From the NCBI GenBank assembly GCA_951406725.2, contig OX597827.1, positions 75,268,001 to 75,332,000 of the forward strand: 64,000 nucleotides of DNA. Reading direction: 5' to 3'. Of the stretch, positions 1 to 64,000 are shown one piece after another. The notes under the pieces are model-generated. The model had not been told where the DNA came from, did not search any database, and saw only the letters and a list, made by a program, of their open reading frames with translations. Position numbers and translations under genes: made by a program. The stretch comes from Octopus vulgaris (taxonomy: Eukaryota). Every line of letters begins with the position of its first letter. The first letter of the stretch is position 1.

Positions 1-33
<33 letters not shown>

Positions 34-139
34 TATATACACACATATATATGTGTATATGCATACATATATATATGTATGTATATATATATATATTTAT
101 ATATATACATATATATATGTATGTATATATATATATGTA

Positions 140-172
<33 letters not shown>

Positions 173-210
173 TTATATACATATATATACATTTATATAT
201 GCATTTATAT

Positions 211-257
<47 letters not shown>

Positions 258-328
258 CACACATACATACATATAAATGTTTGTATATGCATGTATATAT
301 ATATATACATATATGTATGTATATACAG

Positions 329-359
<31 letters not shown>

Positions 360-470
360 CTTTCATAAATATGCATATATGTATATATACATATGCACAT
401 AGATGCAGACATCACATGCACACACACACATCTTTATGTGTGTATATATATATGTATGCATGTACATGTG
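1..470. repeat. Compound (TA)n/(CA)n microsatellite
   Basis: Direct reading. It explains the Y/I/C/H-rich ORFs at 51-484. Confidence 0.97.
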
Positions 471-875
471 TGAGGATGAGATAGTTATGATCAAACGATC
501 TAAAAGACCACACTTCAATGAAAATCTTGATACATTCTAAACAGGGTGAATGTAAATGTATTTAGTTATGTATGTATGTACATACGAATGTATGCATATG
601 TGTGTGAATGTATGTGCATTTGTATGTATGTCAATATATTTTCATGTTAATGTATGAGTGTGTGTGTCTGTGTGTGCCTGTGTGTATGTAAAAAATAAGT
701 TTTCATTGCATAAGTACAAATGTACACAGAAATCCATGTACACTATAGCATAGACACACACTTACACATCACCCATATACATACATTATCCCCATCAGTT
801 GAATGTCAATTTTTACTTGCTGGCATTTTCTATCTCTGCCGTTTCCCATCTATCCCCTGACTATACCCATCCTTC

Positions 876-916
<41 letters not shown>

Positions 917-1220
917 CATCATCATCATCCTCATCGTTTAACGTTCGCTCTCCATGCTAGCATGGGTTGGACGATTTGACTGAGGACTGGCGAACCAGAT
1001 GGCTGCACCAGGCTCCAATCTGATCTGGCAGAGTTTCTAACGCCAACCACTCCGAGAATGTAGTGGGTGCTTTTACGTGCCACCAGCTCACGTGCCAGTC
1101 AGGCGGTACTGGCAACGGCCATGCTCAAGTGGTGCTTTTTACGTGCCACCTGCACAGGAGCCAGTCCAGCGGCACTGGCAACAACCTCGCTCGAATGTTT
1201 TTCATGTGCTACCGGCACCC
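917..1220 (-). mobile_element. RTE-clade LINE 3'UTR fragment (family A), (GAT)n tail
   Basis: (CAT)n followed by cgtttaacg...ccatgctagcatgggttggacg...ggtgcttttacgtgccacc. The same block recurs many times, and the copy at 20118 is fused to an RTE ORF C-terminus. Confidence 0.8.
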
Positions 1221-1259
1221 ATATATACAAATATACATATATCTATGTTTAATAGATAT

Positions 1260-1475
1260 ACTCATAGATCATTAGCTCCTTCACGCATTTTTCTCTCTCC
1301 TTGTTTCTCTCCTTTTTTTTCTGTGTATCTTTCTGTCGAAGAGCATATGCTCGAAATGTAAAAGACTTGTTCTATTTCTATTCCTTGAGCACCATACTAA
1401 TACATTTGTTTGTTTGTACTCCACCTGCCTTCGTCTTTTGTTTATTTTCGTAAACCTTCCCGTTATATATATATA
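1260..1475 (+). mobile_element. Penelope-like short element (family P1) with degenerate minimal hammerhead at 1328-1365
   Basis: tcttt-CTGTCGA-A-GAGC-atat-GCTC-GAAA-TGTA-aaaga. The downstream taatacat...ccacctg...tttgt block is shared with the copies at 15822 and 16350. Ends in (TA)n. PLE assignment is inference. Confidence 0.6.
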
Positions 1476-1480
1476 ACTCT

Positions 1481-1799
1481 ATGCTGGTGGCACGTAAAAA
1501 GCACCATCCAAACATGGCCGATGCCAGTGCCGCCTTGACTGGCTTCCATGCTGGTGGCATGTAAAACCCACCAACCGATAGTGTCTGTTGCCAGCCTCCC
1601 CTGGCACTTGTGCCAGTAGCACATAAAAAGCACCCACTACACTCATGGAGTGCTTGGAGTTAGGAAGGGCATCCAGCTGTAGAAACACTGCCAGATCAGA
1701 CAGGAGCCTGGTGCAGCCTTCTGGCTTCCCAGACCCTGGTTGAACCGTCCAACCCATGCTAGCATGGAAAACGGACGTTAAACAATGATGATGATAATG

Positions 1800-1800
<1 letters not shown>
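1481..1800 (+). mobile_element. RTE-LINE 3'UTR fragment (family A)
   Basis: ggcacgtaaaaagcacc modules, ttaggaagggcatccagctgtagaaac, ccaacccatgctagcatgg and a (GAT)n tail. Confidence 0.8.
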
Positions 1801-1840
<40 letters not shown>

Positions 1841-2277
1841 TCACACACACATGTGTATATATATATATGTGAGTGCATATATATAAAAACACACATGGTG
1901 CTATCAGTGCTAAAACTATCTAAACTCAAAAGGGATTACCTCATCTTTAATTTTCTTCAGTTTACCACAGTCTCATGCATATACTCTTTACTAGAATTCC
2001 ATAGCTGTGTTCCAGTCAATGGTCTTTGTTTATGTAGAACACATGTCTATACCTGCACAATCTTCCTTGCACATCTCTAAGCATTCAATATTCTTGACAC
2101 AGGCTTTCTGCCAATATCTAACATCATTTGTTGGTATGTTTGATTTTCTTTGTTTGCTGCAGAACCCATGAAATATTATTTCTTTAAGAGTCTCCAAGAC
2201 TGGGGATAAGGAGTCATCATCGAAAGATAGATCTCAACTGTATGCTCGTAACTTAGTGAATTCTGCTCCCAGTGCTC

Positions 2278-2280
<3 letters not shown>

Positions 2281-2327
<47 letters not shown>

Positions 2328-2560
2328 TTAACATCCATTTTTGATTCTGGTGTGGGTTGGACAGTTTGAAAGAAGCTGGTCAGCTGAAGAGCTGCACCAG
2401 GCCCCAATTGTCAGTTTTGACAAGGTTTCTATATCTGGATGCCCCTCTTAATGGCAACCGCTTTACAAAGTGTATTGAGTTCTTTTTAAATAGCACTAGC
2501 ATGAAGGCTTTATAAGCAGCTCCAGCATGGCCGATTTTTTTATGTGGCACCAGCACAGGA
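2281..2560 (-). mobile_element. Degenerate family A (RTE 3' end) copy
   Basis: Long (CAT)n followed by diverged gggttggacagtttg...ctggatgccc. Confidence 0.65.
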
Positions 2561-3420
2561 TGGTAGCATTAATTCGTTTCATACCAACTTATATGAAACT
2601 GCCCTAGATTTTATGATTCAAATTCCCTGTTTTGAAATTACCCATCCATCTGTCTTCTTTGCCCACTATTCTTCTGAGGGCTGTGGGAATAGAGTGCCCA
2701 GGCACTTCCCCCATCGGGTCCCATCAAAAGCAATTGTCATTAGACTTTCTAGATGGCTTCCTAACCATGACCAACTGAGACCATTTCCTTTTTGGTCTAC
2801 CCCTAAGTATAGTGGTTCTCTCCAGCAACATTCTAATCACATAACTGTTATTTTATTAAATTCTTTATTATTTTGAAAACTAATGGAAGCAAAAGCAATG
2901 TATTTCAACAGAAAAACAATAATGAAAGGGCTAACCCCAGGTAATGGATTAAATCTACCTTCCAAGAACACAAAGAGTCAAAAGAAATCCTATTAAACAC
3001 TCAGTTCAATGTTTTCCCATTTATTCCAATTCCTTACCTTAGACTGGAAAGGATGAAAAATGAAGTTGACATGAGTGGGGTTTGAACCCAGAACACAGAG
3101 AGTCAGAGGAAATATCATATGGAATTTCTTTCTATGCGCTAATGACTCTATCAATTCCTTGCCTCTATAGATACTCTGTCTATTTTGAGATACTCGGTGA
3201 CTATTTCTGGATGTATGATGAATTTAGAAATAATCACTAGAATATTGAAATATGATAATGTAGATGTCATGGTGAAGGTGGCGGTGGTGGTGGTGGTGGT
3301 GGTGGTGATGGTCACTAGCTCAAGGTCAGCTCTAACCCTGATAACGAATGATTAAAAGTGTCACATCTGTGAATATCCTATCAATTATTCAGACATATTC
3401 TCTTTTTCTCTCTTTTCTCT

Positions 3421-3619
3421 TTTACTTGTTTCAGTCATTTGACTGCGGCCATGCTGGAGCACCACCTTTAATCGAGCAACTCGACCCCGGGACTTATTCT
3501 TTGTAAGCCCAGTACTTATTCTATCGGTCTCTTTTTTGCCGAACCGCTAAATGACGGGGACGTAAACACACCAGCATTGGTTGTCAAGCGATGCTAGGGG
3601 AACAAACACAGACACACAA

Positions 3620-3660
<41 letters not shown>

Positions 3661-3822
3661 ACAGGCTTCTTTCAGTTTCCGTCTACCAAATCCACTCACA
3701 AGGCATTGGTCGGCCCGGGGCTATAGCAGAAGACACTTGCCCAAGATGCCACGCAGTGGGACTGAACCCGGAACCATGTGGTTGGTTAGCAAGCTACTTA
3801 CCACACAGCCACTCCTGCGCCT
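3421..3822 (-). mobile_element. Full-length tRNA-derived SINE with CORE-like domain and internal microsatellite (family B)
   Basis: The minus strand begins aggcgcaggagTGGCTGTGTGG (A box)...GGTTCAGTCCC (B box-like), then gtggcatcttgggcaagtgtctt (CORE/MIR-like), an internal (TA)(TG) tract and a tail ending gaaacaagtaaa. Confidence 0.88.
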
Positions 3823-3843
3823 AGGATTACATTATACTAAGAT

Positions 3844-3918
<75 letters not shown>

Positions 3919-3989
3919 GGTTATGGCAGGTTCATAGAGTTGTCAAGTAGTGGTGGGGGAACAAAATGATACAGTATATATATACATAT

Positions 3990-4197
3990 ACAGGTGTGTG
4001 TCTGTGTTTGTTCCCCCTCCACTGCTTGACAACCAGAGTTGGTGTCTTTACATTCCCATAACTTAGCAGTTCAGTAAAAGGGATCGATAGAATAAGTGCC
4101 AGGCTTTAAAAAATAAGGACTGGCATTGATTCATTCGACTAAAACATTCTTCAAGGCAGTGCCCCAGCATGGCCACACTCTAACGACTGAAACAAGA
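3990..4197 (+). mobile_element. Family B SINE 3' half
   Basis: ctgcttgacaacc...gatagaataagt...ccagcatggcc...actgaaacaag. Confidence 0.75.
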
Positions 4198-4218
4198 TAT
4201 TACCTATGTTGTATTTGT

Positions 4219-4447
4219 TGCGAGCTGGCAGAAACGTTAGCACGCCAGGTGAAATGCTTAGCAGTATTTCGTCTGCCGTTACGTTCTGAGTTCAAATTCC
4301 GCCGAGGTCGACTTTGCCTTTCATCCTTTCGGAGTCGATAAATTAAGTAGCAGTTGCACACTGGGGTCGATGTAATCGACTTAATCCCTTTGTCTGTCCT
4401 TGTTTATCCCCTCTATGTTCAGCCCCTTGTGGGCAATAAAGAAATAA
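4219..4447 (+). mobile_element. tRNA-derived SINE family C
   Basis: gcgagctggcagaaacgttagc (A box-like), gagttcaaattcc (B box), then a central gtcgactttgcctttcatcctttcgg..gataaattaagta domain. This resembles the Meta-type SINE domain from recollection and is not verified. Confidence 0.85.
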
Positions 4448-4495
4448 CTTGTTGCTTAGGCTCTGGTCAACACTGATTCACCAGACCTCTAATTA

Positions 4496-5010
4496 TACTA
4501 GATTCAGGAATGATTTTTTATGCAAGAATTTATTCAAAATTAAAAACTATTCTTCAAGATAAAGGCCATCATTTTCCACGACCTTCTGCCTACAATCTGC
4601 AAGCTTTCAGATTTGGTCAAAGTACCAATCCTTTGGTTTTGAATTGAAAAATTCTTGACAGGTTTCTTCAACTTCTTCGAATGACTCAAATCAGCAACCT
4701 TTCATAAAATGCTGCTTTGATTGGAAGAGACCGTAGTCAGATGAAGCAACATCTGGACTATAGGCTGGATGCATCAGAACTTCCACACCGTCCAATTCTT
4801 CAATCTTGTTGCTGGTCTTTCTGACTGTATGTGGCTCTGCATTGTCTGGTTGAAACAAAGTGCGTTATTGACAAACAAGTCTTGGGTACTTTTCAACAGT
4901 GTGTCACCGTTGAACATAACATGAACTGAATAAACACACACACCACAAAAATATATTTTAAAAAAAGGATTATTTTAACACAGAGCACAAACTTTTTCCT
5001 CAGTCTAATA
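4496..5010 (-). mobile_element. Internally deleted mariner (Tc1/mariner) element
   Basis: Degenerate TIRs tactagattcaggaatgat (4496) and gcacaaactttttcctcagtctaata (to 5010), each ending in TA. They enclose a transposase C-terminal remnant. Confidence 0.75.
4547..4875 (-). pseudogene. Mariner transposase C-terminal catalytic remnant
   Basis: Manual translation: LFQPDNAEPHTVRKTSNKIEELDGVEVLMHPAYSPDVASSDYGLFQSKQHFMKGC*FESFEEVEETCQEFFNSKPKDWYFDQI*KLADCRQKVVENDGLYLEE*. It contains the DNA-x-PH and YSPDLAPSDY-like motifs with in-frame stops. Confidence 0.92.
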
Positions 5011-5444
5011 ATTATAATCAAAGACATTTTGTCTGTGACTGCCTTTTGGAGGTATGTTAAAGGTTTCCAGAATTGTTAGAATGCTGAGCATAATTGCTTC
5101 GTGGCATTTCATCCATTTTTATGCTTTTTGAGTTCAAACTTCACTGAGGTCAACTTAGCCTTTTGTCCTTTCAAAGTTGATAAAAGAGGTACCAGTTGCA
5201 CACTTGGGGTCAATGTGATCAACTTGCCCACTACCCCAAACTTTCTGGCCTTGTCTCAAAATTTGAAATCGTTATTTAGTACATTCTTTCACTGCTTAAG
5301 TAGGTAGGGTAAGAATTGAGCAAGATTTTGAATAATAATAAAGAAATGAATTTATTGTATACAGTACTCAGGTATACGACAAGTGTGCTGTCACTATCTT
5401 TGGTGGTTTGGACAACCATGTAGAGGATCCCTCTTATGATGCTA

Positions 5445-5655
5445 TTGTTGTTGTTGTTTAGCCCCAGAATAACATCAATCAGGCACATCTATAAATCAAA
5501 GACATTCCAGAAGTGACTAACATGTCTTTTTTTAGAGACATATCGAGGGTCACATAATCCAATATCACATTCCGTTATTTAACACAGTAAAGAATAATAT
5601 AAAGAAAATTTATCTGCTATTTCTAGCATGTCACTCATTCACTTAGATGACCATT
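5445..5655 (-). mobile_element. Old (CAA)n-tailed interspersed repeat (family F)
   Basis: tgttgttgtttagcccc...atcaaagacattccag...gctatttctagc. The family recurs throughout the window (e.g. 10635-10910+, 29450-29640, 30410-30555, 35345-35540, 37650-37830, 43420-43550, 51523-51755, 53460-53630, 55590-55725, 56245-56430, 61455-61580). Confidence 0.7.
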
Positions 5656-5684
5656 TGTTGGATCATCATTCTTTGTGTTTCTTC

Positions 5685-5843
5685 CACGAGTGTAGTGGGT
5701 GCTTTTTACGTGCTACCCGCACAGGAGCCAGGCGGAGCTGGCAAATGGCCATGAACGGATGGTGCTTTTACATGCCACCGGCACGGAGGCCAGTCGGGGC
5801 GGCGCTGGCAATGGCCACGAACGGATGGTGCTTTTTACGTGCT
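5685..5843 (-). mobile_element. Family A (RTE 3'UTR) internal fragment
   Basis: Three ggtgcttttta(c)gtgc modules. Confidence 0.7.
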
Positions 5844-6089
5844 TATAGGTAGATTAATTCAAAACCATTCGAGCATGTTATAGTTTTTAATTATGAAGTC
5901 TACTGACAGCTGATTAACACTTCAGTGCTGCCTGACACCCTCATTCAAGTATAACCTATTTCTCACACTCAAATGAACATATTACTTGAGTGTAAGCTGT
6001 TACTCAATCTTGCTTGAAACTTACTTGGAACTTCTGTCATACTCGACATGCGTTAAAACAATGTAGTCTACAGTATTTGGTATACACAA

Positions 6090-6220
6090 TAACATACATA
6101 TATACATACACACACATGCACACATACATACATACATGGACACATACATACATACATACACACATACATACACACATACATACATACGTACGTACGTACA
6201 TACATACATACATACAAACA

Positions 6221-6252
<32 letters not shown>

Positions 6253-6350
6253 CACACATACATACATACATACATGCATATACACACATACATGCATGCA
6301 CACATACATGCATACATACATATATACATACATACATGCATATACATACC
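6090..6350. repeat. (CATA)n/(CA)n microsatellite
   Basis: Direct reading. Confidence 0.95.
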
Positions 6351-6364
6351 ACCCACGCAATGTT

Positions 6365-7215
6365 CAACCACCACCATCACAACCACATAGTACCACTACA
6401 ACCACACTCACCACCACCACCACCACTACTACTACTACACATTCACAGTTGTCAAGGTTACCACCACCATCACCAACAACAACAACACCAACACCACTGT
6501 CACCTTTACAGCTATTACTACTATCACCTCTATAACGACGACCACTTCTACTCCACCACTGTCACCACAAATACCACCTCCCCCTTCAGAACCAATGCAA
6601 TCATCACCATCAGTCACCATCAGTCACCATCGCCATCAATCATCATCACCACCATCAACCACTAACCCCATCACAACAAACATCTCTAGGGCCACTTCTG
6701 CACCGTCGCTGTAACCATTATCAACACTACCACCTACACCACTGCAGCCACCATTACTGCCGCTACCACTGCCACTACCACCATCACTGTCAGAACCACT
6801 GCTGGCACCGCTACCATTTCTATTACTGTCATCACTATCACCAATATCACTATTACCACCACCACCACTATCATCACCACCATCACCACCACCTTCATCA
6901 TCACCACCACCACTATCACCACCACCACTATCACCACCACCTTCATCATCACCACCACCACTATCATCACCACCACCACCATCACCACCACCATCACCAC
7001 CACCTTCATCATCACCACCACCACTATCACCACCACCTTCATCATCACCACCACCACTATCATCACCACCACCACCATCACCACCACCATCACCACCACC
7101 ACTATCATCACCACCACCACCATCACCACCACCTTCATCATCACCACCACCACTATCACCACCACCACTGCCGCCGCCGCCGCCACCACCACCACCACTA
7201 TTACCGTTGCCACTG
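6365..7215. repeat. (CAC/CAT/TAC)n low-complexity tract with higher-order repeats at 6850-7200
   Basis: Recurring ctatcatcaccaccacca and ccttcatcatcaccacca units. It is the source of the Gly/Asp- and Val/Met-rich ORFs. Confidence 0.9.
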
Positions 7216-7354
7216 TTGTAAATGAACATGCTTTGACCGGTAAGTTAGTTTGGTATTTTATAACTGGAGTTAATTACCTTAAAGCAAGTAGGTCGGTGGG
7301 AGTGAAATCTATTGTTGCAACATTCTGAGTGATTCACAAGCTAAGGCTTGAGTG

Positions 7355-7780
7355 TACACACACACATACATGCATACATGCATACATACATACATACGTA
7401 CATACATACATACACATGTACATACATACATACACACGTACATACATACATACATACACACATACACACACACATAATACATACATACATACACACATAC
7501 ATACATGCACACATACATACATACATACATACATACATACATACATACATGCACACATACATACATGCATACACACTCATACACACACACATACATACGC
7601 ACACAGATAAATTGATTCATACATACATACATGCACTTTATATTATACATTCATACATTTTTACATGCATACATACATACTTATACACACATACATGCAC
7701 ACACACACACACATGCACACACACACATGCACACACACACATGCACACACACACACACACACATACATATGCATACATAC
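7355..7780. repeat. (CATA)n/(CA)n microsatellite
   Basis: Direct reading. Confidence 0.95.
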
Positions 7781-8189
7781 TCAGATAAATTGATACAAAC
7801 AAAGAAACAAACAAACAAGACAGTGAATTGGTAACATAGTTAGAAGATGGAATAGAATTCCTCATATTTGGTTTTGACTCTCTAAACTCAGATCAAATTT
7901 GCTTTTCCTCCTTCGAACTCTCTTTATTCTGAGCTCAAATCCCCTCCATGGCATTTTTGGGTGATAATCTTAATTCGTTGCTCTCATATCCTTCTATATG
8001 ATGGATACACAGATTTCACAAAGTGGAGATAGACTCAACCATCTTCCCACAACATACTTCAAATTACTCCACCAAACACACTACTCTTTCTAAAAGTTCA
8101 GCTAGTCCATTCTTCCAATCCCACAGGAATGTCAATGACTCTCACCATAGCAGTTGCCTTGCTTGGAAACCACTACTTGACCTCTTAAG

Positions 8190-8621
8190 CAATGCTGGAT
8201 TAACCATTAAGCAAAATAAGCACATGCTCAGGGCATCAAGGGAAAGAGGGGGAACACCACAGAAATGGTAAATGGTCTACGGCACAAAAGAAATCACTTT
8301 AAACCTGCTAAAATAATATTCAGGATGCCTTTATCTCTACTAAGTATAGATGTAGATGTGTTACCTAAGATTAATTCTGAGGATCTGATCAAAGACTTAG
8401 CAATTCAAAAAAGTAGGAGGAAACTTTTCAAATATAAATAAAGTGGAAGTAGACAAAAATAGACCATTATTTTCCCTCTCACTGTTTTGTTTCATTTTGA
8501 AACATAAAAATTTATTTAATGGTTTTTTATTGGTTATATTTTAAATTACATAATCTTTTATGAGGGCCCCAAAATATCTCTTAAGTCCTTAAAGCCTCAA
8601 TTGGGTCTTAATCGGGTCCTG
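8190..8621. mobile_element. hAT-superfamily MITE
   Basis: Imperfect TIRs caatgctggattaa / ttaatcgggtcctg, with a perfect 8-bp TSD ctcttaag at 8182-8189 and 8622-8629. Confidence 0.9.
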
Positions 8622-8698
8622 CTCTTAAGCGTCTTCAGTGGAGTCCACTATGGTGCAAGCACTCAAGCTATGTCTCTGATTTGACGATACCGCCCTCC

Positions 8699-8772
<74 letters not shown>

Positions 8773-9039
8773 TTCACCAGTATTGGAGGCCTTAATATAT
8801 ATATATTTAGATATCTAGATATAGATATAGATACAGATATTTTAATGTTTTGCTTGGGCATTGCGATGCTATTGATCTGCTGTTAGAACTCCATATATGA
8901 AGGGAACTATAAGGTGATACTCAAATGCTCAACTATGAATGCATTGCACCTTATAGCAGAAACAACTGTAAGCTAATGTAGTTCATAACATAATTGTTTA
9001 TTCCTTTGTCACCCCAATTGCTTATACATACATAAAATC

Positions 9040-9413
9040 AAAATCAAAATCGATCAACATCAATGGAAATTGTAGCTGTGATACCAGTGCCGATGGCACG
9101 TAAGAGAAACATCCGAACGTGGCCGTTGCCAGCGCTGCCCCGACCGGCCTCCGTGCCGGTGGCATGTAAAATACACCATCCAATTGTGGCCGTTGCCAGC
9201 CTCGTCTGGCACCTGTGCAGGTGACACGTAAAAAGCACCCACTACACTCACGGAGTGGTTGGTATTAGGAAGGGCATCCAGCCGTAGAAACATTGCCAGA
9301 TCAGACTGGGCCTGGCGCAGCCCTCTGGCTTCCCAGACCCCAGTTGAACCGTCCAACCCATGCTAGCATGGAAAACGGACGTTAAACGATGATGATGATG
9401 ATGATGATGATGA
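9040..9413 (+). mobile_element. RTE-LINE 3'UTR fragment (family A)
   Basis: Well-preserved copy with three internal modules and a (GAT)n tail. Confidence 0.82.
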
Positions 9414-9965
9414 TATATATACACACACACATACATACATACATACATTTATTTATGCGTATGTAAATATTGAACAATTAAATGAGTCCTAGACTAAAAT
9501 ATGTAGTGAGGATGGCCAGTGCTCCAGCATGGTTGCAGTCCAAAGGCTGATACTAGTAAGACTTAAAGTACATATGTTCATACACACACACACACACACA
9601 CACACAATAACGAACACATATTCCCTCAGTTACACCACCACAGCACAAGACAACTCCATCTACTGAAATAATCAATACCTGCCACATAGCAAAACAATTC
9701 AATGATCAATAACTATCAAGGTTATAGGCATCACATATTGATTTCATTGAAATCAATTATCCCCCATACTTCAATTCGCCAGGGCAGCTGTTACATGGCC
9801 ACAGAAGAGGGCAGCAGAAATTTCGTGTGCTGGTGGCAACGTGTTGTGTCTGTCGCAGTACCTGTGGTGGTAATGATGTCCCTAGGCTGTTGTAGTGGTG
9901 GTAGTGACTGTTGAGAGAGGACATAGTACTGTCTGTACATGATTATGGTTGTGTTGCTAATGAAC

Positions 9966-10139
9966 GGTGGTGGTGGTGTGGTTGTGGTGGTGGTGGTTGT
10001 GGTGGCGGTGGCAGCGGCAGCGGCGGCGGCAGCGGCAGCGGTGGCGGCGGAGGCGGCGGCGGCGGTGGCGGCGGCGGCGGTGGATGTAGTGGTGGTGGTG
10101 GTGGTGGTGGCGGTACTGCTGCTGGTGGTGCTGGTGGTA
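9966..10139. repeat. (GGT)n/(GGC)n trinucleotide tract
   Basis: Direct reading. It is the source of the poly-G, poly-P and poly-A ORFs. Confidence 0.95.
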
Positions 10140-10634
10140 TCAACGAAATCGTTCAGGGCTATCAGGGCACGTTGCTGTTGTTATGGAACAGCCCCTGTCA
10201 GCTGTGCTCAAATGAACCCATTCCAAAGAGCAGACCAATCCAATCCTTGATGCAGGAGACAATCCAGGAAATACAACCGCATTGGCTAGTAAGCTGATCT
10301 TCTGCAAACCTCAAATCAGACCCACAATGAAGGGTCACTCCGACAACTGGGGTAGTACTGCTCCCATGTATAGGACAGCACTGCTTCCACACACCCAAAC
10401 ATACTAGACCACACATCTAAATTAGGGCCATCCAACTAATAAGCAAAAGTCCCTCCCCCTAACGGTCTACAATCTCCGGAGCCCTGATATACTCTTTTCT
10501 CTTTCTGCTTATCCTCCTACTTCTATGACCACCTCTACTCCTTGGAACTAGATAATTGAATTATGGTTCCATCTCTTCCCACACCTCATCTCTTCAGATA
10601 CAACCATCTCTCCTCCTCTCCTACTGTAAGCCAT

Positions 10635-10912
10635 TGATGGAGCCTCTATGTGGTCACTTGATATACTAAGAATAGCAGCCAAATCTCCCCCAAATCTGCT
10701 ATCATTTTTGTCTTTGTTTTGTTTTGTTTTTTTTTGTTTGTTTTTTTGCTTGGTTTTGTTTTTATAATGGATAGATTTATTGGATAATGTAATTCTATAT
10801 GCAATATATCTGAAAACAGATGGGATAGTCATGGCTGTAATGCCTTTGATCATAAGTCTGCTCAGTCAAGAATGAACTGGAGGAGATGCTAAACAACAAC
10901 AACAACAACAGC
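10635..10912 (+). mobile_element. Family F repeat, near full length
   Basis: ggagcctctatgtggtc...aatagcagccaaatctccc...tgcctttgatcat...gctaaacaacaacaac. Confidence 0.75.
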
Positions 10913-10969
10913 AGCAGTCCCAACTATAAAGGTTGAATGAAAAGTTTGTAGGTTGACCAAAACACTCAC

Positions 10970-11170
10970 CTGTTTCTCCTCATATTCTTCTGACATTACC
11001 CACCCCTCTTGATTTTCCTGTCTCCATGCTTTCTTCTGTTCACCTTCTTGGATACAACTGACTGACGCTATGTTCTGACACCTCATCACCACTCTATCAA
11101 CCACTCTTTTGGCACCACTTCAGTTATGCAACTCGCCAATGTAATTTGGCAAATAGTTTTGAATATTCCC
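10970..11170 (-). CDS. Candidate exon containing a start codon (MRCQNIASVSCIQEGEQKKAWRQENQEGWVMSEEYEEKQ); product unknown
   Basis: Unique sequence with a consensus donor CAG|GTGAGT at 10970/10969 and a weak acceptor tctgttgtag| at 11171. There is an in-frame stop upstream of the ATG and the frame is open to the donor (phase 0). No homology recognised. Confidence 0.3.
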
Positions 11171-11502
11171 CTACAACAGACCCGTCCCTCTCAATATTTG
11201 CATAAAGCAACTCCTCTCCCTTTCCAGCAAGGAGGATTTTTTAGTCTTGTGAGTTGCAAGACAACCTCATGATGTCGGTACCATGAAGAAAATTACCAGG
11301 GACATACTGTAGAGTGGTTGGCATTAGGAACGGCATCCAGCCAAAGGAACCAAGCTGAAACTGAGACACTGGGGCAAGAAACCATCTTACGATCTGTTGG
11401 ATGTTGTCTAACTATCTAGTCCATGCCAGCATGGGAAGCAGGTACGAAAATGATGAAGATATATGTATGTACACACACACACGTGCACACACACACACAC
11501 AC

Positions 11503-11551
<49 letters not shown>

Positions 11552-12021
11552 GGTGCAGTTGATCAATTTACACAAAAAAAATTTACTGAAGGTGAGGCCC
11601 TAACACACTAAGTAGAGCCTAAATTATAGGCCATGAATATCCTCCTCCTCATCATCATCATCATCATCATCACCACCACCATCACCATCCTTTTAATATC
11701 CACTTTTCCGTATTTGCATGGGCCTGATATCATTTGTAGGGGGCAGATAATCTACAGTTCGGTGCCTTTCCTGTTGCCAACCTTCACTTTTTCTCCAAGA
11801 AAAGTAATATTTCCTCCATGGCCACCAGAGATGGTTTTTCAGAGAAGACTAGAAACAAACAACATGGCTTGTATGACACTGCGTCAGTTTTGGAATCTCA
11901 CAATATCAAGACAAAGTCACACATGCACACATGTCCATATACATACAGACAGACAGATATAGATATATAATATATACTACATTATATATATACATATATT
12001 GTTGTATTTAGGAATGGTCAT

Positions 12022-12079
<58 letters not shown>

Positions 12080-12092
12080 GTATATGTATACA

Positions 12093-12326
12093 TGTGGCCG
12101 TTGCCCGAACGTGGCCGTTGCCAGTCTCGCCTCACCCCGGTGCCGGTGCATGTAAAAAGCACCCACTACTCTCACGGAGTGGTTGGCGTTAAGAAGAGCA
12201 TCCAGCCGTAGAAACATTGCCAGATCAGACTGGGCCTGGTGCAGCCTTCTGGCTTCTCAGACCCCAGTTGAAGTGTCCAACCCATGCTAGCGTGGAAAGC
12301 GGACTCTAAACGATGATGATGATGAT
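12093..12326 (+). mobile_element. Family A (RTE 3' end)
   Basis: Same 3'UTR and (GAT)n tail as the 9040 copy. Confidence 0.8.
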
Positions 12327-12620
12327 ACGTACGTATGTATGTGTGTATGTATGTATGTATGTATGTATGTATGTATGTATGTATGTATGTATGTATGTAT
12401 GTATGTATGTATGTATGTGTGTATGTATGTGCGTGCGCATGTACACATAGGTACATATATACGTGCATACACAACAGGCTTCTTTTAGTTTCTATCCACC
12501 AAATTCACTGAAAAGGGTCCAGTCATTCCAGAGCTGTAGTAGATGATATTTGCAACAGTTTAAACAACACATTAACGACATCAAGCTCCCTGGTTTTTTT
12601 CAAGGGTCGTAGGCACTTAC

Positions 12621-13061
12621 CCTTCCCCCAGAATCAGCAAATTAAATAAAACAAAATTTCCCTCTAAGGCCAGAGATTTCTCCGACAAGGAGGAGCGCGG
12701 CCCCCTAGACAACTGCCCACAGGGCAGTGTTTCCCCTCCTTATGTAAATAACCTGTCCTAAATCACAAGCTTTGTTTACATTTCTATTAGTAGCCTTTCT
12801 TTCCCATCCTCGGCGGTTTGAGAGACGGACGGGAATGAATCTTGATGGGTTGTTAAATCAAAATTAAACCCTAATTCCCCCAAAAAAACTATCAAAAATA
12901 CATACGCAGACCTAATTTTACGAAGAGACTAATATACGTGAATATGAGACCTTTTATTTATTTATTAGTAAACAGCAGCAGAAGTATGGCTGAGACACCA
13001 CGCCCTGGTGAACGATGAAAGATCAGTGATTGGTTTCCTCTGTGCTGCATTCACTAACTGA
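12621..13061 (-). promoter_or_regulatory. Candidate promoter and non-coding first exon of a minus-strand gene
   Basis: Inr-like TCAGTT on the minus strand (13061-13056) and a consensus donor AAGG|GTAAGT at 12621/12620. The sequence is unique and visibly retains CpGs. Confidence 0.35.
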
Positions 13062-13259
13062 TGGATAGACTTGCAGTATTTCTTCTTTCACTCTTAGTGT
13101 TGCTGCTGTGTCTGTGAGCACGTTGGTTCGTTTAACACGTATGTGTGTTGCTGTGTTTCTGTATATGAGCATTATGTGTAGCGAACACACACACCCACCC
13201 ACACACAAACGTCTGCAATTGTATGAGTGTATATCTATGTATATCTGCAGTATGTATGT

Positions 13260-13261
13260 CA

Positions 13262-13326
<65 letters not shown>

Positions 13327-13327
13327 A

Positions 13328-13395
<68 letters not shown>

Positions 13396-13406
13396 TACAC
13401 ATGGGT

Positions 13407-13485
<79 letters not shown>

Positions 13486-13494
13486 TTATATTTT

Positions 13495-13571
<77 letters not shown>

Positions 13572-13580
13572 TACGTACAC
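13260..13580. repeat. (TA)n microsatellite cluster (further tracts at 13900-13985 and 14138-14250)
   Basis: Direct reading. Confidence 0.95.
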
Positions 13581-13897
13581 ACAGTAATAGAGTGCACAGT
13601 TGCAGAGTGTATGTGTGTGTGTATTATTTTTTTTGTTGCTATAATGTATAATTACATACGAAGCCATCAATTGAATGATCGTTCGGTTCATTTAATGTAC
13701 AGTATCATATTTTATTTTTGGGAAGAAAAAGATTGACAGTGACTTCGAAGTTTATGCTTGGTTGCCATTGTCAGACTGTAAAAGCAACTAAGTCAAAAAT
13801 TCAAGAGTCACATTTCTTATAGAAATCTTTCTCTCTCCTCTCTCTCTCTCTCTCTCTCCCCCTCTCTCTCTCCCCCTCTCCCCTCTATGTATGTATG

Positions 13898-13984
<87 letters not shown>

Positions 13985-14133
13985 ATGTACGTCTGTGTTC
14001 TTGTATCACCATCATTTTTCATTTTTATGTTCTATATATTTTCTATGGTATATATTTATTTATTTATTTTTTTTTTTTTCTTTGGGCAGGACTTTCACAA
14101 TGAGGAACCCTTTAAAATATATGCAATGCATGC

Positions 14134-14176
<43 letters not shown>

Positions 14177-14516
14177 ATGTCCTCGCGTTGTTGTGTTTTT
14201 TTGTGCTTTCTTGTTTGGATTAACTATATATATATATATATACATATATATACAGAGAGAGAGAGAGAGAGAGAAACAGAGAATTAGCACCTCCTTTTTT
14301 ATCAAACTAGATACTTGTGTTTGTATATATAGATATGTGCATGTAAGGATGTGTGTATTTGTGTGTTTGCATATTAATGTATGCATTGATATGCGAGTAT
14401 TTATAAATCGTTTGTAATTTTATTCACATCCAAAACGTGAACAACCAATCTTCCCTCTGACCTCTTATGGTTATATCTATGTTGAAGAATGGGAATGTCT
14501 ATATGTGCTCATATAT

Positions 14517-14696
14517 TAACGGGGAGCTGAAAAGTTTCTGGTTTTAAGGGACTATGAAAGGCCTGGCTAGGGGTCCAACCTTCCAAATTTTTTTACAGGG
14601 CTTAGAAAAAATATTGAAAGACTGCTGCAATAAGTGCTTGAATCTAGGAAGGGACTATGCGGAATGAAATCTACCCAAAGCCAACACTCCCTCATA
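14517..14696 (+). mobile_element. Mariner-derived MITE
   Basis: Mariner-like end ggggagctgaaaagtttc. The interior reads FFTGL..KDCCNKCLNLGRDYAE* (with a frameshift), resembling a mariner transposase C-terminus. Confidence 0.6.
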
Positions 14697-15202
14697 TATG
14701 TATTACTACATACATATGCACACACACACACATACACACACCACAAACACAATTACAAATACATAAACAAACACACACATACAAATACACACACACACAC
14801 ACACACTTTGCTTCTCAACCACCTAGTTTTGTATTCAGTCTGACTGTGTGGTACCACAAGTAAATGTTTTCCAATGAAAGTCTTGTGAGGGGATTTGATG
14901 GATGGAATCTGAAAGGAACCTATTTTACATATGTGTGTGCTTGGGTGTTTTGCTGTCTCCTTGCCTTGACATCATGTGATAGTCGTAAACGAGTATCACT
15001 GTCACGCAAGCAGTGTGCCTCATTCCTAATCTTCCATGAAAACATGTCTGGTCAATATTACTTCACTTGCAGGCAATGAGCTGGCAGAATCATTAGCACA
15101 TAGGACAAAATGCTCAACTACATTTCATCTTTCTTTACATTCTGAGTTCAAATTCCACCCAGATCAACCCTGCTTTTCATCCTTTCATGAAAAATTGTTA
15201 AG

Positions 15203-15354
15203 GGCTGTGTGGTAAGTAGCTTGCTAACCAGCCACATGGTTCCAGATTCAGTCCCACTGCGTGGCATCTTGGGCAAGTGTCTTCTGCTATAGCCTCGGGC
15301 TGACCAATGCCTTGTGAGTGGATTTGGTAGACGGAAACTGAAAGAAGCCTGTCG

Positions 15355-15387
<33 letters not shown>

Positions 15388-15602
15388 TTATGTGTGTGTA
15401 TATGTTTGTGTGTCTGTCTTTGTCCCCCTAGTATTGCTTGACAACCGATGCTGGTGTGTTTACGTCCCCGTCACTTAGCGGTTCGGCAAAAGAGACCAAT
15501 AGAATAAGTACTGGGCTTACAAAGAATAAGTCCCGGGGTCGATTTGCTCGACTAAAGGCGGTGCTCCAGCATGGCCGCAGTCAAATGACTGAAACAAGTA
15601 AA
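15203..15602 (+). mobile_element. Family B SINE, young and CpG-rich
   Basis: Near-identical to the reverse complement of 3421-3822. Confidence 0.88.
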
Positions 15603-15699
15603 AGAGAGAGAAAAAGTATATAAAGATATTTTTCTCAACATAAAACCAATGGTAGCCTTAATACACGAATAAAGAATTTTCATTTACCAGCATGGTATT

Positions 15700-15960
15700 G
15701 AGCACGCATTCTCATTGTTTGCCCCTTCTTCTTAGCTCTCCTGTGTGACCCTTCTGTCCAGCATTCGCCAAAATAGATCGCTAGCCACTACACATTCTTT
15801 ATTTTCTCTCTTTGTTGCTTTCTGTGGAAGAGCGTAGGCTCGAAACGTTAAACACTTTTTCACTTCCCGAGCATTAAACTAGTACATCTGTTTGTTGTCT
15901 ACACCACCTGTCTTTGTTTTTTGTGAATTCTCCACCTTTATGTGTGTATATAAATATATA
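15700..15960 (+). mobile_element. Family P1 element with hammerhead-like motif at 15819-15852
   Basis: ttt-CTGTGGA-A-GAGC-gtag-GCTC-GAAA-CGTT-aaa, then the shared 3' block, ending in (TG)(TA)n. Confidence 0.6.
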
Positions 15961-15969
15961 TATATATAC

Positions 15970-16006
<37 letters not shown>

Positions 16007-16046
16007 AGTGTGTGTGTATGTATGTATGTATGTATGTATATATATA

Positions 16047-16262
16047 TCATCATGATCATCATCATTGTTTAACATCCGCTTTCCATGCTGGCATGGGTTG
16101 GACAGTTTGACTGAAGACTGGTGATCCAGATGGCTGCACCAATCTGATCTGGCAGTGTTTCTACAGCTGGATGCCCTTCCTAATGCCAACCACTCCGAGA
16201 GTGTAGTGGGTACTTTTACGTCCCACCGGTACGAGGGCCAGGCAGTACTGTCGATGGCCATG
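16047..16262 (-). mobile_element. Family A (RTE 3' end)
   Basis: (CAT)n tail followed by the conserved UTR. Confidence 0.78.
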
Positions 16263-16319
16263 ATATATATATATATATGAGTCACCATGCTTGGCTATTA
16301 AATCCAGAAGTTTTTTACT

Positions 16320-16470
16320 CTCTCTCTGTTTATTTTCTCTTATTCCTTTCTGTTGAAGAGCATAAGCTCGAAACATAAAAGACTTTATCACTTTCCTGAG
16401 CTTCAAAGTAATACACCTGCTTGTTGCTCATACACCTATCTTTGTCATGTTTTTCTGTAAATTTCAACTA
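16320..16470 (+). mobile_element. Family P1 element with hammerhead-like motif at 16346-16381
   Basis: cttt-CTGTTGA-A-GAGC-ataa-GCTC-GAAA-CATA-aaag, then the shared 3' block. Confidence 0.55.
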
Positions 16471-17109
16471 CACACACACACGCACACACACACTCACGTG
16501 TTTCCACAAAGAGCGATGACCAGGTATGTCATTCAGCATCCTCAACGTTAACAGTAACATTCAAATATGGTAGCAGATGGTCACAAGCCTCCTCCTCCCA
16601 GCTTTGTCAATCATGGTTCTATGATTGGCTTATTAGCACTGATCAATGGTTCGAATGCAAACAGCACTAGCATAGCTAGAGGAGGCAGAGGGAGCAGCCC
16701 GCTCCACGTGACATTTTGATGGAGTGGTACAACTTTTGGGTCTGCTGTAGGCAATACGTACTTTTTGTGGGGGCCCAGGATCGCAAACTGAAGGGCCACC
16801 CTGGATGGCACACACTCTAGCTACACTAGTGGAAAATAGCCAGAAAAGATATTGCAAGGCTTCCTGTCTAATCCCTTAACAATTCCACCAACCCACCATC
16901 CTGGCCTGGTAATTTGCTTGTTGACCCAAAACGAAGAAAGGCACAATTGACTTTGGTAGGATTTGAACTCAGAGCCAAGAGAGTTAGAACAAATATAGAA
17001 AGGCATTTTGTCTGTAGCCCTGAGGACTCTGCCGTCGTGTCAGTTCTGTAAGTATGAATGCACAAACATCAATCTAAGTATACATCTAAGCATTTGTATG
17101 AAAGCGTAT

Positions 17110-17523
17110 AATCATCACCATCATCATCACCACCAACATCAGCTCCGTCATCATCATCATCTTCATCATCATCATAATCTTCACCATCATCATCATCACC
17201 ACCACCACCACCATCGTTTCCATCACCATCATCATCATACTCATCATCATCATCATCATCATCACCATCATCATGTGCGTCATCGTCATCATCATCATCA
17301 TCCAGAGCAGAAGCAGCATCATCACCAGCACTACCGCCTCTCCTACAACCACTTTACCCTCAGTGTTGTCGACATCATAGCAATCGTCGTCATCATCATC
17401 ACCATCATCATCACCATCCTTATCGTCATCATCATCATCATCATCATCATCATCACAACTATCACAACCATCAACCACCATCACTACTACTATCTTACTC
17501 CACTTCTTCCTCCTTTGCCTCAC

Positions 17524-17556
<33 letters not shown>

Positions 17557-17560
17557 AGTC
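17110..17560. repeat. (CAT/CAC)n tract
   Basis: Direct reading. It is the source of the poly-His and poly-Met ORFs. Confidence 0.95.
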
Positions 17561-17744
17561 ATCTCCAGTATCCTCTTGCCTTAAGTTCTACTTCTCCCTT
17601 ATGTGTTAATATAGACTGGACAGATATTCCTCAGTCCGCTGTGTTGTTGCCACTCTGCTCTGATCCTTCATTATCTTGTCTCTAGCTCCCAACATCTTGC
17701 CAGCTGACCTCACTCCCTTCTTCTCCTGTTTTACAAACACCCAT

Positions 17745-17778
17745 ATGTGTGTGCACACACACACACACACACACCCAA

Positions 17779-17810
<32 letters not shown>

Positions 17811-17988
17811 GCATACACATACACATATATATATATATGTGTGTGTGTATATATGTTTATATATATGTAAATATATATGCTTATATACATTTATATTATA
17901 TATATATATATATATATATATGTTTTGTGTGTGTATGTATATATTATATATATATATGTATATGTGTTTGTGTGTGTATGTATGTATG

Positions 17989-18060
<72 letters not shown>

Positions 18061-18160
18061 ATGTATATACATAGTGTATTGTGTGTGATGTGTGTGTGTG
18101 TGTATTTATACATATGTGCGTCTCTATGTGTGGGTGTGTATGTGTATACACACAACACAC
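17745..18160. repeat. (CA)n/(TA)n/(TG)n compound microsatellite
   Basis: Direct reading. Confidence 0.95.
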
Positions 18161-18439
18161 AAATACATGTTTATGTTCTTAAATGTTCACATGCATACAC
18201 GCACAAACATATACAACATGTGTAAATGTATACAGATGATAACCTGACAGTCTATATCAAATATGTATTCTGTAGACAAATAGCTTGATTGTAGAAGAGG
18301 GGGAGAAGGGAGAAAGTAGTAGATACAAAAGGTTGTACTTGAAGTCAGCTACACAGAGGGGACTTTGTTTGTAAATTCCATCCCCACCTGCACAAACAAG
18401 TTCTGGGAATATTGGTATTTGTTGGAGCGGGGCTATGGC

Positions 18440-19170
18440 CAGCTTCAGTTACTATAGTAACCTCTAGATTTGCTTTGATGCAATATTGACTCTTAACCTG
18501 CTTTGGTGCTATAGCGACCTCTGGAGCTGGTTTGGTGCTACATTGACCTCTGGAGCTGGTTTGGTGCTATGTTGACCTCTGGAGCTGGTTTGGTGCTGTA
18601 TTGACCTCTGGAGCTGGTTTGGTGCTATGTTGACCTCTGGAGCTGGTTTGGAGCTATATTGACCTCTGGAGCTGGTTTGGTGCAATATTGACCTCTGGAG
18701 CTGGTTTGGTGCTATATTGACCTCTGGAGCTGGTTTGGTGCTATATTGACCTCTGGAGCTGGTTTGGTGCTATATTGACCTCTGGAGCTGGTTTGGTGCT
18801 GTATTGACCTCTGGAGCTGGTTTGGTGCTATATTGACCTCTGGAGCTGGTTTGGTGCTATATTGATCTGAAGAGCATGTTTGGTGCTATATCTGACCTTT
18901 TAGTTTATTTGGTACCATGCTTGACCACTAAACATGCATAGGTATCATACCTGACCACTAAACTCATTCTGATGTCATGTTTGACCTTCAAGTTATTTTG
19001 GTGTAATATCTGACCTATGGGCTTGTTTGATAGCACCATTGACCTCAGGACTTATTTTGGTAATATATGATACTATTTTTGACTCCTTGATTGGGTTTGG
19101 TACTATGAATTATCTGCTAGTATGGTTTTATGGTATATTTGACCATTTTGTTAGTTTAGTACCATGTCAG
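18440..19170. repeat. 29-bp minisatellite (ttgacctctggagctggtttggtgctata) with diverged ~30-bp flanking units
   Basis: Near-perfect units start at 18543, 18572, 18601 and continue to 18833. Degenerate tgacc-anchored units follow at 18891, 18921, 18951, 18981 and 19011. Confidence 0.95.
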
Positions 19171-19231
19171 ATCTTTCTCTGGTTTAGGAAAATGTCTGGC
19201 ATCCAGGATACTTTGGTTCCTAGTCAAGGCT

Positions 19232-19294
<63 letters not shown>

Positions 19295-19329
19295 ACTATT
19301 TGAAAAAGATGGTGCTAGCAATAATCATA

Positions 19330-19620
19330 ATGGTGGGGATGTGGATGATGATGATGATGATGATGGTGATGTGGATGATGACGTAATTTTTTTTGTTTTG
19401 TCAAGTTACCAAGAATTTGTTTTATTATTTTGTCTGTATAATATTGAACATCATCATCATCACCATCACCACCACTGCCCTCATCATTATCATCATCATC
19501 ATCATTATAATCATCACCAACAGCAGCAGCAGCACCAATAACAACAACAACATTGACAACAAAGCAACAACAGTAGCAGAACCACAACCACCACCACAAC
19601 AACAACAACAACAACATGCA
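19330..19620. repeat. (GAT)/(CAT)/(CAA)/(CAG) trinucleotide tracts
   Basis: Direct reading. Confidence 0.9.
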
Positions 19621-20114
19621 ATAATTTTTTCTCTCCTGTGTCTAAATGAAACGCCCATGTCCGTTTTCATTCTATCAATTAGTTCTCAACATAAGAGGGC
19701 AACTTGCCAAAATTTCAACCACAGAATCATCGAACAGCCCATACACTGGTGGAATATGAACTAGTTTTGAGTATATATTTACATAGGTCCGGATATGTGT
19801 GTGTGTGTATATCACAGTATATCATTTTAAATATATATATGTATATATATTGTATCTTTGATCTTTTACTTGTTTCAATAAATTGACCCTGCTACTTACT
19901 TTTAAGCCCGGTTCTTATTCTATTGTTGCTTTTGCCAAAATGCTATGCTATGGGGATGTAAAGGAACCAACACCCATGGTCAAGTGGTGGTGGTGGTGGT
20001 AATAGTGATGGTGGTTGTCATGGAGTGGACAAATGCAAGCACAAAGACACACACACATCTATATGCATACACACACACATACACACACACACACACACAC
20101 ATATATATGTATGT

Positions 20115-20720
20115 TGACCTGGGAAGGCATGGGACGAGGTAGTGATGCATGATCTTCAAACTTTGGGCCTCACAGAGGCAATGACTAGTGACCGAGACCT
20201 TTGGCGAAATGCTGTTCTTGAGAAGACTTGAAAAGCCAAGTGAAATCGTAGTCATGGTTGATGCTGGAGTCACATAACTGACAACCATGCTGGTGGCACG
20301 TAAAAAGCACCATTCAAGCATTGGGCCTCACAGAGGCAAAGTGGCCAATGTCAGTGGCACATGGAAGGCACCTTATGAGTGTTGGGCCTTATAGAGGTAA
20401 TGACTGAGAGATGAATGACTGAGACTTTTGGCATCATGTCATGCTTGAGAAGAAGACCTATCAAACCAACTAGAATCATGGCCGTGGCAGATACCAGTGT
20501 CACGCAAATGGCACTTGTGCCAGTGACATGTAAAAGCACCAATTACACTCTCAGAGTGGTCGGCATTAGGAAGGGCACCCAGCTATAGAAACCATGCCAA
20601 ATCAGACTGGAGACTGGAGTCTGGTGCAGCCTTCCAGCTTGCCAGCTCTGGTCAAACCATCCAACCCATGCCAGCATGGACAACGAAGATTAAATGATGA
20701 TGTTGATGATGATGATGATA
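20115..20720 (+). mobile_element. RTE-clade LINE 3' end: ORF C-terminus, 3'UTR and (GAT)n tail
   Basis: 20118-20231 translates PGKAWDEVVMHDLQTLGLTEAMTSDRDLWRNAVLEKT*, matching the RTE 'GRP..TW...V..D....DR..W' terminus. It continues directly into the family A UTR. Confidence 0.88.
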
Positions 20721-20769
20721 TATATATATATGGATGGACAGACGGATTGACGGATAGACGGATGGACGG

Positions 20770-21070
20770 ACAGACACACACACACACGCACGCAAAGACA
20801 TGCACACAACCATGCATGCATGCACACATGCACCCACACACATGTGCACATGCACTCACATACACACATGCACACACCCATGCATGCATACATGCAGGCG
20901 CTCTCACACACACATGCATGCACAAACACACACATGCACACACCCATGTACTCACACACATGCACTCACACACATACATACATGCACATATGCACACACA
21001 TGCATGCACATGCACACACACACACATACACACACATGCACACACACACACACACATACATAATTCACAT
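20770..21070. repeat. (CA)n/CATGCA degenerate microsatellite
   Basis: Direct reading. Confidence 0.9.
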
Positions 21071-21597
21071 ACATATCGTTCTCATCATTTGACATCCATC
21101 TGTCCTGTGACATGGGATGGACACCTCAACACAATATGACCCAGAAAATAGAAACCTAATGTTTGTTTTGGCCTAGTTGCTACGGCTGAATGCTCTTCCT
21201 AATGCCAACCACTTTACAAATGTACTGAGTGCTTCATTTACAGCATCAACACCAGTAGATTCATCAAGTAATTTGCTAAATGAAACAAAAGAAGCCTAAT
21301 CAACGAAGTGGAGATGTAACAGAGTGGGAGGTGTCTTGGTGTCAGGCATTGAGAAGCTAAAGTATGATAGAGGAGTGAAAGACGATGGGAACAGGTGTCT
21401 TGCTGTAGATGAGATAATGGCTACCCAGCATTACATAAGGGTGAGTGAAAGTAACAAGAAAGGAAGACGAAAATGAAAGTGATAAGGTATCAGGACCTAC
21501 CCATAAGGGGTGGGGGGATCTTCTACTGTCAGCTTAAATACTGTGAAAATACAGGAAAGCTCCAGCCTTGTAAGCCTGTAGACTTGAGGTAAGTTCT

Positions 21598-21631
<34 letters not shown>

Positions 21632-21650
21632 ATACATACATACATACATA

Positions 21651-21808
21651 CATCATCATCATCATTTAACGTCTATTATCCATGCTGGCATGAGTTGGAT
21701 GGTTTGATTAGGGCTGGTAAGCTGAGGGGCTGCACCAGACTCCAGTCTGATTTGGCATGATTTCTATGGCTGGAGGCCCTTCCTAGCACCAACCACTCCA
21801 AGGGTGTA
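21651..21808 (-). mobile_element. Family A (RTE 3' end), short copy
   Basis: (CAT)n followed by ccatgctggcatgagttgg...cccttccta. Confidence 0.72.
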
Positions 21809-22249
21809 AAACAAACTTATAAAACAGTGTTTTGGGGTGTATGCCTTTAAATCATCCATTCAATAAAGAATAAAAAAATGGCAAAATAAGTAACAAACTA
21901 AAATAAGGACTAGCATCAATATGACTGATTAAAAACCCTTAAAGGTGGTGCTCCAGCATGGCCACAGTCCAATGACTAAAACTAGAGAAAGAATAGAATA
22001 AAAAGAGTAATGAGAATCACAAGAGTCTCTACATAAGTTCTTTAACCATCTAGGAAGATGGATCAAGTCTTACCACCAGAACTTTCTTGTGTATTTTGAT
22101 TACACTTTTGATTCTATGTACCAAATGTCAAGATGTACCAGCTTGTATGACATGACCAAAGGAGAACACTCACCTACTTTTTCTCAGAGCCTGTGAAACT
22201 GGTGAGAAGAGTTGGAAGTTACCCACCAACTGGAGAACTAGCTGAATAT

Positions 22250-22530
22250 AATAATGATAATGAAATTATTGTATACAGTGCTCAGGTGCACCACAAATTG
22301 TCAGAAAGTGCGTATAGAGTATATGCAGTAATGTACAAATGTCTGGAAAGTGAACAATGCATGAGTCAGATACATGCTTGTGTGTGTATGGAGGGGAGAA
22401 AATCAGGTGTAGTGTTGGTGAATCTCAGAAAGCATAGAAGTTTTGAAGGATGCAGTGCTCCGACAACTAACAACTGATGCCAGCAGTTTGTTCCATGCTT
22501 CAGCAACTCTCAGCGTGAAAAAATGTTTCC
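22250..22530 (-). mobile_element. CR1-clade LINE 3' end
   Basis: The minus strand reads RKHFFTLRVAEAWNKL (CR1 'FFS.RV...WN.LP' motif), followed by a UTR and an (ATT)n-like tail. The same terminus recurs at ~5330-5390. Confidence 0.8.
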
Positions 22531-22923
22531 TATCTTGGATCTTAGGTTCTACTTGATCACAGTTGGCCTTGGACTAAACGCTAACAGGACTAAACATTAA
22601 CAGGGCTAAACACTAACAGTGACTAAATAGAAGCTAAACATTAACACTAAAAAAAAAAAAAAAACAAACAAGGAAGCTTGTGTACAAATCCCTTAATCTG
22701 CTAAACCAGTGGCCTAATGGACCCTTCTCTATCAATTCCTAAAGCCTAGAAGAACTTAATCCAACTATGAAACTTACCTGACTATTGTTTCAAGTGTGAA
22801 CACTACATACACAAAATGCAGACCCAGTAAGACATAAACCAATGAAGGGAGCTATGCCAATCAACATACTAAACAGTTAAAATCTCTCCTCAAACAAATT
22901 CTTGTTACCTTATTTGCTGGAAT

Positions 22924-23210
22924 GAAGGCTCATGGCTTAGTGATTGGGATGTTCGGCTCATGATCGTAAGGACATGAGTTCAATTCCTGGCAACATGTCA
23001 TGTCCTTCAGCAAGACACTATATTTCACATTACTCCAGTCCACTCAGCTGGCAGGAATGAGTTGCACATGTAATTCAATGGGCCAACCTGGTTACATTCT
23101 GTGTCAGACTGAATCTCCCTGAGAACTACACATGTCTGTGGAGTGCTCAGACACCTGCACATTAATTTCACAAACAGCTGTTCCATTGATTGCATCAACA
23201 GAATTGGATC
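22924..23210 (+). mobile_element. tRNA-derived CORE-like SINE family E
   Basis: gaaggc..tggcttagtg (A box), gagttcaattcc (B box), tgtcctt.agcaagacact (CORE-like) and tail ctgtggagtgctcag. Confidence 0.8.
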
Positions 23211-23996
23211 AAGTAAGACAGTCTTAAACCCATATATACCCCTGATTGCATTTTCATAACGCAAAACCTGCTCTTACTTGAATTCACTGGGAAACATCTG
23301 ACTGAGCCTAAGAAATGTTCAGTAGTCGACACCCATAGCTAACAGTTGCCTACTCTCCTTCTCTTCCAGATTGTGAAAGCTTACCAGAACATTTAATCTA
23401 AATACAGTGAAATTTTAAGACTTCATTTTTTTATGGACATATATAGCTTAAGAGATTTATCTTCATTCTATACAGGGTGGTTGTCAAACTGGCCACCAGT
23501 AGAATGTTTAGGGCCCATCATTGCTGTTATCATCAATCTCATCAATATTATCAACATCAATCATACTAATGAAACCAATGAGAGAGCCTTCATGTGTCCA
23601 TTTGCCTGTTGGAAATAGCGACCAAATTTCCTCAAATCACATGCTACTCTGTTTTAGAAAACAAGAACACATTAGAAATCAAGAACCCATGCAGGTCTGT
23701 GTCCACAGGAAAATCATGGTCCATTGCTAGATTTCCTTCGATCACAAGTTTGCTTGATCAAGAGAGATCTAAGGTCAAACAACAATGTCCAAATATCTTT
23801 TACTTTTACCTCAGGGCAGGGAAGTTTGGGAGATGGAAACTTGAGAAGAGTTTTGTGTAAACACACACACACACACACACACACACACCACTTCTTATTA
23901 AACTTTATTTTTATCCTCTATTTTTATTCTTATATACTTTAATTCATTATTATTATTATTATTATATTTAAATAAAAATAAAAATATTAACGCACG

Positions 23997-24027
<31 letters not shown>

Positions 24028-24894
24028 AGACATGCTTTCATCTGCTTAATCTGTTGGAGTATTTCAACTGGTCAAAATGTAAACTCTGTAAAGTCCATTT
24101 TACTCTGATGATACTCAAAATGCAAACTTATATTATTAGATATGTTTCATAATTTAAATTGAGCGTGAAGTGAAACAATTGCAGGCAATGTTAATTAATT
24201 AATAAATTCATTTATATCCATTGAATATATATATATATATTCTCATTAGCCACAATGGCAACCTGTCATCCATGCTCCTAGTTTATTAATTGCTCACTAT
24301 ACTTAGCAGTCTGGAACATTTGGTACTCGAGGTTATTAATTTAAATTCCATTAAAGAATTCTTGATCCACTTTTCTGGTCTTCCCACTCTGCCACTTTCA
24401 GTTTATTACTATTATAATAATACACACTAACACACACACACACATTAAGTTTCACAAACAAGTGAAAAAGTCCACAATACATGTTGTTTCACGTTTTCCC
24501 CCTTTTTTCATTTGTTGAGTTTGAGGAGGGGGCTCAGTGCCCATGAGCTTGCAAGCCATCAGATTCCACTGAACTTGACACTTAATTTTCTGTTTAAACT
24601 GTTGTGCCAACACCTACAGAAAAGACATGAGCTGGCAGATTCCTGAGGGCCAAGGACTGAGCATGGTAGTTAGTGCAGGGTCCCAGTGTGGTTGGATGCA
24701 GTAAGTTGATGAAAGGTAGTGAGATGAGTTAGCTGAGGATGCTAGAATGGTGGAAACATGCGACCAACAAGCTCTAAGGAACAGAGCTCATTATAGTAGC
24801 AATAAACAAACCAGAGAGAGAGAGAGAGAGAGAAGACAGCACACCAGTGGGCCAGAGGGATGTGACTAAACCCCATTTAGTTGAGAGACCCTTC

Positions 24895-25015
24895 ACTGTT
24901 GGTCTTTTTTGCTGAACTGCTAAGTTACGAGGACATAAACACACCAACATCGGTTGTCAAGCAATGGTAGAGGGACAAACATATACATATGCACACACAC
25001 ACTTACACACACACG

Positions 25016-25046
<31 letters not shown>

Positions 25047-25220
25047 GTATGTATGTGTATAAATTATACAACAGGCTTCTTTCAGTTTCCGTCTACCAAA
25101 TCCACTCACAAGGTTTTGGTCAGCCCGAGACTATAGTAGAAGACACTTGCCCAAGGTGCCATGCAGCGGGACTGAACCCAGAACCATGTGGTTGGTAAGC
25201 AAGCTACTTATCACACAGCT
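24895..25220 (-). mobile_element. Family B SINE
   Basis: Matches 3530-3810. Confidence 0.82.
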
Positions 25221-25587
25221 ACTTGGCTCTGAAGGGACACTGAATTAATTACTGGGGCCCACCATGCCACTCTTATTCCTCCCAGATGCTGTGAATCGCT
25301 GTTGGAAGCCTATAACTAATGGTACTTTTGTCCACCATTTGTAATAAAATTAAAAAAACATAGAAAATTTATCACAAAGCCTTCTCCACTCCTAGATCAA
25401 TTACATTCAATTACATTGTCATTCAGGAACCCAGTTAAGCTGTGATTATTGTTTGCTCTGAAAATTTCACATATGTTAGAAACACCATATGTTCTCTTTT
25501 TGTTATTAATATTGTTTTTATATCATAATTTTCTGTTTTTGTTGTTCTAGAATATAGTTTCACTCTGTTTTGTCATTGCTTGTTTGC

Positions 25588-25746
25588 TGGCGCAGGAGTA
25601 GCTGTGTGGTAAGCAGCTTGTTTCCCAACCACATGGTTCCAGGTTCAGTTCCCCTGCATGGCACCAGGGGCAAGTGTCTTCTGCACTGGCCTTGGGTCAA
25701 CCAAAACCTTGTGAGTGGATTTGATCAACAGAAACTGAAAGTAGCC

Positions 25747-25805
<59 letters not shown>

Positions 25806-25970
25806 TGTCTGTCTGTCTGTCTTTGTCCCCACCACTGCTTGATAACTGATATTGGTTTGTTTATGTTCCTGTATCTTAGCAATTTGGTAAAAGAGACCAA
25901 AACAATAAGTATTGGAGTTGATTCATTTGACTCAAAAATTCTTCAGGTTGGTGCTCCAGCATGGCTACAG
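25588..25970 (+). mobile_element. Family B SINE, diverged, with internal (TG)n
   Basis: ggcgcaggagtagctgtgtggtaag...gctccagcatggc. Confidence 0.8.
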
Positions 25971-26017
25971 TGTCACCCTGACTTTCACAGCCCCACCCAC
26001 AAGACCAGTGAGATCAC

Positions 26018-26231
26018 CCCTTTAGCATTCAGATTACTCTCTCAAATGTTAGGCTTATTTATCCACATTATTTTGAATTCCTTGTGCATTATCTTGTAAC
26101 TTCAAGATTTTGATAATGTGAGTATTTGTTTTTACAATGATTTTCTGGGGTAGGTGAGAGACCCTGGGTCTGGCCAGTTTGAACATAAAACAGGTAGAAT
26201 ATTTTGGCCGTATCTGGGCAAAGGTTTAAAT
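26018..26231. mobile_element. piggyBac-type MITE, truncated (same family as 48000)
   Basis: ccctttagcattcagattactct...aaaacaggtagaatattttggccg. Confidence 0.7.
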
Positions 26232-26922
26232 GTACAATGATTGTTTATTACTTCAGAGACATGTAAAACATTATCTAATTATCCAATGTATTCTTTGATT
26301 TCTCAAGATACAGAAGAGTGTGATTTGAAATAAATTTAACTGCTATTTTTAGCATGTTGAATGACAACTTAGTGGTCTCTTGTCAGTCTCATTATCAAAG
26401 TAACAATCTAAGATGACTAATTAGTAGAATCATTAGCCACTCTTCCTTCTCTGACTTCTTTGCCCACAGCAAATATATAACCTAGGGTCCTCCTCTTTCT
26501 GAAATTTTCCCCTCTAACTCTGCGCATACAACTCGTCCTCTTAAAAACCAGTGATTGAACTACTACGTGGTTGCTTGACCTGCAAAACTAGCAACTAAAT
26601 CTCACCCTTTTCATCTTAACAAAGAGATAAAACACAACAGATACCGGTAGCTCAGAGTACACTGTGACATCATCATCATTTAGCATCTGCTTTCCATGCT
26701 GGCATGGGTTGGACGGTTTGACTGAAATTGGTATGGTGGAGGGCTGCACCAGGTTCCAATGTGATATTGCAGGGTTTCGACAGCTGGAATGTCCCCCTTC
26801 ATAGATTTGTTCAATCATTGTCAACTTGTGGGATAAACCAACAATAACAACAAACAAACAAGCAGAAAGAAATGTGTGGATTTGTGTTGGTACATTATTC
26901 ATCATCAATGGTATGTAGAGGC

Positions 26923-27311
26923 GGAGGCGCAATGGCCCAGTGGTTAGGGCAGCGGACTCGCGGTCGTAGGATCGCGGTTTCGATTCCCAGACCGGGCGCT
27001 GTGAGTGTTTATTGAGCGAAAACACCTAAAAAAGATCCACGAGGCTCCGGCAGGGGATGGTGGTGATCCCTGCTGTACTCTTTCCCCACAACTTTCTCTC
27101 ACTCTTACTTCCTGTTTCTGTTGTACCTGTATTTCAAAGGGCCGGCCTTGTCACTTTCTGTGTCACGCTGAATATCCCCGAGAACTACGTTAAGGGTGCA
27201 CGTGTCTGTGGAGTGCTCAGCCACTTACACGTTAATTTCACGAGCAAGCTGTTCCGTTGATCGTATCAGCTGGGACCCTCGTCGTCGTAACCGACGGAGT
27301 GCTCCTATATA
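26923..27311 (+). mobile_element. Chimeric SINE: family D tRNA head plus family E tail
   Basis: The head matches 42701 and 57455, and the tail from ~27122 matches the tails of 34447 and 61745. A 12-bp TSD tatgtagaggcg lies at 26912-26923 and 27312-27323. Confidence 0.88.
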
Positions 27312-27497
27312 TATGTAGAGGCGTAAGCAGGAGCAGGGACGACCTTCATGCATTTCCTAAGAAAATTATCAACATCGTTAGTGAAGTGAGACGAAATCCA
27401 TACAAGTTTTGCTTCTATTGTACAACACATTACCCTGATTATTCAGAATTTATTCATCTTTTATTTATAATCTGGCCTCAACATATATGGGACTAGC

Positions 27498-27544
<47 letters not shown>

Positions 27545-27699
27545 TCTCCTCACAAAATGAACAACCACCGTTTTGCTTGGTTGCCCTTTTCTATCCACCC
27601 CACTGCAACAACCACTCACCAAACAACACCACCCCTGGCTTCTCCTGAACAATAACCACTGCCACCTTTACCCTAATTTCTGCATTTGAAACACCCCCT

Positions 27700-27735
<36 letters not shown>

Positions 27736-27828
27736 TCTCTCTCTCATGCGACGTGACAGTCACACAGGAAAACAGACATTTTATGTATATATTTGAACTA
27801 TTGAAGCTATTAGTGGTATCTCCAGACA

Positions 27829-27829
<1 letters not shown>

Positions 27830-27885
<56 letters not shown>

Positions 27886-27981
27886 CACCCGCCCCATACA
27901 TTCACACATACATATACACCCCCATATACTTTTTCAATCGCTTTAATTTCCTTCTCAATTCTCATAAAACTCCACCCATAC

Positions 27982-28032
<51 letters not shown>

Positions 28033-28063
28033 CATATATCTCTATATATAAAATATATATAGA

Positions 28064-28100
<37 letters not shown>

Positions 28101-28175
28101 GTATGTATATGTATGTATATATATATATATATACACACATATATATCTGTACACACAGACACACATACATACATT
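27830..28175. repeat. (CA)n and (TA)n microsatellites
   Basis: Direct reading. Confidence 0.95.
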
Positions 28176-28229
28176 CACACTAGAAAACTATCAAACGTGT
28201 ACATTATGGAAAAATCTTAATTTGCCGCA

Positions 28230-28484
28230 GAGTTCTCTTTCTCCTCCTCCTCTCTCTCTCTCGCTCTCTCTCTCTCTTTCTCTCGCTCCTCTTTTCCCGC
28301 TCTCACCACCTTTCCAATCTCTCTTTCTCTTTCTCTTTCTCTCTCTCTCCTCCTTCTCACCCTCTTATTCTTCATTTCTCTATCTCTTTCCCAAACGTCA
28401 ACGTAAATGTCACCTCTCCTTTCTCTTCCTCTCTCGCTTTACCTTCTTTTACATCTTTTATTTCGTCTCTACCTTCACTCTCTC

Positions 28485-28528
<44 letters not shown>

Positions 28529-28678
28529 TCCTTTATTCAATCGCTTCGGTTTAATTCTCTTCATTTTTTCTCACAAACTCATCCTCTTTCTCTAAACTTA
28601 AAATTATAAAATAAAACCCACTTTCATAAATATAATTTTCCTCCCTCTTTCTCCCGAGCGAAATAAATTTTAACATCA

Positions 28679-28714
<36 letters not shown>

Positions 28715-29235
28715 ATTTTCACTTGCTTCTCTCTCTCTCTCTCTCTTTTTTCATTTTCCCTTGCTTCTCTTTCTCTCTCCTCTTTTTTTCTTCTTTTCAA
28801 GACTTCTCCCAGACCCCTCATCGTAACCCCTCTCTTTCAAACATCTCCTTTACGCTCTCCCTCCTTTTTAAGCTGATAAAAAACTCTTCTCATTGAAACT
28901 TCTCTCTTGTTTTTCTCTTCCTATCCCTCCCTTTAAACTTATATAGGTCACTCCCTCTTCCAAATTCCCGTAATAATCCCCCTCTTTCTTTCTATCACCC
29001 CCTCCTCCCTTTTGTCATACATACACTTTCTCTATTCTTTTACCACTACCCTCCCCCCTCCTCACAATGTCTTCTTCATCGCCAGATTTCTTCTCTTTCT
29101 ACTTCTTCCCCCTCTTTTACTTCTTCTTTATCTCTATCTCAATGCGAACATTACTCTTCCCCCCACCTCACATTGATTGTTTACCTTTCTTTCCCTCCCC
29201 CCTCATCACAAAAAAAAATCACCTCCCACTCTCTC
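28230..29235. repeat. ~1 kb polypyrimidine/(CT)n-rich tract
   Basis: Strong C/T bias on the plus strand. Confidence 0.9.
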
Positions 29236-29337
29236 AGTGTCTCATATGCATAAACACACACACACACACACATACGCACGCACGCACACACATACGCTCA
29301 CACACACACACGCTCACGTATACGTACGTACATAGTC

Positions 29338-29409
29338 CAGTGCCATCTAGCGGCAGCAATTGACAATATCGCCATCAGTTCTCGTCCTTCTTGACCAGCT
29401 TCAACAGGT
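29338..29409 (+). promoter_or_regulatory. CTCF-like motif, Inr and short first exon candidate
   Basis: cagtgccatctagcggca (29338-29355) resembles the CTCF GCGCCATCTAGTGG motif. Inr TCAGTT lies at 29375-29380 and a donor GTGAGT starts at 29410. The neighbourhood retains CpGs. Confidence 0.5.
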
Positions 29410-31347
29410 GTGAGTATCTCTCCTTCCTTCTAACACTTAACTGTTGTGGTTAAATGCTATTTTCAGGGCAGCTCTGATCGAGCACATTTACAATCAGATC
29501 CGTTCCATTCCTGACCACCCCTTACTGTATCTAGCATTACACTATCCAGTGTCACTTTTTTGTTTTATTACGACGGTTGGGTGTGACTGAGGGGAGATTT
29601 GGTTGCTCTGTCTAGCATGTCGGTCATTGGAGGCCCATTATTAAAGGTTGTTATTGTTGTGAAATATCAATGCCGGTACATTTTAGTACCGTCTGACGAT
29701 TTTGCTCTGAAAACAGTTGATAGTTTTCTTCGTTGGACATAGAAAGACATAGCTTTCTAGCTGTATATATATTGATTATATTGGTGTTGTTTCTCTTTTG
29801 GTCGAAGCCATTCTAGCCACGACCTTTCCGTCTTATATATAGGGACTAATTCCATAACCCAAAGTGTCCCACACGTACACACACTTTTTTAACTATACAT
29901 TTTGTTTTTGGAGAGATTTCAGCCTTATTTCTAGCAGATCCAACGACCATATAGGGCACCCTAGTCTTCTATTACAATTTTATTCACATCTTGAATGCTT
30001 TATAGGTATATGAAATCGTTCCCGGTATTATTTGACTGGAACTCTATTTCATCGCTACACTAATAATAAGCATGTTGACGTCGGTGGAGTTTGAACTTAG
30101 AATGTAACGAGCCATAGCTAAATACCGTGCGGTATTTTGTTCGACTCTAACACACACACACCTGCCAACCCACGGACAAGCTAAAGGTTAACACGTCTCT
30201 GGGTTCTGCTTTCGAAATTACTGACGTTTATCTCTATATACACACATTCATATACATGCGTACATACACTCACACACCGAACTGTCGTTTTGTTTACGTG
30301 TATGATTACAGACACAGACAGACAGACACCTGTTACAGTTTGAGGGTTTACAAACCACAGTGTTTCAACATTCTGAACTGCCGATCACACACATATTTAT
30401 TTCTGTGTTATTGTTTAGCCCCAAGTCAGTTCCTGACCGAGCAGACATATGATCAAAAACATTTCAGCTATGACCATCTCGTCGTTCCCCATTTTTTTTT
30501 TAAGACAGCAGTTAATCTAAAGATTTGGTTACTGTTTTCAGCAGATCAAGTGACCGTGTCTGTTCTTGGTTAGTTTCTTTTTATATCAGATTGTCCCTTC
30601 TTAGCGTCAACCAAATACATTTTGTCTTTATTCGGTCCATAGCTGCTCCTACACTCGTGTTTGTCTGCATGTTTATATAGTTTAATTTTTGGTATTGAAA
30701 GAACTATAAGTAATTATTCTATCAAGACTAAACTTAAAATGCGTAATATAAGGAGATGAAAACTTCAATTCGCTGCGATTATCCATACAATTCGTAGACA
30801 AAAATGTTATGCACGAAACTCGAGCGTCATAGTAATTACTACCTTTTTCTTTCATTGGTAAATGCTAGTATTCTGAGAAGCGATAATTACACAAAGGACT
30901 CGATGTAAGACCCAGAGTCAAATATCTTAAAAAGAGGTTAAAAAATAAGTTGCCGATTACTTCGAAGTTTTGCTGAAGGCGGCTTATCAAGTTGACTGTT
31001 TGAAAATATAGCATTTGTCAAAACTTCAAAGTAATTGTATAAATGTCAAAACCATATTATGCTACATGTTTTCTATTCAATTGCCATGAATATCGGCAAT
31101 AACAGAGCTGCAGTTGGCTACCTCAAATTTTAAGATGTGTGTGTTTGTGTGTGTTTGTGTGTGACACATTCTGTCTTGGTTAGGAATTTATATTTCATTA
31201 TCTCACACCTTTTGCACTCTTTTTAAAGCACAGGTGCACTCAAGCATGTAGTTTCCTTTATATCTCTCTGCTCTCCTCCTTCGGTTTTATTTTATTTTAT
31301 TTTTGGTCTTTCAAACATGTATTTCTTTTTTCTCTCTCTCTTTCTCT

Positions 31348-31382
<35 letters not shown>

Positions 31383-32370
31383 ACGTCCTTCTCACATATT
31401 TACTCTCTCCTGTCTCTTTCTTCCTCTCTCTCTCCAGTTCTTGAGGTTTCTATCTCAGTAACACTGCTGACAGTAGTCACTGCAAAATACTACATCCAAT
31501 ACTAACAACACCAACCTACTATATATATATATATATATATGTAGCCAGTTGCTTGTATCCACTTCTATAGTGACTCTACAGGAAGGCATTGTAGTGAGTA
31601 TCAGCACTATAATCTATACTAGTATTGCTGTAATTGCCATAGCATAGACAAGAGTCAATACCAACATGTTATGACAGACACTTCAGCTCAGTACTAATAG
31701 AACAATTGTTGTCAATGCAGACACTACAGATATTAATGGTACTTTTAATATTGCAGCCAATACCAACACTGCAGACACTACAGCCAATAGCAACACTGCT
31801 GATACTACAGCCAATACTGAGAAAAGTATTGAGAAAAATATAGTGGTTTAACTTACTAGAAATAGCAGCCAAATCTGCCATAATTCACATCATTCCATCT
31901 TAAGCTATATTTAACATATGAGCCAACAAAGGAGCCTCTATAAGATCACTTGACATGCTACAAACAACTACTAAATGACATCCTATTCTCCTTAAAACTG
32001 AACAAATTGGATTATGTAATTCTAGATACTTAAGATGGGATGGTCACAGATAGAATAAGTTGGGACTATATGACAATAACATTTAGATTATAATCGAAAT
32101 TATACATATAGTGACAAGAAAAAGTCATTAGCATTAGAGTTGTTGATGTAGTTGTAGAAACACTGTCTGGTGGGGTGGTCATGTTTAGAATGTCTTTAAG
32201 TCTGTTGAATCAGTGCTAAACAGCAACACTATTAACAGTACAGGTGTTAGAGGGGATCATTGGTTAACACAGGATCAGTATTGTAGCAGGTGTCGTGTTG
32301 TTTTTTAATTACCTCCATCCATGGAATTTAACACTGAATGATGAAGAATGAAACTCTCTCATCCATAGGA

Positions 32371-32538
32371 ATCATCATCATCATCATTTAATGTCCGCTT
32401 TCCATGCTAGCATGGGTTGGATGATTTTGACTGAGGGCTGGCGAACCAGATGGTTGCACCAGTCTCCAATCTTGATTTGGCAGAGTTTCTACAGCTGGAT
32501 GCCCTTCCTAACGCCAACCACTCCGAAAGTGTAGTGGG
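32371..32538 (-). mobile_element. Family A (RTE 3' end)
   Basis: Close match to 917-1080. A second diverged copy lies at 32890-33135. Confidence 0.8.
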
Positions 32539-34446
32539 TTACAAATTTGAAGGAAGCGGTTGGGTGATTAAATTTACCCCAATTCTTGGCTGGTACTTTT
32601 ACTTTAGCTATTCCAGATGAGTGAAAGGCAAAGTGAACCTTGGCAGGATTTGAACTTGAAATATAAATGGTTATAACCAAATACCATAAGGCATTTTGTC
32701 TGATGCACCACTCTATCATCACCATAATGTTTCTCACAAAAGCACAAGGTTAGAAGTTTGTAGGAAGGGGTTACCTGATTAATTCACCCTCTCACTGGTA
32801 CCAGAAGGTAAGAAGCTGTAACTAAATATCGCAACATAATGATAATAGCTTATCTAAGGCACGAAACACATCCTCTGGGAGGAAAAAATTATCATCATCA
32901 TTTAATGTCTGTTCTCCATGCTGGCATGGGTTGGATAGTTCAACAGGAGCTGCAGAGCTGCCCCAGGCTCCACTTGTCTGTTTTGGCATGGTTTCTATGC
33001 CTGGACGCCCTTCCTAACACCAATCACTTTACAGTGTGTACTGGCTGCTTTAAATGTGGCACTGACATGGGACCAGCATGGGCACTTTTACGCAATACCA
33101 GTACAGCTGCTTTTATGTGGCCCCAGCACCTATGAGCCCACAAGAGCAAGTCTCTCAGCTGAGAGAGGGACATAGAAGACATGCCTGTATGTATGGATGG
33201 TCACAGTTTTACTTAGCTAGGAACATTCAATTAAATCATCCCTTGTTTTGACAGTTTTTTTGGGTTTTTTTTTTTTTATCATTCTCTGAAGAATGAAAGG
33301 CAATGTTAACCTTGAAAGTAGAGATTTGGACACAGAATGTGAAAACACCCAATAGCACAAATCGTTTTGTTTGAAACTGTCAGTTGTCAATTATAATAGT
33401 AGTGATTTCATACAAGCCTAGGAATTTTAGGATAGAGGGTGGGAGGTACAGACTTCTATATCAACTTTCATACCTGACAGGTGCTTTATTTTATTGACCC
33501 TGGAAGCATGGAAAAAACAAAAAAATGAAAATGAACCCTTGCAGAATTTGAACTCAGAATATATAGTGATGTGATTCAATAAAGCCATATTGTTCTCCCA
33601 TCAATTCTACTAATCGCTTCCACACACACACACACACACAGTGTCTCTCTTTTAGAAAAGAGAGAAACGAGTTGTGAATTGAGATAGATAGTATTGAGGA
33701 TCAAAATAATTAACTTCCTTTTGCCAAGTCTCAAAGGACCCAATTTTATTTTCTTTAGTAGAAATAGATGAGATATGAACTCAGGATGCATAGAGTTGAA
33801 GATATATGTTGTCAGTGCTCTAACATTTTGCCAATCCCACCACTGGGGATGATAATGAAAGGATAAAAAATAAAGCTGGCTTCAATGAGATTTGAACCTA
33901 GAGTACAGAGTCAGAACAAATACTTCAAGCCATTCTATCCAATGCTCTAATGACTCTACAAAATTGACACTAGCATTGATTCTCAAAGTATTTGATTTCC
34001 TTTGCTTAGTTATAAATGATGGTGACATTTTAAAATATGACACTTGAAGATTCGTCTGGCAGAGTTTCAACCATCAAATCACACTGCTACACTGTGTTTG
34101 TTTCAAGTGTCACTGTGTAGTCATCTTCATTATGTAACAATGGTATGTCTGTTATGCATCTCCTACATTTCAGACAGTGCCCTCAGCTACACATCCAAAC
34201 ATCCTTAACAAACTATTTCCCCTAAAAAGACACCTAAAATCACTCCCCAGTGTGCTCTATAAACATGGTTGTCTCCTCTCTTTATCTTTCCTACTTCTAT
34301 CACGGTGACTTCTGCTGCATGCAGCTGGTTAGTCACATGCCATTTCCGCTTGTCTACACCTGACTAGTACATCTCATGCCACCCTTGTTATGCTCTCCCC
34401 TTCAGGCTCTGCATTTATCATTTCATTCAGTCTTTCCTTCTCAAGT

Positions 34447-34978
34447 GAAGGCACGTGGCCTGATGGTTAGGTGGCGAGCTGGCAGAAGCGTTAGCACGCC
34501 GGGCGTTCCAAGTTCAAATTCCACCGAGGTCGACTTTGCCTTTCATCCTCTCGGGGTCGATAAATTAAGTACCAGTTACTCCCTGGGGTCGATGTAATCG
34601 ACTTAATCCCTTTGTCTGTCCTTGCTTGTCCCCTCTGTGTTTAGCCCCTTGTGGGTAGTAAAGAAATAGGTTAGGGGCATGCGGATCACAATCATATGGT
34701 TGTGAGATCAATTCCTGGCCACACATTGTGTCCTTGAGCAAGACACTTTATTTCACATTGCTCCAGTCCACTCAGCTGGCAAAAATGAGTAGTACCTGTA
34801 ATTCAAAGGGGCCAGCCTTGTCACATTCTGTGTCATGCTAAATCTCTTTGTGAACTGTATTAAGGGTACGCATATCTGTGGGGTACTCAGCCACTTACAC
34901 ATTTTTTTCACAAACTGGTTATTCCATTGATCGGATCAATTGGAACTCTCAGCCTCATAACTGATGGACTGCTAGAGT
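34447..34978 (+). mobile_element. Family E SINE interrupted by a family C SINE (34470-34668)
   Basis: The host A box tggcctgatggttagg is split, and ggtta(gg) is duplicated at 34465 and 34669. Confidence 0.85.
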
Positions 34979-35736
34979 CTTTCCTCCACATTGAACATCG
35001 GCCCTCTGAAATTCCCTCCTGCCCCATGTTTTTCCTGCAGTCATAAAAAATTTAGCAATTCAAGTGAAACATTCATCTCACTGGTCTTGTTTTGTGGGTC
35101 TAGAAAGGCCAAAGCATTGCCCCTTCTTCCCAGCCCAAATCATTAAGAAAGGGAAAGTGATATAGCACTTGCATTAACTCAGTATATGACAGGTATTTCA
35201 TTGATTCTGAAATGCCAACTCCAGCTGGATTTGATCTCTAAGCATAGAAGACAACCAAGCTTACTACTCTATGTTGATTTATTGTCTCAAAATCTGTAGT
35301 AAGTGGTGATGGTCGTAGTAGTAGTGGTAGTGGTGGTCTGCTGTCACTGTTTAGCCCCGTGTCAGCCTTGAGTCAGCAGACCCATGAGCAAAAGGGTTCA
35401 GCCGTAGCCATTCCATCTTTTTTCACATCTAGGATTATGTTGCCTGATCTATCTTACATTATTTTAAGACGGTAGGGTTTGATTTGAAGGTATTTGACTG
35501 TTATTTCTAACGAGTTGAGTGATTGCACAGCAGTTCCTTCCTTGCCTCATAGTCTGTGCTCTTCAGTTGGTGGACCATCAAACTGTTTATTGTAGTGATG
35601 ATGACTGTCGGTACTATAAAAGACATCTGATGCTCCACCAACCGAAGTGTACAGGTTGTGAGCCAGTGAAGGAGCTTCTGTGCAATCACTCAACTTGCTA
35701 GAAATAACAATATAGTAGTGTTGCTAGCTGTCAGTG

Positions 35737-36030
35737 TGAAGGCGCATGGCTCAGTGGTTAGAGCATCAGGCTCACAATGATGAGACAGTGGGTTCAATCC
35801 CTGGACTGGGCTGTGTGTTGTGTTCTTGAGCAAGGCGCTTCATTTTCATCTTGCTCCAGTTCACTGAGCTGTAGAAATGAGTTACAACATCACTGGATAA
35901 CATCAGTGGCATGGGGCAGAGAGGCTGGTATGCTGGTCTTCCATAAACAGCTGTGTCTAGACTTGTGCTTCAGAGGGTAACTTTCTAGGTGCAATCCCAT
36001 GATCATTCATGACCGAAGGGGGTCTTTACG
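35737..36030 (+). mobile_element. SINE family E' (E head with an alternative tail)
   Basis: The head and CORE-like region are as in family E. The tail ...ctttctaggtgcaatccc...gaccgaagggggtcttta is shared only with 38238. Confidence 0.8.
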
Positions 36031-37399
36031 CTGATGGCTGTCAGTGGCAGGGGTGGTTGAAATAACACCAATTGGGGAGACTACCAGCCATAGGATTTAC
36101 CAGGAAACCCTAGCTCTATAAAGTAAAAAATAGAAAATAAACTTGTTAAGCTGGGGGTTGGGGGTTGGCCGAATCATCATTAGAACATCACAGACCAAAT
36201 GCTTTGCAGTTTTTATTTATGATGCTTCATATTCTGAGTTCAAATCCCACTGGGTTCAACTTTGCCTTTCAACATTGCATGGTTGATAAGAGAAAGTACC
36301 AAATATTGGGGTTGCTATTATCAACTTCTCCTTCCCACTCAAATGTGTGACCTTATACCTATATTAGAAATTACATAAGTGCCAGGAATAATTTGTGTGT
36401 ATTTGTAACTGAATTGTTTAATACACACATCAGTAAAAACCGCCTCGTGTATTTGGTGAGTTCTGTGACATTTGGTGTTACTGTAATATTTTTAGCCCGA
36501 GACTTGGCTTTAACAGCAGTTCTCATGAGGTGGGGACCACTTATGGAGTCACCTGTGAGGAATGGAAAGAGGGAGGACCAAGTACCCATGTTTAATAAAA
36601 TTAAGATGGTTTTAAACGTTTTAAACTTGTCCAACACTGGCAAAGAAAGACATTCAGATGCAAAAACTTCCATCACCCCATTTATAAAAAACTAGTGGGG
36701 TGGGGAACGAATTTTCACTAATACTTGATAGTGGGGGTGGCTGGTATTTTGTCAGTTTGAAAACTACTGGGCCAGGCTGGACTATCAGGCTAGGATAACC
36801 CATACTAGTGATGGTGGTGGTGGCGGCGGTGGTGGTGGTTGCGGTGACAGTGACTGTGTCACTGGGCGTTGTAGCAGTAATAATAGTAATAATAATTATA
36901 AGGCGGAAGGAGGCAGGTTGTGATATCAGCAGCAGTAATTGGTTGTTGTTGTTGTTGTTGTTGTTGTTGTTAGTCATAGTAGTTGTAGCAGTCTATCACA
37001 GACTGACAATAGAAGGCTACCCTGAAGTGAACTAGTTTCACTGTAGATATTATACAGTTTTATTGATTCTTGCAAGGAAGCTTCTCTCTCCACACCCACA
37101 ATACTCAACCCACAGCATTTATTTATATAAAGCTCCCTTGTTTAGTTTAGGGATTAGTCATTCTCATTGACCCCTGACACCAAACTTGGAACTCAGCTCC
37201 CCTACTGCTCCTCCTCCCCCAGAAGCCTTTAATCTCTTATCTGCTATCTGAAGATCTTGAATGTTGCTGTTCACTTTCATACTCCCTTGCAGGATTACTG
37301 GTATTAGTTTTTTCTCTGCTGGACAAATAGGATGTCAAGTTGACCTGAGCAGAATTTGAATTGGCATCTCCCATTTGTGTGTGTGTGTGTGTTTTCTTT

Positions 37400-37595
37400 T
37401 ATTCTTTTACTTGTTTCAGTCATCTGACTGCCGCCATGCTGGAGCACCACCTTGAGGGGTTTTAGTTGAACAAATCAACACTAGGACTTATTTCTAGTAC
37501 TTATTCTATTGTTCTCTTTTGCCAAACCACTAAGTTATGGGGACATAAACACACAATACCAGCTGTCATGCAGTGAGGGGACGTGGGGACAAACA
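37400..37595 (-). mobile_element. Family B SINE 3' half
   Basis: tttacttgtttcagtc...ccatgctggagcacc. Confidence 0.75.
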
Positions 37596-37922
37596 CATTC
37601 ACACTTGTGCTAAATCTCCTTTACTCTTTTCAAATTCTTGTTCCAATCCAGATTAGCCCTTATCGAGCAAACCTATAGTCAAAGACATTCCCTCCTTAGT
37701 CATTTTGTCTTTGTGTGTGTATATTTAGGGTTATATCATCAAGTGTGTCCCTTTTTTAAACATGATTAGGTGCGTTTGGCAAATTTGCTGCTATTTCTAA
37801 CAGGTCGAGTAGCCTGATAGTGCTCTGGCTCAGAATAAGATATATCGCATTTGCTATATGAATAGGCAACCCTTTCACTTTTCTCATTGTATATCTGAAA
37901 TATAACAAACTATTTTATTTAA

Positions 37923-38114
37923 TCCTTCAGCATTTAAACTGGCCGTATCCAGCCCAAATATTCAAACAGCTAGATTTGTCCTCTCACACCCATCCTACAA
38001 TGTCATTCTAAAAATAAACATTTACATCATCAAAATCTTGAAACTATGAGGTGATTCAAAACAATGTGAATAAACAAGTTCTACATGTGGCTAAGAAAAC
38101 TGAATTCTAAAGGA
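37923..38114. mobile_element. piggyBac-type MITE, degenerate and inverted relative to 48000
   Basis: TTAA at both ends, with ends tccttcagc / ctaaagga. Confidence 0.65.
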
Positions 38115-38237
38115 TTAAATCAAGAAGTGTGTGTGTCTGTGTGTGTGATTATCATTGTTCTAACGTCCACTTTTCTATGACTGCATGTGTGAAACAAAGT
38201 TTATTGCAGCGGATTTTCTAACCCTCAACCATTTTCG

Positions 38238-38582
38238 TGAAGGTGCATGGCTCAGTAAATAGAGCATCAGGCTCATGATCGTGAGGTAGTGAGTTCAATC
38301 TCCGAACCAGGCTGTGTGTTTTGTTCTTGAGCAAGACACTTTATTTCACGTTGCCTCAGTTCACTCATCTGTAGAAATGATTTGCAATGTCACTGGTGCC
38401 AAACTGTATCGGCCCCTTTGCTTTTCCCTTGGATAACATATTAGTGGTGTGTAGAGGGGAAGCTGGTATGCATGGGCGATTGCTGGTCTTCCATAAACGA
38501 CCTTGCCCGCACTTGTGCCTCGGAGGGAAACTTTCTAGGTGCAATCCCAAGGTCATTCATGACCGAAAGGGGGTCTTTACCT
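38238..38582 (+). mobile_element. SINE family E'
   Basis: Matches 35737-36030. Confidence 0.82.
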
Positions 38583-38614
38583 TTTTATATATACATACAC
38601 TTTTTTGTTTTTAT

Positions 38615-38822
38615 TCTTTTTACTTGTTTCAGTCAGTTGACTTCAGCCATGCTGGAGCACCACCTTAAAGGGTGTTAGTCAAAGAAATCGACCCCAGGAC
38701 TGATTCTTTGTAAGCCTAATACTTATTCTATCGGTCTCTTTTGCTGAACTACTAAGTTATGGCGACATAAACACACCAGCATCAGTTGCCAAGCGATGGC
38801 GGAGGAACAAAAAAACACACAC

Positions 38823-38860
<38 letters not shown>

Positions 38861-39020
38861 GACAGGCTTCTTCCAGTTTCTGTCTACTAAATCCATTCAC
38901 AAGGCTTTAGTTGGGTTGAGGTTACAGTAGAAGACACTTGCCTAAGGTGTCTTGCAATGGGACTGAACCTGGAACCATGTGGTTGGGAAGCAAGCTTCTT
39001 GCCACACAGCTATGCCTGTA
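38615..39020 (-). mobile_element. Family B SINE
   Basis: Full-length match to 3421-3822 with CpG decay. Confidence 0.85.
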
Positions 39021-39074
39021 CCTATGTATATATATTGTAAACAAATTTATAAACACTGTGTATATCAGTATTCT

Positions 39075-39303
39075 ACAGAAAATAAAGGAATTTGCAAATA
39101 CGGGAGGCTGTGAAGACAGCTTAGAAATTTGGGTAAATACCCTTTCAAAGACAGAAAAAAGTGGGCCAGCAAGCCTCTGCAGGTACTTGAACCCTGCACC
39201 TCAGCCTTACTGGCTGCTTTTTTCTATCTTCAAAAGGGTATTTACCCAATTTTCTAAGCTGTCTTCACAGCCTCCTGTATTCACGAATTCCTTTATTTTC
39301 TGT
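39075..39303. repeat. Long inverted repeat (~100-bp arms, short loop)
   Basis: acagaaaataaaggaatt...ggaggctgtgaagacagcttagaaa pairs with tttctaagctgtcttcacagcctcc...aattcctttattttctgt. The inner tgcagg/cctgca closes the loop. Confidence 0.95.
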
Positions 39304-39331
39304 CTTCTTCTTTTGAACTTTCCTATGTCTC

Positions 39332-39370
39332 CTGTTTCCGAAGAAGAGCTTTGCTCGAAACGTAAAACAG
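39332..39370 (+). ncRNA. Minimal type-I hammerhead ribozyme-like motif (Penelope-like)
   Basis: Stem I ctgttt/aaacag (6 bp), core CCGAAGA plus an extra A, stem II GAGC-ttt-GCTC, GAAA, palindromic ACGT stem III and a GUA triplet at 39362-39364. U4 is C. Activity is untested. Confidence 0.6.
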
Positions 39371-39471
39371 CCGCTCTTTCTTTCCTTCTCTGAACATCTT
39401 ATTGATACTTTATATGTATTACATCCTCATGTTGTTGTTTTTTCTTGTCTTTTTTTCTGTTTTTTTTTTAA

Positions 39472-39693
39472 CCCTTTCGCTACTGTATTTATTTTGAGAT
39501 GCTCTGTTTTTCATTCAGTTAATTTTAAATATAACAAAGAATTTAGTCAAATAACTTAGTTATCATTCAGCTAGTGTTAGGAACATAAATTGTGACTAAG
39601 GTTTGGTGGAAGATTTTAATTCAAAACTTATGAAAACAAGATATTTGTACTACAGAGCCAGAGGCGGTTTTGACCAGGTTTGTATCAAAAGGG
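39472..39693. mobile_element. piggyBac-type MITE (second family)
   Basis: TTAA|cccttt...aaaggg|TTAA, inserted in the tail of the hammerhead element. A probable degenerate relative lies at ~2570-2935. Confidence 0.85.
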
Positions 39694-39698
39694 TTAAT

Positions 39699-39745
<47 letters not shown>

Positions 39746-40093
39746 CTCTCAGTTTCTATGTTGAGGATCCAGTTGTTCATTCAACTGAATTCCTTGTTGT
39801 CCATTGAATTAGAATAGAAGTCGCCAGGCAGTCTGCTGTTGTATGCTCAGTGTAATCCTCAGGCAGAATCAGTATGATACAGCATGTGACAAGGCTGTAC
39901 CTTTCAATTGCAGGTACGATCCATCCAACCAAGAGACTTCTATACATTTTCCTTCTACCTAATTTCACTCCCAAGATATGGGTCAAATTAAGTCTGTTAA
40001 AAATGATATTGACCCAAGATGCTTTGCAGTGCATTTGAACCCAGGATGTTGTAGCTGCAAAATACTCTTCTTAATCATTCCATCATTCTACAG

Positions 40094-40130
<37 letters not shown>

Positions 40131-40460
40131 CATTGTTGTTAGTCGTCAGTTTAAATAACCCCACCTGCTCCTTGCTTGCTTTTAGCGGAGTTCTTTTTGT
40201 CACTCTGTCACATGCTTTCAGACCCAGACTTTCTCCTCATTTGCTCTCCACCCACCTATATTAAACAGCAGATGTTCAGGCTGGGTATCAATGACATCAG
40301 TCTCACCAGTCAAGGACAAGAGATAGAGGAGAGTTTGCAACAGTCTAGAGCATTACCCCCCACCTCTTCCTTCCTCCTCTTGCTCTAACTTATATAAAAG
40401 AGAAAGAATAGGATTTATTTGCCTCTCTATTTATTTTCTTATTGTCCTCAATTTTTCCAG

Positions 40461-40545
40461 ACCTCCGCTTTCTATCATAGAATCTGTCAATCTCGTGGAT
40501 CTGCAAACTCTGCAAAATACCTGACAAAATTCTCTGTGGGATTTC
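40461..40545 (+). other. Candidate small exon
   Basis: Strong acceptor ttattttcttattgtcctcaatttttccag| and donor c|gtaagg. One frame is open (TSAFYHRICQSRGSANSAKYLTKFSVGF). Confidence 0.3.
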
Positions 40546-41260
40546 GTAAGGGTTTTTTACTTTGAGTAGAAATTCTTCCACGTTCAACTGCTTTCTTTTC
40601 GTCATGTCCTGCCACTGATTAAATCGGTCGAGTGGAAAGTTACAGTATTTTCAATAATTCATTTCATACACTTAGATATTTAATTTATTGATTGTTCTTC
40701 ACTGTTTGGTCAGCAGAAACAGAACTGGGCAGAGCATATCAACATTGGTTAGTAGTCAAAGCAGCACTATACCAATTTCTGTATTTTGCTAGTTCGCTCT
40801 TCTAACAATGATGGAATGAAGCAAATGGGTGCAGCTGTTCGGATGCTGATGATTTGGCACAGCTGACTAAACTTTCAGTCTGTTTTGCCAACAGTACACT
40901 TTGGTGCTGGAGGCAAAGACACACACACACACACACACATGCACAGAAATATACACATACAGATAGAGTGAGAGAGACATTACAGTTTATTAATAGAACA
41001 CAATCAGTATAAACACTTTTCCTCTCCTCATACATGTAAAGAGAAATATGGCCACATGCATAAACAGGGAGAGAGAACAAGAGAAGCATTAAAACGTCTG
41101 CTGTCAAAGAAGTCAGCATCGAAGCAATAATGCCAGACAGCTCTGCCAAAACTTCTTATATGCCATCAACTATGTTGGTAACTATGTTGCCACCACAAGC
41201 TATCTCCAGCTTCCTCAGGGTACAGATTTTTTCCTTACTCCTGGGGTAGATAACATTCTA

Positions 41261-42075
41261 CATCATCTTAATGTCTGCTTTCCATGTTGGCATGGGTTGG
41301 ACGGTTTGATAGGAGCTGGCAAGGCTGGAGAGCTGCAACAGGCTCCTATTGTCTGTTTCAGCATGGTTTCTACAGCTGGATGCCCTTCCTAACACCTGCC
41401 CCTTTACAGAGCCTACTGGGTCCTTTTACATAGCACCAGCACACTTGTTTGTCATGTGGCATCAACACAAGTGCTCGTTAAGTGGCACCAGCACAGGTGC
41501 TTTTTACCTGGCACCAGTATAATATTGTATGCTTATTCATCTGTACTTAGATATATGGTGAATGAGTTTTCTCAGATCAATGCCTCAACACTTCTTGCAC
41601 TTCTTCATCATCTGTTTCATAAGGTCCAGCCACTTAAGATCAGCATTCACCACTTCTACCATGTCTTGCTCAATCTTCCTCTTAGATCCCTTCTTCTTGT
41701 AGTGCTTAGTCTTCCTCCATACATTTCACATCTTCATAGCAGCACAGTCTTCTCTGATGTACACTACACCTGATTCCTCTTATCCCAATTTTCCTTTCAA
41801 CTCATTTGTGCTGTCTTACACTGTACATCAAGCAAAATATGTCAGTCTCACTTCTTTCCAACCATTATATATCCTCCACATTTAGTGTCATGTTTCACTA
41901 TCATGCAACTTTGTGCTTCCCACGTAAGCATCATACAATTTTGCCTTTCACTCAGTGAGCCAGTCCCTTTGATGCTAATAGAGTTAATAGCTCTCTGAAC
42001 TAAACCACTCTCATATTCTATCTATGGTGTTTTCAGAACACCCAGTACTGTTGAATAGGTCACCTAGGTACAGAC
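41261..42075 (-). mobile_element. Decayed RTE LINE 3' portion (RT C-terminal region, UTR and tail)
   Basis: Minus-strand remnants YLGDL, FRELLTLLASKGL, VKGKLYDAYV, LHDSET and RGRLSKTW..EVVNADLK, followed by the family A UTR and a short (CAT) tail. Confidence 0.82.
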
Positions 42076-42331
42076 ATTGAGTACCATTTTTAGAGATCTT
42101 TCCAGGTATTTGAAAAAATTCATTTTATGGCTGCCCTTACTGCTAACTACTGCTGTGCATCCGCTATTTACAAATTCCTTCTTTTCCCTTGGCTGTCATT
42201 ATGTCATTTCAAACTTTGGGCACCCATCGTTCACATTCGGTACACAGTATAGAACCTCTACAAATAGCTTTTCTGCATGTTAAGCAATGCCCATATCTCA
42301 GATGGCAGCAGAGTTATGTATCCTTTTCTGG

Positions 42332-42365
<34 letters not shown>

Positions 42366-42700
42366 CAATTATATATATATAATAGAAAATAGTGTACATT
42401 TAAACACAATGAGAAATTACCTATAACAGGCAATTTCTACACGCTAGGGGACACACACACACACACATATAAATATATGTACACACTCACACACAGATTA
42501 ATGGTTATCTCATTGATGGCAACTGGAACTACATTTCCCATTTTACCCAATTTTTAAAACTTTCTTTTATTGTCTTTGTATTTTACTTTATTTCTTGAAG
42601 TTTTGATAGGTTTGGTGTGAGTGTGTATATATATATACATACACATATCCTTCTATTTTTCGTGCAGAAGTGCAGAATGGAACCATATATATATATATGT

Positions 42701-43004
42701 GGAGGCACAATGGCCTAGTGGTTAGGGCAGCGGACTCGCGGTCGTAGGATCGTGGTTTCGATTCCCAGACCGGGCGTTGTGAGTGTTTATTGAGCGAAAA
42801 CACCTAAAGCTCCAGGAGGCTCCGGCAGGGGGTGGTGGCGATCCCTGCTGTACTCTTTTGCCACAACTTCCTCTCTCTCTCTTTCTTCTGTTGGCCTGCT
42901 CGCTTAGCCAGCGGGGTGGCGTCATTTGAAGGCTAAAACAATGCGAAGCGCATTGTGACCAGCGATGTGTAACAACATCTGATGGCCTGGTCAGTCATGG
43001 TGAT
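42701..43004 (+). mobile_element. tRNA-derived SINE family D
   Basis: TGGCCTAGTGG (A box) and GTTTCGATTCC (B box). The tail ends catctgatggcctggtc..tggtgat, and the element sits in (TA)nTG. Confidence 0.88.
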
Positions 43005-43669
43005 ATATATATGTGTGTGTATGTATGTTCTCATTATGAGTTGAGAAAGACGAAGAGAGGAGGTTGTGGTTCAGAAACTATTTCCTGTCAGCAATGTTTA
43101 ACCAGACTAATATAGGATTGTCTAACTCACTGGTTTATGGTCTGTTCATTGACAACTGAGCCACTTGTGATGGTGGTGGAGGTGCTGTTTGCAGGTTCAA
43201 ACTATGGCAGGAAGGGGGCACCAAGTGCAAGCTATGTGGGTAGGTCTCTCTAGAGAGAAGAGGAAGTGGAGGAGGAGGAGAACAATGACAGGGGGGAGTT
43301 GCACTGCTCATGACTTCTAGTGACCTTGTTGGCTCAAAATAGGGGCGTGGTTGAGTTAGATAGAGACATGTTTGTCTGTGAAACTTGTATATGCACACAT
43401 ATGTTCATTTGTATTTGTTATTTAACCCTAGGGAGGCCTATAATCACATGATTATCCAATATGTTCTTTCCTTATTTGAGATAGTAGGACCCGATTTAAG
43501 GAAGATATGACTGCTATTTCTAACAGATTGCTTGGCCCACATAAAGGCTTCTAGTTTGTGGCTTCTGTTTGTATTTTATTTATCCATGTGCATTTAGTAC
43601 AACAATCTGTGTAAGTGTATGTGTGTGTGTAAGTGTGTGTGTGTGTGTGATCCAGATTCTGGATCACAT

Positions 43670-43815
43670 CAGTGTGATGAACAAGAATGTGAAACTCTGA
43701 GTAACAGTTTTTTGTGATATTTTTACAGCTTTAATGATAAAACATATTACTCTACCTCCAGTATTCAAGTACTATTTTTTCCTTACCAGATTTCACATTT
43801 ATCTGCTTACTCCTT
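43670..43815 (+). mobile_element. Penelope-like short element family P2 with hammerhead-like motif (43670-43707)
   Basis: GTGATGA-ACA-agaa-TGT-GAAA-CTCTGAGT-A-acag. It runs into (TA)n and is homologous to the reverse complement of 44080-44200. Confidence 0.55.
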
Positions 43816-43819
43816 CCTG

Positions 43820-43857
43820 TATATATTCATATATATATATATATATATATACTCACA

Positions 43858-43889
<32 letters not shown>

Positions 43890-43895
43890 CTCACA

Positions 43896-43964
<69 letters not shown>

Positions 43965-43969
43965 TCACA

Positions 43970-44026
<57 letters not shown>

Positions 44027-44060
44027 TCACATTCATATATATATATATATATATACTCAC
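43820..44060. repeat. (TA)n with periodic ctcacattc interruptions
   Basis: Direct reading; higher-order unit. Confidence 0.95.
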
Positions 44061-44074
44061 ATGCAAATTAGCAC

Positions 44075-44200
44075 ATAAATTCAAAGCAAGGTGGAGGAAA
44101 AATAGTACTGCAATACCTAAGATAGAGTAATATAGAGTTATTAAAACTGCAAAATTCTCACAAAACTTCTACTCAGAGTTTCACGTTCCCATTCACCAGA
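44075..44200 (-). mobile_element. Family P2 element with hammerhead-like motif (44199-44170)
   Basis: The minus strand reads CTGGTGA-ATG-ggaa-CGT-GAAA-CTCTGAGT-A, then the same body as 43700-43790. Confidence 0.55.
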
Positions 44201-44693
44201 GAGTTGTGATGAAAACAGAGTGTGTGTGTGATCAAATTCTAAACAGGCTGGTGTAGGACTGTACCAGCAAGACTTATATTACGTACTAAAATTGATAAAA
44301 GAGTACAGTGAGTGAACTTGTTGTGAGAAGTGGGAAATCCGTTTTGGACAGAGTCCTTCTTCAGGGGATAGGTTGAAAGGAAGGAAGGAAATAAATGAGA
44401 GAGACAGCAGAGTTTTACATTCTCTGAGATAGAAAAAAAAAAAGAAAAGAAATAAAGAAAAACTGGCTGCAACTGTGAGGATGTAAAATTGCTATGTCTC
44501 TTTTCAAATTTTCCATGAAGAAGGACATTGTCCAAAATGTTGCATTTTCCACTCCTCAAAGCAAGATTCTAAAATGTGTGTGTGTGTACTATTGTTGACA
44601 TGTATGCGTTTTCTATATAATACGTCTATCTCTGTGCATGTCAATATGTGGTATATTCATTGTGGTATCTCTCTGCCTATATATATAATATAT

Positions 44694-44921
44694 AGGCAAG
44701 CTGGCAGAAACGTTAGCACGCCGAGCGAAATGCTTAGCGGTATTTCGTCTACCGCTACGTTCTGAGTTCAAATTCTGCCAAGGTCGACTTTGCCTTTCAT
44801 CCTTTCGAGGTCGATAAATTAAGTACCAGTTACGCACTTGGGTCGATGTAATCGACTTAATCCGTTTGTCTGTCCTTGTTTGTCCCCTCTATGTTTAGCC
44901 CCTTGTGGGTAGTAAAGAAAT
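44694..44921 (+). mobile_element. Family C SINE, young
   Basis: Near-identical to 4219-4447 and flanked by TA-rich duplicated sequence. Confidence 0.88.
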
Positions 44922-46035
44922 ATATATATATATATAATATATAAGGAATTATCAACCATAATAATGTTGTGAGGTGACATTCCACCAAGAAGTGGCAGTT
45001 ATTAGAATGTAGGACAAAATACCTTCTGGTATTTATTCCAGCTCACTTCAATTTGAGATCAAATCCCATCAAGGTTAACTTCGGTTTTCATGCTTTTGAG
45101 GTTTACAAAATAAAGTACTTGTCCAGGGCATTGTGTCAGCAGAATTGTTAGGGTCCCAGAACAAATGCCATGCAGTATTTGTTCTCTTTGTGTTTTGAGT
45201 TTATGGGTGGAAGACTTTGTCTTTCACCCAGTTTGACACTACCATATGGTTCTTGGGTGACCTTAGTGTAGTTAACTCTGTAGATGGTATTCGAGCTAGG
45301 TTCCCTGTTTGAAGATAAGTACTTCCTCTACTTTCACCAGTCTTGGAGTCCCTAAACAAATAAAGGATATGGGGCACAGCTCTTGCCTCTTTGGTAAAGC
45401 AGTAAAAGACCCCTAAAAAATATCAGAGCCAATGAGGTGACCTCTTTATCAGTCATTCTCAAATATTCACCATCATGATCCCTATTGGCAAATCAATAAT
45501 TCTCTATGACCCCTTTTTTTTCAATATCTAAATAAAATATAATTTTCCAAAAATTAAAAACATTAACATAAGATATTTTTCTTAGAAATTCTTCTTCAGG
45601 TTCTGCTGACTGTAAATATTGTGTTGTGGTTCAAATGTCGTTAGTTTGGATGGTTGGGTCTCCATCAATTTCAATGATGTGAATTGAGTTGTTTGTTCAA
45701 CTGAACTACTACCTGTTTATTGAATTAACATTTAAGTGGCTGAGTATTCCAGACATGTTTACCCTTAATTCTCAGACAGAATCAGCATGACAAAGTGTAT
45801 GACAAGGTTGTGCCTTGTGAAGTACAGGTGCAAGGCGTCCAGCAGGCTGTTGTACAGTTTCCATCCGCCCAATATCACTCAGAGGGTATGGGTCAACCCA
45901 AAGCTAGAGAAAACGACATTTATCCAAGATGTCACACAGTGAGACTGAACCTGGGACCTCATGGTTTCATAATGAACTTATTTTATAACATGTTTTATAT
46001 TTTACCAAATGTTTCAAAATTAAACAATTCTGTCT

Positions 46036-46247
46036 TCTCGCCTGGCACCTGTGCAGGTGGCACGTAAAAAGCACCCACTACACTCACGGAGTGGTTGGCG
46101 TTAGGAAGGGCATCCAGCTGTAGAAACATTGCCAGATAAGACTGGAGCCTGGTGCAGCCTTCTGGCTTCCCAGATCCCCGGTCGAACCGTCCAACCCATG
46201 CTAGCATGGAGAACGGACGTTAAACGATGATGATGATGATGATGATG
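46036..46247 (+). mobile_element. Family A (RTE 3' end), young
   Basis: CpG-intact UTR and (GAT)n tail. ctgtcttctc upstream and tgtcttctc downstream may be a TSD. Confidence 0.85.
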
Positions 46248-46749
46248 TCTTCTCAACCCTTTCAGAAATAAAGTTCAACCCAAAGGTTGGAAATTGATGT
46301 TCTGTTTCCATGGCACTAGCTAGGAATAGCAGCCAAATCTCTCTCAAATCACACTCCATCATCTTAAAAAATGAAAGGACACATTAGACAGTGTAGTCCT
46401 AGATATATTGGTGTTTCAAATTTTGACACCAGGCCAGCAGTTTCATTAGACAGGGTAAATTGACTACATTGCTCCCAGTTATTTTATTGACCCTGAAAGC
46501 ATGAAAGCCAAAGCTGACGCTGGCAGCATTTGAACTCGGAATCTAAAAGTCCAAAGAAATACTGCTAAGCTTTTTGTCCAGCATGGTAACAGGGAGTACT
46601 TATACATGAGGGAAGAAAAATGCGAGTCTTTGATGGGGATTCAACTGGTATCTCTTGACAGCAAATGAACTTATTTAGCCCTTCATCTTTTACTTGTTTC
46701 AGTCATTAGACTGCTGCCATGCTGGGACATCATTTCGAAGGGTTTAGCT

Positions 46750-46972
46750 CATTGGTTTTCAGCCATTTTATGCCTCTTGACCCCCACTTTTCATTCCTAT
46801 TTTAATCTACTGGACCTTCATAACCATTTGATGTATATAAAAAAAAATCCTGCTGTATTTTTACAATTAAATATCATTTGGAATTGTATAAAGAGAAATG
46901 TATTGTAGAAGTATAAGTAATTTATTGCCCCTAATTTTAAAATCTTATATGGACCCCAGTTGAGAATCACTA
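46750..46972. mobile_element. hAT MITE nested inside a family B SINE (46688-47195)
   Basis: Ends cattggttttcagcc / agttgagaatcacta, with an 8-bp TSD gtttagct / gttcagct (one mismatch). Confidence 0.75.
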
Positions 46973-47585
46973 GTTCAGCTGAACGAATCAATACTGGTTA
47001 TCAAGCAGTGGGTCACACTGATACAACCATGCACACACACACACATATATATACATAATGGGCTTCTACATAGTTTCTCTGAATCAAATTTTCTCAAAAG
47101 GCTTTGATTGACCTGTTGCTTGGTGCCATGCATTTGGACTGAACTCAAAACCAAATGGTTGAAAAGTGAGCTTCTTGACCACACGGCCATTCCAGCTCAG
47201 TTTCTGGTTGCTGGACATTTATGAAATGATTTTTATCAAGACTGAAAAACTGTCTTAAAAATGGCAAGGAGAGAGATATTGTGATCTTGAATATCCCTGA
47301 AAAGATGGAATGGCCATGGTTGGAATGAGTATTGTCATAGGTTTACTTAATCGAAGCCAGCCCGAGGCTAAACAACATCAACTTCAAGCATTGCTAGCTT
47401 TCCTCAGGTTCTAGTTTTGGGGTGACATATTTCAGTTTGTCACTCGAGTCGTCTTTTACCATTTAGCTTTGTTATTCGAGTACTCTTTGCAGTATTTCAC
47501 AAAAATAAGCCAAAGCCAAAATATTTCAACTCTTTCACTCATTAATTCGTGTCTGTCTATGTTTCTTCCACTTTCTCATTCCTCC

Positions 47586-47792
<207 letters not shown>

Positions 47793-47999
47793 TGTCTGAG
47801 TTGCACCCAAACATAAATGTGTTTTTAAATAGGTGACATTAGGAAAATTCTAACTCTCTAGGTAATTAACATAGCAGAAAAGTGAATGTGTGTGTGTCTA
47901 ACAAATGATTAGATTCTGCTGTTGTGTGAGAGAGAGAGAGAGTGGCATTGTGCCACTCTCTCTCCTTTTGCAACAAGTGGCATTGTGCCGCTTGTTTAA

Positions 48000-48210
48000 C
48001 CCTTTAGTGTTCGCATTATTCTGCCAAAATTAATGCTTCTTCATCCACATTGTTTTGAATTAATCATGCATTATCTTGTAGCTATGAGATTTTGATGAGG
48101 TAGCTGTTAATTTTTGAAACAATATTGTAGGGTTGGTGTGAGAGACCAGATAGGGCTAGTTTGAACATAAAACAGGTAGAATATTTTTGGCCGGTTTAAA
48201 TGCTAAAGGG
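48000..48210. mobile_element. piggyBac-type MITE, complete
   Basis: TTAA|ccctttag...ctaaaggg|TTAA. Confidence 0.9.
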
Positions 48211-51200
48211 TTAAAAGGGATGACAGTTTATTCCATTGAAGGCAGTGCTACAGCATGGCCTTATGCATGATGGCTAAAATAAACTAAGGAATTAAACTGC
48301 CCCTGCTATCCCATTATTTTACTGATACTCAATTTTATTTGCCAGAAAGGCTGAGGTTTTCTTTCAGGATTTTTTTTATTGTTGGTTTTAACTCTTTCGC
48401 TCCAACTGTGGACATGTGCATATGTGTGTGTAGTGGAAACTGCATTCTCTGTAAGCAAACACTACTGTGTATATAGGAGAGAGACTTGCACTTTGCATTG
48501 GGTTAACATCGTCTCGGAAAACTTGAAGTGTTTTGAATCTATTAAGAGGAAACTCAACCTTTCATGAAGCAGTCTTGGCTCTGCGAAGAATGTATGATTT
48601 CCATGAAAGATCATTTTAGATTGCCAGGTCTGACATTTATTTGAAGATGAACTCAAAACAACAAAAATTGAGTGATAAGTTAGAGGAAATCTGTTAAACA
48701 GTAAACCAACCAGCCATGTCAAATGCTGAAACCTGAATATTTAAAAAATTTGTTGTTTTTTTTTAAGTCAACTTATTGTAAAGGCCTTGCTGGGTCAGAC
48801 TGGACTTGTAATTCTTCCTGAACCAATGAAAAAGTCTTCACTTTCTAAATAAGCAACCAAATTTCTTTCAAAGGAAATCCTATTGTCTTATAAAATAAAA
48901 GACATACTGCAGTCCGAGATACATTATGTCTGGGGAAAAGGCTAAGTGGTCATGTCTGGAACTAAACAGCAAATAAAGTGCCTTTACATGGTTGCTTGAC
49001 TTGTTAGAAATAGCAGCTTTATCTTCTTCAAATTCTCCACTACCACCACTGTCTTAAAAGGTATACACTGGATAATGTTTTGTTTTATGTACTATTTAAA
49101 AGAAAAAAAAAAGATAACTTGATTCAGCTGCTAGAACCCTTTTTATGAAAGGTTTATCAGGGCTCACTCAATGTTAAAAAAAAAAAAAACAACCACCACT
49201 TGTGTTTTGAATTGATCTGTCGCACAATAATCAATCAACTGCGTGATTCCATTCTTTTAATGATTCTATCAATGACAGCATGTACAGACACATATGGCTG
49301 AGTATTCAGTGGACCAGAATCAGCATGACACAATGTGCAACATGGCTGGCCATTTGAAGGCACAAGGTCCCCATGCAATTTCATTCAAAATGAGAAACTC
49401 TGCACTGAAATTAAACATTAGATTTCATGAGTACTGATCAAACATTTAAACCTCTTATCCATAGACATAATGTTGTAATCGGGGACAAGAGATTTGTAAT
49501 TTTCCACATCTTAGAATATGTACGGCAGTTTCTTTAGATATGTAAATATACATCTAAATTATTGGAACGTGTCATTTTACAACTGGTTCACTCTTTTCTA
49601 TCACACATTGTCATCACTGGGAAATACTTCAGTCAAAAAACCTTTACATGGTCTCTCGATGTGCTAGAAGTAGTAGCAAAAATTCTCCAAAATCAAATTC
49701 ACTGTCTTAAACAAGGCAGGATACATTTGATGTTGTAAATCTAGAAACTTATACTTGAAATACTTTGGATTTTCTCAATCAAAGGTGACCTTGGCCACTA
49801 TAAAATAGCTTTATAGCTTAATAACAGTTCAACCAGGTGATTAGTACTGCCTTGAGCAGGGGAAGGATAATGTAGAATGAAGGATAATGTAAGATTGGCT
49901 GCTTTTTATAGTTATGGGATAGCCTTGTTGGTTCATATTACAGCTAGGTGGTCTGAGCTGGTGTATTTTTTCAACTATAAACACTACATAGTAATACAGC
50001 AGTGTACAAGCACCACCACCTATTTTTAACACTAACACACCTTAACTGTTATCTGGATAAGATATGTAGTATCATGGCCTAGGTAGGGTGTATATGTCAC
50101 ATTTTATGTAACACACTGGCCGTAGTTTTGTTAAGATGTGAGTATTGAAACATATTTCAAAAGAAGTGATGGGTTCAAATCTAAAACTTGTACCCCAGAG
50201 TTGCTATTTTGCACACTTAGCCAACCCAGACTTTTTACGGAACACAGACATTACACTCTAAAACGCTTAGTGGTTATATCAGATTTGACATAGAATATTT
50301 TAAGCAAGGGGATATTCTTCACATATAGTAGGTATTAGTAATTAATATAGTTATTTTTTTGCTCTCTAAAAACACATTTTGAATTATATAATAGCTGTGA
50401 GGTTAAGGTGACGATCATGTACACGAGTTCAGATTTCACTTCATTTATTGTGTTGCTACTCGAAGTAAAGAATTGATGACTTGGGCTTGTTTCAGTTTAC
50501 TTTGCTGACCAAAACACAAGCTCCACTCCTTAAATCACAGTCGATTGATTAGTGGTAGACAAGGTCATATAATTATATAAGCAATTGCTACAATGTTGGA
50601 AAGGAGAAACTGATGTAATATACATGAGTGTGTATTTTATTAATATCCATACTTCCTTCTGTATATTGTATGTATATTCTTGCATGTATGTTAAATTATC
50701 AAATTTTAGCTCTGTTTTAGACTATTGAGCACCCAATTTTTATAAAGATATATTGAAAGATGTATTAGGAAACATATATGTTCTATGTTCATATGCATAT
50801 ATAAATTATATAAATGTGTATATATATATGTGTGCATTGTATGTATAAATTTAGGTAAATAGATAGATAGATAGATAGATAGATAGATGCAGAGAAAGGA
50901 ATATATAACATCTAAATTTGTAGAAACGTTTTTCTCTCCACACACGTACTGTTTGTGCATTTGTATGCTTGTTTATGTGTCTAGGTAATGTAGCTGTGTG
51001 TGTGTGTGTGTGTGAATGTACAAGGAGGTGTATACACACATCACCGTATACACTCACATTTTAGCGAGGTTTCTTTTAATTTGAACTTTGTGGTTGTGGC
51101 AGGAAGATAATGGTGAAATTTAGCAGGTTTAAAAACAGTTTTGAAAAGCTGGAGTCTTCAGAAGAAAAGTGAAAAGGTGTTGTAGGGCAAAGAGTGGATT

Positions 51201-51271
51201 GTACCCCTCCATTTCTATTCATATCTTCTATTCCCTCTTATTCTTTTCTACTTACACCCATTACCTATTTC

Positions 51272-51493
51272 TTTACTACCGACAAGGGGCTACACACAGA
51301 GAGGACAAACAAGGACAGACAAAGGGATTAAGTCGATTATATCGACTCCAGTGCGTAACTGGTACTTTATTTATCGACCCCAAAAGAATGAAAGGCAAAG
51401 TCGACCTCGGCGGAATTTGAACTCAGAACGTAGCGGCAGACGAAATACAGCTACGCATTTCGCCCGGCGTGCTAACATCTCTGCCAGCCGCCC
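51272..51493 (-). mobile_element. Family C SINE, young
   Basis: Reverse complement of 44694-44921. ccattacc flanks both sides (probable TSD). Confidence 0.88.
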
Positions 51494-52099
51494 ATTACCC
51501 CTCCCCATACCATTGTCAGTGGTGTTTAGCCTGATCATGGATCACCCCTGATGGAACATACCTATGATCAGAAGAATTCCAACCATGACCATTCTGTCTG
51601 TTTTGATTTTTTGGGGTGGAAGATCTAAAATGTATCTAAGACTACATTATCCAATGTGCCTTCCTTTTCGTAAGGTGGTAGAATGTAATACGAGGGGATT
51701 TGGCTGTTATTTTCAGCAAGTCAAACAATCCCTGCTGAGTCTCCCTCATTGGCTCATGTTGTTGAGATTCAGTGCCCTATTTATGTAAGGTAGATGTGAA
51801 CAATGGAACCGAGATATTGCTGGTACTTTAGGGGTGGGTAAGTGAGATAGTGTAGCTGTGTGTGTGTGTGTGGTGAAGTGATGGTTTTGACAAGGTGCAT
51901 TGTGTGTGGCGCATTAGTTACGTCAGCTGCGCAGTAACATGTCAGTACCATCTGCTTCTCACCACACACACACACACCATCGTCACCCTTACCCCAACAC
52001 TCTGTCTCTCTGCAACGCTAAATAAATTGAAATAAATAAATGTTCAGACACGCTATATTGGTTGATTTCTCTGTTGATCGTTGACTCCCACTGTTACTG

Positions 52100-52920
52100 T
52101 CATACATCTCCCACCACTACTACTCCTACCACTACCACCCAAACTATAATCTTTATTATAATATAAGCATCAACTCCGTACTGTCATCATCATCATCATC
52201 ATTATTACTACTAACTATAACACTACTTCTCACGATTGGTCCACTAACAGTAGTATCCACCACCGACAGCAACACCACCACACTCAATGCTACCAATTCT
52301 ACTAACTACAATCAACATAAACAATATTTTTTAACCTCTTGCCAACACTACAGCTGCTACTAACACCACTAACTACATCATCACTGCTAATGCCTCAGCC
52401 GCTCCCACCACACGAACTAGTATTGCTAGCACTGTTGTCATCATCATCATCATCATCATCAGCATTAGCATCACTGTGCGAAGTACATCACTACTAGTAT
52501 CCCAACCAATAACACCACAGCCATACCACTGCTGAACCACTTCCATCACTCATTACAGCCGTAACTATTGCAGTCAGCACCATAGCCACATAGCTACTAT
52601 CGTTGTCTTTGTAATCCTGATCAGAACAGCAAGCAGTACCACAGCCGTACATAACCAGTTCCACTTTCACAACCACCACCACCACCACCACAGCCAACAT
52701 CACTATTATAATGATGTAAAGTACAGCTTCACTATGAATAAGCACTATCGCCACCATGCCGTCCACCAGCTCTACTGAAAAGCAGACTACCAGATATTGA
52801 TCTATCAATAGCAACCAAATAAAGAACAATAGTTCCCATCATTTATTTTTCTTTTGTTAGAGCTCTGATGTCTGACATCAGATAGGCACTACCAATGCCA
52901 CAACCAACACCACAACAGAC
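52100..52920. repeat. Degenerate (ACT/CAC/CAT) low-complexity region
   Basis: Direct reading. Confidence 0.7.
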
Positions 52921-53999
52921 AGGCTGTTCCACACTACATCTGTCCCTTTATAAGGATTTTTCTGTTGACTGGGCACAAGATAGTTTATTATTGTTTAACC
53001 CTGTTAAGTGTGACTGAGCTGATAAATTATCAAAGATATTTCAACCATGACCCCCCTATCTTTTAGGGTTGTATAGTGCTATCAACTGTATGCTTATGTA
53101 AGGCAGTGTTTTCCAATTAGAATGTAAGAGATAATATTTAGGGGTCTCATAAGGATTGCCCTTGAGCTTATATGTTTACTGTTGAAGCAAAACATAGGGA
53201 GACAGGATGACAATAGGTCAGACATAGCAAAATAAGGTTAATTTTAGGCCAATTACGGGGAAATGGAAGACAATAAGTGATGAGATCACAGATTCATTGT
53301 AAATTACTGCTTGTAGAAAGTGATTTGAGGGCAATTTGGCTGTCGTTTCTAGCAGAGCAAGCAATCATATTAGAGACATTGATGAACCAAGGAACTAGGG
53401 TTGGGAGCCTATCTTTGGATAGGTTGCTTGAGTTAAGTGAGAGAGCTTCTTCAGTTACAGCTTAGTTCTGATCAAGGAGACTTCTGATCAAAAGCATTCC
53501 AGCCATAACCATCCCATTTTCTTATTTAATATTCAAGACTACATTGTCCAGTGTATCCTTCTCCTTTCAAGATCAAATGAGAGATTTGTCTGCTATTCCT
53601 AGCATATCAAGCAATGCTGTATCCTCTGTTGCTTGAAAAACGTTGTGGCTGTGATGGCTCTAATCAAAGAATTACTTGTTCAATCTATATTCCTGTTACT
53701 ATGGTCATCATCCAATCTTCTTCAAAGGATATGCTGTCTTAAGATTTAGGGATTAAAGTATACGGTCTAAATAATACGGAATTTAAAGGAGATTAGGCTG
53801 CTTCAATAAACATGTCCTTGGTTCATTGTGAGGCATTAATGTGTTCTCCAATCAAACATAGATTAAAATAGAATGTCCATGCAATGGTGGTGGATGGTAA
53901 TAGGTAAATGTAGTACGGATATGATAAGAGTGTGAGGGTGTGTTGCAGGAATGTGAGGAGTATAGTGCAAGGTAGATGTGTATGGTGTGGGGGTATAAC

Positions 54000-54385
54000 A
54001 CTGATTTCAAATTTTGATATGAGACCAGCAATTTCAGAGGAGTGGGGCAAGTCAATTACATTGACCCCAGTACTTAACTGGGGTCAATGTATCGAACCCC
54101 AAAAGGATGAAAGGCAAAGTTGATCTCAGTTGAATTTGAACTCAGAATGTGAAGTTGGACAAAATGCCACTGAGCATTTTGCCCAGTGTGCTAACGATTT
54201 TCTACTCTAGGCACAAGGCCCGGCATTTTAGGGGAGAAGAGCCTGTCAATTAGATTTACCCCAGTATGCAACTGGTACTTAATTTATTGACCCTGAAAGG
54301 ATGAAAGGCAAAGTTGACCTCAGTGGAATTTGAACTTGGAACGTAAAGACAGACGACATACAACTAACGATTCTGCCAGCTTTCT
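54000..54385 (-). mobile_element. Two tandem family C-related SINE copies with an alternative tail
   Basis: Two aaggatgaaaggcaaagttga...gaatttgaact blocks. Similar copies lie at 46410-46590 and 60140-60345. Confidence 0.75.
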
Positions 54386-55119
54386 GCTTTCATGTGGGGT
54401 TTAATATTATTTGCAAAATAGCTTTGTGCATGTGTGTGTGTTGGGCAATCCAGCATAGAATTTGTATCTAGGGGGCAATTTATCTGGCAGCTGTGATTGT
54501 ATGAGTCAGCTGGGAAAGATAGTGGTTTCAAAAAAAAAAAAAAGGGATTGTATATGGGTGAACGTTGCAATGTTCTGCTGGTATCACTCGAGCTTTTCTG
54601 TCAGTTGGACATGTAGTTTCAGGGGTTGTGCAAGGATTTTAGACTTGCTGTGGGTCTCCTCTTAATGTGTAACAATTGTAAGAAGTAGAAAGCAAAAAAA
54701 AAAAAAAAAAAAAAGGGAAACAATTAACCACCTGGTTTGAAAACTGAAGTTAGCTACCAGTGAATAGGGAGCCTAACTCTGAATGTGTGGTAGAGTATTG
54801 TGGTAGCTGGCTCTTGTGCTAAACCCAGCAGATGGCTTCAAACCAGAATACAAAGAAAGCTATAAAAGCAATGGATATTATTATAACACAACCATGATGA
54901 TGATGATGATGATGATGACGACGATCGTGATGATGATGATGATGATGATAGTGACAATGGTAGTTTCAAGAAATCCTTAATTTGACAGTGACCTTAATAG
55001 TCATTCTGAAACTATTTTTAGACAATGGTGTTTTAGCCCTAGGTCAACCCCTGTTAAGCAGGCATGTAATCAAAGACATTCCGTCTCTCACCGTCCCATC
55101 ATATTAGGTTTACTTTTTT

Positions 55120-55488
55120 TTTACTTGTTTCAGTCATTTGACTGCGGCCATGCTGGAGCACCGCCTTTAATCGAGCAACTCGACCCTGGGACTTATTCTT
55201 TTGTAAGCCCAGTACTTATTCTATCGGTCCCTTTTGCCGCTAAGTAACCGCTAAGTAACGGGGACATAAACATACCAGCATCGGTTGTCAAGCAATGCTA
55301 GGGGGACAAACACAGACACACATATATATACATATATACGACGGGCTTCTTTCAGTTTCCGTCTACCAAATCCACTCACAAGGCTTTGGTCGGCCCGAGG
55401 CTATAGTGGAAGACACTTGCCCAAGGTGCCACACAGTGGGACTGAACCCGGAACCATGTGGTTGGTAAACAAGCTACTTACCACACAA
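55120..55488 (-). mobile_element. Family B SINE, young
   Basis: Matches 3421-3810, with a small internal duplication ccgctaagtaa x2. Confidence 0.88.
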
Positions 55489-56071
55489 GACTGCATTATC
55501 AAATGTTTTCTGTATTTAAAACATTAAGAATTGATTTGTGCGGCAGTTAGCTGCTATGTCTATGTCGGACACCCACGTAGAAACTTCCTCGCTGGCTAGT
55601 GTATCTGGGACTACATTATTCAATGTACCCTTCGTTTCTTTTCTGAGATAGTAGGATGTAATTTGAGGGAGATCGACTGCTATTTCTAGCATGTCTAACG
55701 AATATGTAGCGGTTCTCTCGTTGGCATTTGTTTAGAAATGCGATAAGTATTTACCGAAAGAAGAAAGAACATGAGAAAGACTGCACATAGATAAAAATAA
55801 ACTTCACTTTAGAGTATGTTTGGTGGTGGGAGAGCGAAGAGAAAGTGTCAGTGACATATTCCTCTCCTCTTACATATATATGAAATATATATATTTTTTT
55901 TTTTACCAGTTCTGCTGCTGTTTACCGTACATGGCTTCTTTAACTTTTTGACTCACTGACTGACATTCCTCCCAACACCTCCTATTTCCATTTCCCTACT
56001 CCCTCATCTCCCCTCTCTCTCTCTCTCTCTCTCTCTCTCGCTCCCCCCCTCTCTCTCAGCTTCTGGTAATT

Positions 56072-56126
56072 ATGTCTGTTTTGGATAAGAGGCAAGAAGA
56101 GGCAGTGGTGGAGCCTTGTTCTTTAC
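56072..56126 (+). CDS. Candidate coding exon MSVLDKRQEEAVVEPCSL; product unknown
   Basis: An ATG in unique CpG-retaining sequence, acceptor ctctctcag| at 56059 and donor c|gtaagc at 56126 (phase 1). Confidence 0.3.
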
Positions 56127-56525
56127 GTAAGCACGTGAACTTAGATTTTCCGTACGTGTTGGAATGGTTGTGCAACGTTCATGCCTTTGCCACAAGCTGC
56201 TTGTACGGCAAATCTACGCTACTTTATTTACTTACTGTTACAGAGGGCTCCTCAATGTAGTCGTTTGACCTGCTAAAAATAGCAGCCACAGTTTCCATCA
56301 AATCACACCATCTTTTAAAAAAACGAAATGTGATTCAGATAATGCTGCCTTACATATCCCGAGTTGGTCGTGACCAGAATGTGTTTCCTTATAGGGGCTA
56401 CAGGACCAGGACTGACCTATAGCTAAACAAAACAGCTGCTATCTTTCACAGGGCCTACCTAGATCCGGATTTCCTGTGGCTAAACAACACCTCCAGTCTA
56501 ATTGATCTCTTCTTTGCTCCCTCAG

Positions 56526-56565
56526 TGAGATACAGCTCTGAGGTAGCTCCATGGTCATCAGGAAG
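56526..56565 (+). CDS. Candidate 40-bp exon, (L)RYSSEVAPWSSG when joined to 56126
   Basis: Acceptor tctcttctttgctccctcag| and donor AAG|gtgaga. It stays in frame with the preceding candidate exon. Confidence 0.35.
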
Positions 56566-56809
56566 GTGAGAATCATCCGGCAATCTATGCAAACTCCACC
56601 CAGTCACATGTCATTGTGGGTCACAGCAAGTGTTTCTGACCTTTAGCAGAGATATGGACATGTTTCAGTCCTATTAGACCTCATCAGTAACATACATAAT
56701 GTGGTGAACCAGGCAATTATATAAATATGTGTAGCCTGAAGAACCAGAAACAACAAGAAAGTGGTCAGCCTGTGTATTGCTGTGCACTTAAGAAGTTATG
56801 TGCATGCAT

Positions 56810-56855
<46 letters not shown>

Positions 56856-57396
56856 GTGTATGATTATTTGATTTAATATAATTTGTTGCTTTGAGAATTT
56901 GTGATGTTAATTCATTGATTGGTAAGCTTGACTTAGTTTTGAATACAGATAAAAGATAAAGATACTTGTAGAGGAGGAGAGATAGCCTGCATCTTTCCCC
57001 TGTGCCTCCCCACTTTGCATAATTGATCTGTCCCCCGTTTCTGTCTGTGTCAGAACATCCTGTTTCACTTGCTTCATTCACCATCCAATTCTCCTCGTGT
57101 AGAATGCAGGTCAAGTTATGTACCCACCGTCTGATCCGACTGGTTTTATTTATTTACCTTTTATCTTTCAACATAGAGAGCCATGGCTGTGTGGTCAACA
57201 TGCATTTCACAACCACTGAGTTCTGGGCCTCGTTATATGGCACCTTGAGCAAGTGTCTTCTACCATGGCATCAGGTTAATCTCAGCTTTGCAAGTGGAAT
57301 AATTTGGGAGACAGAAACAGTAAGGAAACTCATTTGTGTGTGTGTGTGAGAGAGATAGAGAGAGTGTGTGCATTTGCATGTATATGTATGGACATG

Positions 57397-57454
<58 letters not shown>

Positions 57455-57455
<1 letters not shown>

Positions 57456-57755
57456 GAGGCGCAATGGCCTGGTGGTTAGGGCAGCAGACTCGCGGTCATA
57501 GGATCGCGGTTTCGATTCCCAGACCGGGCGTTGTGAGTGTTTATTGAACGGAAACACCTAAAAGCTCCACGAGGCTCCGGCAGGGGATGGTGGTGATCCC
57601 TGCTGTACTCTTTCACCACTCTTTCTTCTGTTGGCCTGCTTGCTTAGCCAGCGGGGTGGCGTCATTCGAAGGCTAAAACAAGGCGAACGCATTGTGACCA
57701 GCGATGTGTAACTACATCTGATGGACTGGTCGGTCACGTGATGGTGATGATGGTG

Positions 57756-57757
<2 letters not shown>
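57455..57757 (+). mobile_element. Family D SINE
   Basis: Matches 42701-43004 and is inserted in (TA)n(TG)n. Confidence 0.88.
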
Positions 57758-57786
<29 letters not shown>

Positions 57787-58731
57787 GATACATACATACA
57801 TACAGCAATGAAAGTACTGATAGATTGGAACTTTAAACAAAGTTACCTTGTGGTATTTGTTCTGCCCTAGTTACTCATACACTCTCACTCGTCACTTTCA
57901 CTATCATAAATGCCATGAAGCACTGATTGGTACGTGAAAACCTGTAACACTACTATTATTCACAAAATGCAATGTCAAAATAAAAAATAAAGAGAGAATT
58001 GTATATAAGGTGATTTAGGACATTTGGATGACTGTGTGATTTGAGGATTGGTGTTCAGTTGTACCTTGATATGATAAACTCTAAATGCAGACATAGTCAT
58101 ATAGTTTGGAGATTCAATTACAATGACATGGTTTTGAGTCCAACCCCATTGTGTAGCACCTTGGGAAAGTGTCACCTAAAACTTTGCAGGTGAAAATTGA
58201 TAGATCAAACTGTGTAGAATCCCATTGGACGGACATTGTCTAGTTTAATACCAATATCTGGCCTTGGGTGCCTTCAGCTAACCCCATTCTATTGTTGCAA
58301 GAATTCTGATCAGATCCTTAGTCTAAAGGTAACTTCCTCACTTCCTTCCATGGGGAAGGCATTCTTCCTCTAAGTCATTTAAAAAAAGTACCAGTAAGAT
58401 ACTGGGGATAAAAGAGAACTGTTATATTGAATATTGACTGTATCAAAATTTATAGTTGTGTTCCAAAGTTGGTAGATTATCAGAATCTTTTGAGCATCAG
58501 ACAAAATTGCATTGTGGTTATTTGTTTCATTTCTTTACATTCTGAGATTAAACTTTATACTATTGACCCCGCAAAGATGAAAAGTAAAGTACCAGTCAGG
58601 TACTGAGTTGATTAATCAAGTAGGCACCCCTTAAATTTTAGGCTTTGTGTTGATGCTAGAAACTATTATTATTAAGGTTAGCAAAATAATTAGACCACCA
58701 AACAAATTGTCTTGTATTAATTTTGGACCTT

Positions 58732-58980
58732 TCATCATCATTATCATCTAACGTCTGTTTTCCATGCTGGCATGGGTTAGACGGTTTGACAGGAGCAGAC
58801 TAAGCAGAAGACTACACTAGGCTTCAGTATTTGTTTTGGCATGGTTTTTTATGGCTGGATGCCCTTCCTAACACCAACCACCCCACAGAGTGCTTTTTAC
58901 ATGGTACCAGCACAGGAAAGGTCAATGACAAATGCCAACCACTTTACAGTGTGGGCTGGATGCTTTTTTATGTGGCACTC
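58732..58980 (-). mobile_element. Family A (RTE 3' end), diverged
   Basis: (CAT) tail followed by ccatgctggcatgggtt...gctggatgcccttcctaac. Confidence 0.72.
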
Positions 58981-59583
58981 CAAATATTCTGTCAAGATTA
59001 ACTTTGCCATTCATTTTCTCAGGATTAACAAAAATAAAATACCAGTCCAGCACTGGTGTTGGTGGTATCAACTTGTCCTTCATAATTGCTGGCCTTGTGC
59101 CTAAATTAGAAACTGCTATTATTAACATTATTGTGTCACTAAATACTTGTCCTTGGATAATCTTCTGACCAAGTAAAGTAAAAGTTGTTTTGTCATGTCT
59201 TTATGCTATAATAGCAGAAGATACAGAAGATACGACTTTGCAAGTTAGAGATGCCAAATGTTGTGATTAACCATTATAAAATAGATACCGCAATACCCTC
59301 ATACAATCCAATTTTCAACACTTTACCCTTCCATAGGCATCTCTCTGCATAACTGAGTGAAGAACAATTTGACTAGTTTCACTTGTCATTAGCAGTGTTT
59401 ACTGAATGAATCTAGAGAGAGAGAGAAAGAGGCTTGTGGATACTAAGGTGAAAATACCATGAACAACCAGTACTGTTATTATACCTTTGCATATTAGTAC
59501 ATGTAATGGATTCATAGACTAGTTGACTGAAGTACTGAGGTAAAATGTTTTTAGAGAAGTTTGTACAGATTCACTTGTGTATA

Positions 59584-59971
59584 TCTCTTCTCTCTCTATA
59601 TAAACGGCAGTTTGTCTGTGCGTGTTTCTGTGTGTCTGTTTGCTTGTACCCTCACCCTGACCACGGCTTTCAACCGATTCTGATGAAACTTGACACACAC
59701 ATAGCCCAATGTCATAATTCAAAACTAACGTAGCGAAAATTTTGAAAAGTTCCCCCAGTTCTGAAAAAAATCGATAAATTCGACATGGGGTCGAGAATCA
59801 GAAACACAAACCGCAAACTGTCTAGGGGACGCAACTCCACCTTTTTTCACTCTCAAAAAAAATTTACCATCATTTTTTCTATTTTTTTGCTATTTTTTGG
59901 CTATAACTCTCTAAAAATGCTTTATAGTTATTTCCCTTACAAACCTGAGCAACGCCGGGCGATACTGCTAG
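59584..59971 (+). mobile_element. Non-autonomous Helitron
   Basis: a|TCtc..tctatatataa 5' end, subterminal GC-rich hairpin cctgagcaacgccggg (59944-59959) and CTAG|t 3' end, with no TSD. Confidence 0.85.
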
Positions 59972-60519
59972 TTTTGAATAAATAGATTTAGCTTTGTTGT
60001 ATAAACAGAATCCCTGGACTTTCTACAACCATGCCTATAGTCATATGCTACATCATGTTGCAGGCCAACCAGGGAGCCTCTATGTGGTTGCTTACTAACA
60101 TGGAAATAGCAGCCAAATTACACAGCTAGTTGTAAAATCATTTCTATTATATGCACAAGTCCTGAAATGTTGTGGTTGGGGGGCTAATCGATTACATTGA
60201 CCCCCCCAGTACTCAACCAGTACTTATTTTATCAACCTCGAAAGGATGAAAGGCAAAGTCGACCTCAGCAGAATTTGAACTCAGAACATAAAGACAGACA
60301 AAGTGCTGCTAAGCGTTGTGCTTGGCATGCAAGCAGCTCTCTGCCTGCTCCACCGACTTCAAGTCTTGAATTAGTCTTAAAATAAAGACAGAATATTGTA
60401 GTTCTAGATAACCTCTAAAAGAAGGAATGGTCAAGGTTGGAATGCTTTTTTGCACGTGCGCACGCACACACACACGCACACACACACACACACACACTGT
60501 TGTGTCTTACAGAGTGTAA

Positions 60520-60640
60520 GATTACGTCAGATTGTAAAGAGTTGGAATGTATGTGTGTGCACGGTCTCTATAGTGTGAGTGGGTGGTAGTAGGCGGGGTG
60601 CTTTATTTCTGTACCTACACCCCCGCCACCCCGCCACCAC
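60520..60640. promoter_or_regulatory. Promoter-like motif cluster (CRE-like site and GC boxes)
   Basis: TTACGTCA at 60522-60529, ggcgggg at 60592 and ccccgccaccccgcc at 60621-60635, at the start of a CpG-retaining unique region. Confidence 0.3.
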
Positions 60641-61744
60641 CATCACTCTTTATTACTCTGTTCTCCCGCTGTCGCTGTTTTCTAATGAAAAACACCTCAG
60701 GCAGGTTCTCAGGCCATAAAAGTCACCTAACCAGTATGTCAAAAGTATTCAGGTCACTTCGACCACACTCCCACCACCACTACTCTTCCTTCTACTACTA
60801 CTACTACTACGACAGCGCTACATTCTCTCTCTCTCTCTCTCCCCCTATTTCTCTCTCTCCCCCTCTCTACTATTTCTTTTTACTGTTGTAACTTTCCGTT
60901 TGTGGCTTTATTCTTTCTTTAAAATTAACTTAATTCTATAGTCTATGTAACAATTATTTTATCAATCTCAGGTGTACCGAAGTCGGAATGCCAACTACTT
61001 TACGCTGTTCGATCCGGAGCTATTAATTCTGCTTGTTTTCTCCTCTCCTCTCTTAATACATTCGATTGACGCCTCACACTTTGCAATGTCCTTTCTGCAC
61101 GGTCCGTCTCCTTCCAGCCTTTGCTATTATTCAAAGCTGTTCTCGTTTCAGTTTTTGCTGCACAAAGCTGTTTCCTCGACGGCGTCACAAAACCTTATAA
61201 TATTTTTTTTATCTATAAGAAAAACTAACACAAGCGATTCTAAAGCACCATCTTCGGCGAAGCAACAGCTAATAATAAAATATTGCCGATCAAATATTCC
61301 ATAAATTATTTTGTCAATTACTTAATGAGACACATCCAATCAGTAAATTAATTAGCAATTATCTCTTTGACCTGCGGTTTGTGAGAAAGGTAAATGGGAG
61401 CTGTTTCGTTCATGCCTTATTTTTTTTTTTCTTGGACTCCAGCTGTCTGGCTAGATTTTGTAACCCCAGGTCATAAGCGTTCTATTACCATTTAGTCTTT
61501 TCGTATATTGTAGACTATGTGATTGGCGGTAGATTTAGCTGCTATTTTTAGCTGTTCGGGTATTTGCATAGAGGCTCGGAAGTGAGTGGGCGTCAAGTCG
61601 AGACGAGAAACCAACCGGATCATGATCTCAACTTGGCAGAAATTCACCTCTTTCTTAATGCTGCCACGCCCCATTCTAACGAAGTAATTGCCGTGTTGGG
61701 CTGAAATGTTTAGACGATTGATTGAGACTAATCAGTGAAATATA

Positions 61745-62153
61745 GATGGTACTCCGTCGGTCACGACGACGAGGGTTCCAGTTGATCCGATCAACGGAAC
61801 AGCTTCCTCGTGAAATTAACGTGCAAGTGGCTGAGCACTCCACAGACACGTGAACCCTTAACGTAGTTCTCAGGGAGATTCAGCGTGACACAGTGTATGA
61901 CAAGGCTTATCTGTGGAGTGCTCAGCCACTTGCGCCTTAATTTCACGAGTTGTATCTGAATTTCTCGGGGAGATTCAGCGGGACACAGAATATGACAATG
62001 ATGGCCCTTTGAAATACAGATACAACTCATTTTTGCCAGCAGAGTGGACTGGAGCAACGTGAAATAAAGTGTCTTGCTCAAGGACACAACGTGTTGCCAG
62101 GAAGTGAACTCGTGAGCCGAATGCCCCTAACCACTAAGCCGCGCGCCTTCTGC
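61745..62153 (-). mobile_element. Family E SINE with internal inversion and duplication
   Basis: 12-bp TSD cagtgaaatata at 61733-61744 and 62154-62165. Confidence 0.88.
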
Positions 62154-62417
62154 CAGTGAAATATAACAAATTTGTATTTGCGTATAACGATGCGTTAAGC
62201 TGCGTTCTTTTGCATCAGAAGGTAACTCAATCGTTCGATGGCAATTAATAACGTAAGGGAGCAGAGTGAAGTAAGTGCTGGGGTTGTTATCACCAACTAA
62301 AATCCTAAGGCGATGATGTCCCAGCATGAAGGCAGTTGAATGACTGAAAAGAAGGTACGAGGTACATCTCCTGGATAAGCTTGGATGCAACATCAGTGAT
62401 GAGACTTGAGGTTATCG

Positions 62418-62640
62418 GGTATTTTGGGTCTGTCAACACCAGACACCCTCGTCCGGGCCACACAGCCAAGGTTGATGCCCCCACCCACCCCACTTCCTTG
62501 GGTATTTTGGGTCGTTCAACATTAGACACCCTCATCCAAATGACACTGTTAGGGTTGATGAGCCCTTCCTTCCAAATGTTTTGGGTCTTTCAGCACTAGA
62601 CATCCCCGACCAGACGACATGGCTGAAGTTGGTGCGGCCC
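62418..62640. repeat. Three diverged ~75-83-bp tandem units
   Basis: The core ttttgggtc....ca.ca..agaca.cc..g/a.cc appears at 62418, 62501 and ~62577. Confidence 0.75.
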
Positions 62641-63600
62641 TGACTTGGGTTTTAGTAGCGACCCTCTAGAAATCAGCCCTCAATCGAAAACCACCTTGCA
62701 GCTTCACTCGTGGATTGAATCATACCCTTCGTTACCACCCTGGTATGTCCAATCGGCTTTAGGTTAAAACGTCTGCAAAACCACCTCTATGGGCTGACTG
62801 TGTGTCTTCCAGCTTTTGTCTTGGCTCTTTTTCACTAGTTCCTGATACTTTGCACTTCCTCTTATTAATTTTTTTTCGATAAATTCTTCACAGGGTACAC
62901 TGAGTCCCAGCATGTTATTTTGTGTGTGTGTGTGTGTGAGTGAGAGAGAGAGAGAGAAACATACTGAGGGCTACACTAGGAAGATACAATATCATTCGCC
63001 TATCTTAGATGTGTTACAGTTGAACGAAGGCGACCATGAGCAGCTCCAACTTATTTTGCTGACATGAAATACTCTGTATTGTGAAAAAGAACGATATGAC
63101 AGTAACAGTTCCGTCTACGGTTGACATCCTAATATTTTCCTTCTCTTTCCTGTACTATCTCTATCCACAATGAAATTTCCATTTATATGAACTGAGAAAA
63201 AATGTCCTTTTTAAATGAGAAAAGTTTGTTGGAAGTTAAGGCGGGAACTGGGCGATTTGACTTATCGGCTGGAGAGTGTAGGTGTGTAAATTAGGCATGA
63301 CTCTATGCTTATCACGTAGTTGTCCATGTGTCTGCTCTAAGAAATCTGTGTGTGTGAGTGTGAGTGTGTCAGATTTTGTCGACGTTTGTAATTTGTCATT
63401 TTAGGTGTGGATGTGTAAGTGCGTTTCTATATAGCATTGTGTGTATTTGTTTGGAAGGATGCTTCTATAAGCTGTTTGTCAATGTCTTTCATTGTGTGTG
63501 TGACTGATCCACCGACTATTGACATAACCTGTTTCTTCAGCTTGGTGAAGCAATACAGATAATAGAACCCCTTTCCCTGACGAATACTTTACACACACAC

Positions 63601-63637
<37 letters not shown>

Positions 63638-64000
63638 CCTGGGAGTGCACTATGCGTGTGTGACATGTCATGAGTGTATAATCATGTAGATAAAAGCGCG
63701 TGCGTATATCTAAGTTTAGATGTATGTCAGTAAATGCGTCTGTATGATACGTATGTGTGTGTATGTATGTATGTGCATGTGTGTTATAAGCGCAAAGTCA
63801 TTGTCTAGTGTAATCCTTTATCTAACTACACAAAATAACAGCTCGGTTGCTATAGACAATTTAGTCAAAATTGAATTCGGCAAAGCGTTTTTTCTTGACA
63901 TAATTAATGCTCATAAACTATCACTTATCCTCTCTCTTTTACTGCAAGGTTAGAAGTAAAATTTAGATTATGAAGAAAAATCAGTAAAAACGATATACAA

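Follow-up and report, generated by a model that had tools for sequence, protein, structure and literature searches.

Probable 3' ends of three Penelope-like element families with altered minimal hammerhead cores in the genome of Octopus vulgaris

Minimal hammerheads in the pLTRs of metazoan Penelope-like elements (PLEs) are known to have low activity and to work as dimers. The motifs described by Cervera and de la Pena (2014, PMC4209133) are of type I, with a short stem I, a G10.1-C11.1 pair, a loopless palindromic ACGU stem III and a U-rich 5' flank, and occur in thousands of single truncated copies and as twins around full-length elements. In Poseidon PAc of the green anole, the pLTR hammerhead was demonstrated to cleave with the assistance of protein, uncut RNA is the main template, and targets are AT-rich (Frangieh et al. 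2024, PMC11167929). Metazoan non-LTR retrozymes also place a type I hammerhead in a short animal repeat, there a canonical one in tandem non-coding units of 150-450 bp (Cervera and de la Pena 2020, PMC7229834). As for natural core variants, U4C reduces activity but still sustains a viroid, and A6C of a phage is slow but active, while A6U is not known to be named in that account (Perreault et al. 2011, PMC3088659). Mutational scanning gave low activity for single changes within the CUGA turn (PMC9901934).

The window analysed here is a stretch of 64,000 nucleotides of Octopus vulgaris DNA (contig OX597827.1, positions 75,268,001 to 75,332,000). All six hammerhead motifs that an earlier note had located in it were present, and the stretches that hold them are almost certainly 140-220-nt 3' ends (pLTRs) of three high-copy PLE families, where only two families had been proposed: P1a with three copies, P1b with one and P2 with two. 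By its sequence features P2 is classed as Hydra-like, and P1 appears Neptune-like, a label based on motifs and by-eye likeness to Neptune sequences. The first P1a copy (1264..1472, + strand) contains a hammerhead at 1328-1365 with the core CUGUCGA (A6U) from 1333 and a predicted cut after 1360; its stem III has decayed to AUGU, its 3' terminus is (TA)n, and it matches the full-length element L329 in the 5' pLTR at 93.8% identity over 209 nt. In the second (15722..15940, +; core CUGUGGA from 15822, predicted cut after 15849), which resembles L012 at 88% over 244 nt and was matched by the family search and the descriptor as well, stem I has 3 bp only and stems II and III are intact. The third, from a divergent subfamily (16277..16470, +; core CUGUUGA from 16350, predicted cut after 16377; 80% to L219 over 204 nt), has a broken stem III palindrome (ACAU) and ends in (CA)n. 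The P1b copy (39303..39472, +; 85% to L072 over 171 nt) is the best preserved: its hammerhead at 39332-39370, with the core CCGAAGA (U4C), retains a 6-bp stem I and an intact ACGU stem III, and the cut predicted after 39364 had been correctly placed before. The two P2 copies lie tail to tail, with a (TA)n-rich microsatellite, the usual PLE target, between their 3' ends (43820..44055). The upstream one (43656..43815, +; core GUGAUGA, predicted cut after 43703) has a G at position 3 (43674) by which the C3-G8 pair is lost, and an intact ACUC-U-GAGU stem III; the other (44070..44213, -; core CUGGUGA from 44199, predicted cut after 44170) has a copy-specific A6G and a mismatched stem I. The window also contains a 47-nt 3' tip of a P1c copy (14179..14225, +; 95.7% to the L188 seed), which ends short of the hammerhead and was absent from the earlier list.

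None of the six motifs has the canonical CUGANGA core, although a CUGANGA-like box had been ascribed to all. The palindromic stem III ascribed to them is intact in four and lost through CpG decay at 1328 and 16346; the closing stem I is damaged at 15819 and carries one mismatch in each P2 copy; and TA-type ends hold for four copies, with (CA)n in one and neither repeat in another. Every family feature, and the full type I layout, is kept only in the 39332 copy, and the other five bear further private damage. In themselves, all six copies in the window are common repeat debris.

The tie to PLEs with minimal type I hammerheads and a palindromic stem III was borne out, as longer copies elsewhere run straight into ORFs with RT and GIY-YIG domains, and the pLTR lies 0.7-1.5 kb downstream of such an ORF on the same strand. 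Links of this kind were found for P1a (L129, L329, L330 and L332; tblastn E 1e-37 to 1e-150), the P1b type (L294, L235, L243 and L251) and P2 (L290 and L292), and the four P1a loci, L294 and L290 each carry RT along with a C-terminal GIY-YIG in a single ORF on the same strand. The GIY-YIG Pfam matches were weak and below the cut-off (E 0.0015-0.01); the homolog P0001 passes this cut-off, and the homolog P0002 passes that of RVT_1. The full-length L329 has the order pLTR-ORF-pLTR with twin CUGUCGA hammerheads 4,384 nt apart, and inverted pairs are present among P2 and P1 loci. The EN of L329, with a CSRPRCRTC linker and CSLC..H..H, fits the Neptune CX2-5CxxC linker and CCHH. L290 has CKCNDQSYC, that is, the Hydra-type CxCX5C linker, together with a C-terminal EN and (TA)n targets, all shared with the Hydra clade as described by Craig et al. 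(2021, PMC8557442). The P2 copies end before the RWK and DKT motifs, both of which occur in L298 (57% identity with L290 across 86 aa). A link between a further family, P4, and the Hydra-type ORF in L298 is tentative, as a P1a fragment intervenes. Within the window, no PLE ORF was confirmed (tblastn best E 0.045), and none of its seven ORFs had a Pfam match above the cut-off.

Compared with these known systems, the families agree in every feature listed above for the motifs of PMC4209133, and P1 also shares the extra nucleotide between A9 and stem II. P2 has the stem I (ctgt/acag) and stem III (actc-N-gagt) of Hydra-2_aMil and Hydra-1/2_aJap, whereas File S2 of PMC8557442 gives a ctga core in all Hydra and Repbase rows and P2 has ccga. 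The same supplement lists a Hydra-clade PLE with an annotated hammerhead for an octopus, Hydra-1_Obim, so that such elements are not uncatalogued in this lineage, as had been thought possible; its hammerhead differs from that of P2, and P2 is therefore another family. PAc belongs to a different PLE clade, and its protein-assisted cleavage is a demonstrated counterpart to what is predicted from sequence here.

Exact patterns matched genome-wide at 14,197 sites for P1a, 10,119 for the P1b/c group and 402 for P2, with no matches of the reversed controls. A minimal-hammerhead descriptor (at most one core mismatch, stems I-III paired) gave 32 matches in 1,000,000 bases sampled evenly across the genome, where three dinucleotide shuffles gave 1, 1 and 2, and three of the window motifs pass it (1333, 15822 and 39338). 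The density in the window, once considered unusual, is near the genome average: six copies of the three families were seen where 2.4 were expected (P=0.03, for a window picked post hoc), and seven against 4.9 when all six families are counted (P=0.23). The covariation claimed for stem I is real and amounts to one C-G/G-C swap between P1a and P1b/c, whereas the stem II difference between P1 and P2 was rejected as paired variation, since the two belong to different PLE clades. Within P2, neither stem I.1 (C-G vs U-A, p=0.07) nor stem II.3 (p=0.52) covaried significantly.

In their majority states, the families have paired stems I and II, GAAA, the palindromic stem III and the UH site. The CUGANGA box is absent, being changed by A6U in P1a and by U4C in P2 and most of P1b/c, and the motif is therefore a variant and not a canonical minimal type I hammerhead. 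The earlier note had missed that these changes are family-wide and not copy noise. A6U was found in 96 of the first 100 exact P1a matches, with U6 in 20 of 21 sampled copies, and U4C in 83 of the first 100 for P2; among the first 100 of the P1b/c group, 65 had U4C and 33 had U4, the latter being sister subfamilies that retain the canonical core. Both changes occurred together in none of the first 100 matches with the two positions left free. The altered core is also conserved in three other DNA data sets. Considering that CpG decay in P2 is symmetric (11 T4 and 11 A5 among 43), C4 is the master state. In 34 P1a copies, which were anchored on the motif with at most 5 mismatches, none of 29 constrained columns was polymorphic against 24 of 89 flank columns, 5 of these 24 lying in the ragged last 8 (Fisher p=0.0009). 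N7 takes all four letters and H17 is A, U or C, while G8, G12 and A15.1-U16.1 are fixed; given that N7 is free and the constrained core positions are invariant in P1a, the altered core is still conserved, and this holds from one subfamily to another. Reads and contigs under four organism labels varied strongly only at N7 and H17, with no A at position 6 and no G at H17 at a 4% threshold.

The unusual part is this family-wide change of a normally fixed core letter; the remainder is of a known kind. In Fig. S3 of PMC4209133, the 56 representative motifs have CUGANGA or UUGANAA, with no C4 or U6 and no cephalopod among them, whereas here entire families have A6U or U4C as the majority state. The variants of PMC3088659 are likewise single RNAs with outer tertiary contacts, in contrast with minimal motifs in more than 10,000 copies, and beyond that paper our literature search on A6U and U4C variants returned nothing relevant. 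As the letter is changed across whole families, these likely cut slowly or only with the protein of the element. Some residual cleavage by the A6U and U4C hammerheads is somewhat favoured. Small PLE hammerhead variants are reportedly treated by Lunse, Weinberg and Breaker (2017), and may already include A6U or U4C motifs.

Signs of cleavage were sought in copies and RNA. None of 85 copies started within 5 nt of the predicted cut, and the 5' pLTR of L329 reaches upstream of it. The matching 5' ends anticipated in RNA-seq did not appear as a read-end pile-up in three raw runs (2,441-3,536 reads each on both strands at 85% likeness), whose unstranded, fragmented libraries are weakly informative; the reads stem from numerous copies, perhaps those of a related species, and are uninformative on the six loci. 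No circle back-joint at the cut was seen among the joints shown for these runs, a library type unsuited to this check. PAc likewise has no RNA-seq ends at the cut. When two copies were folded together, the expected dimer formed only for the best-preserved motifs (the 5' copy of L329 and 39332), and the others preferred other pairings.

Taken together, we consider it quite probable that the six stretches are short 3'-end PLE copies produced by 5' truncation and probably inert, and that the hammerhead is a slow, protein-assisted ribozyme in full-length elements. The short copies would likely arise by truncation during reverse transcription, and 3' ends fixed some 100 nt beyond the predicted cut, staggered 5' ends and mostly (TA)n targets were found. 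Transcripts of tandem pLTRs may allow two hammerheads to join via the palindromic stem III, and the RT-EN protein would help them fold, by analogy with the anole PLE. Cleavage would be rare and most RNA copied uncut, which would fit the finding that copies in the genome continue across the cut site. In full-length elements the motif would likely act as a two-copy ribozyme, while a truncated copy on its own would have no partner hammerhead in cis.

A rather unlikely alternative is that the hammerhead has lost all or nearly all catalysis and is retained for its structure, for example as a signal for RT-EN binding or positioning some 100 nt from where reverse transcription starts. In P1a, P1c and P2 the predicted cut does lie about 100-110 nt from the 3' end, the commonest intact forms have letters that are known to slow hammerheads, cut-derived ends are lacking in copies and RNA runs, and hammerhead mutants of the anole PLE left insertion in vitro unaffected (PMC11167929). 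However, the variation tracks catalytic tolerance, present at N7 and H17 and absent at G8, G12 and A15.1-U16.1, the two slowing changes were not combined in any of the first 100 matches, and the canonical core persists in sister subfamilies; these points argue against this alternative.

It is less likely still that the short copies are non-autonomous ribozyme retroelements of their own, resembling retrozymes or forming pLTR mini-elements, which PLE proteins would mobilise in trans. The majority of the sampled copies measure only 150-230 nt, ORF remains occur in just 3 of 100 stretches, and the 5' ends of most short copies cluster 45-130 nt upstream of the cut and are not evenly spread, so some may derive from short non-autonomous templates. 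Against this, homology is continuous from the pLTR into the ORFs, the 1328 copy shares 94% identity with the pLTR of an autonomous element, 5' ends fall at many different positions, and the window has no tandem monomer arrays at the motif sites, unlike animal retrozymes (PMC7229834): the six are single pLTR ends with coding parents. The separate class proposed earlier is not supported, as its sequences are 3' pLTRs of RT + GIY-YIG elements. Copy-level decay or chance look-alikes without a conserved ribozyme are hardly credible, since, despite the private damage in the window and an Rfam scan with no hammerhead among the matches listed (150 of 283, microsatellite-driven miRNA matches only) and none at gathering score in 5 loci, the excess of descriptor matches over shuffles and the conservation of U6 refute decay for A6U and U4C and leave it only for the private G3 (43674) and G6 (44196).

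These families bear on the role of the hammerhead in PLEs, as the most successful of them carry letters that slow it in vitro with the rest of the core fixed. On a bolder view of the slow, protein-assisted ribozyme, which is conceivable though on balance doubtful, A6U and U4C would be selected, tuned-down cores, and two clades would independently have slowed the hammerhead so that it cuts only when RT-EN holds two copies. If so, slowed cutting would protect the 3' end that copying requires, any search based on CUGANGA would undercount PLE ribozymes, and the families with their canonical sister subfamilies in one genome would offer a natural experiment on the purpose of the PLE hammerhead. Natural matched pairs (U4/C4 within P1c, A6/U6 within the P1 group) may tell if spreading depends on cleavage or on the fold alone.

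All six hammerhead motifs that the earlier note had reported in the window are present at the reported positions. The exact CUGANGA core occurs in none of them. In hammerhead numbering, core positions 3-9 read CUGUCGA (from 1333, +), CUGUGGA (from 15822, +) and CUGUUGA (from 16350, +) in the three P1a copies, CCGAAGA (from 39338, +) in the P1b copy, and GUGAUGA (from 43674, +) and CUGGUGA (at 44199, minus strand) in the two P2 copies. Three of the six satisfied a minimal-hammerhead descriptor that required pairing in stems I-III, GAAA and a UH site and tolerated no more than one core mismatch; it returned 32 motifs from 100 evenly spaced 10-kb stretches of 18 large contigs versus 1, 1 and 2 in three dinucleotide-shuffled controls. 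No hammerhead was present among the 150 listed of the window's 283 Rfam matches, or in five loci scanned separately. A seventh hammerhead-like motif, absent from the earlier list, lies at 56657-56687 (-), with a canonical CUGAUGA core, a 4-bp stem II and an ACAUGU palindrome. Its approximately ten genomic copies are similar over ~40 nt only and variable at N7; nearby flanks could not be aligned between copies and stem I was not evident. It is possibly an old family, recognisable by its motif alone. On its 5' side, the P1b copy is abutted by a 229-nt hairpin (39075-39303; arms ~83% complementary), which had no second copy in 1.74 Mb of sequence compared and may be a local fold-back duplication from the insertion. 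The window also holds a 29-nt minisatellite array (18452-19166; ~15 copies in its first part) and, in many places, abundant SINE-like repeats of several families, each present in 5-15 copies (1482-1800, 4224-4446, 44700-44922 and 51266-51488, for example).

Each of the six motifs is part of a dispersed repeat (2,102, 2,426 and 2,890 candidates at first look, 40 scored per search), and these repeats are the ends of Penelope-like elements (PLEs). The proposed tie to PLEs was borne out when long P1a copies were extended upstream and reading frames for RT and GIY-YIG endonuclease (EN) were encountered on the same strand. A full-length element, L329 (G000:C5, minus strand), is ordered pLTR-ORF-pLTR, the pLTR being the end repeat that carries the hammerhead. 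Both of its pLTRs contain CUGUCGA, with C3 at 3801077 and 3796693 (spacing 4,384 nt); its ORF matches the homologs P0001 and P0002 (tblastn E 1e-116 to 1e-119), and its 5' pLTR shares 93.8% identity with the window copy at 1264-1470. The ORF-then-pLTR order recurs in L330, L332 and L129, and L294 contains RT, EN and pLTR. Among 25 loci fetched by one EN end, that end lies 0.7-1.5 kb before a P1b-type motif in 6, and the remaining 19 have no such motif within the 1.5 kb examined. The P1 ORF, with its CX4CxxC linker and CCHH-type EN, carries marks of Neptune/Nematis (PMC8557442), a label drawn from motifs rather than a tree. The P2 copies of L290 and L292 sit downstream of RT, and L290 also encodes a C-terminal EN with the CxCX5C linker that marks the Hydra clade (PMC8557442). 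Stems I and III of the P2 hammerhead are identical to those of Hydra-2_aMil (File S2, PMC8557442), and the Hydra-type ORFs of this genome resemble Hydra-1_Obim when compared by eye, a resemblance that, with the repeat content, may point to an octopus-like cephalopod. P4 (L154, L182, L298 and others) is a further minimal hammerhead repeat at 20 copies per Mb, with canonical CUGA in 8/15 and a 6-bp stem II. The Hydra-clade ORF of L298 (G000:C1 near 102.35 Mb) occupies two long frames, of 473 and 243 aa, carries RWK and DKT motifs, and is inserted into a P1a copy's (TA)n tail; a P4 copy adjoins it, as a candidate association.

The core changes A6U and U4C are family-wide. A P1a pattern with positions 6 and 7 unconstrained matched exactly at 14,197 places, against 0 for the reversed control; in the first 100, counted by eye, position 6 was U in 96, A in 2, C in 1 and G in 1, and all four letters were common at N7. 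Among the first 100 of 402 P2 matches, position 4 was C in 83, U in 13, A in 2 and G in 2. Across 43 P2 copies C4-to-T and G5-to-A were equally frequent (11 each), which matches the prediction of CpG decay from a CCG master. The P1b/c pattern gave 10,119 matches, P1c predominating; the first 100 had C4 in 65, U4 in 33 and A4 in 2, kept A6 in 98, and never combined C4 with U6. P1b had C4 in 19/26 copies, from loci chosen by similarity to the window copy. In P1c, sampled at L188, L146, L166 and other loci (canonical U4, 8; U4C, 8), a canonical-core subfamily coexists with the C4 subfamily, since U4 is associated with other letters and few copies show G5-to-A (1/19).

Even in its altered form, the core remains under constraint. 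Among 34 P1a copies, taken from the 237 of 340 sequences not chosen with P1a queries, polymorphic columns (non-CpG minor letter at least 15%) numbered 0/29 at constrained positions versus 24/89 in the flank (p=0.0009; 19/81 without its ragged last 8 columns) and 1/7 at free positions, namely N7. Data from four organism labels, an RNA run plus three runs of contigs, varied strongly at N7 and at the cleavage site H17 (A/U, some C) when compared on locus L012; at a 4% threshold there was no A at position 6 and no G at H17. The stem I covariation first noticed between copies corresponds to one compensatory swap, C-G in 67/79 P1a versus G-C in 22/26 P1b, and covariation within P2 gave no significant signal.

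With regard to cleavage, 85 copies (77 from the sample and 8 from the window) were compared, and not one starts at the predicted cut or up to 5 nt from it. RNA reads were plentiful on both strands and their ends did not pile up, though the libraries were unstranded and fragmented. A mutational scan measured low activity after single changes in the CUGA turn (PMC9901934), and A6C cleaved at <0.1 per minute, while natural U4C reduced activity and still supported viroid infection (PMC3088659). For the anole PLE hammerhead, cleavage was reported only with the element's own protein, mutants retained in vitro insertion, and RNA-seq showed no ends at the cut (PMC11167929). In two-copy folding, the dimer with stem I and ACGU pairing was predicted only for the L329 5' motif and the window motif at 39332. 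The most likely scheme is that each full-length RNA would carry two hammerheads, able to pair via the palindromic stem III and to cleave slowly with the RT-EN protein assisting; most full-length RNA would be copied uncut, and aborted copying would leave short 3' ends as in the window. The identity of the copies is established, whereas pairing into dimers, assistance by the protein and the cleavage itself are proposed here by analogy with related elements. The main rival, in which the fold is preserved without catalysis, is considered fairly unlikely. The 3' ends of copies are fixed ~100 nt beyond the predicted cut, with (TA)n next in most, 5' ends vary in position, the majority lying 45-130 nt upstream of the cut and a few copies being far longer, and inverted head-to-head pairs are frequent; this is the anatomy published for truncated PLE copies. 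In a 1-Mb sample, few P1a and P1c copies ended short of the hammerhead. Candidate causes of the 45-130 nt clustering are a stall in reverse transcription, TA-like microhomology or short templates; that some copies derive from a short non-autonomous template seems improbable.

The window spans G000:C14:75268001-75332000 of an animal genome that is 2.8 Gb in size and microsatellite-rich. Homology counts per sampled Mb were 24 for P1a, 4 for P1b, 19 for P1c, 1 for P1d, 9 for P2 and 20 for P4, which extrapolate to ~200,000 copies genome-wide over the six families. The window had been called unusually dense; considering that it holds 6 P1a/P1b/P2 copies versus 2.4 expected (P=0.03) and 7 versus 4.9 for all six families (P=0.23), its enrichment is at most mild. 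Minimal PLE hammerheads (PMC4209133) and an octopus Hydra element with a listed hammerhead (PMC8557442) were already published, and the main text of a recent octopus repeat annotation leaves ribozymes unmentioned (PMC13282606). Fig. S3 of PMC4209133, with 56 motifs, and the File S2 rows of PMC8557442 contain neither C4 nor U6, but both sets came from descriptors that fix positions 4 and 6. The literature searched yielded no PLE described as having A6U or U4C. Taken together, the observation is real, explained and mostly known already, and the U4 and U4C subfamilies of P1c form a naturally matched pair in which cleavage could be compared.
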